Position numbers and translations under genes: made by a program. From IMG/VR virus record IMGVR_UViG_3300031565_000014, positions 8,773 to 72,772 of that record: 64,000 nucleotides of DNA; one strand, given 5' to 3'. Below, piece after piece: positions 1 to 64,000 of the stretch. Under the pieces are notes generated by a model. It had not been told where the DNA came from. It saw only the letters and a program-made list of their open reading frames with translations, and did not search any database. This DNA is from a virus. The stretch's first letter is position 1, and each line of letters starts with the position of its first letter.

Positions 1-10
1 TGAGTACTTC

Positions 11-69
11 TATACCCGATAAGGCATAAAATGAGTATAAAAGCCATCATTATACCCGAAAAGGTATAA
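11..69. repeat. Two copies of a 19-bp palindromic motif TATACCCGAWAAGGYATAA (40-bp period), operator-like
   Basis: tatacccgataaggcataa at 11-29 and tatacccgaaaaggtataa at 51-69; copy 2 forms TTATACC-N6-GGTATAA (50-69). Confidence 0.7.
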
Positions 70-88
70 TAACGATGGGATAAACCAA

Positions 89-147
89 CATTACTTACAA
101 CGCCAAAACAAAAGCCGTTTTAATGGCGTATACACGATGTTGTAAAC
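89..147 (+). repeat. Intergenic imperfect hairpin repeat, attC-like, copy 1
   Basis: TTACAAC (95-101) pairs with GTTGTAA (139-145), with an inner cgcca/tggcg stem; the left ~36 bp recur at 377-412. Confidence 0.55.
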
Positions 148-169
148 TGTGCGGATTATTAACTAAAAA

Positions 170-376
170 ATGATGAAGATGGATAAAATAACTGATTATA
201 AAATAAGAATAGGTGATAAATTAGATTACGTTGAATACGGAAGCAAAGAGCGATTACCTGTAAAAGTGGTTAATATACTATTTGATGGCTTTGTATTCTT
301 GATTGAATTTAAACACGAAAATGACAGAGCGAGTGGTGTAACTCAATACCCTGATAAATTAAAGCAAAGGTTGTAG
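170..376 (+). CDS. Hypothetical small accessory protein (68 aa)
   Basis: ORF with A-rich leader, bounded by the two hairpin repeats. Confidence 0.7.
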   Translation: MMKMDKITDYKIRIGDKLDYVEYGSKERLPVKVVNILFDGFVFLIEFKHENDRASGVTQYPDKLKQRL

Positions 377-518
377 CATTGTTTATAACTCCAAAACAAA
401 AGGCGTTTTAATTCCTATTTGATAAACAAACACAAAATTAACAATTAAACACTAACACAGTAGGTAAACATTGACTTAGCTTATTTGATGGCTATTTGAT
501 TTATACATTGTTACCCAC
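377..518 (+). repeat. Intergenic repeat, attC-like, copy 2 (longer, degenerate)
   Basis: cattgtttataactccaaaacaaaaggcgttttaat begins right after the TAG at 376 and matches 89-124; right end tatacattgttaccc resembles tatacacgatgttgta. Confidence 0.5.
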
Positions 519-537
519 TTTTAAAATTACGGATAAA

Positions 538-744
538 ATGAAAATAATTATTGAAAAAAACCAAAATGAAAGCCAAACACCAATAGTAACAATAGATACT
601 AAAACTTGCTTTTACCCGTACGCCATTAGAAACGCCATTGAATTAGCTTTGGAACTTGATGGGTATGATAAAGAAACAATAAGAGAAGTGTTTGGAATAA
701 TGCCTGACGTTGAATGTAAAGCAGAAAGCGAGTTCATTGCATAA
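538..744 (+). CDS. Hypothetical protein (ATG 538 more likely than TTG 496)
   Basis: ORF track 496..744; ATG 538 is preceded by A-rich ataaa and the upstream part lies in the repeat. Confidence 0.65.
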   Translation: MKIIIEKNQNESQTPIVTIDTKTCFYPYAIRNAIELALELDGYDKETIREVFGIMPDVECKAESEFIA

Positions 745-838
745 TAAAAATATAAGTTTTAAAAGGTGCTCTGTATGGGTGGAGCCTGAGTTAAATGACA
801 GCAGTAAGTTCGCAGCCTTTTATTAAATAAAAAGAACT

Positions 839-1342
839 ATGAAAAAAGAATTAATTGAAGCGTATAAAAATGGATTTATAGAGGGTTCTGTATCTGCTAA
901 AATGAATATGAATCACGATGTCGAAGGAATGGCTGAAAGTTATGTTTATTCAGTCCTCCAAAAAGCAAAAGATGAAAACAAACAAAAGTTTTTAAATCTT
1001 GTAGATGGTAAAGATGAAACATTCTTTTCGGATTTACGGGATAGTCCCCAACAAGGCGGTAAAACCTCAGAGTTGGAACAACCTAAAGACGTTGAAGAGT
1101 TAGTGCAAAAAATCTATGATAAATGGAATCATAAGTGGAGAGAATCTGCAATATCAGCAGAGGAATCAATCAAAGAAGCTATAAAAGATGCCCTAAACTT
1201 AGCCAATCAAAGAAGTGTTTTGGATGAATATTTCTACACGGATTTAATGAAGCTAATCAATGAACATTGTAAGAATGGATTAAGCAAACCTGACTTAGTG
1301 TCAAAAATGAAGTATGCAACTCAATCGTGTGTTATGAGCTAA
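839..1342 (+). CDS. Hypothetical protein (167 aa)
   Basis: ORF with A-rich leader. Confidence 0.7.
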   Translation: MKKELIEAYKNGFIEGSVSAKMNMNHDVEGMAESYVYSVLQKAKDENKQKFLNLVDGKDETFFSDLRDSPQQGGKTSELEQPKDVEELVQKIYDKWNHKWRESAISAEESIKEAIKDALNLANQRSVLDEYFYTDLMKLINEHCKNGLSKPDLVSKMKYATQSCVMS

Positions 1343-1355
1343 ATGGATGCAAAAC

Positions 1356-1523
1356 AAACTAAACAAATAAACCAATGAGAAATAAATTAATTAACGCTAA
1401 GATTCACAAAGTAAGAAAGAGAATCAAATCAAAAAAGAAACGTAAACTTTGGAGGGTTAAATACTTAAACTCTTTTAGAGATTTTTATAGTAAATCATGG
1501 GAGTAAAAACTAAACAAATAAAC
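1356..1523 (+). repeat. 17-bp exact direct repeat AAACTAAACAAATAAAC (1356-1372, 1507-1523) in the leaders of two consecutive genes
   Basis: Read directly from the sequence; each copy ends 1-2 nt before an ATG. Confidence 0.8.
1375..1506 (+). CDS. Small, very basic protein (43 aa), absent from the ORF track
   Basis: MRNKLINAKIHKVRKRIKSKKKRKLWRVKYLNSFRDFYSKSWE*; same leader as the next gene. Confidence 0.6.
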   Translation: MRNKLINAKIHKVRKRIKSKKKRKLWRVKYLNSFRDFYSKSWE

Positions 1524-1524
1524 T

Positions 1525-1737
1525 ATGGCCGACATCAGCAAATGCTTAGATGCAAAAGACTGTAAATTAAAACATTTCTGTTATAGATATACAGCAGAAG
1601 ATGGAATATTCCAATCGTGGTCTAATATGGCGGATTGGTCTAAATCAGGTAAAACCTGTCACAATAGAATAAAAAGAGAATGCCCTATGTGTGGACAAAC
1701 AAAAGTACATAAAATGGGATGTCAATTAAATAAATAA
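1525..1737 (+). CDS. Cys-rich small protein, probable zinc binding
   Basis: MADISKC..C..CYRY N-terminus and CPMC..H..C C-terminus. Confidence 0.7.
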   Translation: MADISKCLDAKDCKLKHFCYRYTAEDGIFQSWSNMADWSKSGKTCHNRIKRECPMCGQTKVHKMGCQLNK

Positions 1738-1741
1738 AACT

Positions 1742-2053
1742 ATGGATAAAACAACATTAGAAAAAATAATAAGAAAAAAAGCTGAGCAAAGGTTCATTAA
1801 AGAAGAAAAAGAATTAACTGGTTTCTTATATAATCATCCTTTAGCAAAAGTGTTGAAAGTAGGAGAAAGTTATTTAATAGCTTCTAGACAAAATAGTATA
1901 TTTACTGAATTTAGTTTAAAAGATAAAGAGTTTTTTAGCAATTATGCAGAAGAAAAAGAAAAATTAATTAAAAAATATGAACAATTAGAGTATGATCAAT
2001 TACTTAATAAGCTTGACGATATAAAGTATATCTTTAACTATTCTAATGAATAG
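1742..2053 (+). CDS. Hypothetical protein (103 aa)
   Basis: ORF with A-rich leader. Confidence 0.7.
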   Translation: MDKTTLEKIIRKKAEQRFIKEEKELTGFLYNHPLAKVLKVGESYLIASRQNSIFTEFSLKDKEFFSNYAEEKEKLIKKYEQLEYDQLLNKLDDIKYIFNYSNE

Positions 2054-2500
2054 TTATTTAACTATAGCATACATTATTAATCCGCCTAAACAGACGCTTG
2101 CTACTCCTATACCTATCTTGAACCAAGTTTTTTGAACTTCTACTTTATTTAAACGTAAGTTAAGCTTTTTAACATCAGCAGTTAAACCGGTTATTATACT
2201 TTTTTGATTATTAATTATAACACCATCTTGTTCTATTTGATAATTTTTAATAATTATCATTGAATCAAGTGTGCATATTTTATTTTCAGCAATAGTATAT
2301 AATATCTCTAGTTCATTAGCTCTAACAAGCTTTGTAGAAATTTTTTGAAGTTCAGGTATATTATAGCTTACTGATGTTAAACTATCCGGAATATTACCAA
2401 TTTGCTCGTATGATACTGTCGAGAATGACAGGGTCATTAGTGTTGTTAATATAAACATAAATGGTTTTATACTTATATTTAACTTTAGTTTTTTGTTCAT
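2054..2500 (-). CDS. Exported coiled-coil protein with C-terminal TM helix; spanin-like candidate (start possibly 2458)
   Basis: Hydrophobic N-terminus MFILTTLMTLSFSTVSYEQ, coiled coil, C-terminal TM WFKIGIGVASVCLGGLIMYAIV; overlaps the upstream gene. Confidence 0.5.
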   Translation of the reverse strand: MNKKLKLNISIKPFMFILTTLMTLSFSTVSYEQIGNIPDSLTSVSYNIPELQKISTKLVRANELEILYTIAENKICTLDSMIIIKNYQIEQDGVIINNQKSIITGLTADVKKLNLRLNKVEVQKTWFKIGIGVASVCLGGLIMYAIVK

Positions 2501-2702
2501 CTAATGAAATTAATGTTAATTCAAGTTTTTTTAATTCTGTAATAGCACTATCACGTTGTTGTTCAGCTTTGTTAATATTTTCTAAATAAGGTTTTGGATC
2601 AAATAATTTAATAGGTTCTTTATTCCTCATTAAAATAACAGTAATGATCAACACTGCTATAATAGTAAGTAAAATTGTTAATATAATGTTATTTTTCTTC
2701 AT
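2394..2702 (-). CDS. N-terminally anchored coiled-coil membrane protein, i-spanin-like candidate
   Basis: MKKNNIILTILLTIIAVLIITVILM TM followed by coiled coil; directly downstream of the holin-like gene. Confidence 0.5.
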   Translation of the reverse strand: MKKNNIILTILLTIIAVLIITVILMRNKEPIKLFDPKPYLENINKAEQQRDSAITELKKLELTLISLDEQKTKVKYKYKTIYVYINNTNDPVILDSIIRANW

Positions 2703-2940
2703 TAATATTAGAGTTTTTAGAAAAATGTCTAACAACAGATGCTCCTAACATTGCTCCTGAGTAAAACCACATAGAATCAAGAATAGTAGGGTTAACGTCA
2801 TAAAAATGTAGTCCTTCTAATATAGAGCCTATTGCAGCTAATAAGCCTACTAATATACCCATAAATTTCTTAGAAGATACTTTATTGTCAACTTTAAATT
2901 CAGTAAATAGGTCTTTTATAAATTTAGAAAATTTAGACAT
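2689..2940 (-). CDS. Putative holin (2 TM, 83 aa)
   Basis: Two hydrophobic segments after VSSKK, charged C-terminal tail, small size. Confidence 0.55.
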   Translation of the reverse strand: MSKFSKFIKDLFTEFKVDNKVSSKKFMGILVGLLAAIGSILEGLHFYDVNPTILDSMWFYSGAMLGASVVRHFSKNSNINEEK

Positions 2941-2981
2941 GAGTTAAATATTAAGGTTATATACCAATATATAAAATATAG

Positions 2982-3467
2982 ATGGAAATAGAAAATAATA
3001 ATAAAAGTATTATTGTAGATAAGTTATCTACAAATTTCAAAAGAGACTTAGAAAACACTCTTGGTTTTCAATGTATTGTTAATGTTTTTATATTAGATTA
3101 TAAATTATTATCAATTGATGTACTATATAATATAGTTTCAGATCTACTTATTGAACAATGGGGTAATTCCGCCAAGTTTAAAAATCATAAAATTAGTTTA
3201 AATTATAAAATGCATAAAACTAGCAAAATTGAAATAGTAGCTTACAGGCAGTTATTTTGTTATATAAGTAAAAAATATTTAAAAATAAATTCAGACGGAG
3301 TTATTTCTAATAAAATTGGTCAAGATAGGAGTTTAGTTTGGTCCTCTATTGGTAAAGTAGAAGACATGATTTCTATAGGTGACTCACTTTATATGAATAT
3401 CTATCAAGATATACTTGACAAAATGAAAAAATATTCAAAAACAACAAATTATGAAAAAACTGTATGA
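2982..3467 (+). CDS. DnaA C-terminal (domain IV) HTH-like DNA-binding protein
   Basis: IVAYRQLFCYISKKYL...ISNKIGQDRSLVWSSIGKVEDMI resembles the DnaA domain IV pattern RQIAMYL...IG..FGRDHTTV.HA..KI. Confidence 0.6.
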   Translation: MEIENNNKSIIVDKLSTNFKRDLENTLGFQCIVNVFILDYKLLSIDVLYNIVSDLLIEQWGNSAKFKNHKISLNYKMHKTSKIEIVAYRQLFCYISKKYLKINSDGVISNKIGQDRSLVWSSIGKVEDMISIGDSLYMNIYQDILDKMKKYSKTTNYEKTV

Positions 3468-4026
3468 CATACTTAACAAAAAAAAATTAACTCCTGATGA
3501 ATATTACGTATTATGGAGTATAGAACACTCTCAAGAATGCTCTTTAACTAATGTTGAGGAATTAAAAATTAAACTTATTAACAATAAGATGCTAATAAAT
3601 GATAAAGTTATACCTAGTATATCTGAAGTTATTAATAGATTAGATCTTATGCTTAGTGATGATCCGGCTAAAAGAATGAGTCTTACAACAAATTATTCAG
3701 AAAAAGTTGTAGAATATCAGGATATGTGGCCAAAAGGTAAAGTTGGTGTTCACAATAGAAGATTATGGAATAGTTCTAAAAATCTAGAAGCTGCTTTTAA
3801 ATGGTTTTTTAATAATTATAATTTTGATTGGGAAATAGTTTTACAAGCCACTAAATTATATCTAAACCAAGAAGAAGATATAAGCTACCCTTTTACAAGA
3901 ACATCAAAATATTTTATTAGGAAAACTGATCCTGGGATGAGTTCTCAGAGTGATTTAGCAGACTATTGTGAGTTAATTTTAAATGGTGGAATAGACGAAG
4001 AAGAAGAGGTAAAACACTTCGTGTAA
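3451..4026 (+). CDS. Putative replication initiator/helicase-loader-type protein
   Basis: Lies between the DnaA-like gene and the helicase; N-terminal wHTH-like segment; acidic C-terminus; function inferred from position. Confidence 0.4.
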   Translation: MKKLYDILNKKKLTPDEYYVLWSIEHSQECSLTNVEELKIKLINNKMLINDKVIPSISEVINRLDLMLSDDPAKRMSLTTNYSEKVVEYQDMWPKGKVGVHNRRLWNSSKNLEAAFKWFFNNYNFDWEIVLQATKLYLNQEEDISYPFTRTSKYFIRKTDPGMSSQSDLADYCELILNGGIDEEEEVKHFV

Positions 4027-4096
4027 TATTTGATAAATTCATCTATTTTACTTAAATTTACATAAGTAAAAAAAACCAACAAATACAATCAAATAT

Positions 4097-5077
4097 ATGT
4101 CGAAATGGAAAAGTAACTTTGATGGTTACAGGGAAGCTGTTGCTTATATTGCAGGTAGGCATAAAGGGGAAATAACAAGTTTTGAGCTTCCTTGGCCTTC
4201 ATTAAATGACGCTTTAGTTGGAGGATTTGAGTGGCATACTACTAATATTATAGGAGCTAGACCTGGTACAGGAAAAACATTATTTAAAGATCAACTTATA
4301 AGAGAGGGTTTTATTAAAAATAAAGATCCTTTTAATGTACTTGAATTTCAACTTGAAATGCCTGCAAGAACTATGGCTATGAGGGAATTTAGTAATTTAA
4401 TAGGTCTTAGTTATAAACAATTGTGTTCAGCTAGTAATGATGTTTATGCTCCTAATATAACTGCTCAAGATTTTGAAAAGTGTAAAGCTGTAATGAACCG
4501 TGAAATTCATCCACCACATCATATTGTAGAAGACGCTCCTACAGTAGATGAATTAGAAAAAACAGTAGAAGAATATATGGAGCAATATTCAGGAAAAGAT
4601 AGTAGTGGTAGATTACAGTATACAAATACTATTGTAACATTAGATCACACTATTCTTGTGAGATATGGTAAAGAAGGTAGAACAGAAATGTTATATAGGT
4701 TAGGGGAAACTTTAACTAAATTAAAAAAGAAATTTCCAATATGTTTTATAATAGTTAGTCAGCTTAATAGAGAAGTTGATCAACTATTGAGGTGCGAGCC
4801 AGGTAAAGCAGGTAACTATATTAAGGATTCAGATATATTCGGTGCAGATGCTATGCTACAGCATGCTGACACATTAATAGCCTTAGACAGACCTGCTAAA
4901 CGTAACTTAAACCCATATGGACCCAATAGATACATAATAGACAACAAAGACATGATATTTTTATTTTTATTAAAAAATAGAGCAGGTGATACAGGTCTAA
5001 TGCATTTTATGGCAAAATATGAAACAATGGAGATGGTTGAGAGCGCTGAACCACAAATAAAACAAAAAAATAAATGA
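4097..5077 (+). CDS. dnaB: DnaB-like replicative helicase (RecA-fold domain only)
   Basis: Walker A GARPGTGKT, FQLEM, TLDH, SQLNR, KNRAG motifs. Confidence 0.9.
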   Translation: MSKWKSNFDGYREAVAYIAGRHKGEITSFELPWPSLNDALVGGFEWHTTNIIGARPGTGKTLFKDQLIREGFIKNKDPFNVLEFQLEMPARTMAMREFSNLIGLSYKQLCSASNDVYAPNITAQDFEKCKAVMNREIHPPHHIVEDAPTVDELEKTVEEYMEQYSGKDSSGRLQYTNTIVTLDHTILVRYGKEGRTEMLYRLGETLTKLKKKFPICFIIVSQLNREVDQLLRCEPGKAGNYIKDSDIFGADAMLQHADTLIALDRPAKRNLNPYGPNRYIIDNKDMIFLFLLKNRAGDTGLMHFMAKYETMEMVESAEPQIKQKNK

Positions 5078-5694
5078 CAATAGCAGAAGAAAAAAAGCAA
5101 AAAACAGCAGAGCTTCGCAAACTTCATGAAGATTTTCTTGAAATGATGGGGGGTAATGTTAAGTTTTATGGTCACTTAGCTTATAAACCTAAAGAGTTTC
5201 CTGAGTTAGGAGCTTGTATTAGTGTTTTTGAGTCACAAATAAGTGACACTAATGGGTTCTATGTAGAACTTGTTGATAAAGATTTAATACGTAAAGAAAA
5301 TGATAGCGGTAAGTTATATTATTACGCGTATAACCCTCATTTTAAAGAAGAAAACCCTTGTGTAGACAGAGGTAGTTTTAAAACGTATTTTATACCTATA
5401 GACACGCTTAAATTAGCAAACGATAGTGTAGGAGGTAAAACACCGCAGGAAGTGGGTAAAAAGCTTATAAGTACAACAGGAGCTATTAAGACAACATCTA
5501 CAAAATTAAAAGCTCAAGATGTAATTATCGCAGATAAACTCACTGCAAATGATGAATTTAACACAGTACAAAATGATGCACCTTTCACACACTTGACCAT
5601 TAAAGACTTTATGGCAATAACATGGAGAGTTCCTATAAGTGATAAAGATTTTATTAATGATCGTATAAAAAGTTTAAATAGTTATAATGGGTAA
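5074..5694 (+). CDS. Hypothetical protein (206 aa)
   Basis: Translationally coupled ORF within the replication operon. Confidence 0.75.
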   Translation: MTIAEEKKQKTAELRKLHEDFLEMMGGNVKFYGHLAYKPKEFPELGACISVFESQISDTNGFYVELVDKDLIRKENDSGKLYYYAYNPHFKEENPCVDRGSFKTYFIPIDTLKLANDSVGGKTPQEVGKKLISTTGAIKTTSTKLKAQDVIIADKLTANDEFNTVQNDAPFTHLTIKDFMAITWRVPISDKDFINDRIKSLNSYNG

Positions 5695-6394
5695 ACGAGT
5701 GTTAATTATTGCCGAGTCAGGTTCCGGCAAGTCGCATAGTATGCAATTTTTAGAACCTAAAGAAACATTTATTATTAACATAGCAAGTAAAGATCTACCT
5801 TTCAAAGGTTGGAAAACAAAGTATCCTGAGTGGACACCTAAATTCCAAGAAGGTAGACTATTTAATTCACAAGTTGATAATGGTAAATTTGTCGCTAAAA
5901 ATGTACTAGATTGTTTAGATTATATTAATACTAGCAGACCTGAGATTAAAAATGTTATTATTGATGATTATCAGTATATTTCAGCATTTGAATTTTTTCA
6001 TAGATCAGATGAGAAGGGATATGAAAAATTTTCTGATATAGGTAATAATATTATGAAAACTGCTGAAAAACCGATGTATTTGAGAAATGATCTTATGGTA
6101 TTTTACCTAACTCACTCTGAAGAAATCACGGATTCAACAGGTAGAAGTAAGCAAAAAGCTAAAACAATAGGTAGATTAGTAGATGATAAGCTTACTCTTG
6201 AAGGTTTATTTCCTATAGTATTATACGGAAAAAAAAGAGACAATTTAGAAAAAAATATTGTAGAATTTGGTTTTGACACCAAAGCTAACACAAAGAATAC
6301 GTGTAAATCACCTGAAGGAATGTTTGAGAGTGAATTTATACCTAATAACTTACAGTTAGTTAGAGAGGCAATATTAAATTATGAAAAAGACTAA
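5687..6394 (+). CDS. AAA_24/Sak4-like P-loop ATPase (recombination/annealing)
   Basis: Walker A AESGSGKS, Walker B VIIDD, LTH, KSP.GMF..IPN C-terminal motif. Confidence 0.8.
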   Translation: MGKRVLIIAESGSGKSHSMQFLEPKETFIINIASKDLPFKGWKTKYPEWTPKFQEGRLFNSQVDNGKFVAKNVLDCLDYINTSRPEIKNVIIDDYQYISAFEFFHRSDEKGYEKFSDIGNNIMKTAEKPMYLRNDLMVFYLTHSEEITDSTGRSKQKAKTIGRLVDDKLTLEGLFPIVLYGKKRDNLEKNIVEFGFDTKANTKNTCKSPEGMFESEFIPNNLQLVREAILNYEKD

Positions 6395-6406
6395 AATTAA
6401 ATAAAT

Positions 6407-7129
6407 ATGGCATTAAGTACAGCAAATGTAACCGTAGGATCAGGTAAACTACGTAAAAATATAGAACCAGGTAATAGATATGTTAAAATTAACAATATTA
6501 CTATGGAAAAACCTAAATGGCAAGGAGCTCATGAATCAGAAAGATTCATATATCTTGATGTAGAAACAGAACCTATTGATGGTGATTTTGAAGGATTTTA
6601 CAGAGACCCTAATAATCCTGAATTAGGTAGATATTCTGGTCAAATTGGTAAAGTAGCTTCAAGTAAGTATACTTATAAAGACTATGAAACTCAAGATGGT
6701 ACTTTTCTTAACATGACTGATCAAGTTATGAAATTTTTAGCAGGTTTTTGTAAAGAATTAGACATTACAGATTGGTGGTTAAGTATTGATGGTAAATTTG
6801 ATACTTTAGAAGATATTGTATTTGCTTTAAATGAGCATAAACCATTTAAAGATAAGTATATTCACATGTGTGTAGCAGGTAAAGAATGGGAGAAAGATGG
6901 TTATATTAACCATAACTTATATTTACCTAAATATAATAGAACAGCTGGTCCAGCATTCTCTATGGATGAAGAATTAGTATGTAAGTTTACTATTACAGAT
7001 CACATTGATAAGCTTAAAAATAAAAAAGCTGAACAAACAGTATCTTCTTTTGGGGGAGTTACTCCAGCTGCTGATCAATCAGCACCTAGTGCGGCTGGCT
7101 CACCTACACCATTCAGTATGAAAGATTAA
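6407..7129 (+). CDS. Putative single-stranded DNA-binding protein
   Basis: Follows the Sak4-like ATPase; beta-rich core with a flexible tail ending PFSMKD; inferred from context. Confidence 0.5.
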   Translation: MALSTANVTVGSGKLRKNIEPGNRYVKINNITMEKPKWQGAHESERFIYLDVETEPIDGDFEGFYRDPNNPELGRYSGQIGKVASSKYTYKDYETQDGTFLNMTDQVMKFLAGFCKELDITDWWLSIDGKFDTLEDIVFALNEHKPFKDKYIHMCVAGKEWEKDGYINHNLYLPKYNRTAGPAFSMDEELVCKFTITDHIDKLKNKKAEQTVSSFGGVTPAADQSAPSAAGSPTPFSMKD

Positions 7130-7151
7130 AACCAACATATAATCTTTTATT

Positions 7152-7186
7152 AAAAAGGGGTTGATTTATTTCAATCCCTTTTTTTT
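7152..7186 (+). terminator. Rho-independent terminator
   Basis: aaaaaggggttga-tttatt-tcaatcccttttttt. Confidence 0.8.
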
Positions 7187-7197
7187 ATATTAGCATT

Positions 7198-8151
7198 ATG
7201 ATAAAAACTAATAAAAGCTGGAATGTTGATGATGTACCTATTACTTGGATATTTGAACACTTTTGTGGTTTAACAGAAAAATTAAAAGGACAAGACGTTA
7301 AGATTAATTCTGTGTTTAATACAGAGCGTACACCTAGTATGAGTATTTATATTGACACACAAGGTAAGTATAAATTTAAAGATTTTTCATCAGGTTACGG
7401 AGGTAATGCTATAAATTTAGTAATGTATCTTAAAAATTTGTCATACCATGCTGCTGTTAGTTTGATTCTTAAAACTTATAATAATAAAAGTGAGAAATAT
7501 GAAATAAGCTTATTAAATGGTGTAAATTTTGTTAAAGATAAATACTCTGTTACAAGCTATGAGTTAAGACAGTGGAACATGTTAGACGCTGATTATTGGG
7601 GTGAGTATCAGATAGGGTCAGCTTTATTAGAAATGCATAATGTGAGGCCTTTAAAAAGCTTTACTATGTCGAATAATGATGATACTATTATTTTTAGTGA
7701 TAATCATATTTATGGTTATTTTAGATCAGATGGTGAATTATATAAAATATATCAACCATTTAAGCTCAGACAAAAATTTATAAAAGTTAAAGATTTTTTA
7801 CAAGGTTCTGAACAGTTAGTTTACGACAAGAAAAATTTAGTTATATGTTCCGGCCTAAAGGATTTAATGTCTTTTAAACTATTAAAGTTTAACACTGAAG
7901 TAGTAGCTCCTGATTCAGAAAATAGTATGATAAAACCTGCTATTATGTTATTATTTAAAAATAAATATGAAAATATTTATACTCTATTTGATAACGATAG
8001 AGCTGGTAAATTATCAATGGAGAAATATACAGCATTGTATATAACTAAACCTATAAAGATAACACTAGATAAAGATGTAGCAGATTGCGTAAAAAATCAC
8101 GGATTAATTAAATCTAAAGAACATATTAGTTCTTTAACACAATTTTTATAA
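7198..8151 (+). CDS. DNA primase (crAss-type DnaG-like: Cys-less N-terminal domain plus Toprim)
   Basis: TPSM..FKDFSSGYGGNAINLV N-terminal domain; Toprim ICSGLKD...FDND..G..KDVAD. Confidence 0.85.
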   Translation: MIKTNKSWNVDDVPITWIFEHFCGLTEKLKGQDVKINSVFNTERTPSMSIYIDTQGKYKFKDFSSGYGGNAINLVMYLKNLSYHAAVSLILKTYNNKSEKYEISLLNGVNFVKDKYSVTSYELRQWNMLDADYWGEYQIGSALLEMHNVRPLKSFTMSNNDDTIIFSDNHIYGYFRSDGELYKIYQPFKLRQKFIKVKDFLQGSEQLVYDKKNLVICSGLKDLMSFKLLKFNTEVVAPDSENSMIKPAIMLLFKNKYENIYTLFDNDRAGKLSMEKYTALYITKPIKITLDKDVADCVKNHGLIKSKEHISSLTQFL

Positions 8152-8152
8152 A

Positions 8153-8581
8153 ATGATAAAAGTATTTATTCCAGGAAATGTACCATCATTAAAAAACAGT
8201 AAAGTAAAAACTAGTAGAGGAATATTCCCAAGTAAAACAGTTAGCAAATATTTAGCTAAACAAGGTGTTAAATCTTATAGTGTTAGTAAAAAAACAGTAG
8301 AAGACTATAAAACACGAGATAATGAATTCAGAAAGACTTCAACACCTCTTAAACAAGTAATAGAAAAAGATAAACCTAATGTTGTTTATTTTCATTTTGT
8401 AAGAGATAGTAAAAGAAGATTTGATTTTCATAACGCAGTACAAATTATAGCAGATTTGTTAGTAGCTCACGATATCATAGAAGATGATGATATGACCTGC
8501 TTTATACCAATGCCTAAACAAAAAGATGGTTTATGGTATAGTTTAGATAAAGATAATCCTGGTGTTTGGATTTATGTATAA
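8153..8581 (+). CDS. RusA-like Holliday junction resolvase
   Basis: IPGNVPSLKNS, RRFDFHN...ADLL...IEDDD, PGVWI motifs. Confidence 0.75.
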   Translation: MIKVFIPGNVPSLKNSKVKTSRGIFPSKTVSKYLAKQGVKSYSVSKKTVEDYKTRDNEFRKTSTPLKQVIEKDKPNVVYFHFVRDSKRRFDFHNAVQIIADLLVAHDIIEDDDMTCFIPMPKQKDGLWYSLDKDNPGVWIYV

Positions 8582-8606
8582 AAAAAATAAATAAAAAATA
8601 AATAAA

Positions 8607-9128
8607 ATGAGTAAAACTAATAATGCAGAAATAAGTCAGTTAATTAAATTAGACAAAGAGGAAGCTAAAAGCTTAATTTATCAAATTATTTCAGAAGACC
8701 CTAATGATGTTCAATTGGGTATTTTAAATTTAGTTAATATGGATTATTCCTGTTTAAATACTAAATCTTGGGTTAGTTACATCATATGGGTAGCTAAAGG
8801 TTACCCTATTCACATTAAAGAGGATAACAAAAATGAAATTACAAAATGTAATATAATTACAGCACTTAAGTCTATTTTAAATAAAAAACAACAAAAAGAA
8901 ATTTCTAAGTTATGTTACAATTTTGATATCACTAAAAGTTCTTCAGATGAAGATATTGCTAGTGAAATGACTGGTGAATGGTTATTAGAAAGAATTAATA
9001 ATTGTCCAGATCATCATAACATGATGTTAGAATATGTTAATGTATTTTTTAATGTAATTATCAAAGAGACTAAAAAATCAGGTTATATTCCTGAAAATGC
9101 TGAAATAAATATTACTTTAAAACAATAA
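8607..9128 (+). CDS. Hypothetical protein (173 aa)
   Basis: ORF with A-rich leader. Confidence 0.7.
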   Translation: MSKTNNAEISQLIKLDKEEAKSLIYQIISEDPNDVQLGILNLVNMDYSCLNTKSWVSYIIWVAKGYPIHIKEDNKNEITKCNIITALKSILNKKQQKEISKLCYNFDITKSSSDEDIASEMTGEWLLERINNCPDHHNMMLEYVNVFFNVIIKETKKSGYIPENAEINITLKQ

Positions 9129-9131
9129 AAT

Positions 9132-10433
9132 ATGGAAGATATACAATCAAGTATATCTAGGGCAAGTAAAAGACTGCAATTAACGCAGTCTTTTTACGGC
9201 TTATTCTTAAATATGCTTAACAAACGTTGGAATGATGAAATATCAACAGCATGTGTAAGTAAGAATAGTTATGCTCTAGGTTTTCAATTAAATATTAATC
9301 CTGTTTTTTGGAATAGTCTTAGTGATGATGAACAAATAGGTGTTTTACAACATGAATGTATGCACATTTGTTTAATGCATTTATTTATGTGGGATGACTT
9401 TTCTGATAAAGAAATAGGTAATATAGCTGCTGATATAGAAATTAACCAGAATATAAAAAAAGGTTTACTCCCGGCAGACACTATGAGTGTTAATGAATTT
9501 AAAGAGAAATATGGACCTATTAGAGAATCTATAATAAAAGAATGTACAGAAGTTGGTATGAGTAAGCCTAAAATAATGGAGCAACTTGTTAACCACATAC
9601 CCACAAGAGGTGTTTTCTTAGAAGATTTTCCTGAACTAAACATGGAACCTAATAAAGGTGCAAGATACTATTATAGCAAATTAATAAAAGCTAAGGAAGA
9701 TGGTGATTGTCCAAATTTAAATGATTTACTAAGTCAAGGTGGCCCAACATCTTTTGAACATGATCTATGGTCACAACTTCAAGAATTAGATGAAGGTAGT
9801 AAAAAAATGTTACAAGCTCAATTAGAGCATGAACTTAAAGAAGTTGCAGATAGTATTACTAAATCTAGAGGTACTATACCTGGTGAAATGCAAGGACTTA
9901 TAAAAGCTCTTTTGCATACTGACCCTCCTAAGTTTGATTGGAAAGGTTACTTAAGAAGATTTTTAGGTAACTCTATTGATTATCATAGAAAATCAAGCAG
10001 AAGAAAGCTAAATAAAAGGTTTAACATGAATCCTGGAAGAAAGGTGAAACGTAAAAAACATATTTTAGTTGGTGTAGATACGTCGGGTTCTGTAAGTGAT
10101 AATGAACTAAAAGAATTTTTTCATGAAATAAATCATATCTATAAAGCTGGTACTAAAGTCACTGTTGTTCATTGTGATACTACTATTCAGAAAATAGAAG
10201 AATATAAACCCGGTATGGAGTTTAAAGTATATGGTAGAGGAGGTACGTATTTTGAGCCTGTATTAGATTACTATAACGAACATTCTAGTGAATATACATG
10301 CTTAGTTTATGTTACAGATGGAGAAGCTAATGTACCACCTAGACCGAAAGGTAGAATGTTATGGGTATTATCATCACAATCTAACATGAATGAAGAATTA
10401 AAACAAACAGGTCAAGTAATTAAATTAAATTAA
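9132..10433 (+). CDS. Metallopeptidase-like (DUF2201-type) plus VWA domain protein
   Basis: HECMH zincin motif, NIAADIEIN, MIDAS DTSGS, GRGGT, VTDG. Confidence 0.85.
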   Translation: MEDIQSSISRASKRLQLTQSFYGLFLNMLNKRWNDEISTACVSKNSYALGFQLNINPVFWNSLSDDEQIGVLQHECMHICLMHLFMWDDFSDKEIGNIAADIEINQNIKKGLLPADTMSVNEFKEKYGPIRESIIKECTEVGMSKPKIMEQLVNHIPTRGVFLEDFPELNMEPNKGARYYYSKLIKAKEDGDCPNLNDLLSQGGPTSFEHDLWSQLQELDEGSKKMLQAQLEHELKEVADSITKSRGTIPGEMQGLIKALLHTDPPKFDWKGYLRRFLGNSIDYHRKSSRRKLNKRFNMNPGRKVKRKKHILVGVDTSGSVSDNELKEFFHEINHIYKAGTKVTVVHCDTTIQKIEEYKPGMEFKVYGRGGTYFEPVLDYYNEHSSEYTCLVYVTDGEANVPPRPKGRMLWVLSSQSNMNEELKQTGQVIKLN

Positions 10434-10439
10434 TGAATT

Positions 10440-10880
10440 ATGCAAAACAAAAATTTTTCACATTTTGGTCTTAAAGACGCAGGCAATAAAGATTACGTAA
10501 ACAATGGAGGTTCTAAAAAAATAGAACCAAGAAAACAAGCTATGGTAGATGGTTATGGCTTTGGTGATAGAATGCTAGAAAATGTAATGTTTATTATTAC
10601 AATTCAAGATGATAACACTTTAAAAGCTGAGATTCATCCTGATTCTGCTTCATATTTTGAACAGTTAAATAAAGAGATGTGGTTAAAGGAGGATATTAAA
10701 TACGCCATGCTAACAGATTTTTTTTATTCCATGGATGAAAATGAGGAAGTAGATCTAAATTTAATCATGCAAGATGGTAGATATAATTTTGAGCATGACA
10801 AAAATTTTAAACTATCTCCTGTTGTAATAACAGATCAACAAATTGCAGCTATAAACGCTAATTTAGAAAATAATAATTAA
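10440..10880 (+). CDS. Hypothetical protein (146 aa)
   Basis: ORF between the VWA and MoxR genes. Confidence 0.7.
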   Translation: MQNKNFSHFGLKDAGNKDYVNNGGSKKIEPRKQAMVDGYGFGDRMLENVMFIITIQDDNTLKAEIHPDSASYFEQLNKEMWLKEDIKYAMLTDFFYSMDENEEVDLNLIMQDGRYNFEHDKNFKLSPVVITDQQIAAINANLENNN

Positions 10881-10903
10881 ACAAATAAATAATTAAAATA
10901 AAT

Positions 10904-12181
10904 ATGTCAAAACAATCAAAAAATAGTAATAATAGTTTAGCATTAACTACTAACGAATTAGTTAAATATGTGGATCACATGATTACTAATAATAGATATT
11001 TAGCAGCTAAAGGTGTTAGGCCTATTTGTATGAATATTGAAGGAGAGGCGGGGCTTGGAAAGACTTCTGTAGTAGAACAAGTAGCTCAAACTATGAACTT
11101 ACAAATGGTTAAACTTAACTTATCTCAAATGGAAGACATAGGTGATTTAGTAGGCTTCCCTATTAGAGAATTTATGCTTAAATATCAAGAGAAAGATTCA
11201 GATGGTAAGCCTGTGGGTAACGCAGTGGGTAAATGGGTAGATGAGAATTCTTATGATTATTATATTGGTCAGGGATGGGAGCCAACAGGTAAAAATAGAA
11301 CTAATAACTGTGTTCCTGAGTGGCTTGCTAGCTTAAAACCAGGTAAAGGTGTAATTTTATTATTGGATGATTATAGTCGTGCTGACAATAGATTTACGCA
11401 AGCGTGTATGGAGCTTATTGACAGACAATCATATGGTACATGGAAATTGCCGGCAGACTCTCATATCATTCTTACTTCAAATCCTGATGATGGTGATTAT
11501 TTTGTTACACAATTAGATCCTGCTCAAAAGACTAGATTTACTACAGTTAAACTTAAGTTTGATAAAGAATGTTGGGCAGAATGGGCTGAAAATGCTGGAA
11601 TTGACACTAGATGTATTAATTTTATTCTTAAACATCCTGAATTAATCACAGAATCTGCTAAAGATAAGAATAGTGGTTTTTATGTAAATGCAAGATCATC
11701 AACTACATTTTTTAATGCTATTTCTAGTTTTAAATCGTTTGAGCCTAACTTAGGTATGATTACTAATATTGGAGAAGGGTGTGTAGGTCCAGATTTTACT
11801 AATACATTTACTATATTTATTAATAATAAAATGGACAAATTAATGTCCCCAGAAGAGATGCTTACAAGTAAGCAAGATCATAAATTAGTTATTAATAGAA
11901 TAATAGAGGATTGTAAAGGTGAAGATGGGAATTATAGAGCTGACATTGCTGGTATTTTAGCCTTAAGGTTAATTAATTTTGCAACTAAATATGCTAAAGA
12001 AAATCCTATTACAGCTGATCACATTACTAGACTAAAGTTACTTTGTACAACAGACGATTGCTTCACAAGCGATCTTAAGTATGTAATTGTTAAACGATTA
12101 CTTGGTGATAGCACAGAAACTAAGAAAAAGTTTGAAAAACTTATGTTTGATCCAAATGTAGCAAAAATGCTAGTTAAATAA
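10904..12181 (+). CDS. MoxR-like AAA+ ATPase
   Basis: Walker A GEAGLGKT, DLVGFP, Walker B LLLDDYSR, TSNP, DPAQKTRF, RS sensor. Confidence 0.85.
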   Translation: MSKQSKNSNNSLALTTNELVKYVDHMITNNRYLAAKGVRPICMNIEGEAGLGKTSVVEQVAQTMNLQMVKLNLSQMEDIGDLVGFPIREFMLKYQEKDSDGKPVGNAVGKWVDENSYDYYIGQGWEPTGKNRTNNCVPEWLASLKPGKGVILLLDDYSRADNRFTQACMELIDRQSYGTWKLPADSHIILTSNPDDGDYFVTQLDPAQKTRFTTVKLKFDKECWAEWAENAGIDTRCINFILKHPELITESAKDKNSGFYVNARSSTTFFNAISSFKSFEPNLGMITNIGEGCVGPDFTNTFTIFINNKMDKLMSPEEMLTSKQDHKLVINRIIEDCKGEDGNYRADIAGILALRLINFATKYAKENPITADHITRLKLLCTTDDCFTSDLKYVIVKRLLGDSTETKKKFEKLMFDPNVAKMLVK

Positions 12182-12193
12182 AACAATAATAAT

Positions 12194-13117
12194 ATGTCTA
12201 AAATAATATTTTATGACATTGGTGACACTACGATAGCTCGGTTTAACGAAATAACCGAGCTATCTATATCACCGCTGTCTTTAACAAATAAATTAACAGG
12301 TGTAATCTCAGAATTTTATCCAATTGTAAGTACTAGTAATCTTATAAATGAAAAAACAATAAAAGATAGCACAGAAAATATAAATTCAGGGGATAAAATA
12401 TTTATTGGCCCTGGTTATACTAATAATAAAACATTTATAGAGGAACAAATAAAAAATAAAGGAGCTATAATTGTAAATAAATTAAAATCAGCCAATAAAA
12501 TAATATTAAATGAAAGATGTTTACATGCATCTTGCTATGGTTTTGTTTACCAGAAAAATATAAATTTAGTTACTAATTGTGATATTAACAGTCTAAATAT
12601 AAACAACAATTATTCTTCTTATGAACTAGCAGTTACACCTTTGTATATTGACATTTATGTTGCAATGATTGACAATAATTTAAAAATAATTAATGAGGAA
12701 AACTTAATTTCAGAAAGTTACTTTGATATATCAAAAGATAAATTACCTATGTTAAAGGAAATCTATCATGATAATAAAGAAACATTTATGACACTATTAA
12801 CTAACTCTTTTTATGAGAAAAACGATTATTATAAATTATGGGGTCTTTGTAAATATCTTAATCTATACCATTATGATTTTAAAACAAAGTCTCAAAAATT
12901 ATTTTATGAAAAAAATAAATTTATTATTGAAACTTATAGTAAAAGGAGATTAATAGAAGTATTACATAACAGAGATGTTCTTACTAAGAAATGTTTTAAT
13001 GAAATATGTACAGAAGATTTTAAAAACCACCTAATAAAAAATATCTCTAGTAATTTTTTTACAGTAAAAGATCTAGAGTTTAATCAAGAATTTTTAAATA
13101 ATTTAATAGATGACTAA
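12194..13117 (+). CDS. Hypothetical protein with BRCT-like segment
   Basis: GDKIFIGPG...IKNKGAIIVNKLKSANKIIL; resembles the next gene. Confidence 0.55.
   Translation: MSKIIFYDIGDTTIARFNEITELSISPLSLTNKLTGVISEFYPIVSTSNLINEKTIKDSTENINSGDKIFIGPGYTNNKTFIEEQIKNKGAIIVNKLKSANKIILNERCLHASCYGFVYQKNINLVTNCDINSLNINNNYSSYELAVTPLYIDIYVAMIDNNLKIINEENLISESYFDISKDKLPMLKEIYHDNKETFMTLLTNSFYEKNDYYKLWGLCKYLNLYHYDFKTKSQKLFYEKNKFIIETYSKRRLIEVLHNRDVLTKKCFNEICTEDFKNHLIKNISSNFFTVKDLEFNQEFLNNLIDD
12232..12264. other. Perfect 12-bp inverted repeat with 9-nt loop inside a coding 5' end
   Basis: gatagctcggtt-taacgaaat-aaccgagctatc. Confidence 0.75.
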
Positions 13118-14222
13118 AACAACAAATTTTTTCGATATAGTAAAAGAAAGAAATAATTTAATTTATGATGATACAACGAATGAATATTCTTTAAAGCCTA
13201 CTAAAGGAATATTACGTAGTAGTTATAGAAATTATTTAAGTGAGTATGGTACTATACCTACTAGTGAATATAAAATTAATAATGGTGATAAATTATACTT
13301 TTATAAAGGTTGTAATATTTTAAGAGACAAAATTAGAAGCTACTCTGCGGCTAATGGAGATTGTTTAAGTATTACTATTAAATCTGAAACAGCAGATGCT
13401 TATTTTGTTGGTGATGACACTATTAATTATCTTTTAGAAAAAACAGCAAGTAGTTATGAAATTTACAAAAAAGAGTTAATTAACACATTGCGTTTAATTG
13501 ATAATACAGAAAAAGTAATAAATGATTTAAACAATGCTAATGATGAATCTATAATGATGAGTTATCATATAATTGGTCAATTAAAAGAATCATTAAAATC
13601 ACAGAAAAAAGAAAATCATGATTTTAATTACAGCTATGCTTATTACAGTTCTATAAGGTACACAGATTTATATAATGAACTTAAGAGTCATTATGATAAT
13701 GGTGGGATTTTTTATGATGATAAAAGTTTGCTTAAAATATTAAACAATGAGCTAAGTGTTCTTGATGAAAATAATTTTGAGCAAATAGAATTAATGCTAA
13801 TGTCTACAGATGAAAATAATGTAAAATTAGCTGCTGAGATGATGGCTAATTCTGATCCTATTAAATCAGCTTATGAACTAGCTTATTTTTTATGTAATTA
13901 TGATAATAAATTACGTTATTCTGGAATGTGGAATTCTGTTAATTTTAAATCTTTAAGAAATTGTTTTGATCAAGAATTTCAATACAGTCAAACACTTGAT
14001 GTAATAAATTATTGTACTGAACGTCATCTTATTGGTGATCATAACATTAATTTAATTAAAAAACATATTAAAAAAGAATTTGACAGTAAGTTAGACTTTA
14101 GACTTAAAAACTTAATAGTTATTGACAAAATTTCTTTGGGTAAACCTGTTATAAGTTCTATTAAGTCCAACAGATCTAAAATTAACAAAACAGAAGATTT
14201 GGAGGTGCTTGATGCTGAGTAA
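13110..14222 (+). CDS. Hypothetical protein with BRCT-like segment
   Basis: GDKLYFYKGCNILRDKIR...SITIKSETADAYFV; C-terminal LMSTDENNVKLAAEMMAN helical region. Confidence 0.55.
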   Translation: MTKTTNFFDIVKERNNLIYDDTTNEYSLKPTKGILRSSYRNYLSEYGTIPTSEYKINNGDKLYFYKGCNILRDKIRSYSAANGDCLSITIKSETADAYFVGDDTINYLLEKTASSYEIYKKELINTLRLIDNTEKVINDLNNANDESIMMSYHIIGQLKESLKSQKKENHDFNYSYAYYSSIRYTDLYNELKSHYDNGGIFYDDKSLLKILNNELSVLDENNFEQIELMLMSTDENNVKLAAEMMANSDPIKSAYELAYFLCNYDNKLRYSGMWNSVNFKSLRNCFDQEFQYSQTLDVINYCTERHLIGDHNINLIKKHIKKEFDSKLDFRLKNLIVIDKISLGKPVISSIKSNRSKINKTEDLEVLDAE

Positions 14223-15204
14223 CAAATCTAAAGAAGATGATTTTTATAAAAAGGAGTTTAGTTTTAGCTATAGTAGCATTAGTAAATTACTATATTCACC
14301 TGTTTTATTTTATGATCATTACATTTTACGTGAAAGAGAAGATAGAGACTACAGTCACCTAATCGGAGGAAGGCTGATACATTGTCTATTATTAGAACCT
14401 GATGTGTTTAACACTAAGTATGCTGTTTCTAACAGTAAAATCCCAACAAAAACATTAAAACCTTTACTTGACAGTATAGCTTACAAAAATATTAATGATA
14501 ACAATAATCTTGAAGATCATAAAGATGACATTTTATTATACCTTAGTGGTATAAATCTTTACCAATCACTCAAAGATGATGCAGGAAGACTTGAAAAAGT
14601 TATTACAGCTGCTAATATTGAGTACTTTGAACATAAGAAATCTACAATAGGTAAAGAGATTATTGATCAAGACTTACTTACTAAATGTGAAGAGGCTGTA
14701 AAAATAATTAAATCAAATAAAAGTGTTCGTAAACTTTTACACTTAGATGGTGTAAACTTATTTACAAATAATGTAGAAGTACATAATGAGCGTGAATTAA
14801 GTTGTAAATTAAAAGGTTATGATTTTGGTTTAAGAGGTGTGCTAGATAATTATACAATTGACCACACTAATAAAATTATAACTATTAATGATTTTAAGAC
14901 AACAGGTAAGGGAATATTAGAATTTCCGGAAAGCGTTGAATATTATAAATACTGGCTACAAGCATCCTTATACAAAAAATTATTATATAATAACTTAAAC
15001 GAATCTATGAAAAATTGGAAGTTTATGTTTAATTTTATAGTAATAGACAAGTATAATCAGGTGTATCCTTTTCCTGTTAGCGATAACTCTTTAGGAAAAT
15101 GGGAAGAAGAAACAAATAGTGTTTTAGAAAAAGTGAACTACCATTACTCGAATAAAAATTATTCTTTACCATATGAGTTAGCTACAGAAGGTGTAATCCT
15201 TTAA
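14209..15204 (+). CDS. PD-(D/E)xK exonuclease (RecE/ExoVIII, DUF3799-like)
   Basis: FSYSSI, GRLIHCLLLEP, RGVLD...INDFKTT, YWLQASLY. Confidence 0.85.
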   Translation: MMLSNKSKEDDFYKKEFSFSYSSISKLLYSPVLFYDHYILREREDRDYSHLIGGRLIHCLLLEPDVFNTKYAVSNSKIPTKTLKPLLDSIAYKNINDNNNLEDHKDDILLYLSGINLYQSLKDDAGRLEKVITAANIEYFEHKKSTIGKEIIDQDLLTKCEEAVKIIKSNKSVRKLLHLDGVNLFTNNVEVHNERELSCKLKGYDFGLRGVLDNYTIDHTNKIITINDFKTTGKGILEFPESVEYYKYWLQASLYKKLLYNNLNESMKNWKFMFNFIVIDKYNQVYPFPVSDNSLGKWEEETNSVLEKVNYHYSNKNYSLPYELATEGVIL

Positions 15205-15205
15205 A

Positions 15206-15790
15206 GTGGTAAGAATGGATGATATATGTAAGAATTATTTTCAAAAGTCTAGAATTTTTTTATACCCTGCATTAAAAATTCCTCGTAAGTCAAGTATTAT
15301 ACCAATTGATACTTACCTTACATGGGAAGGAAACTATAGTTTAAATGATAACAAATTATTGTGTGTATATTACACAAGGGACGATGTAGAATTTAAAACT
15401 TTTGAAAAAAAATATCTTTTAGACAATGAACTATTCGTTAGATGTCATACTTTAACACCAGACATAAGTGTATATATATTTGATTTTTCAAAATATAAAC
15501 ATGAATATAAGTGTGTTACAGAAGGTAGATATTCTAAGATGGGTTTAGACTATAAGAAATCATTAATGGAGTATCACAAGCCAACAGATGAAGCAACAAC
15601 AACTGTTTCAACATATTTGTTGTCTTATTTATATCCACACAATTGGTATGCTCTTTATGCTGAATTTTTATTAATGAATGAAAATGTGCTTAAAGAGACT
15701 GTGGAATTATGTGATAAACCGGACTTAATTAAGGAAAATTTTGTAGTTTCCCAAAAAAGTCCTAAAATTGTAAAATTAAGTAGTTACTAA
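15206..15790 (+). CDS. Hypothetical protein (194 aa)
   Basis: ORF in the operon; FLYP and GRYSK motifs; function unknown. Confidence 0.7.
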   Translation: MVRMDDICKNYFQKSRIFLYPALKIPRKSSIIPIDTYLTWEGNYSLNDNKLLCVYYTRDDVEFKTFEKKYLLDNELFVRCHTLTPDISVYIFDFSKYKHEYKCVTEGRYSKMGLDYKKSLMEYHKPTDEATTTVSTYLLSYLYPHNWYALYAEFLLMNENVLKETVELCDKPDLIKENFVVSQKSPKIVKLSSY

Positions 15791-15806
15791 AAAAATTAAA
15801 ACCAAT

Positions 15807-16208
15807 ATGAGTAAATATGGCGATAACATGCTAATCGTACATTCAGCATGGCAAGGTAAAAAAACATTTGGGTTAATGCCTTTAAATATGGAATGTCCTT
15901 ATAATGAGGCTATTCTAGACCCAGAAACAAAACAATTAGTAATTTTCATGAAACAAACTAAAGAAGCTTACCATATGGTAACTAAATTAGATGCTTATGG
16001 AGAACCTATTGTTGACAAAATGAAAAATAAAGTACAACAACAAAGAGTTAAAATAGAAACATTTTCTGAACACGTTCTTTACGAAGATAGTGACATTAGA
16101 AGTTTTATTAAAACTTTTGCTGTAAATGATAACTTTGACATAGATTTTTATCTTAAAGACAAAGCTATTGTTGCAGAGAAGCCTAAGTCTAAACTTATTG
16201 TAGACTAA
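15807..16208 (+). CDS. Hypothetical protein (133 aa)
   Basis: ORF with A-rich leader, followed by a terminator. Confidence 0.7.
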   Translation: MSKYGDNMLIVHSAWQGKKTFGLMPLNMECPYNEAILDPETKQLVIFMKQTKEAYHMVTKLDAYGEPIVDKMKNKVQQQRVKIETFSEHVLYEDSDIRSFIKTFAVNDNFDIDFYLKDKAIVAEKPKSKLIVD

Positions 16209-16227
16209 TATTATTAATTTTAGCTTT

Positions 16228-16254
16228 AAAGAGAGGGTATTCCCCTCTTTTTTT
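16228..16254 (+). terminator. Rho-independent terminator
   Basis: aaagagaggg-tatt-cccctc-ttttttt. Confidence 0.7.
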
Positions 16255-16273
16255 GGCTTCCAGCATTACATAT

Positions 16274-18265
16274 ATGTCACATTGGGTCTATGACTTTGAA
16301 ACATTACCAAATTGTTTTGTAGCTGTATTTGAAGATTATAAAAAAGAAGAACGTAAAATTTTTAGAATAGATGATTATGTTAATGATTATCAAAAATTTT
16401 TAAGTTTTTTAGAATCCTGTAAAGATGATGGTTCTTATCATATAGGATTTAATAATATTTCTTTTGATTCTCAAATTACAGAATACTTAATAAGAAATGA
16501 AGCTCAATATAGTCTTCTTTCTGGCTCAGAATTATCTAAGGAAATTAAAAAACATGCTAATTATGTTATTACTAAAAGTAATAATAATGAATGGCTTGAT
16601 TTTGCTCCTTATGAATTTCATATAAATCAAATAGACTTATATAAACTTAATCATTGGAATAACCCTAATAAACGTGCTAGTCTTAAGTGGATACAGTTTA
16701 GTATGGACTGGGAGCACTTAGAAGATATGCCTATTGAACATGACTATGTTCTTCAAAATGAACAAGAAGTTCAAATGGTTATAAATTACTGTATTAACGA
16801 CGTTGCTAGTACTAAGAAAATACTACATATTAGTAAAGATCAAATTGATCTTAGAGCTAGTTTAACTGAGGAATACAAAATTAATCTTTACAGTGCTGCT
16901 GAACCTACGATTGCTAAATCCCTGTTTGCTTTATTTTTAGCAAATAAGACAGGTCAAAAGGTAAAAGACATTAAGAAAAATAAAACTATTCTTGATAGAA
17001 TAGAGGCTAAACCTCTATTATTGCCTTATTTGAAATTTAATGATCCTGAATTTAAAAATGTATTAAATGTATTTAATAACTTAGTTATTGATCCAAATAA
17101 TACTAAAGGTTCACTAAGTGTTGCTGCTAATTATAAAGGCTCTCTTTTAGAGTTTGGTCTTGGTGGTTTACATGGAGCAACTAATTCAGGAGTATATGAA
17201 TCTGATTCAGAGTACGTGATCATGTCAAGTGATGTTGTTAGTTATTACCCAAATTTAGCTATTCGTAACAAATGGGCACCAGCTCATATGCCTAAAAAAG
17301 AATTTTGTGAGCTATATGAATGGTTTTTTGATGAAAGACGTAAAATACCTAAGACAGATCCTAGAAATTACACATATAAGATTGTTTTAAACAGTACTTA
17401 TGGTTTGAGTAATGATAGACATAGCTTTTTGTATGATCCGTCCTTTACAATGCGTATAACACTAAATGGTCAACTTAGTTTAACTTTACTATTAGAGATG
17501 ATATGTGAAGCTATTCCAGAAGCACAACCTTTACTTCAAAATACAGACGGTCTAGAAACTAAAATTCCTAGAAAATACAAAAAGAAATATTTAGAAGTAT
17601 GCGCTGAGTGGGAAAAATTAACATTATTAGAGTTAGAACATGACACTTACAAAAAATTGATTATATCAGATGTAAACAGTTATATTGCTGTTAAAACGTT
17701 TAAAGAAGTTTCTAAAGAAAAATATAGTGAATTAAAAATTAAAGATCCTATTGCTGTATTTAAAGAGCTTAATGGCACCTATTATTACGCATCTACAAAA
17801 TGTAAGGGGCGTTTTGAGTTTGAAAATTTAGCATTACATAAAAATAAATCCGGGTTAGTAATAAGAAAAGCTATATACAATTATTTTGTACATGGTGTAA
17901 TACCTGAAAATTATTTACCAACAAATAAAAATATTTTTGATTATTGTCTTGGTGTAAGACAACGAAACAAAGATTGGAAGTTTTATATTAAATCAGCTAA
18001 GACTGGTGAAATAGAATATAAACTTTTACAAAAAACATTAAGATATTTCATTTCTATATCAGGAGATGTTATAGTTAAAGTTGCTGAAGATGGTAGAGAA
18101 AATAGGTTAGAAGCCGGGATATGGAAACAAACGATATATAATCAAGTTATTGAGAAAAAGTGGGCTGATTATAAGATAGATGAGAGATATTATATATCTA
18201 GCATTTATAAAGAAATAAATAACATAATTTTAGAAAACAAAAAAGGCCAATTTGGTCTGTTTTAA
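16274..18265 (+). CDS. polB: Family B DNA polymerase with 3'-5' exonuclease
   Basis: ExoI YDFET, ExoII FNNISFD, ExoIII YCIND; motif A SDVVSYYP, motif B KIVLNSTYG, motif C NTDG; ATG 16274 preferred over TTG 16253, which lies in the terminator. Confidence 0.92.
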   Translation: MSHWVYDFETLPNCFVAVFEDYKKEERKIFRIDDYVNDYQKFLSFLESCKDDGSYHIGFNNISFDSQITEYLIRNEAQYSLLSGSELSKEIKKHANYVITKSNNNEWLDFAPYEFHINQIDLYKLNHWNNPNKRASLKWIQFSMDWEHLEDMPIEHDYVLQNEQEVQMVINYCINDVASTKKILHISKDQIDLRASLTEEYKINLYSAAEPTIAKSLFALFLANKTGQKVKDIKKNKTILDRIEAKPLLLPYLKFNDPEFKNVLNVFNNLVIDPNNTKGSLSVAANYKGSLLEFGLGGLHGATNSGVYESDSEYVIMSSDVVSYYPNLAIRNKWAPAHMPKKEFCELYEWFFDERRKIPKTDPRNYTYKIVLNSTYGLSNDRHSFLYDPSFTMRITLNGQLSLTLLLEMICEAIPEAQPLLQNTDGLETKIPRKYKKKYLEVCAEWEKLTLLELEHDTYKKLIISDVNSYIAVKTFKEVSKEKYSELKIKDPIAVFKELNGTYYYASTKCKGRFEFENLALHKNKSGLVIRKAIYNYFVHGVIPENYLPTNKNIFDYCLGVRQRNKDWKFYIKSAKTGEIEYKLLQKTLRYFISISGDVIVKVAEDGRENRLEAGIWKQTIYNQVIEKKWADYKIDERYYISSIYKEINNIILENKKGQFGLF

Positions 18266-18275
18266 AAATATAAAT

Positions 18276-19433
18276 ATGAGAGTATCAACAAATAAAACAT
18301 CAAAAGAAACTTTATTTAATGTAGAAGTTCCTGAAAATAAGACTATTATTTCTTATGAGGATATGGATAACATTTGTCAAAAAGCTCTTAATGATGCAGG
18401 TTATAAGATTAAAAATACAGTATTTAGATCAAGTGTAGTAAGTGATGCAGCTTATGCTATTCACTTTTTAGATAAAACAGGAGATTTTACACCTGTTTTA
18501 ATTTGGTCTAATAATTATAACAAAAAAACTAGAGCTTACTTGGCTATAGGTTTTTATGTAGAAGGAACAAACGGACATAACGTTGTTATTACAGAGTCAT
18601 CTCATAATAACGCAAAAAATAGTGATGATATTAAAAAAGATTATGAAGAAATTTTAGCTAAGTTAGTGCCTAATATAGAAAATATAGATTATATATCTAA
18701 AACAATGTACCTTAAAATGTCTAACATGTTTATGACAGACGAAGATTTTGGTGCTGAATTAGGTAAATTATTTATGAATAACACTCTTAAAGGTGAACAA
18801 CTTACTCAAGCTAAAAAAGAATCTATTAAACCTGAGTATAATTATTCAGCAGCAATAGAGTCTGTTTGGGTAAAATTTAATTCTGTTTTAAAATCTATGA
18901 GTAAAACACATCCTCAAAATTATCTTTTAGATAATGAGTGGGTTGTTAATGTATTTGAAAATTACGAACCTGAAACTATTGTAAGTGAGTATAATACCTT
19001 AAGTGACGCTTCTGAATCTAATGAAATACTATCTATTACTACTGAAGAAATGATAGATAACATAGAATTAGAAATTAAAGAAGAAAAAGAAATAGAAGAA
19101 GTTATTGATAAAAATCAGTTAACTATTTTAGACCAAATAGAAGATATGGAAGCTTCTGGTGAAATAGTAACAGAAGTTAAAGCAGAGGAAGTGGAAGAAG
19201 AAGATATCCCGGTTTGTCCTTCTCCGGAAGCTCAAGCTGAAGATAAAACTGAAGATATTATAGAATCTTCTGAAGAAGTAGTTGAAGAAACAATAGAAAC
19301 ACCTATTAATGTTTTTAACTTAGCAACTCAACCAGAAGAAGAAACATTAACAATGGAAGAGCCTATAGTTGAATCTATTGATGAAGAATTTACTTTAATA
19401 GAAGATGATTCTAGTGATGAATTTAGTATATAA
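18276..19433 (+). CDS. DUF932-like protein with long acidic C-terminal tail
   Basis: W.NNYNKK..A..AIG and W..FN..L..M.K..P patterns; last ~150 aa are E/D-rich. Confidence 0.5.
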   Translation: MRVSTNKTSKETLFNVEVPENKTIISYEDMDNICQKALNDAGYKIKNTVFRSSVVSDAAYAIHFLDKTGDFTPVLIWSNNYNKKTRAYLAIGFYVEGTNGHNVVITESSHNNAKNSDDIKKDYEEILAKLVPNIENIDYISKTMYLKMSNMFMTDEDFGAELGKLFMNNTLKGEQLTQAKKESIKPEYNYSAAIESVWVKFNSVLKSMSKTHPQNYLLDNEWVVNVFENYEPETIVSEYNTLSDASESNEILSITTEEMIDNIELEIKEEKEIEEVIDKNQLTILDQIEDMEASGEIVTEVKAEEVEEEDIPVCPSPEAQAEDKTEDIIESSEEVVEETIETPINVFNLATQPEEETLTMEEPIVESIDEEFTLIEDDSSDEFSI

Positions 19434-19440
19434 ACTAAGG

Positions 19441-19466
19441 AGGGAGTTACGGCTCCCTCTATATTT
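19441..19466 (+). terminator. Hairpin, possible weak terminator
   Basis: agggagt-tacg-gctccct followed by a weak U-tract. Confidence 0.5.
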
Positions 19467-19473
19467 ATAAATT

Positions 19474-19881
19474 ATGAGTGAAATAAACAATAATAATGAT
19501 TACACAAAATTTTTAGTTGAAAAAATTAATTCAATCGCTGAACAATCTAAAAATATTTTGGATAATCTTGAAGAAATTAAAGCTAAAGAGCACCTTATGT
19601 TTATAAGAGTTGGTAATGATGGTTTATTTAAAGGTAAAATGTCATGGAACAACTGGTATAATTGTGTTTACATAAATTATGATGTAAAAAGTGCTTGTAT
19701 ACTTAATAAAAGCAGTTTGTCTACTATTAACTTAGACAGACCATACCAAAGATTATTAGCTAATAAGAACACTTTAGAATTAATTCATGCTAAACATGCT
19801 GATGATAGAAGAGTGGGTCAAACTTTATTAAATGGACTGGCCTTCAGTATTTATGGAGAAACTAATTATGAAATACTTTAA
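19474..19881 (+). CDS. Hypothetical protein (135 aa)
   Basis: ORF track. Confidence 0.7.
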   Translation: MSEINNNNDYTKFLVEKINSIAEQSKNILDNLEEIKAKEHLMFIRVGNDGLFKGKMSWNNWYNCVYINYDVKSACILNKSSLSTINLDRPYQRLLANKNTLELIHAKHADDRRVGQTLLNGLAFSIYGETNYEIL

Positions 19882-19883
19882 TT

Positions 19884-20054
19884 ATGAATGAACAAATTGA
19901 AGAAGAAATATCTAAAAATAAGTATGTAGATACTATAGAATTTTTAGAAAAAACAATGCCTAATGATGCTAACTTCGGTGCAGCTGTTAAGGCATTTATT
20001 AATAAACGTAGAAAGTTAATCGAGAAATACCAAAATGATAGAAATACTAAATAA
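19884..20054 (+). CDS. Small hypothetical protein (56 aa), absent from the ORF track
   Basis: MNEQIEEEISKNKYVDTIEFLEKTMPNDANFGAAVKAFINKRRKLIEKYQNDRNTK*; fills the gap between adjacent genes. Confidence 0.6.
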   Translation: MNEQIEEEISKNKYVDTIEFLEKTMPNDANFGAAVKAFINKRRKLIEKYQNDRNTK

Positions 20055-20421
20055 AGTTAAAGAGTTTAGTGATGCTACTAATCACAAATCATCTAGTGAA
20101 ATCACTATTCCTAGATTTGACACATGTGAATTAAGGTTTAAACTTATGGCTGAAGAAAATCAAGAATATCTTCATGCTTGCGCTGATCGCAATATGATAG
20201 AAGTAGCTGACGCTCTTGGTGATATGCTTTACGTGTTAGCTGGTACAATACTAGCACACGGCATGCAAGACAAAGTTATTGAAGTTTTTGATGAAATACA
20301 CCGATCAAATATGAGTAAGTTAGATGAAAACGGAAAACCTATTTATAGAGAGGACGGTAAAGTGTTGAAAGGTGATAATTATTTTAAACCAAATATTAGT
20401 AGTATAATTAATGGAAGATAG
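20035..20421 (+). CDS. MazG-like (PRA-PH family) nucleoside triphosphate pyrophosphohydrolase
   Basis: EENQEY, VADALGD, EIHRSNMSK, YREDGKVLKG. Confidence 0.85.
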   Translation: MIEILNKVKEFSDATNHKSSSEITIPRFDTCELRFKLMAEENQEYLHACADRNMIEVADALGDMLYVLAGTILAHGMQDKVIEVFDEIHRSNMSKLDENGKPIYREDGKVLKGDNYFKPNISSIINGR

Positions 20422-20608
20422 TATAGTAGAGTCTGTTAGAGAAGACTTAAAACAAAGATCTGAAGTAGGTATTAAAAAATACGGAGTTACTTTAGATAGA
20501 GAAGACTTGTCTTTAAAAGACTGGTTAAATCATGCATATGAGGAATCTCTCGATAAAGCCTTATATTTAAAAAGGGCAATTAAAGAACTTGAAACATTAA
20601 AGCGTTAA
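20411..20608 (+). CDS. Small all-alpha protein, MazG/dNTPase-like fold candidate
   Basis: R..VGIKKYGVTL.R.DL...W..HAYEE.LD...Y pattern. Confidence 0.6.
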   Translation: MEDSIVESVREDLKQRSEVGIKKYGVTLDREDLSLKDWLNHAYEESLDKALYLKRAIKELETLKR

Positions 20609-20617
20609 ATAATAAAT

Positions 20618-20660
20618 AAAAAAGGGGGTGTACTAGTGTTAGTATTCCCCCCTTTTTTTT
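20618..20660. terminator. Bidirectional terminator between the convergent replication and virion modules
   Basis: aaaaaaggggg-tgtactagtgttagtatt-cccccc-tttttttt. Confidence 0.85.
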
Positions 20661-20673
20661 ACGTAGTTGCTAA

Positions 20674-23600
20674 TTATCTCAGATTATCAAAAGTAGCCTG
20701 ATCTCTAATACCCTTACCTGGATCAACAGCCTTACCTCTAAAGTAAAATGATTGTAATAAATGATTATAAAACTTAAAACTTTCTGCTTTCTGCCAAGCA
20801 AAAGGTCCTATATCTTTCTTATAATATGCTCTTTCGTCACCAATACCCCATCTAACTAAATCCTGAGTAAGCGTAAATAACTTATCTACAGTTGGTCCAA
20901 ATATAACAGAAGTGTTATCTTTAAAGCTAAGCATTTGACTTATACCAGAAAGAGAAGGTGAGAAAGCTTCATTCTCACTTTTAACAAGCATTAATTGATA
21001 AATTACGTGAGCATGCATCCAGCCTCCCATATTGAATGATGGTCTATTAGGATCATCAGATACCCAAGGTAGAGGTAATGGTCCTGATAAATTTCTCACT
21101 TTCTTAAATCTATCTTTATCATCATCGTCATAACCTAATAAGAACATAGATGCTGTAAGCAATCCTATAACAGCTAATTCTGCAGTTACAGCTTTAAGTG
21201 CTGATTTCTCTTCTTTAGTTAAACTATTTACTTGACCATTTCTTAAACCATTATACAATACAGCAAGGCCTACTAAAGCTTCTGCATAGTACCCTGTGTG
21301 CATATCGCCGTAAGCTAAATCAAACGTACCACCTGCTTTTCTTTCTCCAGTAACTGCTGTAGATCCTAAAGCTTTCCAATAATTAGATATTTCAGGATCT
21401 ACACTTGCACCATTAAGCCTTCTTCTATACATGGAATAAGCAAATTTTCTTAATGATATAAATGCTTTCCATCCTAAGTTTCTATCAACAAGTGGTTGTG
21501 AAAATTTAGAATAAGTACCTGCAGTACCTTCCAATATAGTCTGCATTTTAATTTTATATTCATTAAATTTTCTACCTCCTATAGCCCATTCTTTATCAAC
21601 TATATTATCTTTTAATTGTATTTGACCATCTTTAATTTCATAAGCGTCCTTAAGTTCTATTTTACTAATACTACCGTCTTCTTGAGTTTGCTCTACTTTC
21701 TGATTAATAAGTAAAGCTCCAAATAATTCAAAAGCACCTTCTTGTTCCATTAATTTTCTAAATGAAGTCATCCACGTTAAGTTAATAACGTCCCTTGTAG
21801 CGGAAGAAGTAGCGTATTCACCTAATTTAGATGAAAATCTATCTTCCATAAAATCAAATACTTCTAATAATTGAAAATTATAACTTTTAGCACCAACTTT
21901 GTATCTTTGTTTACTTATTTCAGTCATTAACTGCCAACCAAAAGCTTTACCTTTAATCATAGCAGTAGGGCTTACGTCTACACCGGCTATACCATTAATA
22001 AAATTATGATATGTTTGAGAAAATCTGTTTTTAATATCTGATGGAAAATTAAGACCTAAGTAAGATCTAGATGTTTCAGATATCATAGTATTAAGCGCCT
22101 TAATTAACCCAGGGTTATTAGCGCCCCATCCTGCAACATTTTGCCCATAAAATTCTCTTTCTGTTAAAGCTTTAATCACTTTAGCTCTTGTAGTCTCACC
22201 TTTTTTATTGAATAATCCCCAAGCTCTTTTAGATTTTTTACCGCTAATTTCTGAAGATTCTTTAGCGTTAAGTTCATCTACAAGACTTACTAAAGATTGC
22301 GCAACAGGGTTGATCTTAATAAGTTCTTTTTGCTCATTAGCAGAATTCATATATTTTAGAGTAGACTGTATAACATCTAAAGATGTGATGTCTAAACCTA
22401 TATTAAATGTACCTTTAATTACTAATGATCTAGATGGGTTCATTTGTTCTGCTAAATTTAAAAACATGCCAACATCTTCTACATCGCTTAAATCATTAGG
22501 GTCAATATCATCTAAGTTTAAACCTGCTTCTTCAATATCATCTTTTTGAGCTTTAAACATCGCTGTAAACTGCTTACCTACAGTCTTAAGCTTAAGCTTT
22601 AAGTTTTCTAATTCATTTTTAGTAAAATCTTTTGTCTGTAAAGTCTCAGTTTTATCTTTTCTAAATCTAGCTATTTCATTACCTAATTTAGCAGAATCTT
22701 CTAAGCCTTCTTGTGCTTTATAATGAGCTTTACGTAAAATTTCAAGAATCCTAAACATGTCAGGATCACTTTGTTTCATTTTTTCGTAATCTTTGTTGAT
22801 GTACCTATCCCAACCTTCTAAAGACGTATCCATGTCTTCAGCAGCTTTAGGTAGCCAATTACCCCACACATCTACTGTTTCACCTACTATACGTTTATTT
22901 TTATAATTTTCTTTAACTTCCCTAGTAAAGAATTCAAATATAGGTTGGCCAGGAATAGTCTCTATTGTATTACCTGATTCATCAAGTATTTTAATATTAC
23001 TTAAATATTTAGAATTATTAGGTACGTTATTACTCCATATAGAAGTTCTTAAATAAGCTGTAACCTCATTTTTATAAGAAATTCCTTCTATTTCCTCATC
23101 TTTTACTATTTTTTTACTAATATGAGATCTTTCAAAAAATTCTTTAAACTCCTCACTTTGATTTATGTAATATCTATATATATTCTCACTAAGAAATTTG
23201 TCAGCATTAGCTTTAGATAAACTAGCTGTTTTTAAAGTAGATTTTAAGTGTTCACCATTATCTATATCGTGAATCCAAGTATTCATAATATCTATATAAT
23301 CAGTAGATGCTTCTCTTGTTGTAATATTAGATATATTTTTAAATACTTTACCTATTGCTTTCCTTATACTTAAAGGAACTGGATTGTCTTCTTTTTTAGT
23401 GTTAAGTTCTTCTAATCTTGAAATATTTTCTTCAGTTAGATCTTCCTCCTCATATGAATTTAATATTGAATACTCTCTAGATTCAGCAGGTGTTAATCCT
23501 GATATACCTGGAATATTGTCTCTAAGATCTAATATTTTTTGATCAACGTCTTTAACTTTAGTAATTAAAGTATCATTCATCTCAGAAGCCTTAACTTCAC

Positions 23601-26600
23601 CGTTTTTATCTTTATTAGAAGTTTTTATACCTTGAATAATTTCTCTTAGTTCTTCTAGATTTTTAGGATCCTTTATACCAGCTTGTTCAAAAAGTTTAGA
23701 TAATTCGTTATATTCTCTATTTAAATCTTCAAAATATTGATCATTAGGTGATTTTCTAGTATTTTTAGATATCCAATGTTCTCTTAATCTAGCGTATTCC
23801 TCTTTCCCTTCATCTGTTGAGAGATCATAAGAAGTCTCTAAAAACTTTTCATATTCCTGAAGAGCTGTTTGAAAAGCTCCTTCTTTTTCAGTATACTTAT
23901 AAAAAACATTATTAGAATTTCTATATTTAATAAGAGCCTTAGCTTCTGCTAGTGCTACACCTGTTTTTTTATTACCATACTCGTCTACTGTAGAATATAA
24001 TCTTCTATATTCTTTCCATAAAACATTAATAAGATCTAGTTCTTTTTGTTTTTCACTAGGATCTTCTTCTTTCTCACTTCTGTCAGTATACTCTTGAATT
24101 TTCTCAAGTATTTCAGATCTTTTAATAAAAGCATCTTTACCAATATTATATATTACACCATCAATAGTTTCAGTAGTTTCTAATAAAACTTTCTTAGGTG
24201 CATAAAACTCTTTAACATATGGTTGTTGGAAAAAGTTTAATTTATGTTGCTCTAAAGCAGCTCTTGCATCTAAATATTCTCTATAAGCACTTTCTTCATT
24301 AGTTTCTTGCCATTTAGTTCTAGCTTGGAAAGCTTCATACTTAAGCTTTTCTAAACCTGTTTTATGATCTTTATATTTATCTAAAAAAGCATATACTTTT
24401 CTTTCTTCTAACTCACCAGCTTCGTTTCTAAATAATTTTGTAGCTTCATAAGTTATAGCTTGACCTATTTGATCTACTCTATCAAAATGTCTATTAGTTC
24501 TTACTTTTTCTAATAATGGAGCAAGTTCTTCTAAAATTTGATTTTGCTCTCTTTGCGTTTTAAGAGCTGCATCACTTTTAGATAGTTTAATTAATTTTGC
24601 GTAACCTGATATTAATGGGTCCTGTGAATTCATAGGAGATGTTAACCAAGAAAGCATGTTTGAGTCTTTAGACTTATTAGCTAAAATATCAGCAATCTTT
24701 TTAGCGTGATTTTCAATAGTTTTTATTTCATTCTCTAATTTTTTAATCTCACTATCTCTATTTACTTTTGAATTAGCGCTTTCATTTTTAAGTTCTTTTA
24801 TACGTTCTTTTCTATCATTGATTAATTCATCTCTTAAGCTTTTAGATTGATCTATTATAACAGAGCTAACACCTTTTTGTTGTATTTTTTTTATGTGAGA
24901 GTCTACTGATTTTAATTTACCTTGTATAACACCTAATAAATCCATTATACCTGAATTATTAGGGAAGCCTTGTTCTGTGAGTATTTCGTTGACGCTTGTT
25001 ACAAAAGTTTCATAAGACTTAATAGTTTGATAAGTAGCCATTGCTAATTGTAAGTCGGATAACTCAATTGTAGCTTGTTTTGTTAAATCAAAGAGTCTAG
25101 GAACCATAGCTTCTAACATAGTTTTAGTTTCCTCTAAACTACTTACTATAGCTTTAGTTCTTTCATGAGTTAACGCTTCTGTTGACTCAACTTTACTACG
25201 TATTTCATCATAATTATTATGAGTAATAGTTTCGTATTTACCTAACACACTAGCCATTTTCTGTAATGGATTATCACCGTATACAGTAGCTAAAAGCTCA
25301 TTAAGACCTTTTATGTCTTTATTCTTCTTTAACTCTCTTAATTGAGAAGAAGTATGTGTATAAAAAGCATCAAGCATTTGTAAAACATCAGAATTATCTA
25401 AGTTTTTAGCTAAGTCTTCAGCTAATTTATTAGATTCATCTATGGACATACGCTTATATGCAACATAGTCAGCTTTAGTTATTTCTATAGGCTCTATTCT
25501 AACATATTTAGATTTTAATATTTTAGCTAAATCTTTTACTGATGTATTTAAACCTAATTTAGAAACTGTAACATTTTTACCAAATACTCTTCTAAGCATT
25601 TGTCTAATATTATAAATTATCTTCTTAATTAAAGAAGTAAATTCAGGAGTATTATTATCTAATAAAGATTCTTCTAAAGATTTGACTAAAGCTTCATCTG
25701 TTACAGCTGGGTCATTAATATCACTATTATATTCTTCAGCAGATTCTTTTAATAAACGAGCCCCTTTTTCAGTAGAAGCTAACTCTGCAATTAGTTTATC
25801 ATAAAGAGGTTTGTTTTCATTTCTAAGAGCTGTTACAAAAGGATGAGAGAATTCGTGAAATACTGTAGACATATTCATCTGTCCTTCTACAAAGTGAACA
25901 ACACCATTATAATAAAAAGCTGGTTGACCATTGTATGGATTTTTAGCATTTTTAGTAATTTGATAAGCTTGCGTCGCACTAACTACAGAATAAGGTACCC
26001 CTAGTTTTTCTGATAATCTATCAGCAACAGCTCTAACTATTTCTAAAGAATTTTGAGATTCTACTTCAAAAGAATTAGATATAGACTCCATTGTACTAAT
26101 AGATTCTATTTCACTAATTATTCTATCAGCATCCACTAAAGGGTCAGAAGATTCAACTTGTTGCTTTAGTGGGCTTTTTTTTGACGTAGTTTCTGAAGAT
26201 TTACTAACTATTAATATGTTATTAGGATTAAATATAACATTCTGCTTTATACCGATACCTTCCTTATCATTAGTATGGAGCTCAACTGAATCAGCCTTAG
26301 TTGTATTTATAATATTACTCTCATATTTACGTAACGCACTTAACTGTGAAGGTTTAGCCAACATCTCAGGAGTAGGTTCTGTTCTATCAATAGTCTGAGC
26401 TTTTAAAAATACAGGAATAACATTAACCCCATATTTTTTAGCATGACTATATTCTTGTGAAAAAAACATACCGTTTTCTATGTCATGAGCATTGTATCTT
26501 TTTTTAGAAGGATCGAATTTATCAAAAGTACCGTTTGTACCATGAAAAAATAAAATAGGCTCACCATTAACATCTAGATACTTAGATGCTAACCCTGGTT

Positions 26601-26784
26601 GATTATCCCAGTCCCCGTACCATGACTTAAAAGAATTAGTATGAACTTGTGCATAAAATGCAAAAGCTTCATCATTAGATACCCCTAAACTTTTAAATTT
26701 TTCAAATAATAAACTAGGTTCCCCGTTTTTAGCATTAACACCTGTTAAATTACCCTGATTATCTCTAACTAAAGTACAACTCAT
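20674..26784 (-). CDS. Giant virion cargo/ejection polyvalent protein (2036 aa): N-terminal ART-like domain plus zincin metallopeptidase motif
   Basis: FKSWYGDW...FFHGT..FDKFD...GMFFS...PVFLK...VIFNPNNI; FHEFSH; coupled (TAATG) to the RNAP gene. Confidence 0.7.
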   Translation of the reverse strand: MSCTLVRDNQGNLTGVNAKNGEPSLLFEKFKSLGVSNDEAFAFYAQVHTNSFKSWYGDWDNQPGLASKYLDVNGEPILFFHGTNGTFDKFDPSKKRYNAHDIENGMFFSQEYSHAKKYGVNVIPVFLKAQTIDRTEPTPEMLAKPSQLSALRKYESNIINTTKADSVELHTNDKEGIGIKQNVIFNPNNILIVSKSSETTSKKSPLKQQVESSDPLVDADRIISEIESISTMESISNSFEVESQNSLEIVRAVADRLSEKLGVPYSVVSATQAYQITKNAKNPYNGQPAFYYNGVVHFVEGQMNMSTVFHEFSHPFVTALRNENKPLYDKLIAELASTEKGARLLKESAEEYNSDINDPAVTDEALVKSLEESLLDNNTPEFTSLIKKIIYNIRQMLRRVFGKNVTVSKLGLNTSVKDLAKILKSKYVRIEPIEITKADYVAYKRMSIDESNKLAEDLAKNLDNSDVLQMLDAFYTHTSSQLRELKKNKDIKGLNELLATVYGDNPLQKMASVLGKYETITHNNYDEIRSKVESTEALTHERTKAIVSSLEETKTMLEAMVPRLFDLTKQATIELSDLQLAMATYQTIKSYETFVTSVNEILTEQGFPNNSGIMDLLGVIQGKLKSVDSHIKKIQQKGVSSVIIDQSKSLRDELINDRKERIKELKNESANSKVNRDSEIKKLENEIKTIENHAKKIADILANKSKDSNMLSWLTSPMNSQDPLISGYAKLIKLSKSDAALKTQREQNQILEELAPLLEKVRTNRHFDRVDQIGQAITYEATKLFRNEAGELEERKVYAFLDKYKDHKTGLEKLKYEAFQARTKWQETNEESAYREYLDARAALEQHKLNFFQQPYVKEFYAPKKVLLETTETIDGVIYNIGKDAFIKRSEILEKIQEYTDRSEKEEDPSEKQKELDLINVLWKEYRRLYSTVDEYGNKKTGVALAEAKALIKYRNSNNVFYKYTEKEGAFQTALQEYEKFLETSYDLSTDEGKEEYARLREHWISKNTRKSPNDQYFEDLNREYNELSKLFEQAGIKDPKNLEELREIIQGIKTSNKDKNGEVKASEMNDTLITKVKDVDQKILDLRDNIPGISGLTPAESREYSILNSYEEEDLTEENISRLEELNTKKEDNPVPLSIRKAIGKVFKNISNITTREASTDYIDIMNTWIHDIDNGEHLKSTLKTASLSKANADKFLSENIYRYYINQSEEFKEFFERSHISKKIVKDEEIEGISYKNEVTAYLRTSIWSNNVPNNSKYLSNIKILDESGNTIETIPGQPIFEFFTREVKENYKNKRIVGETVDVWGNWLPKAAEDMDTSLEGWDRYINKDYEKMKQSDPDMFRILEILRKAHYKAQEGLEDSAKLGNEIARFRKDKTETLQTKDFTKNELENLKLKLKTVGKQFTAMFKAQKDDIEEAGLNLDDIDPNDLSDVEDVGMFLNLAEQMNPSRSLVIKGTFNIGLDITSLDVIQSTLKYMNSANEQKELIKINPVAQSLVSLVDELNAKESSEISGKKSKRAWGLFNKKGETTRAKVIKALTEREFYGQNVAGWGANNPGLIKALNTMISETSRSYLGLNFPSDIKNRFSQTYHNFINGIAGVDVSPTAMIKGKAFGWQLMTEISKQRYKVGAKSYNFQLLEVFDFMEDRFSSKLGEYATSSATRDVINLTWMTSFRKLMEQEGAFELFGALLINQKVEQTQEDGSISKIELKDAYEIKDGQIQLKDNIVDKEWAIGGRKFNEYKIKMQTILEGTAGTYSKFSQPLVDRNLGWKAFISLRKFAYSMYRRRLNGASVDPEISNYWKALGSTAVTGERKAGGTFDLAYGDMHTGYYAEALVGLAVLYNGLRNGQVNSLTKEEKSALKAVTAELAVIGLLTASMFLLGYDDDDKDRFKKVRNLSGPLPLPWVSDDPNRPSFNMGGWMHAHVIYQLMLVKSENEAFSPSLSGISQMLSFKDNTSVIFGPTVDKLFTLTQDLVRWGIGDERAYYKKDIGPFAWQKAESFKFYNHLLQSFYFRGKAVDPGKGIRDQATFDNLR

Positions 26785-29700
26785 TATTTTTTACAATTAT
26801 TTAAACTATCCATAGCATCCTGTATTTCATTCTGTATACCTTTTTGAATAACTTCATCAGATATTTCTCTTGGTAGAATATTAGGCATGACCTCTTTAGT
26901 TTCATTAGAGGGGTCATTAGATAATCTAAAGTTTTCTGCAAGTTGCTCATTAAGGTATTTATATGTTTTAGGAGCACTATTTTTCAAAGATACTCCATAA
27001 TTTTCAAAAAATGACACAGGATTACCTTTTTCTGTTAATTCTTTTAAGTCACTTACGATATTATCAATTAATGTTTTGTTATAATCAAAATTTTCTTCAC
27101 CTAAAGATTCTCCCATATTTTTAATATGCATCGGGTAAGTATTATTAAAACTAGTAGCTTCTTCTGTTACAAATGTAGTACTTTGGTTGTTTTTAATAAT
27201 TTGTTCGTCTGTTACTTTATCAACCTCAGTAGCTTGTTGTTTTGGTTTATTGACAAAATCTTTAAATCCTTCTATATCTTGTCTTCCTGTAGCATTAACA
27301 TACTCTTGAAACTTTTCTTGAGCTTCTTGTTTTTGTTGTGGGGTTATTTCTTGACTTAAACTTGTACTTGTAAGTTGAGGAGGTGATACTTCTGTTCTTT
27401 GTTTAATTTCATAATAAGCTTCCTTAATACTTTCAACTTTTCTAGCATTTTGATCTAAAGCTGATATAGAGCTTCCTCTTTCAAAAGAAGATACAACCAT
27501 AGATTTAAAAGCCATTGCTCTTGATAAATTTTTTATATTTTCATCAAGTTTTTCTGGTGTAAGATTTTTATACCAGTCAATAATGCTACCTTCTTCATCT
27601 GCTAATAAATTATTTGCAAACCAAAGGTCACTACCAGCACCTGTAAATGATCCAATAATACCAGAAATAAAACTATCCCAGTTTGTATATTTTTCTTTAT
27701 CTTCTTTATTTAATTCTGGATATTTTTCTTTATTAAAATCAAAATAAGGTTTTCCATATTGTGAAGTATAAAACTTTATATTGTTATAGTACGCCCAATT
27801 ACTTAATAATGCTTTTTCATCATCAGGTAAAGACTTTAATATTTCTTTCCAATATTTTTCTTTAATAGAGCGAGGTATATTTCTTGCTATATCTTTAGAT
27901 ATAGCTTCTTTTAATTCTCCTTTATTTTTAGGATAGCCATCTTTTCCTTGTAAAAAAAAGAAATTATCCATTGAAGAAGTTTGTAATTTTTTACCCCAAA
28001 GAGAACCCTTAAATACATCTACTTCATAACCAGTTATTGTAGATAAATCTACTGTAGCATTATCCATTGCCTTTGCTACAAGTTCTACCATATCATCAAT
28101 ATATTCCTCTTTGGTAGGAAAATATTTACTTAATCTAATAACAGCTTCATTGGATCCACTTATATCAAAATCTTTACTTTTTAATATTCCAATGGTTATT
28201 AAAGCTTTACCATTAGCATAGACTTCCTCAACTTCTTCGTTTTTAAATTTTCTTCCTTCTCTCTCAAAATCTAAGTGAGCTTTTTCATGTTCAACTAAAA
28301 ATCTAACAAGTTGTTCTTTGGAACCATTGACTAGCCTATCATAAACATTTAAGTTTTTAAGAACAGTATTAAGAATAGGAAGTTGGTTATCTAAAACTTC
28401 TTTGTTAGAGTATTTATCTAATAATTCTTTGTTGATATAAACTTGTCCATCAACTACACCTGCAAATATTTCTTTACCTTGTGTATTATATATTTTTCCT
28501 ATTTTATAATCTAAAACACTAGGAAGATTAGATTTAAACCCAGCAGCTTCATATACTTCATTAGCTAATTCAGGAGTAGATTCAAATAGTTCTGCTTTAG
28601 GTACAGAATTCTCAACCTCTTCAGTAAAATCTGGTCTTACTATCTGAAATGCATTTTCTACAGCTAAAGGTACTACAGTATAGTTATTGTTATCTTCTAC
28701 TAGTGTTGTAGGTATACTTTCAACTTCTGCTGTACTTAAAGCTTCAAGAGCTCTTTGATTAATTACAGATTCATAATGGCCTAACGTAGATCCTGGAAAT
28801 TCATTATCAAAATCTTTTCTTGTGTATAAAGTATGTTGATATTCATGCTCTATTACAAAATTTTGCCATTCTTCATAAGTTGTAAAAGTATCTGGGGCTA
28901 GAGCATCTGCTTTAGAATTTATTTTTTCACCATGAATAGTCTCAAATAAGTTTCTAGGACTAGTCCAAGCTTTTTTACTAAAACCCTCTAGTAAAAGTTC
29001 TTTATCTAATAATATAACTCCTTCACTATATTTAGCAGCAATTCTAGTATTTTGTTTACTTCTAATATTGTTAGAGTATTTCACTGGAACACCTTTATAT
29101 GCTGATATTTCTATTACGTTAATTTGTGAAATATGATCATCTTTTTCATTAGGAACAGTGTAATCTTGTATTTTATATCTTATCTTGTTATCAACACGAT
29201 TAACTTTATTAAATTTAGCTGTGTAACTATTTAATATCTTAGTAGTAACTTTAACATCATTAATTTGATTACTTAACATTTGTACAAAATCTCCTTGAGG
29301 CATGTATCTCAAAATAGAATTCATACTTTTAGTATTATGACCTGATTGTAAAAAAGCATACATAGGTAATTTTGTGAAAAAATCTCTAACAAAAATATCT
29401 TTATGGTTTTGAAGTTCTTTAATATTTTCACTAACTCTTTCAACTAATTCACCTTTTGGTTTAGAAGTTATAGGTCCTATATTTTTTACATCACTATTTA
29501 AAGTAGGTAACTCTTTAAATTGTGTAAATACAGCATATTCTTCTGCTAACTCAGGATACATTTTTGTTATTCTTAAAAACTGATCAGCAACAGTATTTGT
29601 TTTAGATGAAAATAAACTATTAATATTAAAGATATTACTTAACGCCATATCTCTAATTATTCTCTCATATGTTAATAAGTTAATTTTATTTTCAATATTA

Positions 29701-32700
29701 TCTCCTGGTAGTAAATGTAAAAAATTATTATCTGCCTCTTCAGGAGAATTTTTATATTCTTCAAACATAGGTGTACCCATAACTTCATTTATAGGCATAG
29801 AATGTCTTAAATATTCTCTTTCTATTACAAAATTCTCATATTCTTGCTCGCTATTCTTACCTTCATGAGTAAAAGTAAATAAAGGTACAGGAGCTAACCC
29901 AAGTTTAAAATATTCAGATGCATTTGTAAAGTCTTTTCTTTTATATTGTTCTCTAATTTTATCCTTAGAAATATATAAAACTTTGTCAAGCACAGCAGCA
30001 CCATATTTTAAATTAGATATTTCTTTTTTAGTTAAACTTGTTTTAGTAGCTAAACTTTTATAAAAATCTTTAGATCTAGATTCTAATAAACTATTTTGTA
30101 ATAAATATTTAATTAAATTATTTCTGTAAGCTTCTACATATTTTGCTTGATTACCTTTACCAAAAGTTTCTCTAAGCGTTGTTTGAAACCCAGGATCAGA
30201 CGTAATAGACTTTATTTTATCATTTAAAGTTTTGTCATTTCTAAGAATTAACACTTGAGACCATAAATCTGATTGAAAGTCAGATATATTAAAAGTACCA
30301 ATAGGCGAACCTTCTAATAAACTATCTACAAATTCTTCAGCGTAGATTTTTCCTGTTCTTAAAGAAGGTATGTTTGCTTCTTTTTGGTGTATATCATATA
30401 ATGTTCTAGATACAGTTGTATCATAGTTCATATGTAACTTAAGTTGTGTTAAATCTTCTGCTATATTTTGTAATTCAATAAAATGTAGAAAAGCCCCAAA
30501 TGCGTCTTTTTTATCTTTTTCAGATAAACTTTCAACATTTATAGATACTAATGAAGAAGTTTTAATAGCATTTTCACCTATTAGCTCTTTACGTCTATCT
30601 TGTATTTGTTTTAAAAACTCAGTGTCATATGCTGGATTTTTAAGTTTTTCTGTTTTAAAGTTATCACTATCGTATTTTTTAAGTATATCATTTAATGCTT
30701 TAATTTTAGGATTACCTTGAGTAAAATTAGATCCTTCATGCGCTTCAACAAATAAAGATTCATAATAGTTTTGAGACTCTACGTATTCTTTTACATAAGG
30801 GTTAGAAACAAAATCAGCCGCTTTATCAAAAGGTACACCAGCCATAACTAACATAACTAATGTAGGTTCTACTTTCTTATTACCTTGTACATTAAAAATC
30901 CAAGCATCCTTTTCTATATCTACCCAACCATTAATTAATAAGTTAAGTATATAAAAAATATCTTCTCCTTCTGTATCTTTTAATCTAGATAAATCTATTC
31001 CTCCGTTTTTAGCAACGTTATGTGGTAACAATAAATTGAGAGCAATATCACTTTGCGTTTTAATAATTTCACCATCTTTATCTTTAGTATCTAACATCAT
31101 ATAAGGATTAAGGTGGAACCCTATTCTATTAAACTCAGATTTAAAAGTTAAATCAATAGCTGCTTGACCTAAAGTGGCCATTCCTTCATTATTTTTACGA
31201 TGCTTATCTAAATTATAACTGGAGAGCAATATCTGAAATGCATGTATTCCTTTTTTAGCGTGATCTTGGTCTATTAAACTTTGAGAGGAGTTATAGCTCA
31301 TAAATTTACCTAATTCATTAGCCTTATTTTTAACAGTATCACCATCAATAGAGGTAATTAAATTTGCAAAATTATCAGGTTTAAGTAGTATATCAGTTAA
31401 AACATCTACTAAACTTGTTTGGATAGCTGCTGCTGAAGAATTAGCTAGATTAAGTTTAACTTTATTAATTTCTTCTTTAGTATTTGCTATATCTTCTTTT
31501 ATTTTTTGAGTCTTTTCAGTAGCGTCAAGTTCAAATAATTCATTTCTATCACTAAGTAGATTAGTAATATGGTCATTAAGTTTTTCTATATTATTTTCTA
31601 CATAGGCTATTTCGTCATTAACATTTTCTGTAACACTTCTAAGTTTTAATAACTCAAGCTCTTCTTTAGCTAATTTAACTTTACTGTTAAGATCACTTAT
31701 TGATTCTTTAAACTCATTATATATTTCAGATTTAGCTGCAATTACTTCAGGAGTAACTTCATTGTATAATGTTTCGTATAATTCTTTTTGCTTTTCTATT
31801 AACTCACTTAAATTATTTTTAAGAGATTGTGTACTATCTTTTATACTTTTATCATATTTATATTTATGTGTTTTACCGTCTAAGTTCATTAAACTTGGCA
31901 TCATTATAAACATTTTGTCAACGTCAAAATCTGAACCTGTTTTAGCTACTATTTCTGATGGTGCTATAATAATATTACCTGCATGTGTTGGTAAGAACTC
32001 AGCTATCTCCATTACATCCATAGAATTAAGACCTTGAGTTGGTATCCTTACGCCCACCATAGTAAGGATCTCTTTATTTTCAGAGATCCATTCTTTGTCT
32101 TCAATTAAAAGATTTAAAGCTTTAAGTGTAGATATATTTTCATCTTTTGCTTTCTTAAGAACATCAGCTCTAAGTAGTAAGTGCTTAAATTTACCTTGCA
32201 TTGAAATTTTTACCTGCATAGCTTTAGTTCCCGTTTTGGGATCATAGCTATAAAATTTAAGACCGTTAGTACCGTATTCTTCTTTTTCTGCCTTAGTAGC
32301 ATTTCTAGGCATGTCATTGTCAGTTAAAATACTAGATGACGCTTGAATAAGAGGTTCTCCTGCTACTTTAGGCTTAACTATACGCTTATTAGCTAAAGAT
32401 ACTAAAGCTGTTTCTATTTTCTCAGCAGAAGGTGAAAAAGATAAATCTACTTTTAAATTTCCATTTTTATCTACCTGTATAAATTCTAGCTCATTGTCTC
32501 CTAAGTCTCTTTCAGATAATTCAGTCTGTATAGCATTAGTAAGATTTTCTAAACCCTTTTTAGAAAATGTTTTAACACCATCTTCATTTGTAGTATACTC
32601 TAAACCTAATTCTTCTATTAAATCTTCTTTATTTTTAGCAACTAATGCATCAAGTAAACTTTGATATTTTTCTGCAAGAACTTTATTTTCTTCAGAGGTA

Positions 32701-35700
32701 CTATCACCCCCGTCAAACATACCAATAGTGACTAACTTACGCATTTGAGTAGGTAAAGTAGTTTTACCTTTGTATTTTTCATTTACGTCTGTTTGATCTT
32801 TTAGATATGCTAAAAATATTTCATTAACTGTAAAGGGTAAAGTCTCTTTTAATTCTCTTGAATTATCAAAATCTTTATATATTACATCAGGTTTTCCGTT
32901 GGAAGTAACTGAGTTTATTTTAGAAGCAGATTCAAATATAGTATAATCTATACCTTGCTCCATCATTTGATCATGAAGTTTGTCAGCATTTTCACCAAAC
33001 ACTCCAGGAATTAATGGCAGTAAACTATATTTATGAAATGCTTGCAATGATATAGATCTATTTGAAGCTGGGTCTAAGTTATTAGCTAATGGCCCATAAT
33101 ATTGATACTTTCTTGGAGGAAAATATTTAACTACATCGTCAGTGTTTATATCTTCTTTATTAACTATTTTTTGAAATAACGTTTCTTGTTTATTCCAGTC
33201 CCACTTACCGCTAATAATAGATAATGTTCTATATGTATCTAATGACATATACCCCTGAGCATCTCCCTCAGTCATTTTCAAATAAGCTTCTAATCTTCTT
33301 TCTGTATCAACTTTGCTATAACCAAAATCTTCAGTTAAAGTTTTAAACATGGCGTCATAAGCTGTAGATCTTACGTTGTTATCAGCTATTACAGATGTTC
33401 TAAGCTTACCGTCCCAAGAAGTAGATTTAGTAAATCCTTTAGATTCTGCTAAAGGTCTACCTACACTAGTATTTACAAACTCATTCGTACTTACATCATT
33501 GGAAAATTGTACACCTCCTGAAGCTATAGCTCCAATACGTTTATGAAAATCTTCTTTAGCCATATTAAACTGAGCAGGATCACCATATAATAACCCGAGC
33601 ATGTCTAAATTTCTTAAAACATAATTATAAGAAAATGCTTTAACTGCTAAATTTTTAGCTACATGACCTTTAGCCCCAGTTCTTAGCTCTATTTTTTGTC
33701 GTAAATTATCAGAAATATAAGGCATTTTATTAAAATCATTCATGTCAAGATCTACAGCCTTAGACATAAATAATGATAAATCATTATAAATCATATCTCT
33801 AATAGCAGCTAATTCGCTATTATCTAAAACACCACTATTCATAGATTGCTCTAATGTTACAATCTCTGTTGATGGATCACTAATATTATAATAATTTTTT
33901 ATAGTTTCTTTTGTCTCATCGCTAAGTATTTTATCAAATAAAACAAAGTCTTTACCATTCTCATAAAAATTACTTGAATTACTAATATTACTGTAAGGAC
34001 TATCTTTTTTATTAAACTCAATCATTCTAGCTATTTCAGCATCTATAAAAGGAATAACCATTGCTGTAAATTGCTCATTAGCTATACTTAAGTTAGCTTC
34101 TTTAAAGTTTTCTAAGTCTATATATAAATATTTATCTTGATTACTATCATTAACATTTCTTATTACAACAGCTGTAGCAGTAGATTTAGTACCATAACGC
34201 ATTTGTTCAGATGCCCCTTTTAATAGAAGGTAATTCATGTTTTCTATTAATTTGTCACCTTGTGTTAATTTATTAGTTTTTTCACCGTTCTCATGGACAG
34301 ACTCAGCAGTATTTGAAACGCCTAATAATTCTTTACTTTCTATGCTACTATCTTTTCTTCTTTTACCGCTAGTATCAAACATAGCTCGTTTAGTCATACT
34401 AGCTGAAGCCCAAGCATAGTCTGGTCCTAAATGATGTAATTCTTCAATAGTATCTACAGTTTGATGCTTACCATTAAGTTGGTCAACATGTTCTACACTA
34501 TTTAGTAAATTAATCATTACTGTCTGTGTAGAGAAAGTTTTATTAGTATAAACAGGATTATTACTAGCATCAGGCACCATAGCCACACTTACTGTAGGTG
34601 AGTTTTTTGCTATGATTTTTGCTATACTTTTTAAATGCTTATTATCATCACTAAATATTTCACTTAATGACCTATACATTTTAGGTTCATAGTCAGTACC
34701 TTCTTTTTCAGCCTTTTCTTTTTTCTTTAAATTATTTTCATGAGACTTAACTAAAGACCGTAATAAAAAATTTAAATTTAGTTTTGAATCCCCTTTTCCT
34801 TGAGTAGCTTCTCTTAACTCTTTAGCTAGTTCACTATTATAACCTATATCTGATAAGTCAAAACCTATATCTGTAAGAAATCCTACTATTCTAGTGCCCT
34901 CTATAAAATCTACTTTATGTTCACCGTGTTGTGGACTGAACTTTCTATATTTATCATAAATAGCTTCAAGATCTAAAATATTCCCATATCTAGGATCTTT
35001 AATAATCATGTGTTTACTAGGATCTGCTGTTTTAAATGCGTTATCAAGATTATTTACAGTTTTATCTACAATAGCATCATTATGTTTATGTATTAAATCA
35101 TGTGTAACTATTCCATCATCATTTTTGTGTTTTCTATTTAAAGTGACTGAAACAGGTGTTGAATTTAAACCAAAAGACTTATGGAATTCAAACCATGTAG
35201 CAGCTGTACTAATATTAATATCTTTAGTATTTCCTAATCTAGCTAGCAATATATTAACTATATTACTATATGGTTTAGTAGATTTAGCATAAGAATCTAA
35301 AACTTCATACATGGCATCAATACCTCTTGTATCTGTAAGTAAGTTAGTTAATAAAGTACTTACTTGAAAACTATCTGCAAGCATAGGTACACCAAATCTA
35401 TCTAATCTAAAGTTTCCTTCTGAGTCTACAAAAGGTAGTGTAGACATTAAATAGTCTATTATGTCTGTTCTATAATTACTTGGGTCTACATTAGACTTAC
35501 TAAGTAACTCTACTCCAAGGTCTTTATCGGCAACTTCTTCATCAATATTTTCAGCTAATTTTTCTTTTTTAGATTCTTTTGATGATATATTATTACCAAA
35601 TATAGAATTAGCAAGATGATGATCAGCTATTAATTTAAAATTATTTAATACTTGTTCAAAAATTTCTTGTGTTCTACCTGTAGCATCTTCCGGGTAGTTT

Positions 35701-38700
35701 TTGTTATTATATTTATCTAATAAACTATTATAAGCATTAGCATAAGCGTTATTTCTTATTGCACTACTTTTGAAAAACTGAGTAGTAAACTTATTAGTGT
35801 CGTTCATCTTATTTTTTAAGTCAAGATATTCAGACATCATAGAGTCAAACATTGACATTACTTGTTTAGTTTCATCTTTACTAAGATTAATATTAGCACT
35901 TGATGGTGCTATTATTTTACCTTTGTTGAGTTTACCAAACATCATGTTACTAACACTAGCATTATATTCGTTTAAATTACCAACTCTAAGTTTATCATAA
36001 AGTTCTTTAACAGAATTTTGTGTGTTAATGGTGCTATAGTCTATTGCTTTAGTCCCTTTAAAAAAGTTTTTTAAGAAGTTTAAAATTCTTTTAAATATAT
36101 TATTAGTTGCAGTTCTACCTTTAAAGACTTTAGTACCATCTGATAACATGTAAGATCTAAAATCTTCAGCTAAGAATTCTTCTATTTCTAAATAACTAGC
36201 ATCTTTAAATTTAACTTGTTGTCCATTATGATTAGTAAAACTACCGGATAACTTACTTACTTCATTGTATAATTTAGTTTTATCTCCAACAGTTAAAAAT
36301 AATTGAGAAAAAGCATGCCATGATTCATGATATAAATCTGTAAAATTACTTCCATTAAATAATGTTATTCCAGCAGAGCTAAATGTAGCGTATGCGTCAG
36401 AATTAACTATATTAAATGCTTGTTTGTAACCTAGTAGTTTATTAATATCTGAAGATTCATACCATTTTTGAGCCTTCTCTATTTGTTCTTTAGTTACACC
36501 TGAGTCTAATTTTTTAGATCTCATTAATTCATCAGGGTCTACTTCCGTCTCTGTAAAAGGGTTAGGTGTAAATTTAGTTTTAGCTTTAACTTCATTAGTT
36601 TGTTGTGTTGGTTTAGATAACTCTCCCCCTTTATATGGAGCAACTCTATTCTTCTTTTTTAATTCCGTTGCTATAAGTTCTAATAATTGTTTTTTCGCAA
36701 CACTCATGGAAGCTCCCATACCTCTAAGCATATCTTCAACACCTTTTTCTCCAGCTTCTTTTAATCTTTTTCTTTCAGCATTAAGTATATCTAATTTCTT
36801 TTTATAATCAGCATATTCAGCAGTTTTACTTAAATCTACTGATATTGGATAGAAAGTTTTACCGTCTACATCATCTATAGACAATTCTATTACTCCATTA
36901 TTATCTTTTCTAATAGTATTTTGGTGTGTATTAAAGACTATGCTTTTTCCTCCTTTTGATATATCAGCTTGTTTATAACTTTTACCATAGCCTGACATGT
37001 CTATTGGAGAATATATTATTTCAACCTCATTAGTTTGTTGTGCTGTCGAAGTCGTTAGAATAGGGCCTGCAGTAGTACCATAAGGAGTTGTCTGGGTCAT
37101 AGTACCCGCAGTCTCATTTATTTCTTTAGTTTCTTCTTGAATAGCTTGATCTGAAGGAGTAAATTTAAAATATGGGTGTTTTCTAAAAATAACCTTTTTA
37201 CCCTTATAATTAAGTGTTTCATTAGTAGTATAAGCGTTTTGAATTATGAAGTCATCATAACTCATTGTTTCCATAGTTATCTCGTTATTTTCTACTTTAA
37301 TAGGAGCACTAATATTTTTCCCTATAAAACTACTTAATATATTAATTCTATTTTTTTGATTTTTAGTTACCCCGTCTACTACTTCCCCATCACCTAAAGG
37401 AGAATTAAAAAAACTATCTTTCAAGTATTCAGGTGTAACATTAATTTCAGCAACATTTTTGCCTTTAACATTAGTGACTAGTCTAATGTTTGTAGGAAGA
37501 ACTTCTTTTGAATTATAGTCGTATTTAAAATATAATTGATCACCAACTAATGTAGTTAATATCTCATGTCTTTCTTTTGCATTAAGTACTTTGTTTTTAC
37601 CTAATTTTCTTGGATTAGAAAGAGCTGGGTTAAAAAGTAATTCTGAAATTATATTTTGTTGAGCTTGTGTAAGTTTATTTTGTCTTACGGTAATATTATC
37701 TTGCTTATTAGGATTAGTTAACGTAATCTGGTAAACACCACGTTTAACTTCTGTAAGAGCATATCCTTGATATGTTTCAGAAAAATCAACATCCTTAAGT
37801 TGTGTTTTACTTTTTTCTCCTAAGTTTACTATAGGAAATCCTTCACTTAAATATTCTATGTCTAGTAAAATAGCTTTACCGGACTCTAAAAGCTTATTTT
37901 GGAGCTCTACAAGCTTGTTATATTCATCTTGTATATATTTAGATGCTTCTTTACTATTTATCTTCTTAGAATGCGCTATTTCTTTTGGCGTTTGTATAGT
38001 AGATGCTCTTTGTCTAACACCATCAACTATTACGTCAAATTCTTTACCTTCTTTTATTTCTTTTTTTAATGAAGTATGTGTCCAGTTACCGTCGGTATCT
38101 TTAACAGGTTTTCTTGTTTTAAAATAAATAGCCTTGTAGCCTTCTTTTTTTTCTTTTGAAATATTGTAGTTTTCATCAAAATATAAAGTATTACCTTCAT
38201 TATCTGTAACTACTACATTTGCTGCTTTATTAAATTCTTCAGGATTCTTTTCTTTAAAGTCTTTATCTTGCTCATAAAGATCATTACTTTTTTCAAGTTC
38301 TTCTGATGTTACCATCTTTAATCTGAAACCTGTATGACCATTATAAGTTAATGTTGTAAAATCAGGATTACCTGGGAATTCAGAACTAAGCTTTCTTAAT
38401 AAACCATAAGCGTAAAATCCTTCACTATTTACATTGCCATATGAAGCTTCCCAAAAGTAAGTAACATTAGGTGTTTCAGGTCTATCAGAAGCTTTAGTAA
38501 CTTCTTTAGGTGGTTCAACTGCTTCAACTCTTTTATTAGTTGGTACAGCTGCATCTATCTTACTTCTATTAACAGCAATTTGTACTGGAGTTAATGTAGA
38601 CTCTAAGTACTCTACTATTTTAGTAGGATCTTGAAATAAAGTAGCTGTTTCACTAATCTCATTAAAGTTATCTTTAAAATAAGATAGAAACTCACTATCA

Positions 38701-38909
38701 TCAACCATTGCTTGAAGAGCATACATAGGCATAATATGTACAGCTTCTAAGGCAAGTTCATGACCTACTTCTTCTGCTAAACTATTATACTGATTTTGTA
38801 ATAAACTCTTTAAGTTTAAGAGTTGATTATTATCAACTAAAGTTTGTAATTCTTTATACACACTAGCGTATACGTATTCTAAAGCTTCATCTCCTAATGC
38901 ACAAATCAT
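26784..38909 (-). CDS. Virion-packaged single-chain two-barrel RNA polymerase (crAss-like) with accessory domains (4041 aa)
   Basis: RIPTQGLNSM...KTGSDFDVDK catalytic loop (~31915-31940), DAQGY, TQMRK, NGWVD..KD motifs; several HExxH modules. Confidence 0.9.
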   Translation of the reverse strand: MICALGDEALEYVYASVYKELQTLVDNNQLLNLKSLLQNQYNSLAEEVGHELALEAVHIMPMYALQAMVDDSEFLSYFKDNFNEISETATLFQDPTKIVEYLESTLTPVQIAVNRSKIDAAVPTNKRVEAVEPPKEVTKASDRPETPNVTYFWEASYGNVNSEGFYAYGLLRKLSSEFPGNPDFTTLTYNGHTGFRLKMVTSEELEKSNDLYEQDKDFKEKNPEEFNKAANVVVTDNEGNTLYFDENYNISKEKKEGYKAIYFKTRKPVKDTDGNWTHTSLKKEIKEGKEFDVIVDGVRQRASTIQTPKEIAHSKKINSKEASKYIQDEYNKLVELQNKLLESGKAILLDIEYLSEGFPIVNLGEKSKTQLKDVDFSETYQGYALTEVKRGVYQITLTNPNKQDNITVRQNKLTQAQQNIISELLFNPALSNPRKLGKNKVLNAKERHEILTTLVGDQLYFKYDYNSKEVLPTNIRLVTNVKGKNVAEINVTPEYLKDSFFNSPLGDGEVVDGVTKNQKNRINILSSFIGKNISAPIKVENNEITMETMSYDDFIIQNAYTTNETLNYKGKKVIFRKHPYFKFTPSDQAIQEETKEINETAGTMTQTTPYGTTAGPILTTSTAQQTNEVEIIYSPIDMSGYGKSYKQADISKGGKSIVFNTHQNTIRKDNNGVIELSIDDVDGKTFYPISVDLSKTAEYADYKKKLDILNAERKRLKEAGEKGVEDMLRGMGASMSVAKKQLLELIATELKKKNRVAPYKGGELSKPTQQTNEVKAKTKFTPNPFTETEVDPDELMRSKKLDSGVTKEQIEKAQKWYESSDINKLLGYKQAFNIVNSDAYATFSSAGITLFNGSNFTDLYHESWHAFSQLFLTVGDKTKLYNEVSKLSGSFTNHNGQQVKFKDASYLEIEEFLAEDFRSYMLSDGTKVFKGRTATNNIFKRILNFLKNFFKGTKAIDYSTINTQNSVKELYDKLRVGNLNEYNASVSNMMFGKLNKGKIIAPSSANINLSKDETKQVMSMFDSMMSEYLDLKNKMNDTNKFTTQFFKSSAIRNNAYANAYNSLLDKYNNKNYPEDATGRTQEIFEQVLNNFKLIADHHLANSIFGNNISSKESKKEKLAENIDEEVADKDLGVELLSKSNVDPSNYRTDIIDYLMSTLPFVDSEGNFRLDRFGVPMLADSFQVSTLLTNLLTDTRGIDAMYEVLDSYAKSTKPYSNIVNILLARLGNTKDINISTAATWFEFHKSFGLNSTPVSVTLNRKHKNDDGIVTHDLIHKHNDAIVDKTVNNLDNAFKTADPSKHMIIKDPRYGNILDLEAIYDKYRKFSPQHGEHKVDFIEGTRIVGFLTDIGFDLSDIGYNSELAKELREATQGKGDSKLNLNFLLRSLVKSHENNLKKKEKAEKEGTDYEPKMYRSLSEIFSDDNKHLKSIAKIIAKNSPTVSVAMVPDASNNPVYTNKTFSTQTVMINLLNSVEHVDQLNGKHQTVDTIEELHHLGPDYAWASASMTKRAMFDTSGKRRKDSSIESKELLGVSNTAESVHENGEKTNKLTQGDKLIENMNYLLLKGASEQMRYGTKSTATAVVIRNVNDSNQDKYLYIDLENFKEANLSIANEQFTAMVIPFIDAEIARMIEFNKKDSPYSNISNSSNFYENGKDFVLFDKILSDETKETIKNYYNISDPSTEIVTLEQSMNSGVLDNSELAAIRDMIYNDLSLFMSKAVDLDMNDFNKMPYISDNLRQKIELRTGAKGHVAKNLAVKAFSYNYVLRNLDMLGLLYGDPAQFNMAKEDFHKRIGAIASGGVQFSNDVSTNEFVNTSVGRPLAESKGFTKSTSWDGKLRTSVIADNNVRSTAYDAMFKTLTEDFGYSKVDTERRLEAYLKMTEGDAQGYMSLDTYRTLSIISGKWDWNKQETLFQKIVNKEDINTDDVVKYFPPRKYQYYGPLANNLDPASNRSISLQAFHKYSLLPLIPGVFGENADKLHDQMMEQGIDYTIFESASKINSVTSNGKPDVIYKDFDNSRELKETLPFTVNEIFLAYLKDQTDVNEKYKGKTTLPTQMRKLVTIGMFDGGDSTSEENKVLAEKYQSLLDALVAKNKEDLIEELGLEYTTNEDGVKTFSKKGLENLTNAIQTELSERDLGDNELEFIQVDKNGNLKVDLSFSPSAEKIETALVSLANKRIVKPKVAGEPLIQASSSILTDNDMPRNATKAEKEEYGTNGLKFYSYDPKTGTKAMQVKISMQGKFKHLLLRADVLKKAKDENISTLKALNLLIEDKEWISENKEILTMVGVRIPTQGLNSMDVMEIAEFLPTHAGNIIIAPSEIVAKTGSDFDVDKMFIMMPSLMNLDGKTHKYKYDKSIKDSTQSLKNNLSELIEKQKELYETLYNEVTPEVIAAKSEIYNEFKESISDLNSKVKLAKEELELLKLRSVTENVNDEIAYVENNIEKLNDHITNLLSDRNELFELDATEKTQKIKEDIANTKEEINKVKLNLANSSAAAIQTSLVDVLTDILLKPDNFANLITSIDGDTVKNKANELGKFMSYNSSQSLIDQDHAKKGIHAFQILLSSYNLDKHRKNNEGMATLGQAAIDLTFKSEFNRIGFHLNPYMMLDTKDKDGEIIKTQSDIALNLLLPHNVAKNGGIDLSRLKDTEGEDIFYILNLLINGWVDIEKDAWIFNVQGNKKVEPTLVMLVMAGVPFDKAADFVSNPYVKEYVESQNYYESLFVEAHEGSNFTQGNPKIKALNDILKKYDSDNFKTEKLKNPAYDTEFLKQIQDRRKELIGENAIKTSSLVSINVESLSEKDKKDAFGAFLHFIELQNIAEDLTQLKLHMNYDTTVSRTLYDIHQKEANIPSLRTGKIYAEEFVDSLLEGSPIGTFNISDFQSDLWSQVLILRNDKTLNDKIKSITSDPGFQTTLRETFGKGNQAKYVEAYRNNLIKYLLQNSLLESRSKDFYKSLATKTSLTKKEISNLKYGAAVLDKVLYISKDKIREQYKRKDFTNASEYFKLGLAPVPLFTFTHEGKNSEQEYENFVIEREYLRHSMPINEVMGTPMFEEYKNSPEEADNNFLHLLPGDNIENKINLLTYERIIRDMALSNIFNINSLFSSKTNTVADQFLRITKMYPELAEEYAVFTQFKELPTLNSDVKNIGPITSKPKGELVERVSENIKELQNHKDIFVRDFFTKLPMYAFLQSGHNTKSMNSILRYMPQGDFVQMLSNQINDVKVTTKILNSYTAKFNKVNRVDNKIRYKIQDYTVPNEKDDHISQINVIEISAYKGVPVKYSNNIRSKQNTRIAAKYSEGVILLDKELLLEGFSKKAWTSPRNLFETIHGEKINSKADALAPDTFTTYEEWQNFVIEHEYQHTLYTRKDFDNEFPGSTLGHYESVINQRALEALSTAEVESIPTTLVEDNNNYTVVPLAVENAFQIVRPDFTEEVENSVPKAELFESTPELANEVYEAAGFKSNLPSVLDYKIGKIYNTQGKEIFAGVVDGQVYINKELLDKYSNKEVLDNQLPILNTVLKNLNVYDRLVNGSKEQLVRFLVEHEKAHLDFEREGRKFKNEEVEEVYANGKALITIGILKSKDFDISGSNEAVIRLSKYFPTKEEYIDDMVELVAKAMDNATVDLSTITGYEVDVFKGSLWGKKLQTSSMDNFFFLQGKDGYPKNKGELKEAISKDIARNIPRSIKEKYWKEILKSLPDDEKALLSNWAYYNNIKFYTSQYGKPYFDFNKEKYPELNKEDKEKYTNWDSFISGIIGSFTGAGSDLWFANNLLADEEGSIIDWYKNLTPEKLDENIKNLSRAMAFKSMVVSSFERGSSISALDQNARKVESIKEAYYEIKQRTEVSPPQLTSTSLSQEITPQQKQEAQEKFQEYVNATGRQDIEGFKDFVNKPKQQATEVDKVTDEQIIKNNQSTTFVTEEATSFNNTYPMHIKNMGESLGEENFDYNKTLIDNIVSDLKELTEKGNPVSFFENYGVSLKNSAPKTYKYLNEQLAENFRLSNDPSNETKEVMPNILPREISDEVIQKGIQNEIQDAMDSLNNCKK
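36588..37042 (-). repeat. 20-bp direct repeats (19/20 identical) flanking an in-frame 435-bp segment
   Basis: aacttcattagtttgttgtg at 36588 and aacctcattagtttgttgtg at 37023; both encode QQTNEV. Confidence 0.8.
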
Positions 38910-41900
38910 TACTTACAATTATTTTTAAGGGCGTTAATAAAACCAGATTTAAAATCTTTAGAATCTTGCTTAATTTTTGCCAAAGCTTTATCTTTATCTA
39001 ATTTTTTAGAATTCACTTGCAAAGTGGCAATCATTGCTTTAACAGAATCTTTACTTAACATAGATTTTTCTTTTTTAACAGCTGTTTTAGTAACAGTGCT
39101 TGTTTTCTTAACTTGCTTAGTTTCACCATCAGCATCTTTTATTGTAGTACTATCTTTATCTTGCTTAACTACTTTTTGTTGTTTACCTTCTACTTCTACA
39201 AAAGATCCTTCGGCTACTTCTCCAACAGGTCCTGGTTTATTTATAGAATTTTTATAATCAGCAATTACTTCATCGACTAAGTTATTTATAAAAATAGTGA
39301 AATTTGCTGTACCTCCCAGTAATTTTTCTAATTTATTTTCTTTACTCTTGAGTAATTTCTCAATTTTTGTGTAAACTTTATCTCTTAAAGCATTATCTTT
39401 TATTGTATGTATAGAAGGAATTTTAGGTATCACATCCTTCATTACATTTTTTACATATTTACTTGTAGAAACAATGTCTGCTTCATCTAAAATTTCATCT
39501 GTAATCTCATTTGTAATTTCTTGAACTATATAAACATGTGACTTTCCTTGTCCTTTAGACCAAGCTTTTAATTGTGGCGTTTCTTCCGTAATTATACTGG
39601 TATTATATACTTCTGTAGAATCTCTATAACCTACATAGGATATTTTAAATAATTTATTACCATGTTTAAATATTTTAGTCTGAGCTACACCAATACCTTT
39701 AATTTTATCTGTATAAGATTTAATAACAAAACCTGTATCTTTAAGTGAAGCTAATGCTTCTGTTTCTTGCTCGTTTAGTGGACTTTCTTCAAGATCTATT
39801 GCAATATTAGGGTCTATTCCAGTTGGTATTTTTTGACCTTTAGCTGGAATTATACTATCATCTTCAACTTTCTTTTTAACAGTTTCTTTATCTACATAAC
39901 CTTTTACAGCTTTTTTAAGTAAAGATGTTATTGGTGATCTTTTTAGTTTAATTAATCCGGGAACACCATCAACAGTACTTTCTGGAGTAACTTGTTCAAA
40001 TCCTTCAGCAGATGTAACATTTACTGTATCACCATCCATTTCATAATTAGAAACTAAAGTAAAGATGTTAATACTACTTGATTCTATTCCTTCAGAAGAT
40101 CTTAGTAAATCCTCATATATTGTTTGTTGGTCAGACCATCCTTTAACTCTAGGTTCAAATTCACCTTCGTTAAATATGTATTTAGCTGCTGTAGTTTGAT
40201 TCCCTGCTTTAAGTGTTTTAAAATCTATAATAGCTATTGTACCATCTGGAGCAACAGCTACTAAATCTAAAGTACCACCAACACCGTCAAGACCTGTAGC
40301 TTTCTTTTCAGCGTCTGTAAATTCCATATAAGTAAATACATCATTAGCTACAAATTTATAACCTTGTTTTTCTAGATTATCTTTAAGTGTAAAGAAAGCA
40401 TCTACCATTATCTCAAATTGCTCTTGCTCTATGTTTACTTTAAATCTACTAGATTTAGCATTCATCTCATTAGCTGTTTCTAGATAATTTTCTCTGTTTG
40501 CTTTAACTTCTTCTTTTGTTTTACCGTCAAATATATCTCTACCAACTATATCAGCTAAGTTACCTCTAGCAGCTCCTTGAGCCATATTGTCATTAGATTC
40601 AGTTGTTGTGCCATTTACTCTATCTTTAAAATTAGACTGTCTTTCTAATTTAAGTTTACCATCTGTATAAATAGATGTTTGTGACTTACTTCCACCATCT
40701 TGTTGTGTTGATTTTAGTTCTGCTTTTAATTCTGTAGCTTTTTTCCAAGCTTCTAATAGTTTAAAAAATTCAGCTTTATTATTTCTCCAAACAGCTTTTA
40801 TAAGAGTAGTGCCTTGCATTTTCATATATTCAGAAACAGATTGTTCATCTATTCCCCAATCTTCTACAATATTTTGAATATCTGATAATAAAAGATTTTC
40901 TTTTCCGTTTCTATCTAAATTAGTATTTGAAAATTCATCTATTGTTTTTGATATTTCCTCACTTTCAAGAAAAATCATTTCTCTATCTATAAGTGCTTCT
41001 AGTTCAACTTTTTTAGCTTCAGTTTCATTAGATTGTTGTGTTGGTTTAGAAATAGTTGTTGTAACTGTTTTAAAGTTTTTATTCTTCTCTTGTAACGCAG
41101 ATAGCTTATCTAAAGTTTCTTGTTGCTTATCTACTTTAACGGCTTCCTCGTCAACTACTTCTTTAACTTTAGCTTTTTCAGCATCTTCTTTAGCTTGAGT
41201 TTCACCTAGTATTTTATATTTAGATTTAAGATTCTGTATAACTTTAGGATTTTTTTCAAATAAGATATCTACATCACCATAAGCTTCTTGTTCATCTTTG
41301 TCTAATGCTGTAAAGGCATCAACTATTTCATTAAAGAAATCTATAGATAAATCATTACCCCCTTCTGATTGAGGAAATATAAAAGTAGCATATTTAAATA
41401 TATTAGGATATTTCTCTTGATCAATTGCGTCCTCTATTTTACCTTCACCCTCTTCTTTAGTAATCTCTTCTTGAATAGGTTTAAGTATACCTTTAGCAAG
41501 ATATTGTATTACTTCCGCAACAACTGTTGGGTTTTGAACAGGCTTTAATGTGTGAGCATCAAAAATTTCATTAGGAAATCTTTGTTCACTTTCTTCATCA
41601 AATATTTTAGCAAGATCTTCTGGTAATAAAAATACACCAAATTTATCTAGAAGTTCGTTGGCTAACTTATTCATTTCCTCTGACGTATAATGAGTCTCAA
41701 GAACTTCTTTTAAATAATCTTTACGATTAGCCCATTTATCTCTATAAGATTGTTCTAATGCTGTAAAGTGATTCATGAAACCTTTAGGATCTGCTAATAC
41801 ATTAATAGATTTAGATAAATTGTTACCATCTTCTCTTAAAGCATAAAGATCTTTATATTTAACAAACATTTCATCAAAGTTTGTTGCATCAAATATTTCT

Positions 41901-44530
41901 CCGTTAACTTCAGCTAATGTTTTAAAATAATTTTTAAGATCTAAGTATGTATCTCTAAGACTACCATCTCTTTCAAAATGTTTTGTTCTTATGTAAGCTT
42001 CTTGATCTTTTAATTCTTTAAGTTTATTTTGATATTTTTCTGTTAAATCAAGAGACTCATATTCACTTATTTCTTTTTGTAATTCTTTTAAATATTCTTT
42101 TAGATTCTCACTTTCTTCTTTAGTTTTTTCAGTATTAACATTAACTGTTTCAAATAATCTTTTTAAAGATCTTGCTTGCTGTCTTTTATTTTTTAATAAT
42201 TTAACTTCTTCTGGTGTTTTATTTTCAGCGTAACTTAATGCTTCTATTTCTGCATTTAATAATGATAATTGTTGAGCCATTCCTTCTACAGAAAATGTTG
42301 CTTGAACATCTTGTGGAGAAATTTTAGTTTTACCACCATAACTTACAGATTTAAAAACACTAAACATATTATTATTTAGTAGCTCATCTCCTAATTTAGT
42401 AATTCTACTAATTGTGTTGTCAAAGTCTTCTTGAAGAAAAGTGACATCATCAATAGCAGCTTCCCAAGCATTATAACCTATTACTTGAGCAATGTCTTCT
42501 GATGAAGGTTCTTTTAACTTAGATATATTAGGGTTAAAAGGATTAATTTTTTCTAATTTTTTTCTAGTTTGTTGTATCTTGTGAACTCTATTTAAATCAT
42601 TATATATACTATTTCTAATAGACTCACCTGATTGTCCTTTAACTCCAAACGCACTTACTAACTCATCATCAGATAAGCTAGCTAACTCATTATAAATACT
42701 TTTAAAATGTTCGAATTTCTGAGGGCTTTTAATTATATCTAAAGCTCTTGCAATGTCTTTAGCACTTTTAGCATCCTGATAAGCTTTTTGGTCACCAGTC
42801 ATTTCAGCTTCATCCATCTTACTTTGACTTGTACTTTGATTTCTTAATGCTTCTATGTTTGAATTAAAAAAATCTTGAGGGTTATTCTTAAGCCAATCAT
42901 TTAAAATATCTGCTGTTTTTTCAGCATTTTTAATTATTTGTTCTTTTTTTTCTTTTTTTTCTGCAGCTTTTTTCTTAAATATTTTTGCGTCTGCATAGTC
43001 AAAAGTTTTAATACCTGTTTTCTGTGCTAACGTTATAGGTGCTCCCATAAGAAAACCTGACATAAAAACCTCAAAACCTTGACCATTCGCCATAGATTTA
43101 ATTCCATCTGCCATATAATTCCAATAACCACCTTCTAAATTATCTGAATATAAATCTTTTGCATAAGATGTAGCGCCTTCACTTATAGACTCTTGGAAAT
43201 ATTCTTGAATACCTTCTGAAAAATTTGCTTTAGAATATTTAAGTGCACCTAATGCTGTTGCCTTTAAACCGGCTTTAGGGTTTTTTAAGGTAGCTTTACT
43301 AAATAACTTATTTGTACCATCTTTAACTACTTTAACAGCCTGTTGTGTAGCATCTTTAAGACCTTCTTTGTTAAGGATCATCTTGTAACCTTGGCCTTGA
43401 AATAAATCTGTAGAAACACCTCCTTTAAATTTTTTAAAAATAGGAGCAAAACTAACTTTGTTGGTCATATAGATTAAACCTAAGTTAGAGTAAAAAGACA
43501 TATCTTGTGCAGCAAGTGCGGCATTACTTATTTTCTCCATGTCATCTACACCGGGAGCCTTACCATTTTGAGTTATATATTCATCATATAAATCATCTTT
43601 AACAGAATTAAAAGCCATACCTGCTTCTAACTGAGATTCTGACACAACCATGTTAAGCTCTCTTACATCCCTATAGAAGTTAGCAGCTGTTTTACTTGTT
43701 TTAGCTAAATTGGTAAGATTATCCATCTTATCCCAATTACGTAATGTATTTGTAGTTCCTGACAAAGGATTTAAAAAATCACCAACTTTATTAGCATTTT
43801 TATAAAAATTATTAGCTTTAGACATATTGCTAACATCTTTAACCTTATCAAAAGATTTAACAGCTTTAGTATAATCAAACATATTACTAAAAGCTTTACC
43901 CAGCTTACCAGCATTGTAACCTGTTCTAACACCTGCAGCAGGAGCAGCTCCTCCAAATGTTACCGCGGAGCCTATAGCCATAATAGCTTCTTCTGCAAAT
44001 ATTTCAGCAATCATACCTACAGTATAACCTGAGTTTAAATATAGATTAGTTGTAAAACCACCAATACCACCTTTAGATGATGAACCAATATTAGCAGCTC
44101 GTTCATACTCTCTTGCTTCACTTAAGTCTGGAGAAAAATCTCCTCCTAACATTCTCCCCATTGACTTTATGTTAGACATAGCGCCTATTTTTGCCAAAGT
44201 ACCCCACTGACCACTTGCTCTCGACATTTCATCAAGCCAAGAACTATTAGCATTATACACTGCTTCATTATCTCTATAAGGAGAGAAACCTAACTTATTA
44301 AATTTAGGATGATTATAATATCTTTCATAATTAAAACCCTTACTACTAGCGTCAAAATATTGAGCACCCATTTGAGAAAAAGGATCTTTAACACCAGAGC
44401 TTACATTTCTTAAATCATTATAAGAGTCGAGCGGTGTTGAGTTAGCATCATCTGCAAAATTAATATTAGCATAATCCATGTTGTTTATCTTAAGTGGATC
44501 ACCTAAGTTAAGTTTACTATAATCAGGCAT
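38909..44530 (-). CDS. Giant virion cargo/ejection protein (1873 aa) with N-terminal hydrophobic segments and an internal PD-(D/E)xK nuclease domain
   Basis: Gly/Ala-rich TM-like segments; ARGN...GGTLDLVAVAPDGTIAIIDFKT...WSDQQTIY. Confidence 0.7.
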   Translation of the reverse strand: MPDYSKLNLGDPLKINNMDYANINFADDANSTPLDSYNDLRNVSSGVKDPFSQMGAQYFDASSKGFNYERYYNHPKFNKLGFSPYRDNEAVYNANSSWLDEMSRASGQWGTLAKIGAMSNIKSMGRMLGGDFSPDLSEAREYERAANIGSSSKGGIGGFTTNLYLNSGYTVGMIAEIFAEEAIMAIGSAVTFGGAAPAAGVRTGYNAGKLGKAFSNMFDYTKAVKSFDKVKDVSNMSKANNFYKNANKVGDFLNPLSGTTNTLRNWDKMDNLTNLAKTSKTAANFYRDVRELNMVVSESQLEAGMAFNSVKDDLYDEYITQNGKAPGVDDMEKISNAALAAQDMSFYSNLGLIYMTNKVSFAPIFKKFKGGVSTDLFQGQGYKMILNKEGLKDATQQAVKVVKDGTNKLFSKATLKNPKAGLKATALGALKYSKANFSEGIQEYFQESISEGATSYAKDLYSDNLEGGYWNYMADGIKSMANGQGFEVFMSGFLMGAPITLAQKTGIKTFDYADAKIFKKKAAEKKEKKEQIIKNAEKTADILNDWLKNNPQDFFNSNIEALRNQSTSQSKMDEAEMTGDQKAYQDAKSAKDIARALDIIKSPQKFEHFKSIYNELASLSDDELVSAFGVKGQSGESIRNSIYNDLNRVHKIQQTRKKLEKINPFNPNISKLKEPSSEDIAQVIGYNAWEAAIDDVTFLQEDFDNTISRITKLGDELLNNNMFSVFKSVSYGGKTKISPQDVQATFSVEGMAQQLSLLNAEIEALSYAENKTPEEVKLLKNKRQQARSLKRLFETVNVNTEKTKEESENLKEYLKELQKEISEYESLDLTEKYQNKLKELKDQEAYIRTKHFERDGSLRDTYLDLKNYFKTLAEVNGEIFDATNFDEMFVKYKDLYALREDGNNLSKSINVLADPKGFMNHFTALEQSYRDKWANRKDYLKEVLETHYTSEEMNKLANELLDKFGVFLLPEDLAKIFDEESEQRFPNEIFDAHTLKPVQNPTVVAEVIQYLAKGILKPIQEEITKEEGEGKIEDAIDQEKYPNIFKYATFIFPQSEGGNDLSIDFFNEIVDAFTALDKDEQEAYGDVDILFEKNPKVIQNLKSKYKILGETQAKEDAEKAKVKEVVDEEAVKVDKQQETLDKLSALQEKNKNFKTVTTTISKPTQQSNETEAKKVELEALIDREMIFLESEEISKTIDEFSNTNLDRNGKENLLLSDIQNIVEDWGIDEQSVSEYMKMQGTTLIKAVWRNNKAEFFKLLEAWKKATELKAELKSTQQDGGSKSQTSIYTDGKLKLERQSNFKDRVNGTTTESNDNMAQGAARGNLADIVGRDIFDGKTKEEVKANRENYLETANEMNAKSSRFKVNIEQEQFEIMVDAFFTLKDNLEKQGYKFVANDVFTYMEFTDAEKKATGLDGVGGTLDLVAVAPDGTIAIIDFKTLKAGNQTTAAKYIFNEGEFEPRVKGWSDQQTIYEDLLRSSEGIESSSINIFTLVSNYEMDGDTVNVTSAEGFEQVTPESTVDGVPGLIKLKRSPITSLLKKAVKGYVDKETVKKKVEDDSIIPAKGQKIPTGIDPNIAIDLEESPLNEQETEALASLKDTGFVIKSYTDKIKGIGVAQTKIFKHGNKLFKISYVGYRDSTEVYNTSIITEETPQLKAWSKGQGKSHVYIVQEITNEITDEILDEADIVSTSKYVKNVMKDVIPKIPSIHTIKDNALRDKVYTKIEKLLKSKENKLEKLLGGTANFTIFINNLVDEVIADYKNSINKPGPVGEVAEGSFVEVEGKQQKVVKQDKDSTTIKDADGETKQVKKTSTVTKTAVKKEKSMLSKDSVKAMIATLQVNSKKLDKDKALAKIKQDSKDFKSGFINALKNNCK
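40700..41050 (-). repeat. 11-bp direct repeats flanking an in-frame 333-bp segment; one end matches the repeat in the RNAP gene
   Basis: ttgttgtgttg at 40700 and 41033; 41024-41050 matches 36591-36617 at 26/27. Confidence 0.75.
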
Positions 44531-44535
44531 ATATT

Positions 44536-47500
44536 TTAATTATTAAGTAATGTTAAAGCTTTTTGATGTGCTTCTGGAGTACTGTATGCAGTTGGGTGCG
44601 ATAATACTAATGGTATATTATTAGGATTTTCTATTATACTAATAAGAGCTTTTTTAGTTAATCCTCCATATAAATAATTAGCATCATCAGTAGAAATATT
44701 TTTTGATGTTTTTAGATAATCAAAAATATTTTTTTTACTATAGTTTATAGCAACAAATTTATCTTGTTCTTGTAATAATTCTAGCTCATAATTACCATAA
44801 TCTGTTTCTCCAACGGATGAATAGTTATAAGATTCTACAGTTTCTTGCACAAACGCATCTTTGTAAGGATCATAAACAGGAACTGTAAACTCTACAGAAG
44901 ATTGAGCACCATTAACATTAGTCAATGTAACCTTACCATAGTCTTCTCCACGAATAGAATTTAAGCTATAATTATCTCCTTTTTTGTCAAGTAAAGCTCT
45001 GGAATTTAATGTAGCACTTGACTCGCCAGCAGATACTCCATATTTAGGTAAATCTGAATTATTAATATACATTGTATACTTACTAGCCACTTTATTAGCT
45101 TCAGCTGCCTCATTATTAATATGGAAAGTTACTTCAGATACATTTTCATCTACTTCTCTTCTGTCAAAAGTTACTATAGGGGATTTAGGTTTTATACCAT
45201 TTTTTGTTTTATAGTCGTTTTGTAATAAACCAAGTAACGAATTTATGTCAGCCTCATTTGCTGTTGAACCTCCTCCTCCTGATGTTACTAAATATACGCT
45301 ACCTTCGGGCACAGATGGAACACTTTCAAAATTCATTGTATTTGCAAGTAAGTTACCATCTATAACACTAAAAGCTGAAACATCGTTAACAAACTCTCTT
45401 AACTGACTTCTAACTACGTCATCTTCACCAATAGTTACAGCACCAGTAGTAACACCATATTTACCCATAGCTAAACCTGATGTGCCCCCTAAATCTCCAA
45501 ATTTACTATTATCTAAAACTTTATCTTGAGAGTTATAATGTTCAAAAAGTCCTTCGGTATAACTTGAATACTTAGCGTGCATATTAGCTAAACCAGCTAA
45601 AGCCTCTCTGTCAAATACATAAGTATCATAGGGAGTTCCCATTTTTCTTGCCCATCGGTCTATGTCAAGAACACTTTTAGTAAGTAAATTATTTAGAGCA
45701 TCATCTGATAGTGTTATTCCTAATTTTTCTTCTATGAACTTTTTAGCTTCAGGTTTAGTGTAACCTTCTTTCCAAGGAGTAATACCAAAGAAAACATTTT
45801 CAGCTTCACTTAATAATTCATTAGCTTCTGATGTCCCCGTAAAACCTATCAAAGCACCATCTGCAAAATATTTTTCATAATCACCTTTTACTAACATATT
45901 GTTAGCTAGATTATTAAAATTTTTAACATTACCATTCTCATCAATAAAATCAGAATTACCAGATTTAACAGCATAGTCAGCTGTTATTTGCTTATGCTCT
46001 GTTATTGCTTTTTTCTTAACTTGCTCTGCTTTATTTAATTGTATTTTTGTTTCAGGAGTATATACACTATTGTATATTTTATTTTCTACATAGTCTGAAG
46101 CATATTTATTTTTTTCAACGTTCAACTGAAATAGTCTTGATAACTTTTCAGCAGGAGCACCATTGATCCCTATATTTGCGTAACTTACTGTAGATCCTAT
46201 TTTACCACCAACCTCTAATATTTTTTCAAAAAATTTACCATTATACTTAGCTGGTATACTTGCAGGAAGTATATCAGTTTTACTGTCAGGAAAATCATTT
46301 ATAAATGCTTTTAGCTCGCCTGGTTCTATACCATACTTTAACATTTCAGTTAATGACATATTTTTTAAAACATCTTTAGCTACCTTTTTAAGTTGGTCAC
46401 CTATTTTTGTTGTTGTTTGAGCTACTCCTTTAAAATTTGAACCTTCTTTATCTGAGTATAAAGCATTATATTCTGCTGTTAGCTTGTCAGATACACTGAC
46501 ACTTAATTTCTGATGTTCGTCTTTAACAGTATTAATAACACTATTAATTTTATCTACATACTTATCATAACCTTCTTGATCAGGTAACCAGTCAACAATT
46601 GAAGGTTCATCATATGTTTTAGTTTTTAGTTTAGGTATTTTCTCTAATTTTTCTAACTCAATAGCATCTCTATCTGCTTGAATGTTTTTAATTTTATCTA
46701 GTAGATCACGATTATCAGTAAGAAGTGCTATGTCTTCTACTGACATGTCACCTTTAATAAATTCTTTTAATAGTGAATTTTCATTATTAATAGCATCTCT
46801 CTGCATAGCATTTTGATGACTAATCGCTTGAACAACAAAAGGATTTGCTTTTAAAGTTTGTGATGTATTAATGTTAGCAATAGCTCTTGCTGAATTCATT
46901 ATATCACCATTCATCATAGCGCTTGCTATAATATTATCAGACATAGCAGGATTTTGAATAACCCCCTCTATTCCTACGTTTTCTATTGCAGAATTAGTAC
47001 TATTAGCTGTATTTTGAATTCTAGCTGAGCTTCCTTCATAAATATTTAAATCTTGTTGTAACTTTTCTAATTCTGCTTCTAATATAGATTTTGGTGTAAT
47101 TTTTTTAACACCACCATTTGATATATAGTCTATTTCACGTTTTGCAGAACTAACCTTACCTTTAGCTTCTTTAGCTGCTTGATTATTTAAATTTTGAGCA
47201 TTCTTAACTTTAGCTATTTGCTGTTCTTGAGCTGCTGTTATATCTCCGTATATTTGAGCATAAGATTCTTGATCACTAACTCTTAGTAACTTAGCTTTCC
47301 CTTTATAAAAGTTTATAGCTCGTTGATTAGTGCTCATTGCAGCTGATATAAAATCTGATAAAGGTCTTTCAGCTATTGAACCATTCTTTTGTGTAACTAA
47401 CCAATTACCGTTAGGTGCTTCTTGTATAATTTCAAAACCGGCTTCTTTAGCTAATTTCTGAGCTTCCTTCATCATATTGAAATTATCAACATAATTACTC

Positions 47501-47994
47501 ATACCTGTTTTAAGAGATTGCTCGTCTGTAGTATTAGCAAATTCTTGACGTTCTATGTTTAATAAATCAACACCACCTTGCCAATATTTATCACCGCATT
47601 TTTCATCATCCATGCACGTTCTTAAAGCTTCTGATCTTTGCATTTCTTGATTCCAATGTCTAGTCCACGTAATATCATAAACCATATGGTCATCTTCGTA
47701 AAAGGGTTTAAAAACCCCTCTTGCAGCATCTACGTTTTGTGGTAAAGAAAGATCACTATTAGATATCTTTCTTAGTTGACTTTCCATGTTACCCAACCAT
47801 TCATCTCTACGTTCTTGATTAGCTCCTCTAGTTAATGGAGCATTTAGTATGCTATTATATGCACTATTAATTTGCTCCCAACCTTGATCATATTGACCTT
47901 GTTTTGTTGCAAGAGCTCCTTGAAAAAAGTTATAATCAGGATTGAATGTTACATTAGGGATGTAGTCTGTTACACCCTGTAAGTATGTTGCCAT
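44536..47994 (-). CDS. Virion cargo/ejection protein (1152 aa)
   Basis: Helical N-terminus, located in the cargo cluster upstream of the RNAP; inferred from synteny with crAss-like phages. Confidence 0.55.
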   Translation of the reverse strand: MATYLQGVTDYIPNVTFNPDYNFFQGALATKQGQYDQGWEQINSAYNSILNAPLTRGANQERRDEWLGNMESQLRKISNSDLSLPQNVDAARGVFKPFYEDDHMVYDITWTRHWNQEMQRSEALRTCMDDEKCGDKYWQGGVDLLNIERQEFANTTDEQSLKTGMSNYVDNFNMMKEAQKLAKEAGFEIIQEAPNGNWLVTQKNGSIAERPLSDFISAAMSTNQRAINFYKGKAKLLRVSDQESYAQIYGDITAAQEQQIAKVKNAQNLNNQAAKEAKGKVSSAKREIDYISNGGVKKITPKSILEAELEKLQQDLNIYEGSSARIQNTANSTNSAIENVGIEGVIQNPAMSDNIIASAMMNGDIMNSARAIANINTSQTLKANPFVVQAISHQNAMQRDAINNENSLLKEFIKGDMSVEDIALLTDNRDLLDKIKNIQADRDAIELEKLEKIPKLKTKTYDEPSIVDWLPDQEGYDKYVDKINSVINTVKDEHQKLSVSVSDKLTAEYNALYSDKEGSNFKGVAQTTTKIGDQLKKVAKDVLKNMSLTEMLKYGIEPGELKAFINDFPDSKTDILPASIPAKYNGKFFEKILEVGGKIGSTVSYANIGINGAPAEKLSRLFQLNVEKNKYASDYVENKIYNSVYTPETKIQLNKAEQVKKKAITEHKQITADYAVKSGNSDFIDENGNVKNFNNLANNMLVKGDYEKYFADGALIGFTGTSEANELLSEAENVFFGITPWKEGYTKPEAKKFIEEKLGITLSDDALNNLLTKSVLDIDRWARKMGTPYDTYVFDREALAGLANMHAKYSSYTEGLFEHYNSQDKVLDNSKFGDLGGTSGLAMGKYGVTTGAVTIGEDDVVRSQLREFVNDVSAFSVIDGNLLANTMNFESVPSVPEGSVYLVTSGGGGSTANEADINSLLGLLQNDYKTKNGIKPKSPIVTFDRREVDENVSEVTFHINNEAAEANKVASKYTMYINNSDLPKYGVSAGESSATLNSRALLDKKGDNYSLNSIRGEDYGKVTLTNVNGAQSSVEFTVPVYDPYKDAFVQETVESYNYSSVGETDYGNYELELLQEQDKFVAINYSKKNIFDYLKTSKNISTDDANYLYGGLTKKALISIIENPNNIPLVLSHPTAYSTPEAHQKALTLLNN

Positions 47995-48078
47995 AAGATA
48001 TCTTTTATAATACTAATATACTAAATTATAATAGTATGATTGTAAACTATTAAAGTTTATCACTTTATAAGTAAGTTA

Positions 48079-50481
48079 TTATTTAAAACCGTATGCACTT
48101 AGTGGTGGGTTTTGATTTGCTTTATATGTATTCTTAGGAGAAGTTAAAGCATCAGCTTCCTCCTCTGCTTTACTTTGTATTTTCTTTTCATCCCACTTAG
48201 GGTGTCTGTTAAACCAATCTTTATATGCATTTTGATATGCTTCATCCCATGCTTTTTTAGCATCATTTTCACTATAAGCACCATCTCCTGTAATAGGACG
48301 ACCATCACCTGATCTACCAAATTCTCTAGTTAATGGATCAAAGTCATATTGAGGATACATCTCATTTACTATTTGGTTTTTAAAGGCTCTATGTAAACCA
48401 TCTATATAACTTTGTCTTAATTTCTCTCTAGCAGCAGCTTTAGAATTGTCATATTGTTGATTAGCTATTGTAGTCTTATCATACTGATCAGTAAGTCTAA
48501 GCGCATTAGCAGCATTATATTGATTAATCATTTGTTTGTTAGCTTGCTCAAATTGATTAGCTACACCAACATTACGTTCATCATATTGTGCGGTGATATT
48601 CGCCGCATTTCTTGCAGAGTCTCCTTGTATTTTAGATAATCTTGAACCTAAAGCTTGTGGTCCAGCAAACATAGCAGATGCATCAGAAGCAATGTTAGCT
48701 TGTTCAGCATTTGCTGCTAAGGCTCTTGTAGGATCATAAAAAGTAGGATCCATAACTTCTACATCTACACCTGGAGACCAAGGTAAATATTTATTTATTC
48801 TACCATAATCCCCTGCAGCTCCTGCTGTATTAATGATGTCTTCCATCCACCATCTATTAGGATCTTCATTAGTAGCTTCATTGAAAGGTTTTTCCGGAAT
48901 AGCTCCTGCTTTTTTCTCAGGTGCTAGTTCTTCAGGTGCCTGCTCTTGATACCCGCCATATAATCCTTGAAACATTGTTGTATCACCGGGTTGTAGGTCT
49001 AAAGGAGAAATAGGCTGCCCTTCTTTTCTTGCTTGGTGGTCTTTATTACCAGTTTGTGTTAACATTAATTGAGAACCATCGTTATTAGAACCATATTTAA
49101 TAAGATCAGGATTTTCAACAGAAGCGTCATTTAATGCTAAATATAAAGCTTGAACAACTCCTACATCTTCAGGAGATAAAGCAGCATCCCCAAAATCTTT
49201 ATAATAATCTCTATTTTTACCAACAGCCCCTCTATCATACCCTTTATTCATTTCATTAGTTAGAGGATTTCTGCCTGCAATATCTGAGTTAGAAATCATC
49301 TGCTCTACTTGACCTTGGTATGTACTAAACAAATTTAATACTTCGTCATCACTATATTTTAATATTTTTTGTTTTACTTCTTCTGTTACTCTAGGATCAT
49401 CAGCATTATCTACTATATCTATAAATTTATTTATAACAAAATTTTTAAATTCAGGATCAGTTTTAAATCTTTCTTTAATTATGTTAAGACCGTTTTTAAT
49501 ACTAGAAACACCTGCTTTAGGTTTATTTTCATTAGAATTAGACGGTAGATTTTCTTCTTTCAATTTTTCTTCTTTAAGCCATGTTTGGTGGCTTGTTGCT
49601 TTAATTGGGTTACCACTTGCATCATATACTACACGATCAGCATATTTTTCATTTAAATTTTCATCTTTAGCTTTAATAATATTTCCTTGATCATCATATA
49701 ATTCTTGGTAATAATATTTACCATTACTAAACACAGGGTTGCTAACTTCTCTACCATCTTTATATTTGTCTAATTCCCCACCATTAGCATACTTAGAGGC
49801 ACCTCCACACTTATAACATGGAGCATTGCCACCATAACGCATCATTTGTTCTTGAGGAGCTTCTTGACTCATTTGTGGTAAAATATCTTCAGGGTTAACA
49901 CCTATAGAAGCTAAGTATTCCATAGATACATTAGGTATACCATCTGGGAAACCTTTTATAGATTCTTGGACAAGAGCTAGTTTACCTAAAGATTGAGTAT
50001 TATTTTTAAGCATACTCATGGCCGTATCTTTAGTTATTTTGTCTGACTTAATATCATTGATTATATTTTTATATTCGTTGATATCAAATTTAGCGGCTAT
50101 TTTAGCAGGTGTAACTCCTTTAGTGCCACCCATGTTAAATTCTTTTAGAATAGCTTTATCTTTTATTTTCATATCTCTATTATCTGAAAATATAAAAGAT
50201 CCTTCTGGAATATTTAAAGGTGTCCCACCTTGACTATGACGTTTACCCCCTACTTTATATAGTTCAGGTAACATGTCTGATGTCATATTTGTGTAAACAT
50301 ATTCTCCTTTTTCAGCTTCTAAATTAGCTGCCTCTCTATCTACAGGTTTAAGTGTATTAGACACAGTAGTATCCGGAGTATTAACATACTCGTCATTATT
50401 ATTATAACTAGGTTCTAATTTGTTATAATGTGACCCGCCATCTTTAGATTTCGGTAATCCTGTTATTCTTACTTTTCTCAT
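48079..50481 (-). CDS. Virion cargo protein (800 aa) with clustered xxGG motifs
   Basis: NLEAEKGE...GGKRHSQGGT...FIFSD N-terminal domain; MRYGG/YKCGG/YANGG/YKDG cluster; Ala/Gln/Asn-rich helical C-terminus. Confidence 0.6.
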   Translation of the reverse strand: MRKVRITGLPKSKDGGSHYNKLEPSYNNNDEYVNTPDTTVSNTLKPVDREAANLEAEKGEYVYTNMTSDMLPELYKVGGKRHSQGGTPLNIPEGSFIFSDNRDMKIKDKAILKEFNMGGTKGVTPAKIAAKFDINEYKNIINDIKSDKITKDTAMSMLKNNTQSLGKLALVQESIKGFPDGIPNVSMEYLASIGVNPEDILPQMSQEAPQEQMMRYGGNAPCYKCGGASKYANGGELDKYKDGREVSNPVFSNGKYYYQELYDDQGNIIKAKDENLNEKYADRVVYDASGNPIKATSHQTWLKEEKLKEENLPSNSNENKPKAGVSSIKNGLNIIKERFKTDPEFKNFVINKFIDIVDNADDPRVTEEVKQKILKYSDDEVLNLFSTYQGQVEQMISNSDIAGRNPLTNEMNKGYDRGAVGKNRDYYKDFGDAALSPEDVGVVQALYLALNDASVENPDLIKYGSNNDGSQLMLTQTGNKDHQARKEGQPISPLDLQPGDTTMFQGLYGGYQEQAPEELAPEKKAGAIPEKPFNEATNEDPNRWWMEDIINTAGAAGDYGRINKYLPWSPGVDVEVMDPTFYDPTRALAANAEQANIASDASAMFAGPQALGSRLSKIQGDSARNAANITAQYDERNVGVANQFEQANKQMINQYNAANALRLTDQYDKTTIANQQYDNSKAAAREKLRQSYIDGLHRAFKNQIVNEMYPQYDFDPLTREFGRSGDGRPITGDGAYSENDAKKAWDEAYQNAYKDWFNRHPKWDEKKIQSKAEEEADALTSPKNTYKANQNPPLSAYGFK

Positions 50482-50486
50482 AATGT

Positions 50487-53400
50487 TTAATCTAAATATT
50501 CTATTGTACCTCCGTTAGCTAAAATATATTGAATATCTTCATCAGACATTTCATATTCGCCGCCTTCTTGATAATTAACGCTAGTTCCTCCAAATTTATT
50601 CATAGCTAAAGAAGGATCGTCCATCTGATCTAACTTAGCACTATATTCTTTTTGTAATTTCTGATGAAGCTTAGCTTTCTTTTTATCTTCAATATCCATA
50701 GCCTCAATTTTATCTTGTTCAACAATTAGATTACGCATCCATCTTTCTTCATTGTTTACTAATCTATGAGGCTCCAAATTTGCAGCAACTTGACCTGTTC
50801 CTCTTTTTTGCATGTGAGGAGCATCCATTTGTTGAAATCTTTGCTGAGCTTGATCAAATTCATTTTCTAAACGAGGAACATCACCGACATACCTCATTAC
50901 TCTATTATCACTACCTTTAGCATATCGTGACGGATCCACCCACGGATTATTACTGTTACCAGAATACATATTAAACTCATCCACTCCACCAGGACTATAA
51001 GAAACAGAACCATCTTCACCAGCAATAACCGCATGATAACTTCCACTACGTCCTGAAGTATTGTTATAATGGCCCCTAATAAGATCTCCTGACTCAGGTA
51101 TTGTACCTGCAGGTAAAAGATCAAAACCTAAGTTTTTAGCTTGGCTATTAAAGCTACCATTACCTGTAACAATTGGCAAAGGGTCACCAGCACCCACTTT
51201 CACACTACCAAAAGTCATGTCTGGAGAATCAGAAGGGACTGTTGCTCCTGCATTTTGCATTACTTGACAAGCGTATGTGTTGCAAGCGAAACCATTTTGG
51301 CCAACCCAATTTGCTGTTGCTGGAGGAAGAGATTGTCTTGGGTTATTCATTGCTGCAATCTTATAAGCTTCTTCTGGAATAGCATTTCTAACGTTCTGTA
51401 CTCTCGTATTTTCTTGAGCATGTGCGTTTCTAGCAGCATCTATTTTATCTCCTTGAGCAAACCATTCCTCTATAGCACCACCATTTTGATATCTATTATA
51501 ATTTCTATTTTGAGCATATGTTTTATCATCAGGTCTAAATAAGCCTGTGTTCATTTCATAGTCTCCTCTGTCTCCAGACATTGATGGTTTAGTTGTAAAC
51601 ACACTATCAGCCATCCTGTCCTTACTTAATTCTCTTTCTCTTTCAGCTCTAGCTCTACTTTCTAAAAAACCGTTTAGCATACTTAAGCCAGCTAAAGCAC
51701 CAGATGCCCCAGCTTGACCTATCCACGCATTATTCTTAGGTTTTTTAGCCCCCATTTGAGGAGGTAAACTAGATCCTAATGGCTTATCTACACCAGCATC
51801 TGTTAAAGTTCCAGGAGAGTTTTCTATTACTCCAGCACTTTTAGGTGTCATTTTAGTTAAACCATCTGGGTTAATACTACTTCCTATGCTAGGCGTGTTA
51901 GCTATGTTAGGTGTATTAGCTATTGTACCTGCAGGAATTTGTTGCATTTTTAAAGGGTCTTGTGACATACTATAGTCTACACCTAGAGGATCACCATAGT
52001 CTAAGGGTTCTGGAGCTAATGGATCATCCAACATTGGTACATTCATAGTCTGTCTATAATCCTCTTGGAGACCATTAGGATTATTAGCATTATTATTATT
52101 AAATCCATTATTATTATTTAATCCTTGATAATTTTGCCAATCACCTTTACCATCATATAGATCATTAACATTATTTAACTGTGCATCATATTCTTCTCTA
52201 GTTATTTGACCAGATTCTAATTGTTGTTTTAATATACTCATATCAGAAGCATAGATATCTCTTGAGATACCTTGTCCTCCGACTCCTACATAAGCACCAC
52301 CTGTTTGAAACATCTGAGGCTTTTTTAGCTCTTTTAGACCTGAATACATTTCTTCTAACTTACTATTGATAACGTTATTTCTAAGTAATTCAGCAAAGTT
52401 AGTCTTTTTATTTTTAGTATAATCTTTATTCTCTTCTTGAGGAACATAATTAGGTTCTACTTTAAAATCTTTCTTACTTAGGTTAGCATATTGCATTAGC
52501 ATACTAGGATCCATCTGGCTAAACTGTTCTGCAGGATAAGCATCATAAGAACCGCCTTCATCAAACATAGCAATAGGTCTAGCATTACCACGTTTAACTT
52601 GTTTGTAATGATCTTTAGATTGCATATAAACATCTCTAATATTTTTTATATTTTCCCTATCTTGTTGTCTAAAATCACGCGTTCCTTCTTCATAAGGGTT
52701 TTTTCTATATGTTGCGAAGGCACGAGCATCCATTATTTTATCATAATCTCTTTTACCACTAAACTTGTCAGCATAGTCATAATATCCTGGTTGATTGACA
52801 AAAGGTGCGTTTAAATTAGAAGCAAGTATATTTAAACCTTCTTGTTGATATACATTAGGATCTTCACCGTATACTCCAGGTACTTGTTCGCCGGCCTGTG
52901 CTTTATGTAAAGAACCTTCACCATCTTGCATCATAGACATTATCTCTTCATCAGATTTACCTTCTCTTCTAAGTTGCTCTATATATTCAGGAGAAGACAA
53001 GTCTATAGACTGCATTTGGTTAAACATACGTCTATCCATGTTAGATGTGTCTATTTTAAAATCAGGAATAGATTTTTTAAAATCAGGCATAGGTACTTCA
53101 AAACTTCTTATTTTATAGCTGTCTTGTGTTTGACTCATTCCTTGATCTGCATTAAACCCTTCAGGATAATAATTATCATAGAAGTTTTGCATTTTAATTT
53201 CTTCAGGTGTAGCGCCCGGTTTATTATAAAACTCCATAGGTCCAGGACCTTCATATTTATTCTGTGAATTATAGTTAATATTTTCATAAGGGATATAAGG
53301 ATTAGTGTTACCTCCACCATCTTGCATCTTCTTCTTAAAGAACTTATTAAAGTTTTTTAGGTTATCGTCATATTTACCAAATTTATTAGACTGCATTTGC

Positions 53401-55082
53401 TTTGTGTAATCAGCATACTTAGGATCTGACATTTGAGAAACAGGTACACTTACTACTCTGTAGCCTTCACCATACTCACTATCTAAACCTCCTGAGTAAT
53501 CATCGGAGTCAAAAGAAAATCTATCTTGACCCACGCCATACTCACCTTTTATTACTGGTTTAGAATTAGTAAAATTATAAATATTTGCATTATTTTCACC
53601 AACTTGTTCTGGATTAACTACACCTACAGACGATCTATAGTTTAATACTTTAGGTTTATTACCTCTAGTATCTACTAAAAATTGATAATATTGTTCAGGT
53701 GTGACTTCTCTACCAGCGGCACCACCATCTTGGTATTTTCCTTTATCATATTGAACCATCTCTTCTTCAGTCATAGGTCTTGTAGGTGATGTTGGCCCCA
53801 TACCTCTGTAACCTCCATAGTTATTTATCTTATATTCATTAGCTTCATCTAAAGCATCCAAGTTTTCATAATTAGCATAATTTTTCATGTAATCATAATA
53901 GTCATCATTCTCTAAAGGATTACTATATACTCTATCAGCAATAAGCTTTAAAGCTTCTTTTTCATTTTTAGGCTTTAAATGATCTTTCTTTAAAGAGTTT
54001 AACGCCTTCTGGGTCATGTTACCTTGTTCATTTTTTACCTCAGGATATTCAAGGTTAAGCTGGTAATTACGAAACTCATCAGTAAAAGGAATAGCTTCTC
54101 TTGCCGCATCTCTTTCTGTCATGTAATCTTCGAAAGCTTCAGTACCGTATTTTATATGAGGAGGTATATTATAAAGAAATGGCGAAGTGTTATCATAAAA
54201 CATTGCACGTCTAGTTTCTACAGGGATATCCAAGCTTGATTGGTAATAGTTATTAGCATCTTCTTCTTTTTCAAAATATTGAACTTCTTTTCTTTTTAAA
54301 GCTTCATCATAAGCATCTATAGGTTCTCTAATTTCTGACCAATTATCATCTTCATCTTGAAATAATGTAGGAAATACTACCCATCCTTTTCCTGGAATAT
54401 ATTCTTTCATCATACCATGAGCAATTGGTTCTTGAGGTCTCCCTACCCATCCTTCTCTAGAAGGTAATTTTGGTTTGCCTCCTCCATTTTGGTATTTAAT
54501 TAAACCTCCATATTTTTTCTCTTGCTTCCAATCACCATCATCAGCAAAACTTATAGCAGCTTTAACGTCTTCTCCAAAATAATTTACTTCTCCTCTTTTT
54601 TTAGCTTCAGCATAAGCTTCACCAACGTCTTGAATTTCTTTCCAGTCGTCCTTACCATTTTGAAATAATGTAGGGAAAGCTACCCAACCTTCACCGGGAA
54701 TGTATTCTCGTGCCATTAAATGTGTAGAAGGTCTATTATCATTTTCAGGATCTAATACTATGTCACCTTCTCTATAAGGTACAAATGTAGTTGATCTTTG
54801 CTTTACACCACCATCTTGGTACATAGGAAATTCATCTACATAATCAGCACCAGGAAAGTTATATTCTCCTCCAGGCATCATGATTATAGATCGCCCATTA
54901 TTATCAACACCCATTACAGGGTAGTTAACTCCTTGCATGGTAATATCTCCTCCAGGAATCCTTGTGTTCTGACCAGGATGAGCCCATTGACCTCTTGGAT
55001 CATAAATCATATCCTTACTATAAGGGTTAGACTGCTTAGTCTGACTTGACTTAACTTTTATTTTTCCTTTATTTAAACTCAT
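50487..55082 (-). CDS. Modular virion protein (1531 aa) with repeated [YFM]QxGG motifs and an NlpC/P60-CHAP-like domain
   Basis: About ten QxGG-type motifs; duplicated GW..FPTLFQ module; CNTYA...GDLI...YHAVI. Confidence 0.65.
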   Translation of the reverse strand: MSLNKGKIKVKSSQTKQSNPYSKDMIYDPRGQWAHPGQNTRIPGGDITMQGVNYPVMGVDNNGRSIIMMPGGEYNFPGADYVDEFPMYQDGGVKQRSTTFVPYREGDIVLDPENDNRPSTHLMAREYIPGEGWVAFPTLFQNGKDDWKEIQDVGEAYAEAKKRGEVNYFGEDVKAAISFADDGDWKQEKKYGGLIKYQNGGGKPKLPSREGWVGRPQEPIAHGMMKEYIPGKGWVVFPTLFQDEDDNWSEIREPIDAYDEALKRKEVQYFEKEEDANNYYQSSLDIPVETRRAMFYDNTSPFLYNIPPHIKYGTEAFEDYMTERDAAREAIPFTDEFRNYQLNLEYPEVKNEQGNMTQKALNSLKKDHLKPKNEKEALKLIADRVYSNPLENDDYYDYMKNYANYENLDALDEANEYKINNYGGYRGMGPTSPTRPMTEEEMVQYDKGKYQDGGAAGREVTPEQYYQFLVDTRGNKPKVLNYRSSVGVVNPEQVGENNANIYNFTNSKPVIKGEYGVGQDRFSFDSDDYSGGLDSEYGEGYRVVSVPVSQMSDPKYADYTKQMQSNKFGKYDDNLKNFNKFFKKKMQDGGGNTNPYIPYENINYNSQNKYEGPGPMEFYNKPGATPEEIKMQNFYDNYYPEGFNADQGMSQTQDSYKIRSFEVPMPDFKKSIPDFKIDTSNMDRRMFNQMQSIDLSSPEYIEQLRREGKSDEEIMSMMQDGEGSLHKAQAGEQVPGVYGEDPNVYQQEGLNILASNLNAPFVNQPGYYDYADKFSGKRDYDKIMDARAFATYRKNPYEEGTRDFRQQDRENIKNIRDVYMQSKDHYKQVKRGNARPIAMFDEGGSYDAYPAEQFSQMDPSMLMQYANLSKKDFKVEPNYVPQEENKDYTKNKKTNFAELLRNNVINSKLEEMYSGLKELKKPQMFQTGGAYVGVGGQGISRDIYASDMSILKQQLESGQITREEYDAQLNNVNDLYDGKGDWQNYQGLNNNNGFNNNNANNPNGLQEDYRQTMNVPMLDDPLAPEPLDYGDPLGVDYSMSQDPLKMQQIPAGTIANTPNIANTPSIGSSINPDGLTKMTPKSAGVIENSPGTLTDAGVDKPLGSSLPPQMGAKKPKNNAWIGQAGASGALAGLSMLNGFLESRARAERERELSKDRMADSVFTTKPSMSGDRGDYEMNTGLFRPDDKTYAQNRNYNRYQNGGAIEEWFAQGDKIDAARNAHAQENTRVQNVRNAIPEEAYKIAAMNNPRQSLPPATANWVGQNGFACNTYACQVMQNAGATVPSDSPDMTFGSVKVGAGDPLPIVTGNGSFNSQAKNLGFDLLPAGTIPESGDLIRGHYNNTSGRSGSYHAVIAGEDGSVSYSPGGVDEFNMYSGNSNNPWVDPSRYAKGSDNRVMRYVGDVPRLENEFDQAQQRFQQMDAPHMQKRGTGQVAANLEPHRLVNNEERWMRNLIVEQDKIEAMDIEDKKKAKLHQKLQKEYSAKLDQMDDPSLAMNKFGGTSVNYQEGGEYEMSDEDIQYILANGGTIEYLD

Positions 55083-55085
55083 AGC

Positions 55086-58000
55086 TTATCTTGGACTTAT
55101 AACTTGCTTCTCTTTATTCAATTTAAACAAAAATTTTGAATCTCCTGATACTCTTTTCTTTAAAATTAAAGACGAGAGATAATGTCTAAACTTTTTTCTT
55201 TGTAATTCTGGTTTATTATAGTCAATATAAAAAGGGTTTATATTCTTAGTATAACCATTAGGATCTGTTTCCCACATGATTCTAGTATTACCTGAATATT
55301 CTCCTCTGTCTAGTGTTATATCCCAAAATTGATTAAATCTGTATTTGTTTTCTTCTTTAGCAAATAATATATCTATATAGTTAGGTGTGATCGCCGGATA
55401 TTGTAATATAGCGTTAACATCATTTTTAGGTGCTAAGTTTAACCTTAATATACCAGATATTTGTTCTGTGTTATATATTATTGCTTCATCAAAATTTTCA
55501 TCTAGCTTATGATGCCAATCTATACAATCTGATGCTATCTTGTAGCACTCAAGTGTATATTCAGCTGATCTTAAAACAGTAGCTTGATCTTGTGTAGAAA
55601 ATATAGTCTCTATTTCAAAAGGATAATCTACTCCATAAAAATTACAGAAACTATCACATCTATCATTATGCTTCCAGATACTATTTCTATTAACAGTCAT
55701 GAATGTAGTTTTACTTGCTATATTCATAGTCGGATGCCAATCATGGAATGATACCCACGCACCTTGACCGTTACCTGCTTTAGGGTCAAATGATACTGTC
55801 CACGAAGCATCATCAAAATATCTAGGGTCCCCTAAACTAACTCTGATAACTTTATCTACTTGAAACCAATTATCATAAAGATATTCTATAGTTCTGTAAT
55901 TAGCTTCTTTAGGAGATTTTAATTTATAATCTTTTTTACAAACATAAATTATCTTATCAGAATTATCATAAATACATTGAGCACCTACACCTATTACAGA
56001 ATTATCTGTTAATTCAAATTCTGGAAAATCTTCTAATATCTTATAAGGCAAGTGATTACTAAACCACCATTGCATTCCATTTCTAGATATCTCATCTAAA
56101 CCTCCAGCATATCTAAATATTTTACCTTGATTTAAACTAATATAGAATAAACCAAAAGGTGTGTTTATTACACTTTCTTTATTTTGACAAGAACCGTACT
56201 CGTAAGCCTTATCTGTATTTACTATATTTTGTAATGGTTGTGAGAATAATCCACCATCACCTATAGTAATTTTAGTACCAGCATCTGTTTCTAGAACATC
56301 TACACCTGGTATCATTATAGGAGCCTCTTGTTCAAAAAGCATCATAGCTCCGTTTCTACCTATAGGTTTAATAGTCGTTATTCTACTTGAAAAATCTTTA
56401 TAGTTATTTACTAACCACGCTCTCCAGTTATCAGCTATAAGTTCTTTATTTTGAGGTAAAGAATAAATAACTCTTTTAGGATAATAACTATAACATGTTT
56501 CAGAAACTTGAGGATCATAAGATCTTAGCTGCATATTACCCCAAGAGGATAAATTTCTAAAATTTCTTGATATAGATAAACTATAATCGTATTTAAATAA
56601 GTTGCCTGATTTAATTATATCAGTATTAAATAAATCTCTTAATGAAGTATACCTATATGGATCATAATGTCTTTCTTCAGGTGTGTCATTCCAATCTCTT
56701 AAATCTGTGTTTACTTCAGATTCTACATAAAAGTCTCTGACACCAGAATTAAACAAATAAAAATAAGCATCTATAATTCTAAATAAACTTCTACGTTGAT
56801 AACTATTATCACCACCTGTGTCTTTAATTTGTCCCTCTATAATACTAGTCTCAAATTTTCTATCTAGGTAATGATAATCATTAGGTAGTATTCCATAGTC
56901 AGAAGTTGCCTCTTTTTTACCTATCTTTTTAAGTATTCCTGATAAAAATGTACTTGCATCATACTCTCTCGTATCTACCCAATATAAAGGTCTAGGTACA
57001 TTTAAATAATTATCATAATTAAACTCGTAATCATCTGGTTGGCCGTTTAACCATTCATAGAAATAGAACATAGTATTCTTTTCAGTGTACCTTGTGATAT
57101 AAGTGTCACCTCCAAATATAATACCTGATTCAAACCTAGTGCTTAGATTTAAAATAGGTTGAATACATCCTATAGGTATTTGTTTTATTCTATTATTAAG
57201 TTGACCATATTGGTTATCTATAAATACTTTTAATGCCCCGTAATAACATTGTGATTGTGTATTAAACCATTTAGTTGGTTCATTATAAGATACTTGAGGT
57301 GCATAAGGGCTATTAGCCACAGTAGCTGAACCAAATGTACCTTTTAAGTCAGCACCATTTCTTATTGTACCTAATGTATTACGTGTATTGTCATAATTTA
57401 CTTGAGGATGTCCTGAAGGTATGCTTTGTTCTGTATTAACACAAACATAATGACCTCTATACAAATTATTTATTTTAGTTTTCAAATCATAATCTTGAAA
57501 ACCATCTTTAATATATCTTGAATTTTTTACTTTACGCCTAACACCACTTAAACCTAGATCTATTAATTGATCATATTCACAATGAGATTCATAAGCTAAT
57601 GCATATTGTTCAAATCGAATAAGATTTCTTATTAATCTTAACATTTCATCTGTACCTTGTGACCAATATAAAGCAATAGCTGGTAAATATTGTAATGCTC
57701 TTATAATAGGGTTTAAACCACTTTTACCTGCAGCAGTCATTTCAAGAGTATATTCGGGAGTTGATCCTGTAGTTATACCAGCTAATATTGCTAATATATC
57801 ATATGTGGTAGTTAGTGCTGTCGTGGAGAAACCTGCTGATATTAAATCTGCTATTTGTAAAGCTCCTGATGTACTCAAAATATCAGCAGCAAAACCCCAT
57901 CCACCTATCGATCCTCCTGTACCCATACCCCAAAAAGCCGGTGCAAAACCGCCCCCAGTACCTAAAATATTTGAGTCAAGTTTAGTATCACTGACCCAGT

Positions 58001-60113
58001 TTGTACCGTAATGAGACCTAACTTCCGGAGCTAAAGCTGCTGCTGCTATACCAATACCACCTATTGCAGCAACTATAAAACTAAAGTCTGTTATAATTTT
58101 GTGCATAGGGTGTCCTTCAGGCTCTTTAAATCTGCCTGTAGCTGTACCTCTTAACGCACCATAAAGCTTCAATTCTTGTGCTGATAAGAAAGGATTTCTA
58201 AACTGCGTATCTGGTGAATGAAAAGATAAGTAATCCCAGTTAACTAAATTATTAGCATAAGCATATTGAGGTACGTTTCTACCATTAAGTCTTTCTAATT
58301 TTTTATAAATAAACGGGTCAGGTCTTAAATCATTAAAAGGGTAATTTTGGTATAACCCTTTTTTAGGGTAATCAGCGTTTAGTTGTGCAGTATTAGCCGG
58401 TACGTTGTCTTTGTCTTCATGTTCGGGTAAGACGTACCCAATCATGTTATTAAACATACCTTTAGCTATAATAGACTTATTACCCTCTCTAGAACCTCTT
58501 AGTATTTCATAACCAACTATTCCGTCTATAGGAACTCCTTGATTGTCTTTAGGGTATTCTATATTAGAAAACTTAACACCCATTATTCTTATTACTCTTT
58601 CTGTAGAAAAAGGTGTGCCAGGTGTGCCCTGTTGGTCAAAGTGATTACATCTTGTAGATAATACACCATCTGTAGTTGTATCTGGAAACTTATGGTGTCT
58701 AATATTTTTACCGCATAGATTACCCCAAACATCTGGTTTATTATCTTGATATTTTTCTGTAGACTCCCAATAACCCATAAGTCCTTCGGCTATCTCATAA
58801 CCATTAGTATCTACTTGAGTGGGTGTAAGTAATGTAAACGTTGCAGTATTATATACTTTCCATCTAGGTGTATTAGCTCCTTCTATTGTATTACTATCAT
58901 TAATAGTTTGTGTGTCTGTTGCATTAGGATTTCTTCCCGGAATATGATAAGATGAAGACTTTTCACCTGTATTATAAACAAATCTTATAAATAACGCATA
59001 TACTTCATCTCTTAAGAAACTAGGGTTAGATCCTCCTTTATTATAATAATCTGCAGGATATTCTACACAAGACCATTTAGTAACTATATTATTAGCTGTT
59101 GGTTGATAATTAAAATCAAATTTAGCTGAAGGAGCTACTCGCATCAAGTACTCACCATTTCTATGTATAGACTCAGAACGATCATAATTAGGCGTTCTTA
59201 TCATTATAGTGTCTAATGGTACAGAAGGTAAAGCTTGATCTAAGTAATCTATATAAATATATTTTTCCCTAGTAGAGTATATACCTAAGTCATATGCTTT
59301 AGTTTGACTATTAACTACAGCTATTACGACAAGCTTAAACTCGTCATAACTTTCATCTTCCATATTATTAACAGTAATGTCTATAGAACCCGCAACATTC
59401 TCATGTTCAAATATAGGTTGCACGTTAGACACTGAAAAATAATCAGACACAACTTGACCATTTAGTGTGTAAGCTCCTGTTACAGAATATGACCCGTTAA
59501 ATAATTGGCCACCTAATGTAGCTTTTTTTACGGTGAAACAAGGCTGTTTAGTTAAAGGTATTAACCTAATTTGCTCACAATCAAGTCTTTTAGGAAAATC
59601 TTCTATAAATTCCACACAACTAGGATTACTAGGTATAGGTTGGTACTGCCCTTTATATGGAATATTACTTATGTTTAATGTTCTATCTGGGTTTAAATTA
59701 TCTGCCCAATATGCTTGATAAGAACAGTCGAAATTTTCTTTAGACTCGCCGGTTATTAAATGTGTTGTTTTAAATCCTAAACAAGTATCATTAACTATTG
59801 GTTCATAAGTACAAGCAGACTCGTCAAATATAGCAATTTCTGATGCTGAATTATCTGTAGAAAATAATAACCATTTATCATCATATAATTTTATCTTACC
59901 TATTATAGTGTAATTTATAGATACACATAATGCATTAGAAGGCTCGTTACCTATAACACCTAAATCACCTTCTTGTGAATTATTATTAGCGTTTCTAGCT
60001 GAAGCCCACGAACCGTTAGGTAGAAAGGATGCATTTAAATCCTTAACCATGCCTAAATTATAAGCACGCTTATCTTCGTGTGATAAATTTTGTGATTTAT
60101 TTTTCTTAGCCAT
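55086..60113 (-). CDS. Tail stabilisation/muzzle protein (crAss-like)
   Basis: RDEVYA.FIRFVY..G..S..YHIPG, IRHHKFPD, FGGDTYI, WTVSF...WVSFHDW motifs; position upstream of the cargo genes. Confidence 0.75.
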   Translation of the reverse strand: MAKKNKSQNLSHEDKRAYNLGMVKDLNASFLPNGSWASARNANNNSQEGDLGVIGNEPSNALCVSINYTIIGKIKLYDDKWLLFSTDNSASEIAIFDESACTYEPIVNDTCLGFKTTHLITGESKENFDCSYQAYWADNLNPDRTLNISNIPYKGQYQPIPSNPSCVEFIEDFPKRLDCEQIRLIPLTKQPCFTVKKATLGGQLFNGSYSVTGAYTLNGQVVSDYFSVSNVQPIFEHENVAGSIDITVNNMEDESYDEFKLVVIAVVNSQTKAYDLGIYSTREKYIYIDYLDQALPSVPLDTIMIRTPNYDRSESIHRNGEYLMRVAPSAKFDFNYQPTANNIVTKWSCVEYPADYYNKGGSNPSFLRDEVYALFIRFVYNTGEKSSSYHIPGRNPNATDTQTINDSNTIEGANTPRWKVYNTATFTLLTPTQVDTNGYEIAEGLMGYWESTEKYQDNKPDVWGNLCGKNIRHHKFPDTTTDGVLSTRCNHFDQQGTPGTPFSTERVIRIMGVKFSNIEYPKDNQGVPIDGIVGYEILRGSREGNKSIIAKGMFNNMIGYVLPEHEDKDNVPANTAQLNADYPKKGLYQNYPFNDLRPDPFIYKKLERLNGRNVPQYAYANNLVNWDYLSFHSPDTQFRNPFLSAQELKLYGALRGTATGRFKEPEGHPMHKIITDFSFIVAAIGGIGIAAAALAPEVRSHYGTNWVSDTKLDSNILGTGGGFAPAFWGMGTGGSIGGWGFAADILSTSGALQIADLISAGFSTTALTTTYDILAILAGITTGSTPEYTLEMTAAGKSGLNPIIRALQYLPAIALYWSQGTDEMLRLIRNLIRFEQYALAYESHCEYDQLIDLGLSGVRRKVKNSRYIKDGFQDYDLKTKINNLYRGHYVCVNTEQSIPSGHPQVNYDNTRNTLGTIRNGADLKGTFGSATVANSPYAPQVSYNEPTKWFNTQSQCYYGALKVFIDNQYGQLNNRIKQIPIGCIQPILNLSTRFESGIIFGGDTYITRYTEKNTMFYFYEWLNGQPDDYEFNYDNYLNVPRPLYWVDTREYDASTFLSGILKKIGKKEATSDYGILPNDYHYLDRKFETSIIEGQIKDTGGDNSYQRRSLFRIIDAYFYLFNSGVRDFYVESEVNTDLRDWNDTPEERHYDPYRYTSLRDLFNTDIIKSGNLFKYDYSLSISRNFRNLSSWGNMQLRSYDPQVSETCYSYYPKRVIYSLPQNKELIADNWRAWLVNNYKDFSSRITTIKPIGRNGAMMLFEQEAPIMIPGVDVLETDAGTKITIGDGGLFSQPLQNIVNTDKAYEYGSCQNKESVINTPFGLFYISLNQGKIFRYAGGLDEISRNGMQWWFSNHLPYKILEDFPEFELTDNSVIGVGAQCIYDNSDKIIYVCKKDYKLKSPKEANYRTIEYLYDNWFQVDKVIRVSLGDPRYFDDASWTVSFDPKAGNGQGAWVSFHDWHPTMNIASKTTFMTVNRNSIWKHNDRCDSFCNFYGVDYPFEIETIFSTQDQATVLRSAEYTLECYKIASDCIDWHHKLDENFDEAIIYNTEQISGILRLNLAPKNDVNAILQYPAITPNYIDILFAKEENKYRFNQFWDITLDRGEYSGNTRIMWETDPNGYTKNINPFYIDYNKPELQRKKFRHYLSSLILKKRVSGDSKFLFKLNKEKQVISPR

Positions 60114-61065
60114 TACCGTTTCTATACGCGTTACTTGGGTTATTAGGTGATGATTTAAACATGTCGTAATATTTACTGTATTGAGCAGCTCTGTTCACTT
60201 CATGAAGTTTTTTCATCTCTTCAAAATTAGGAGTGTTAACATAACTAACAGCGTTATTTCTAGCAGCTCTTAATTTTTGTTGAGTATACTGAAGTAAATT
60301 CCCAACGTTTTTACCGTCGTACATCATATTCTCTAAAACTTTCTCTTTTACAGCATATTCGTAATACTCATTTATAAGTTCATGATCTGGAACTAATAGG
60401 TTACCTTCAAGGTCAACCATATCAGCCATGTAGTTTAAATATACCTTGCCTGTTTCAAAATTAGCTTTTAACCAACCATTGTCTATTCTAGCTTCATTAG
60501 GTGCACCAAATAAACGCAAATTAGGACACTTACAGTTCACTTCTCTTGTATCTTTGATACGTAGAGGGTAAAATGTTTTAAAAGAGCGTGTACGGGTCTT
60601 AATCTTTTGTTCTAATATATATTCATCACCACATTTAGTTAAACAAACTCTAGGTGAACAAGCTAAATTTTCATCACTACAGGGATCATTACACGGATCA
60701 CAAGGGTCTTTAGTATTACAAGCATCTACACAAGGAACTGGTTCTTGCATTGGTGTATACTTAGGAATCATTTTATCTTCTATATGAGTTCCTTGAGGTA
60801 ATACTTCAGTCCAGCTATATTCACCACAAACCATAGCATAGTTTAAACTATAGAAATCTTCAGGTAATTTCGCTCTTCCTTTTTCTACATCTATAACTTC
60901 TTCAGATTCTCTATATATTCTGAGACCTAAATCATGATTAAGCTTTCTAACTGTTTTGATTAAAGCATGTGGATTTAGATTACCCTCTAATGTAATATTC
61001 CTTATGTCAATAGTGGCCTCATCGTAAAGCTCATCAAATGACCTATATTTAAGTAGTGTATTCAT
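60106..61065 (-). CDS. Tail ring/tubular (head-tail connector) protein with Cys-rich insert
   Basis: AKLPEDF, G.VYLNY...D.EG..LVPD motifs typical of podophage tail tubular proteins. Confidence 0.65.
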   Translation of the reverse strand: MNTLLKYRSFDELYDEATIDIRNITLEGNLNPHALIKTVRKLNHDLGLRIYRESEEVIDVEKGRAKLPEDFYSLNYAMVCGEYSWTEVLPQGTHIEDKMIPKYTPMQEPVPCVDACNTKDPCDPCNDPCSDENLACSPRVCLTKCGDEYILEQKIKTRTRSFKTFYPLRIKDTREVNCKCPNLRLFGAPNEARIDNGWLKANFETGKVYLNYMADMVDLEGNLLVPDHELINEYYEYAVKEKVLENMMYDGKNVGNLLQYTQQKLRAARNNAVSYVNTPNFEEMKKLHEVNRAAQYSKYYDMFKSSPNNPSNAYRNGNG

Positions 61066-61751
61066 TATCTATATATGCTTTGTTTATCGTCACCTCCTAA
61101 GTCTGGTGGTATTCTTGTTGTAATACCTAATTCTTGTAAAACTTGTTTTTCTACTTCTGCAAATAAATAATCAGGAATAGCTGATAATTGGTCTTGTCTT
61201 TTAGGACAAGTCTCATCGCTATCTTTTGCATCACATGCTATAGAAGAAATATCACCTTCCCATATAGCCTCTACTTTAACAGAAGGCCACGATATATTAG
61301 GGAAGTATAAATAATTATTTATATACCAATAATATTTTTTATTATTATATTTAAAGGTTGTAGAATTAGCCATTGCTGTATAAGTTCTAGGCTCAGTAGG
61401 ATGAATTTCTATAGAACCATCTATTGAGGATAATGTTCTAAACATAGGTCCTGAATTACTAGACATAACATCTGGGAGTTTGTTCTTAGTCCGCATTATT
61501 GTGCAATTGGTCTTAATACCTCCACAACAAGCTTCTATTTTGTCTACAGGAATTAGTTCAACACATGGAACAGACTTATAAAGACCAGCAAGTTTTTGTA
61601 TTTGATCTTGATCTTTTTGCATTTTAATAAATGCTTTTCCATATTTAAGAATAAGACTATATAAAAATCTATCTGTTACAAAGGCATCTTCTTTAACTGC
61701 CTTCATAATATTACGTACTCTTGATATTGTCTCTCCTATTGTAGTTTCCAT
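61065..61751 (-). CDS. Tail ring/structural protein (crAss-like)
   Basis: PCVELIPVD...CC...RTKNKLP, YYW..NNYLY motifs; synteny. Confidence 0.6.
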   Translation of the reverse strand: METTIGETISRVRNIMKAVKEDAFVTDRFLYSLILKYGKAFIKMQKDQDQIQKLAGLYKSVPCVELIPVDKIEACCGGIKTNCTIMRTKNKLPDVMSSNSGPMFRTLSSIDGSIEIHPTEPRTYTAMANSTTFKYNNKKYYWYINNYLYFPNISWPSVKVEAIWEGDISSIACDAKDSDETCPKRQDQLSAIPDYLFAEVEKQVLQELGITTRIPPDLGGDDKQSIYR

Positions 61752-62283
61752 CTTTTATAGTTTTCATTTCAGTATTCTTGTATAGACCTGAAACAGATAT
61801 TCCTGATTTTACTCTAACATACTTATTAAAACCTTTACGATAAATTGCAGAAGCTTTTCTTGCAAAATTTCTATGTGGTTTAAATCGCCATAAATTTCTA
61901 AATCTAAATAAAGTTCTATTGTTATAGTTTGTATAAAATATTTTCATCAGAAGATCATCTGAGTCCCAATTTTTATGTTTTACCTTAACACCATATTCTT
62001 TAGATTTTTTGTAATCTATATTTATTTTAGAAGACTTTTGACAAGATCCTATAAAAATTATTCCTAAGTTTTCAGGAAGTTCTACACCATCACGATTTTC
62101 TATAACATTATTATAGATTTCTTCATTAAATGATCTTACTACTTCTTTAATTATGCTATTATCTAAATCAGCATACTCAGGGTTTCTTTCCTTAAACTCC
62201 TTATAAAAGTTATGGTCTAATAAATTTAGACTTTTTTTTCTTTTTCTAGGGGCATTAAGATCTGGTTTTTTAAAACCTTCCAT
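61711..62283 (-). CDS. HU/IHF-like DNA-binding protein
   Basis: VVRSFNEEI...VELPENLG.I.I...RFKPHRNFAR pattern; basic protein. Confidence 0.6.
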   Translation of the reverse strand: MEGFKKPDLNAPRKRKKSLNLLDHNFYKEFKERNPEYADLDNSIIKEVVRSFNEEIYNNVIENRDGVELPENLGIIFIGSCQKSSKINIDYKKSKEYGVKVKHKNWDSDDLLMKIFYTNYNNRTLFRFRNLWRFKPHRNFARKASAIYRKGFNKYVRVKSGISVSGLYKNTEMKTIKDGNYNRRDNIKST

Positions 62284-62359
62284 ACTATAAAATACTAAAA
62301 ATTAATGAGAATAACAAAGACTTAATTGAGTAGTCCTTGCTATATTTTATTTAAGATAA

Positions 62360-63142
62360 CTATTTTTTTATGTTATTTCTTATTTTAAATGATAAGAAAT
62401 CTTGATATGTTTTGTTATTTATTTTAAAAGGTTGTCTACAACTTTTATCAGCACATCTCATAAAATGTTGTAAAGTTCCGGCGGCTGTAGTATATGTTTT
62501 ATTTAAATGGACATGGTTACTATTGCATTCTGGGCAAGAAAACCTATCACCCCCTGTTAATACAGCATAATTAGATTTATTTCTAACATAAGGTTTTAAC
62601 TTATTATATACCTCCTCTAAAGTAATAACATCACCGTCACAATAATAATGTAAATGATTTAAAGCTTCTTTGTCTTTATGGAATACTATTCTCATCCAAG
62701 TATTCATACCCCCTGAATCTATTTTTCTAGTTAAGTTAAAGTATTTAGCAACTTCAGATAATTTGTTAGAAGGTAGATTGAAATATTTTTTACATAATTT
62801 TAATGTATCTATCATTATATATGTATCTCTCATTTCTATATCATGAAACAAAGCTCTTGTTCTTATCCATTTAATATCAAACCTGTCACCGTTATGAGCT
62901 ACAATTTCGTCAGCTTTGTCTAATTCCTTAATAAAAGTTTTTAATAATTTTTTGTCACACTGTTTGTTTATACCCCAATCAACATGATAAACTTTATCAT
63001 CACCTTCCCACTTCCAAGATATAGATATTATTTGTGCGTACTTAATTATTTGATCTGGAAGTATTAACTGATTATAACCCGGTCTCCAGAAATGACCTTC
63101 ACAGAATGATGTTTCAATATCATAGAATAGTCTCTTTATCAT
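62360..63142 (-). CDS. DnaQ/RNase H-like 3'-5' exonuclease with C-terminal Zn ribbon
   Basis: YDIET, HNGDRFD, IDTL, YCDGD; CPEC...C..C. Confidence 0.85.
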   Translation of the reverse strand: MIKRLFYDIETSFCEGHFWRPGYNQLILPDQIIKYAQIISISWKWEGDDKVYHVDWGINKQCDKKLLKTFIKELDKADEIVAHNGDRFDIKWIRTRALFHDIEMRDTYIMIDTLKLCKKYFNLPSNKLSEVAKYFNLTRKIDSGGMNTWMRIVFHKDKEALNHLHYYCDGDVITLEEVYNKLKPYVRNKSNYAVLTGGDRFSCPECNSNHVHLNKTYTTAAGTLQHFMRCADKSCRQPFKINNKTYQDFLSFKIRNNIKK

Positions 63143-63184
63143 AAGTATATTTTACGCCTTAAAGGCTTATTGTTGTAAATATAT

Positions 63185-63217
63185 AAAAAATCTCGGTAAG
63201 TATCAACCTACCGAGAT
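63185..63217 (-). terminator. Rho-independent terminator (minus strand)
   Basis: atctcggta-N10-taccgagat stem followed by a U-run on the minus strand. Confidence 0.7.
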
Positions 63218-63259
63218 CTATAGTTAGTGGATAAAACCAACAAAATTACCACTTTACTA

Positions 63260-64000
63260 TTATATCGTACACGGAGTATCTATAGAGATAGTTACATTAA
63301 GCGGTTCTAAAATACTAGGAGAATCAACTATATATGGCGAACCATCTACTGCACATACTTCTAAATTTTCCCCATTATTTAATGTTACTACATTCTGTAG
63401 TCCCCCACATTCTGTCCATTTAAAATCAACAGGTCCGTCTGTTGATGAATTATGTTCAAATGTATATGTCCAACAATCAGCTGAACAACAACCTGCTTGG
63501 TCTACAGAATAAGTTTCAAATACTGTAGGGGCTGCTTGTAGACAGAAAGTAGTTGCGACACCTAAAGGTGGTGATGGTATTTTATTGTCAAGTGTTCCAT
63601 CACAATAAGTTCCTATGAAATCAGAACATGTTTTTAATACTGCTAAAAATTGCGCACCTAAGCCTGATCCTGGTGTAGTAATACTTACAGAAGGTACTGA
63701 ATTATAACCTGAACCAGGTATTAATACGTTAGTTCCAGAAATAATACCGTAGTCAGTACTTAAAGATATAGTAGCTCCAACTCCTGACGCACTAGTAATA
63801 CTAGATACACTAGGTCCAGAGTATGCTGTTCCTACGGCTATAAGATCTAAAGTTAAAATTTCACCAGATCCACCTACTGTTAATACTTGTATAGTCGCCC
63901 CTGCTCCTGCTCCTGAATCTATAACATTAACTACATCTCCTGGCAAGTAAAGTGTACCTGCAGTTAAAATATTATAATCATATATTTCACCAAGACCTAC
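63260..64000 (-). CDS. Partial structural protein (tail fibre/baseplate-like Gly-rich repeats); 5' end outside the window
   Basis: Frame open to 64000; G.GAGAT...I...GSGY repeats and a Cys-rich C-terminus. Confidence 0.65.
   Translation of the reverse strand, partial: VGLGEIYDYNILTAGTLYLPGDVVNVIDSGAGAGATIQVLTVGGSGEILTLDLIAVGTAYSGPSVSSITSASGVGATISLSTDYGIISGTNVLIPGSGYNSVPSVSITTPGSGLGAQFLAVLKTCSDFIGTYCDGTLDNKIPSPPLGVATTFCLQAAPTVFETYSVDQAGCCSADCWTYTFEHNSSTDGPVDFKWTECGGLQNVVTLNNGENLEVCAVDGSPYIVDSPSILEPLNVTISIDTPCTI

Follow-up and report, generated by a model that had tools for sequence, protein, structure and literature searches.

Cysteines confined to the junctions of giant cargo proteins in a crAss-like phage: a possible disulfide-linked head-to-tail chain that includes the virion RNA polymerase

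crAss-like phages are the most abundant human gut viruses. In phi14:2 and crAss001 the giant cargo proteins have been detected by mass spectrometry in virions (record notes; accessible part of Bayfield 2023). The accessible portions of the phi14:2 preprint and of PMC13434306 present as open questions how at least three giant proteins are packed and delivered through a narrow tail, and how the polymerase is switched on. The Schitoviridae (N4-like) operon offers a parallel: it encodes two smaller ejection proteins and a giant RNA polymerase, which is packed in the virion and expelled into the host. In the available text of PMC11445570, cysteine suppression in the N4-like ejected proteins is ascribed to passage through the periplasm, and the same text and that of PMC13434306 describe the N4-type polymerase as mitochondrial/T7-like, not two-barrel. 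Polyvalent proteins (Iyer et al. 2017, PMC5512222) bring enzymatic modules into the cell with the DNA, as would be the case for the locus described below, and their release by autoproteolysis has been proposed (PMC5512222). Di-chain exotoxins consist of two chains joined through a single interchain disulfide, which must be reduced before they can act (PMC6899712, in its accessible part).

Here we analyse a window of 64,000 nucleotides from an uncultured virus (IMG/VR record IMGVR_UViG_3300031565_000014, positions 8,773 to 72,772), in which three neighbouring giant genes, A, B and C, encode proteins whose cysteines sit at the two junctions and nowhere else. A description of terminal-cysteine linkage of cargo proteins was not found in the texts examined, among which phi14:2 is represented by a preprint.

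Cysteines and domains of the three giant proteins

The features of the locus are as follows (window coordinates).

38909..44530, minus strand: protein A, 1873 aa (table-11 ORF), first in the chain, occupying the place of gp67 in phi14:2
38915..38917, minus strand: TGT codon of the C-terminal Cys of A (..NNCK*), by script count and codon check
38907..38911, minus strand: TAATG stop-start overlap A/B, one base, from the sequence
38901..38903, minus strand: TGT codon of the N-terminal Cys of B (MIC..), by script count and codon check
26784..38909, minus strand: protein B, 4041 aa (table-11 ORF), middle member of the chain, putative virion RNA polymerase
36315..36329, minus strand: HExxH (H861, E862, H865) in the N-terminal part of B; invariant columns, zincin-like by motif only
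31917..31931, minus strand: catalytic DxDxD of B, GSDFDVDK (residues 2325-2332; D2327, D2329, D2331), by alignment
26793..26795, minus strand: TGT codon of the C-terminal Cys of B (..NNCKK*), by script count and codon check
26782..26786, minus strand: TAATG stop-start overlap B/C, one base, from the sequence
26776..26778, minus strand: TGT codon of the N-terminal Cys of C (MSC..), by script count and codon check
20674..26784, minus strand: protein C, 2036 aa (table-11 ORF), last member of the chain
26314..26574, minus strand: ART-PolyVal domain (ADP-ribosyltransferase of polyvalent proteins), residues 71-157 of C, PF18760
20617..20652, minus strand: inverted repeat (G-run/C-run) followed by a T-run just 3' of the stop of C, by reading of the sequence

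A preliminary description of this DNA had counted by eye only four cysteines in 7950 aa, all at the junctions, and a script count agrees. Protein A has one (residue 1872, terminus NNCK), B two (residues 3 and 4039; start MIC, terminus NNCKK) and C one (residue 3, start MSC). Each lies no more than three residues from one of the two junctions, and the outer termini, the N-terminus of A and the C-terminus of C, carry none. The codon positions given there are correct as well, and both junctions are indeed TAATG overlaps. The background rate is 1.58%, from 127 Cys among the 8039 aa of 23 further ORFs in the window, three giants upstream with two cysteines each being left out. At that rate some 126 cysteines would be expected in 7950 aa against the four observed (P for four or fewer about 1e-48), and four cysteines placed at random would lie within three residues of the junction-facing ends, one at each of the four, with a probability of about 5e-13. 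The description had also called the DNA of the two junctions near-identical. It is similar, but the likeness extends over just about 11 + 6 bases and amounts to no DNA element: it arises because AT-rich codons spell the same residues (N-N-C-K, stop, M-x-C) at both. Around the cysteines of relatives, residues and DNA vary freely, and at such junctions the genes are spaced from -10 to +86 nt, which argues against a DNA element there too.

Judged from its sequence matches, protein B is a crAss-type two-barrel virion RNA polymerase. In tblastn it matches the phi14:2 g066 product, annotated 'Catalytic RNA polymerase subunit', with 23.8% identity over B residues 1755-2718 (E 4e-23), crAss001 gp50 being a further match, and phmmer aligns it with PDB 6vr4_A (E 8e-18). 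Within the catalytic motif, G2325, D2327, D2329, D2331 and K2332 are invariant in an alignment of 36 full-length homologues. So is C3, and the column of the C-terminal cysteine is nearly so (at least 90%). Further HExxH motifs occur in B at 3355 and 3541; neither Pfam nor PHROG returned a metallopeptidase domain at the HExxH of B. PHROGs gave no match for A or B, and Pfam none for A. The ART-PolyVal match in C is well above its cut-off (E 1.2e-11; 46 bits against 31.2), and C has a single hydrophobic segment (1865-1884). Helicase, AlkB and DUF1768 domains are present in homologues of B. For this uncultured contig, what supports packaging of B in the virion is the position of its gene in the late block. 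The G-run/C-run repeat after C looks like a terminator, which would close the minus-strand late block; a consensus terminator scan did not call this hairpin because its loop exceeds the length allowed by the scan.

Conservation of the terminal cysteines among relatives

An alignment-based scan of viral contigs with B yielded 493 relatives. The corresponding single-protein scan with A found no relative, and no match in the phage collection was obtained by tblastn of A or by megablast of positions 36000-44530. Among 119 non-self homologues of B the N-terminal cysteine is present in 108, the C-terminal one in 116 and both in 106; 96 have exactly these two and no other, and internal cysteines number 21 in 427,534 aa. 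In the non-self homologues of A, a single cysteine within the last seven residues is found in 13 of 13, and in those of C a single cysteine at residue 3 in two of three. In alignments of 50 loci the result is the following: in the last 300 aa of A (13% mean identity) the C-terminal cysteine is the sole invariant column, and in the first 300 aa of B the N-terminal cysteine is the sole invariant column, mean identity across the two alignments being 13-18%.

The pattern extends to described phages. It had been predicted that orthologues would keep a C-terminal cysteine and an N-terminal MxC with few or no internal cysteines; this proved true, including for phi14:2 gp67/gp66/gp65, and eleven other named Crassvirales fit the terminal pattern. 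One, two and one terminal cysteines are found in phi14:2 gp67-gp66-gp65 and in crAss001 gp47-gp50-gp49, in the latter at -3 of gp47, 5 and -9 of gp50 and 5 of gp49. In crAss001, DAC15 and cr85_1 the gene for A lies on the opposite strand and the pattern is still kept. The bridging cysteine can lie farther from the end than usual (-9 in crAss001 gp50, -10 in locus L043, -11 in cr10_1). In the gut families Suoliviridae and Intestiviridae, three members of the latter other than prototype crAssphage being included, the junction pair is retained, but a single chain protein may have as many as 14 internal cysteines (cr271_1 gp48), and in Intestiviridae the first cargo protein has a C-terminal cysteine without a facing partner (LMMB QIN93289, -2; crAss002 gp30, -8). 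Thus, that cysteines occur only at junctions holds for this lineage and phi14:2, but not for Crassvirales at large. The terminal-cysteine pattern itself is a conserved rule. In crAss002 gp33 it points to a start codon that is probably misplaced.

To look at junctions irrespective of protein identity we tabulated every same-strand adjacent ORF pair (each at least 100 aa, gap at most 150 nt). The locus sample comprised 79 loci from the best 80 of the 493 relatives and so leans towards this lineage; the table covers 67 dereplicated loci, with N-terminal positions resting on a first-ATG start rule. Both facing cysteines are present at 123 junctions, neither at 165 and one only at 18, an odds ratio of 254 for their coincidence (p=2e-62). 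The one-sided cases are of two kinds: 12 involve ordinary cysteine-rich genes and six result from small genes inserted between partners, two of these being GIY-YIG endonucleases. We also walked along the chains from cysteine to cysteine, a procedure that is circular in that the cysteines define the members, a circularity of which the junction table is free. By this walk, chain members hold 286 cysteines in 456,057 aa, 249 of them terminal and 37 internal (0.008%), against 0.62% in the non-chain ORFs of the same loci. The walk gives 35 complete chains, 27 with three members, six with four and two with two, and in all of them the inner members have cysteines at both ends and the outer ends are bare. 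In effect, n proteins have n-1 cysteine pairs, a valence rule under which N-terminal and C-terminal cysteines are always equal in number and face one another. The links include small modules of 165-655 aa, and those of 165-209 aa have cysteines at both ends. Between 0 and 10 residues follow the C-terminal cysteine and 2-5 precede the N-terminal one; the codons are TGT in 209 cases and TGC in 35.

Splits and fusions of the polypeptides provide additional clues. Locus L039 has two proteins (583 and 1852 aa), with a cysteine pair at the split, where L006 has a single collinear protein of 2352 aa; the latter is free of cysteine at residues 520-640, the region of the L039 split. Likewise, a pair is gained with the split in L058 relative to L030 (C) and in L028 relative to L030 (B). 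Conversely, in the four of four dereplicated loci where B is without its N-terminal cysteine, the upstream neighbour is without its C-terminal one, and in the same four loci B carries some 900-1200 additional N-terminal residues. In two of them these residues are homologous to A by BLAST (E 5e-26 and 2e-10); an HMM built from 44 A proteins recognises the A part in one of the four presumed A+B fusions, against two of four for BLAST. In L055 and L064 the fused N-terminal part was not recognised as A-like by sequence, and their status as A+B fusions is therefore unproven. Searching the fusions for a remnant of the junction with HMMs built from the C-terminal 250 aa of A and the N-terminal 300 aa of B gave no hit. 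In these comparisons of predicted proteins, the cysteine pair tracks polypeptide breaks: split modules gain it and fused modules are without it. A relic protease site was considered and rejected, because the cysteines are missing at the junction of the fused forms.

A proposed chain of cargo proteins and its alternatives

Modelling of the terminal pairs had been proposed as a check, and for the A-B junction it predicts docking with both cysteines in the interface. A complex predicted from 300 aa on each side, the C-terminal end of A and the N-terminal end of B, scored 0.63 (0.63, 0.61 and 0.66 in three runs) against 0.09 for the best of three controls. In a calibration that is rough for self-built alignments, the 0.63 mark was attained by 58 of 80 solved complexes and by two of 110 mismatched pairs. 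Confidence in the partner is modest (pLDDT 60, in the 50-60 band), and at least 28% of contacts are common to the runs. The predicted interface comprises residues 270-299 of the A segment, including Cys 299, and residues 2-22 and 43-70 of B, including Cys 3. The C-terminal tail of A is thus predicted to dock on the N-terminal helices of B.

The explanation that we find probable is that the facing terminal cysteines form head-to-tail interchain disulfides, making a chain for threading and ejection that is released by reduction. The bond and its role are inferred, while the claimed order of linkage, A-B-C, is strongly supported by the valence rule, the pairs gained on splitting, their absence from fusions, the retention of pairs between non-adjacent genes and the predicted docking of A on B. 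The proposed course of events is this. A, B and C would be a crAss-type block of virion-packaged cargo proteins, B a two-barrel virion RNA polymerase to which a zincin-like module has been added and C a polyvalent protein with an ADP-ribosyltransferase domain. Selection would have purged cysteine from all three save for a single residue at every terminus facing a neighbour in the chain. After the C-terminal tail has docked on the N-terminal helices of the following protein, each facing pair would become an interchain disulfide, once the particle reaches an oxidising milieu. The product would be an unbranched concatemer, A-S-S-B-S-S-C, of about 7,500 residues, behaving like the single polyprotein that some relatives encode, with a 1:1:1 content and a fixed order. 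With overhangs as short as 0-10 residues, it could be threaded through portal and tail channel as one chain, and in the reducing cytoplasm the bridges would open, freeing the polymerase and the other enzymes with no protease. That virions of this group can hold disulfides is indicated by crAss001, where they occur in tail and portal-vertex proteins (accessible part of Bayfield 2023). For crAss001 a non-reduced data set has also been recorded (methods of PMC10172136). The internal cysteines of the gut families could pair otherwise, which speaks against a chain. Phages assemble in a reducing cytoplasm and many of these live in anoxic guts, circumstances that count against disulfides. In evolutionary terms we lean, by a little, towards Crassvirales delivering their polymerase as a redox-cleavable pseudo-polyprotein in which the cysteine pair is a stand-in for the peptide bond.

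The same comparative evidence applies if the cysteines join neighbours for the sake of regulation, so that polymerase, ADP-ribosyltransferase and peptidase are inactive in the virion and reduction is the activation switch. The accessible text of the phi14:2 preprint calls the activation of gp66, proteolytic or otherwise, not known, and our data do not distinguish such a switch from threading; yet modules of 165-209 aa with cysteines at both ends read more easily as chain links, and fused forms would require another switch. We hold this to be rather unlikely. The placing of both cysteines in the predicted interface would also suit a metal ion or other non-disulfide bridge, the cysteines then marking a contact, and a His stands beside the Cys in a few C-terminal motifs (..NHCF..). 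However, one cysteine per side gives two ligands only, no other residue near the junction is conserved beside this sole invariant column, and positions at the extreme ends are better fitted for a flexible covalent tie than for a folded metal site, all of which makes the metal bridge distinctly improbable. The partner of a thiol is not nameable from sequence alone, several copies of a cargo protein may be present per virion (Bayfield 2023, accessible part), and a lone terminal cysteine occurs in another Intestiviridae cargo protein. The cysteines might hence pair elsewhere, in A-A or C-C homodimers, within a B closed on itself or with a capsid or portal anchor. Such pairings would leave unexplained the bare outer ends, the equal numbers of facing cysteines, the gain of two per split and the absence of both on fusion, and the tail of A is predicted to dock on the head of B; we give them very little weight.

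Two further explanations fare worse. A C-terminal cysteine next to a following N-terminal one is formally the layout of the reactants in thioester chemistry, and protein splicing or native chemical ligation could in principle weld the pieces into one polypeptide and discard the overhangs. In split inteins the catalytic cysteine is separated from the chain end by an intein half at least tens of residues long. Here overhangs of 0-10 and 2-5 residues leave no room for an intein fold, and by these lengths no intein-sized segment lies between the cysteines and the chain ends. Furthermore, the flanks of the cysteines are not conserved, and phi14:2 g065-g067 are annotated in their records, from MS/MS proteomics, as three products. 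Such welding is exceedingly improbable. Chance, or a nucleotide signal for translational coupling, draws on the similar DNA of the two TAATG overlaps in the window, but we regard it as already refuted and of negligible probability, given the strength of the junction association, the variable gene spacing, the use of both Cys codons and the persistence of the rule when the genes of two partners are on different strands. The spacing and the opposite-strand partners also led us to reject translational coupling, or a junction element in the DNA, as the cause.

Comparison with known systems

If the chain exists, a covalent tie between cargo proteins would provide a mechanism by which stoichiometry is fixed, delivery is ordered and release needs no protease. 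The rule of n-1 pairs with bare outer ends would then predict which proteins of crAss-like genomes belong to a cargo chain, their order and their true start codons. It could likewise aid annotation of cargo-chain genes, fusions, splits and inserted homing endonucleases.

The nearest counterpart is the cargo block of phi14:2 and crAss001, where B has homologs in gp66 and gp50, and in PDB 6VR4, with the catalytic DxDxD in common; there too, the giant genes stand in a run behind those for tail and cargo proteins, and the terminal cysteines number one, two and one. In contrast, B is nearly double the length of phi14:2 gp66 (4041 versus 2180 aa), the HExxH module lies in B here but in gp65 of phi14:2 (accessible text of the preprint), and the ART-PolyVal domain of C sets this locus apart from that block. 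The words 'cysteine' and 'disulfide' have no occurrence in the phi14:2 preprint (Drobysheva et al.), and in its accessible part Bayfield 2023 reports disulfides in tail and portal-vertex proteins only. N4-type proteins are essentially without cysteine and therefore have no terminal pairs, whereas here there is no internal cysteine and four conserved terminal ones; the accessible sources propose no linkage between N4-type ejection proteins.

With polyvalent proteins the resemblance lies in content. Homologues here carry ART, putative metallopeptidase, helicase, AlkB and YbiA-like modules, which are shuffled freely between neighbouring polypeptides as in polyvalent proteins, and hallmark domains of the class are found, namely the signature ART-PolyVal in C and helicase, AlkB and DUF1768 in homologues of B. 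PMC5512222 contains neither 'cysteine' nor 'disulfide', and the proteins described here differ in being separate translation products with facing terminal cysteines. Di-chain exotoxins, finally, are alike in working only: their sequences are unrelated, and none of the proteins described here is a toxin of humans, animals or crop plants. Each exotoxin is a single polypeptide nicked within a disulfide loop, whereas the cargo proteins described here are separately translated and would be tied end to end.

The three giant putative cargo proteins of the window

The window sits in a 72.8-kb viral contig of 61% estimated completeness, and its plus strand carries a replication module (DnaB-like helicase, primase and PD-(D/E)XK nuclease). 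On the minus strand, a series of giant ORFs is closed by the genes of three putative cargo proteins, A, B and C, with one-base TAATG overlaps at both junctions:

A: 38909..44530, minus strand, 1873-aa ORF; single Cys at residue 1872, ending ..NNCK and stop
B: 26784..38909, minus strand, 4041-aa ORF; two Cys, at residues 3 and 4039, starting MIC.. and ending ..NNCKK and stop
C: 20674..26784, minus strand, 2036-aa ORF; single Cys at residue 3, starting MSC..

A script count agrees with the preliminary description on this placement, as well as on its claim that the outer ends (N-terminus of A, C-terminus of C) have no Cys. The remaining window ORFs contain 127 Cys in 8039 aa (1.58%), a background that excludes the three giants upstream of A with two Cys each. 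At this rate approximately 126 Cys are expected in the 7950 aa of A, B and C; a count of at most four has a probability of about 1e-48, and random placement of four Cys would put one at each junction-facing end with a probability of about 5e-13.

Sequence comparison identifies B as a virion RNA polymerase of crAss type. Its residues 1755-2718 match phi14:2 g066, the "Catalytic RNA polymerase subunit" (E 4e-23), crAss001 gp50 and PDB 6VR4 (E 8e-18), and the GSDFDVDK motif at 2325-2332 is invariant across 36 homologues. An HExxH at 861-865 is also conserved, its region giving no match in the family search. Two further HExxH, at residues 3355 and 3541 (window 28833-28847 and 28275-28289, minus strand), lie in a C-terminal extension that most homologues lack. 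C contains an ART-PolyVal domain (residues 71-157). A returned no match in the family search; it occupies the gene position of gp67 in phi14:2.

Directly upstream of A are three further giants, none of which found a match in the family search:

44536-47994, minus strand, 1152 aa
48079-50481, minus strand, 800 aa
50487-55082, minus strand, 1531 aa

In each, the only two Cys lie near one another (C127/C133, C222/C225 and C1267/C1272). The CX5C of the upstream "MATY.." protein occupies the equivalent position in L009, L033, L063 and L077 (loci of the viral-contig scan described below), and the protein has no Cys at all in L016, L018, L020, L039, L049 and L061. Comparable lone pairs occur in crAss001 gp45 (C390/C398) and phi14:2 g069 (C369/C378).

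Terminal cysteines among relatives

The homologue search with B gave 139 matches. Among the 120 matches listed we analysed the 119 non-self sequences (2437-6633 aa, mostly 25-35% identical): Cys is present within the first 8 residues in 108, within the last 10 in 116 and at both ends in 106, with exactly these two and no other in 96; internal Cys number 21 in 427,534 aa. All 13 non-self A homologues have a single Cys, located among the final 7 residues. C yielded three non-self matches, two with a single Cys at residue 3 and a third, weak one (4% coverage) with three internal Cys.

A scan of viral contigs with an alignment of B gave 493 confirmed relatives, from the best 80 of which 79 loci were kept; dereplication at 70% B identity left 67, window included. 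We tabulated every adjacent same-strand ORF pair in these loci, homology not being consulted. Of the junctions, 123 combine an upstream C-terminal with a downstream N-terminal Cys, 165 have neither and 18 have one alone (odds ratio 254, p 2e-62). Twelve of the 18 discordant junctions fall in ordinary Cys-rich genes, and the other six involve a small gene lying between two chain partners (consecutive cargo proteins with facing Cys):

L031, 12361-13050: inserted small gene
L058, 19219-19812: inserted small gene
L033, 17370-17726: inserted small gene

Two of these encode GIY-YIG homing endonucleases and one a DUF5856 protein. Past each of them the next giant ORF again starts MxxC; the insertions disrupt gene adjacency, not the Cys rule. 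Across 50 loci, the C-terminal 300 aa of A and the N-terminal 300 aa of B align with mean identities of 13% and 18%, and no column other than that of the Cys is invariant.

The phi14:2 triplet, proposed as a check in the preliminary description, presents the pattern in pure form, with four Cys in 5398 aa: one in g067, as the last residue, two in g066, at 3 and 2179 of 2180, and one in g065, at residue 3. The other Steigviridae sampled (crAss001, DAC15, cr85_1, cr108_1) keep every junction pair. In the Suoliviridae cr118_1, cr4_1 and cr6_1, A and B are fused, and the fusion protein, whose C-terminal Cys is at -4, precedes a protein starting MIC or MIIC; the chain partner of cr10_1 lies outside the record end. 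In the Intestiviridae LMMB and cr271_1, an A-like protein ending ..SCM is followed by a B+C fusion that starts MSC and has no C-terminal Cys. The crAss002 gp33 (L091 13645-13750) has its Cys at residue 35 from the annotated start, residues 33-35 being M-S-C; the family rule suggests Met33 as the true start. Overall, the pair occurs at 15 junctions in 11 named phages, that of crAss002 only if Met33 is the start, in a sample drawn from Steigviridae, Suoliviridae and Intestiviridae. In the sampled gut phages the pair is kept, but internal Cys are tolerated, with as many as 14 in a single chain protein. Thus, the initial claim of cysteines only at junctions holds strictly for the window lineage and phi14:2 and is confined to them.

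Other features of these records were also observed. In the Intestiviridae LMMB and crAss002, the first cargo protein contains one Cys, close to the C-terminus (LMMB QIN93289, L090 2730-5315, at -2; crAss002 gp30, L091 2950-4623, at -8); the proteins that follow have no N-terminal Cys, and these terminal Cys stand outside the rule. The cr108_1 polymerase (NC_055878.1) is annotated as two CDS with a break of ~290 nt (L088 15807-16096) within the catalytic motif (..AKAGSD / ..YDIDK..), which looks like an intron and agrees with the disrupted RNAP genes remarked on in the 2023 Crassvirales review. Table-11 in-frame stops in late-block genes, 38 in cr4_1 gp26 (L084) and 57 in cr6_1 gp36 (L092), point to stop-codon recoding in these Suoliviridae.

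Chain composition, splits and fusions

We delimited chains by walking outward from B along facing Cys; because the walk is defined by Cys, it describes the pattern without testing it. The chain members add up to 456,057 aa and contain 286 Cys. Of these, 249 are terminal (N-terminal at residue 3 to 6, C-terminal at -1 to -8) and 37 lie internally (0.008%), against 0.62% Cys in the remaining ORFs of these loci. Inner members have Cys at both ends without exception, including link proteins of only 165-209 aa in apparent intergenic gaps. The 35 complete chains (L006-L081 and the window) comprise three members in 27 cases, four in six and two in two. Their total length (mean 7533 aa, sd 806, range 6087-9545) is fairly constant whether two, three or four proteins are involved, which would fit a fixed cargo volume.

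Splits and fusions of these proteins serve as natural experiments. In L006, C is one protein of 2352 aa that has no Cys at residues 520-640. Its residues 1-563 and 594-2348 are collinear with two L039 proteins, of 583 and 1852 aa, which carry a facing pair at the matching break. The same split-with-pair pattern is found in L058 (396 and 2232 aa) versus the C protein of L030, and in L028 (B and a 655-aa link) versus the B protein of L030. B has no N-terminal Cys in four dereplicated loci (L055, L064, L078, L081), and in all four the upstream neighbour has no C-terminal Cys. These B proteins carry ~900-1200 additional N-terminal residues, which in L078 and L081 are homologous to A, that of the window included (the L081 part is also detected by HMM); sequence comparison and HMM detected no A homology in L055 and L064.

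The pattern does not depend on gene adjacency. crAss001, DAC15 and cr85_1 encode A on the strand opposite to the polymerase gene and away from its 5' end, and the Cys pattern is retained: in crAss001, gp47 and gp49 each have a single Cys, at -3 and 5, respectively, and gp50 has three, at 5, at -9 and at one internal position. A cause at the nucleotide level is ruled out by these cases, by junctions spaced -10 to +86 nt apart and by the occurrence of both codons for Cys.

Docking and possible chemistry of the facing pair

We predicted a complex between the C-terminal 300 aa of A and the N-terminal 300 aa of B, with a 50-row alignment each. The score was 0.63 (runs 0.63, 0.61, 0.66), and the best of three controls scored 0.09. 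Among solved complexes 58 of 80 reach the mark of the A-B pair, as do 2 of 110 mismatched pairs, a calibration only rough for custom alignments. Partner pLDDT was 60 and that of the other chain 50-57, with at least 28% of contacts common to the runs. The modelled interface places the extreme C-terminus of A (270-299, Cys 299) against B 2-22 and 43-70 (Cys 3), which counts as support for, not proof of, binding.

Taken together, the facing pair behaves as a substitute for a peptide bond, being present at every break of the cargo polypeptide and absent where it is continuous. Full-text literature searches, which covered main texts and the phi14:2 study in its preprint form, found no prior statement of this pattern. 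Neither "cysteine" nor "disulfide" occurs in the phi14:2 preprint, the 2023 Crassvirales review, the polyvalent-protein paper (Iyer et al. 2017, PMC5512222) or the 2026 N4 paper (PMC13434306), and the crAss001 atlas gives disulfides only for tail and portal-vertex proteins (Bayfield 2023).

Less probable readings are that the facing Cys act as a redox-operated activation switch, bridge a metal or take part in ligation chemistry, or that the terminal Cys pair with other partners. The facing Cys lie at the extreme ends, on both sides within parts predicted to dock, and other structural proteins of crAss001 virions have disulfides (Bayfield 2023). An interchain disulfide is the simplest chemistry; we infer the bond, its timing and its purpose.

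Such a disulfide, tying the proteins head to tail and leaving very short overhangs, would give an unbranched concatemer, as channel passage requires if the cargo is then partly unfolded, a state proposed for it in Bayfield 2023. Reduction in the cytoplasm would then free the enzymes. Loss of all other Cys would prevent knots, and the same argument has already been put forward (PMC11445570) for the Cys-free ejection proteins of N4 type.

Follow-up and report, generated by a model that had tools for sequence, protein, structure and literature searches.

We have analyzed a stretch of viral DNA of 64 kb (hereafter the window) that carries two adjoining giant genes on its minus strand. P0001 (26784..38909) encodes a protein of 4041 aa with the C-terminus ...NNCKK and holds three copies of the motif described below, and P0002 (38909..44530) encodes a protein of 1873 aa ending in ...NNCK and holds one full copy and one half copy. 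P0001 contains HESWH at aa 861-865 (36315..36329, minus strand), a zincin-like HExxH that is kept in all 43 aligned homologs, and DFDVD at aa 2327-2331 (31917..31931, minus strand), a candidate RNA-polymerase metal-binding motif seen in the homolog alignment, where DFDxD was present in 42 of the 43 sequences as DFD[IVY]D. For P0001, searches against Pfam, PHROG, NCBIfam and PDB sequences gave no match (0 at E<=1 by phmmer against all PDB chains); P0001 and P0002 together gave 0 Pfam families at E<=0.01 and matched no polyvalent-protein domain model, and no peptidase family model matched the HExxH region. Among the neighbouring ORFs, those of 1675, 319 and 228 aa match virion structural PHROGs and one of 2036 aa carries ART-PolyVal. 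Relatives of P0001 carry ART-PolyVal, 2OG-Fe(II) oxygenase (2OG-FeII_Oxy_2), NADAR, cpYpsA and DUF7831, and also zeta-toxin or AAA_33 kinase domains. The DFDxD motif and the gene context make P0001 a candidate virion RNA polymerase, and the same motif with the neighbouring virion genes suggests that P0001 and P0002 may be injected with the genome.

All the motif copies of the window are in frame and on the minus strand. Copy A (37023..37043; AQQTNEV, GCA CAA CAA ACT AAT GAG GTT, part of STAQQTNEV at aa 624 of P0001) is the upstream boundary of a first cassette, and copy B (36588..36617; SKPTQQTNEV at aa 769, codons TCT AAA CCA ACA CAA CAA ACT AAT GAA GTT) is its downstream boundary. A second cassette, in P0002, is bounded upstream by copy C (41021..41050; SKPTQQSNET at aa 1165) and downstream by half copy D (40700..40714; KSTQQ, AAA TCA ACA CAA CAA), which lacks the 3' half of the motif and whose spelling also opens a full copy in locus L039. 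The third copy of P0001, copy E (27222..27248; KPKQQATEV, within NKPKQQATEV at aa 3891), was absent from an earlier note on this DNA. It precedes the last 142 aa of the protein, which end in the Cys tail, and related phages have the same layout, with the motif ahead of a C-terminal module.

The earlier note had described a 435-bp block between 20-bp direct repeats in P0001, and its coordinates hold: the repeats at 36588-36607 (aacttcattagtttgttgtg) and 37023-37042 (aacctcattagtttgttgtg) are alike at 19 of 20 nt and lie 435 bp (145 codons) apart. Its 333-bp block in P0002 was also confirmed, with the 11-mer TTGTTGTGTTG at both ends (40700 and 41033). This 11-mer occurs three times in the window (the other position being 36600), each time within a motif copy, and the KSTQQ copy at 40700 is thus a true half-copy. 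We recovered as well the identity it had reported between 41024-41050 and 36591-36617 (26/27 nt). These two were the only matches to the 27-nt stretch found in the window with up to three mismatches, and in 100 dinucleotide shuffles the mean number of matches was 0.00, no shuffle reaching two. In a repeat search, the motif formed the largest family of direct repeats in the two-gene region, with four copies, at 27212, 36578, 37013 and 41011, those at 36578 and 41011 being 90% alike over 40 nt. When P0001 was compared with P0002 by BLASTP, the single match was the motif stretch (30 aa, E 0.13), so that the two genes are otherwise unrelated, as had been claimed. The chance of finding the same codon at all eight shared residues, taking the window copies alone, was 0.011. 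The excess at DNA level seen from the window is therefore modest, and the strong evidence for it comes from other genomes.

Cassette 1 (36618..37022, minus strand) lies between copies A and B and codes for ~135-139 aa (EIIYSPIDMSGYGKS...PYKGGEL). The conserved region with HExxH starts ~25 aa past copy B, and cassette 1 is missing from all 43 homologs that share this region. Across relatives the start of the HExxH region varies from aa 554 to aa 2278, indicating that the site ahead of it is an insertion hot spot. Cassette 1 was found in P0009 (72% identity) and in P0063-P0066 (61-71% identity, at aa 1328, 114, 1590 and 1958); in each of the latter it adjoins motif variants, at four different positions. 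Cassette 2 (40715..41020, minus strand), between copy C and half copy D, is a predicted all-helical domain of ~102-106 aa, and similar blocks (65-77% identity) appear in 6 of 13 fetched relatives at varied positions and with unrelated flanks. Its model (pLDDT 78.6) has six helices, with the residues of copy C below 50, and gave no PDB fold match at E<=0.001; the AlphaFold model of cassette 1 was poor (pLDDT 45.5), too low to use. At E<=10 no family was found for cassette 1, and the two cassettes taken together gave only two chance-level DUF matches and no splicing or endonuclease domain in the family search. Both may be effectors.

The consensus of the motif is AAA CCA ACA CAA CAA ACT AGT/AAT GAG GTT (27 nt), encoding KPTQQT[S/N]EV, and 35 AT-rich viral contigs carry this DNA in frame, with the codons alike, within their giant open frames. 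Its most invariant bases are TAGTGAGGTT, and degenerate copies retain the 3' part, [TSA][SNT]EV. The giant genes have 2-4 in-frame copies each, with spacings that are multiples of 3. A search for KPTQQTxEV at DNA level, with all synonymous codons admitted, gave 15 viral loci, 14 of them AT-rich, with the motif in giant open frames and in 8 distinct flank contexts. CCA, ACA, CAA, CAA, ACT and GTT were used in 14 of these 14 loci, and AAA and the rarer GAG in 13; given the peptide, codon usage puts the chance of the observed codon set at ~0.001 per copy. The exact 18-nt core occurred 42 times in 37 viral loci. Forty of these copies are read as QQT[SN]EV within open frames 300-4607 aa long, and the other two frames close there within 3-46 aa. 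In 596 Gb of cellular genomes the same core gave 25 matches, approximately the chance level, and the open frames that hold them do not exceed 497 aa. Finally, when the whole window was compared with the fetched loci by short-BLAST, 93 of the 109 matches fell on the three motif sites.

Comparison of relatives shows where their sequences change partner. Two loci, L027 and L028, share 99.94% identity over 9,895 nt, up to a point inside a motif copy, within which 2 nt differ and the next 16 nt are shared, the sequences being unrelated beyond. Identity does not resume in the ~10 kb examined past the junction, so that this pair need not be a case of simple cassette replacement. Over all homology blocks (at least 90% identity and at least 300 nt), 50 of 76 ends fell within 30 nt of a motif copy against 1.27 expected, a figure that allows for motif density in a non-random sample, most loci having been fetched by the motif; with related ends merged, 6 of 16 block ends were near a copy. 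A DUF7831 domain is located at aa 1172-1315 in one giant protein and at aa 3272-3415 in an unrelated one, and its nucleotide homology runs from within the 3' half of a copy to the end of the next. The cassette of P0031 occupies the same hot spot as cassette 1 of the window and resembles the inter-motif module of L054/L065 (37.6% over 213 aa). Arrays of 2-4 copies hold different cargo. The 44 unique sites fall into 36 upstream and 36 downstream flank clusters, and four clusters on each side have multiple partners on the other, up to four each. The phages are uncultured and all the related sequences are metagenome assemblies, so that assembly could in principle have made false joins at a shared repeat. 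However, the same types of junction turn up in contigs of 2-5 separate samples, and the L027/L028 switch lies to the left of the 2-nt difference, where motif sharing amounts to ~9 nt, both of which speak against assembly chimeras. These data support the motif as the exact place of domain swap, gain or loss in giant genes.

Closer to the window, a contig from run X5 is identical to positions 36077-36586 at 507 of 510 nt and departs from the window sequence at 36586, the edge of copy B. Its translation is without aa 598-775 of P0001, and it encodes TSEV with other codons; the upstream rejoin consists of ~25 nt at depth 5. The contig reads as the allele of a closely related strain without cassette 1. 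Near-identical strains have the same blocks as the window, the 90% clusters of its lineage differ by 1-3 residues, all outside the motifs, and no exchange within the lineage was seen among these clusters. The earlier note had expected relatives to show empty alleles or different cargos between the same junctions, and reads to show precise 435- or 333-bp deletions, the opposite outcome being relatives that always carry the same blocks and a repeat conserved only as a peptide. Different cargos between the same junctions are indeed present, the blocks of relatives differ and the repeat is conserved at DNA level, with the same codons. The X5 contig supplies an apparent empty allele, and none of the joints listed is a precise deletion of 435 or 333 bp. 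As to the recombination handle that the note proposed, the in-frame sites of insertion, swap and deletion stand; the motif may have been selected as a 'handle' or may be a shared linker where recombinants survive, either being possible.

We propose that the repeat is probably a 27-nt in-frame inter-domain linker and that homologous exchange between its copies shuffles whole domains. Codon-level identity, base-exact breakpoints in the copies and the same cassettes at varied positions are the observed basis of this proposal. The linker would be common to the giant virion-protein genes of an AT-rich phage clade encoding the DFDxD polymerase-like protein. It would stand constantly in one frame and within unstructured segments that separate folded domains, so that exchange between any two copies, whether a single gene, two genes or a pair of co-infecting phages supply them, would give an open and phased chimera with whole domains swapped, inserted or deleted. 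Stretches of 18-27 nt are short for efficient homologous recombination. On the plus strand the window encodes a Sak4-like single-strand annealing protein (5687..6394; phrog_2872, E 7e-56), a candidate enzyme for short-homology exchange, an exonuclease VIII-like protein (14212..15204; phrog_412, E 3e-23), which is the candidate partner of the annealase, and a RusA-like Holliday junction resolvase (8153..8581; phrog_1682, E 4e-8) that may be part of the same recombination set. Annealases of this kind are described as recombining short, divergent DNA (PMC5499656, PMC8093625). The exchange could be carried out by the Sak4-like annealase with the exonuclease, or by the host RecA. Recombination itself may keep the linker homogeneous, and the shuffled domains would be payloads delivered with the DNA.

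The motif could instead be mainly a protein element, either a flexible linker or a protease cleavage site splitting the giant proteins into domains, the protease being the HExxH domain itself, acting in cis, or a head-maturation protease. Breakpoints would then lie at the motif because linker-joined chimeras fold, and the DNA identity would reflect recent common descent. The end of the motif, x-E and then V, resembles head-protease sites of the kind cut after Glu. The motif is in frame and between domains, in segments with pLDDT <50 flanking a compact helical domain; the HExxH region past the insertion hot spot is invariant in the aligned homologs (43/43), and metallopeptidase domains of polyvalent proteins are predicted to free other domains by autoproteolysis (Iyer et al., 2017, PMC5512222). 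At the level of DNA the picture is different. Codon choice agrees in 8 of 8 distinct contexts, bar two third-position changes, which has to be set against the ~0.001 per copy expected. Among 18 copies fetched without the exact core, codon differences were 3 synonymous and 22 nonsynonymous, that is, no purifying selection on the peptide. A polyprotein cleavage-site linker would have the peptide conserved and synonymous sites free, the reverse of these counts. Besides, an unrelated linker takes its place in 5 of 17 loci found via the C-terminal module alone, only 5 of 44 P0001 homologs carry the peptide, and the motif stands out as an isolated patch of nucleotide identity among phages whose proteins, over the short stretches that can be aligned, share 26-50% of their residues. 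We consider the protein element rather unlikely as the main explanation. A peptide-level role alongside recombination is possible, since the motif is always in frame and in low-confidence segments of the one usable model, the ending [TSA][SNT]EV persists even where copies have degenerated, and in the X5 allele TSEV is written with other codons.

It seems very improbable that the cassettes are autonomous site-specific mobile DNA (integron-, homing- or transposon-like) with the repeats as an attachment or target site duplicated by an enzyme. Direct repeats do flank single cassettes and the site is identical everywhere; the window has an HNH endonuclease gene (9132-10433), and relatives without the motif flank the same cassettes with other short direct repeats (LSNKSV in P0009, TTTDT in P0050, KPKVEAP/KPVETP in P0051). 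However, no integrase, transposase or homing enzyme was found in the cassettes or among the 34 window ORFs scanned with PHROGs, a scan confined to the window, which starts 8.7 kb into the record. The cassettes are plain protein domains, e.g. DUF7831, the copies stand in arrays of 2-4 whose cargo differs, and multi-kb gene ends are swapped at a single copy, which fits general homologous exchange. An intein or homing element was rejected separately, the window cassettes having no family at E<=10 beyond the two chance-level DUF matches and the moved cassette in relatives being DUF7831. We give almost no credit to the idea that the conserved bases are an RNA or translation signal, such as a frame check or a stop/restart, even if the -1 frame reads TAG TGA or TAA TGA adjoining an SD-like GAGG, the most invariant bases are TAGTGAGGTT and the S (AGT) and N (AAT) versions both retain the two stops. 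One stop is lost in several copies (GGG for GAG in three, ACT for AGT in two), there is no start codon at a fixed distance past the motif, and nothing connects such a signal with domain boundaries.

A domain-shuffling linker of this type can be compared with several known systems. In the tail-fibre and adhesin genes of T-even phages (gp37 and gp38), where modules are exchanged by way of conserved motifs, short conserved motifs likewise part variable segments in one essential virion ORF (Trojet et al.). As in that system, the motif recurs in the ORF between variable segments and breakpoints are found in or next to it (50/76 ends, 6/16 merged). The T-even motifs are glycine-rich, lie between hypervariable segments and belong to the structure of a single adhesin fold, and short receptor-binding loops are their cargo. 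The present motif, by contrast, is a linker that lies outside folded domains, and it is whole domains (100-280 aa) or gene ends of several kb that are exchanged. Also unlike the T-even case, the same DNA is present in two unrelated genes of one genome and in otherwise distant phages, and the differences between copies are without constraint at the amino-acid level. The polyvalent proteins, as described by Iyer et al. (2017, PMC5512222), are giant multidomain phage proteins with variable enzymatic domains, found also in conjugative elements; they have an HExxH peptidase-like region, of which the conserved HExxH of the P0001 family may be a counterpart, and their predicted packaging in the virion and delivery alongside the DNA may apply to P0001 and P0002 too. 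That account deals with domain architectures and predicted autoproteolysis, and the words 'linker' and 'shuffling' appear 0 times in its main text, which thus offers no mechanism for mosaicism at the DNA level. All crAss-like phages are described as encoding a virion-packaged DFDxD protein (bioRxiv 10.1101/2020.03.07.982082). Their virion RNA polymerase (phi14:2 gp66) is a very large DFDxD protein beside other giant virion genes, and P0001 similarly has DFDxD (aa 2327) in a giant protein; the 4041 aa of P0001 have no sequence match to solved chains (E<=1), the two-barrel polymerase included, or to a family. Integron cassettes are also arrays of exchangeable units bounded by a recurring site; here neither an integrase nor a structured attC-like site is present, and the units are not genes but in-frame domains of one polypeptide. 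In the modular theory, short conserved sequences at the boundaries of lambdoid modules were proposed as the sites of homologous exchange of mosaic phages. Those boundaries lie between genes, whereas the motif described here lies within reading frames, in phase, and would act on protein domains.

We have analyzed two giant minus-strand genes, P0001 (26784-38909, 4041 aa) and P0002 (38909-44530, 1873 aa), which share a 27-nt in-frame linker coding for KPTQQT(S/N)EV (hereafter the motif; its exact inner part is the 18-nt core). The positions of the direct repeats and of the blocks between them in the earlier note were all correct, and beyond the motif stretch nothing is shared by the two genes, which are otherwise unrelated as it had claimed. 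In P0001, copy A (STAQQTNEV, aa 624, 37023-37043) and copy B (SKPTQQTNEV, aa 769, 36588-36617) enclose a block of 145 codons (435 bp, cassette 1), and a further copy E (NKPKQQATEV, aa 3891, 27222-27248) had been overlooked. In P0002 a block of 111 codons (333 bp, cassette 2) is found between copy C (SKPTQQSNET, aa 1165, 41021-41050) and the half copy D (KSTQQ, 40700-40714). The chance that copies B and C use the same codon at all of their 8 common residues is 0.011, and the DNA-level excess inside the window alone is only moderate. The most invariant bases of the motif are TAGTGAGGTT. Its -1 frame reads TAG TGA in the AGT version or TAA TGA in the AAT version, with GAGG adjoining (for example at 36588-36599 and 37023-37034). 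Directly upstream of copy A there is a T/G/P-rich stretch, ETAGTMTQTTPYGTTAGPILTTS (37044-37118, P0001 aa 598-623), with 91% identity over 22 aa to the related protein P0031, the other aligned parts of which are at about 33%.

The window corresponds to bases 8773-72772 of one virus record, which is 72,772 bp long with about 29% G+C, and no terminal repeat was found in these 72.8 kb. Proteins identical to P0001 and P0002 are also found on contigs of 77-119 kb, so that the record is probably a fragment of a larger genome. The plus-strand half codes for replication and recombination genes (DnaB-like helicase, primase, DNA polymerase, Sak4-like annealase, RusA-like resolvase, exonuclease VIII-like protein and HNH endonuclease). 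The minus-strand half is a series of giant ORFs of 2036, 4041, 1873, 1152, 800, 1531 and 1675 aa; the 1675-aa protein and two smaller neighbours matched virion structural PHROGs, and the 2036-aa protein (20674-26784) has at its start an ADP-ribosyltransferase domain of the ART-PolyVal family (aa 71-157, E 1e-11). P0001 and P0002 themselves matched no family or solved chain in Pfam, PHROGs, NCBIfam or PDB sequences. P0001 contains HESWH at aa 861 and DFDVD at aa 2327, and among its aligned homologs HExxH is kept in 43 of 43 and DFDxD in 42 of 43. The earlier label of RNAP gene is reasonable, on the basis of the DFDxD motif and the context only. Further downstream in P0001, at 28737-28975 (about aa 3312-3391) and in the next module, there are two small tandem modules with one HExxH each (EHEYQH and EHEKAH). 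The first resembles a module located between two motif copies in the viral locus L028 (72% identity over 242 nt), and the second has a degenerate motif, ANEV, in front. Both P0001 (26787-26810) and P0002 (38912-38935) end in NNCK(K), and a Cys among roughly the last 10 residues was present in 57 of the 58 relatives listed, the exception being P0049, on a 6-kb contig; the related proteins P0063-P0066 also have a terminal-region Cys. The other giant ORFs of the window lack this Cys tail, among them the 2036-aa neighbour, which has no motif copy either, and motif copies appear only in genes with the tail, which may be a packaging or anchoring signal.

We have searched viral loci with a DNA pattern in which every synonymous codon of KPTQQTxEV was allowed. 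Fifteen loci matched, one of them (64% G+C) by chance. The other 14, at 28-34% G+C, had the motif in giant open frames, spread over 8 distinct flank contexts, and its codons were the same everywhere apart from one AAG and one GAA. Given the peptide and the codon usage of these genes, the chance of the observed codon set is about 0.001 per copy. The exact 18-nt core was found 42 times in 37 viral loci; 40 of these copies are read in one and the same frame, within open frames of 300-4607 aa. Five whole records contained it as in-phase arrays of 1-3 copies (up to 2 mismatches; the reversed control pattern gave 0), and looser matching gave arrays of 2-4 copies. In 596 Gb of cellular genomes there were 25 matches to the core, about what is expected by chance, in assorted frames and G+C and with no open frame above 497 aa. 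A chance origin of the motif matches was ruled out by shuffles and by this cellular-genome control. The giant proteins of the phages that share the motif align in short patches only, at 26-50% identity, and when the 64-kb window was compared by short-BLAST with all fetched loci, 93 of the 109 matches fell on copies A, B and C, so that the motif is an island of nucleotide identity between these phages. A second short conserved island was seen outside the motif copies at 44287-44323, in the N-terminal part of P0002 (37-nt match at 94.6% to locus L055). For close relatives by DNA, 36000-42000 was compared by blastn with 50,697 phage records and gave no match, and none of 45 pattern matches was confirmed as a related locus for P0001 aa 401-1100.

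On comparing them with relatives, we consider the enclosed blocks of P0001 and P0002 to be cassettes. There are 44 homologs of P0001 aa 450-1150, all at 50% identity or less over the conserved part, and 43 of them share the HExxH region that begins about 25 aa after copy B. Relatives do not always carry the same blocks, the outcome that would have told against the earlier note: cassette 1 is present in none of these 43 and appears elsewhere in other positions. The remaining homolog, P0009, has cassette 1 only; it follows a NADAR domain there, at aa 1647-1782, with 72% identity over 137 aa. When 1.84 billion representatives were searched exhaustively, cassette 1 turned up in four more proteins (332-4526 aa) at aa 1328, 114, 1590 and 1958, with 61-71% identity. 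In all four it is adjoined by variants of the motif (GQTSEV...SKPTQQTSEV; STQQTGEV...SKPT; KPQTSDI...SQPTQQSSDT; SQPTQESGGL...SQPTQQTSEE). Since the start of the HExxH region ranges from aa 554 to aa 2278 across the homologs, the site in front of it is a general insertion hot spot. Cassette 2 was found in 6 of 13 relatives of P0002, at 65-77% identity and in six different positions, with flanks that are unrelated or at most 26-28% identical. In relatives devoid of the motif the same cassettes have different short direct repeats at their flanks (P0009: LSNKSV on either side; P0050: TTTDT; P0051: KPKVEAP/KPVETP), and the linker word may differ from lineage to lineage. For both window cassettes, Pfam at E<=10 returned chance-level DUF matches only and the ESM Atlas no usable match; the model of the cassette 1 region (pLDDT 45.5, alignment of 2 sequences only) was unusable, and that of cassette 2 (pLDDT 78.6) had no PDB match at E<=0.001. 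The cassettes might be effectors and the giant proteins might be injected, as the earlier note proposed; since the family, ESM Atlas and structure searches gave nothing usable, we do not call them effectors.

Breakpoints were found in other genomes. Two loci, L027 and L028, which come from two contigs of about 70.7 kb, are 99.94% identical over 9,895 nt, and in their giant gene identity is 100% as far as codon 1584; then there is a 2-nt difference inside a motif copy, 16 nt in common (CAAGCTAGTGAGGTTG) and unrelated sequence beyond. In one protein a DUF7831 domain is enclosed by copies at aa 3271 and 3408; an otherwise unrelated protein has it at aa 1172-1315, with nucleotide homology that starts at ACTAATGAGGTT of one copy and ends at ...AGTGAGGTTGA of the next. 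The pre-junction stretch of the window (ETAGTMTQTT.YGTTAGP.LTTS) recurs in P0031 with 91% identity over its 22 aa. Behind it P0031 carries a motif copy and then a cassette of another kind, about 200 aa long, before KPTQQTSEV and the HExxH region. This cassette matches a module found between two copies in loci L054 and L065, and P0031 thus bears out the expectation of different cargo at the same junction. The flanks of 44 unique sites formed 36 upstream and 36 downstream clusters, with several partners in four clusters of each kind, and a C-terminal module (EYPVDTN...) was joined via the motif to four different upstream modules. Considering homology blocks of at least 90% identity and at least 300 nt in the fetched loci, 50 of the 76 internal ends were within 30 nt of a motif copy vs 1.27 expected from motif density, or 6 of 16 once ends sharing 40-mers were merged. 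A repeat shared by many contigs could also yield alternative junctions as chimeras of assembly, an origin that we consider unlikely for those described here.

Part of the stretch is present in nine public sequencing runs, and the contigs of four of them were compared with 26700-44600. In the run X5, one contig of 568 nt at a depth of about 5 shows 3 differences from the window over 36077-36586; its next 33 letters do not match, and a short match at 37118 comes after them. Its translation (...EETKEI-TSEVKEDVPVKE-AKTKFTPNPF...) remains in phase and lacks aa 598-775, that is, the T/G/P-rich stretch, copy A, cassette 1 and copy B, which are replaced by 12 residues including TSEV. The downstream breakpoint of this allele is the edge of copy B; the upstream one is weakly placed, on about 25 nt. 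Among the 15 joints listed for the contigs of the four runs there was no precise skip from 36588 to 37023 or from 40700 to 41033. Joints connecting 28593 with 36584 or 37022 were also listed, with no side longer than 30 nt; their probable source is other phages carrying the motif, and they were used as a hint only. Near-identical strains in the 90% clusters of P0001 and P0002 carry the same blocks; they show differences at 1-3 residues and are not informative. Near 44285, many contigs accumulate in all four runs.

The alternative to a recombination junction is that the peptide itself has a role, for example as a linker, and some facts point towards it. The motif is in phase in every case, [TSA][SNT]EV tends to persist in degenerate copies, and the X5 allele spells TSEV as ACT TCA GAA GTT. 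Besides, in the model of cassette 2 the motif is predicted in segments of pLDDT below 50 that flank a six-helix domain on both sides. The earlier note had reasoned that conservation at the protein level only would speak for such a role. What we found was that 18 copies not fetched by the exact core differed from the consensus by 3 synonymous vs 22 nonsynonymous codon changes, on top of the identical codons across the 8 contexts. By hand count of those of the copies that were listed, 3 of 17 differences in the 3' half (ACT AGT GAG GTT) were synonymous vs about 22% that we estimate for random changes of one base in these codons, so that no purifying selection is seen on the peptide. Counted by codon position, the differences number 7, 18 and 3 (first, second and third position); these counts are in part due to 3-nt slips in the 5' half, which is rich in CAA and ACA, and for this reason the weight is put on the synonymous/nonsynonymous count and the 3' half only. 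When loci were fetched by the C-terminal module, the canonical motif was directly upstream in 12 of 17; the other 5 had an unrelated linker (DPILDTELSPDEFAPLV), indicating that the peptide is dispensable at this position. In this sample the module itself has 86-100% nucleotide identity and the motif 20-21 of 21, which is unremarkable, and the argument from DNA identity therefore rests on the contexts with unrelated flanks.

The reading of the motif as a recombination junction is thus supported, mainly via other genomes. The best-supported version is general homologous exchange at a short shared linker. As the linker is always in one phase and apparently outside folded domains, such exchange would yield viable chimeras. 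Genes for an annealase, an exonuclease and a resolvase are present in the phage itself. Abstracts of PMC5499656 and PMC8093625 describe annealases of this kind as recombining short and divergent sequences and generating mosaicism. Copied at each exchange, the linker could be kept homogeneous without selection on the peptide. A stronger proposal would make the 27-mer a programmed recombination site, similar to an integron inside ORFs. A phage function (the HNH nuclease, or the Sak4-like annealase with the exonuclease) would target or favour the 27-mer, co-infecting phages would frequently trade in-phase cassettes of the giant proteins that they deliver, and this traffic would keep the 27-mer identical across far-diverged phages. 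We regard this as rather improbable and prefer general homologous exchange.

The mosaic nature of giant multidomain phage proteins is known; for the in-phase movement of whole domains we know of no described mechanism. Here the junction is resolved to the base, as one short DNA word in a single frame that is common to unrelated genes and distant phages. It offers a rule for dividing proteins of 2,000-4,000 aa into domains, an 18-27-mer that marks this phage group and its cassette pool in metagenomes, and a testable case of a sequence maintained by recombination and not for what it encodes. Should the cassettes serve host-directed functions, the motif site would be a means of repertoire turnover. 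In the literature searched we found no publication with the peptides QQTSEV, QQTNEV, KPTQQT or PTQQTSEV, and nothing similar among the literature listings on domain shuffling, breakpoints, linkers and ejection proteins. The giant proteins resemble the polyvalent class as it is presented in passages of Iyer et al., 2017 (PMC5512222), where autoproteolysis by HExxH domains is predicted; the words "linker" and "shuffling" appear 0 times in its main text. The nearest described case is the adhesin/tail-fibre system of T-even phages, in which, according to passages of PMC3157838, exchanges take place within or near conserved motifs between variable segments.
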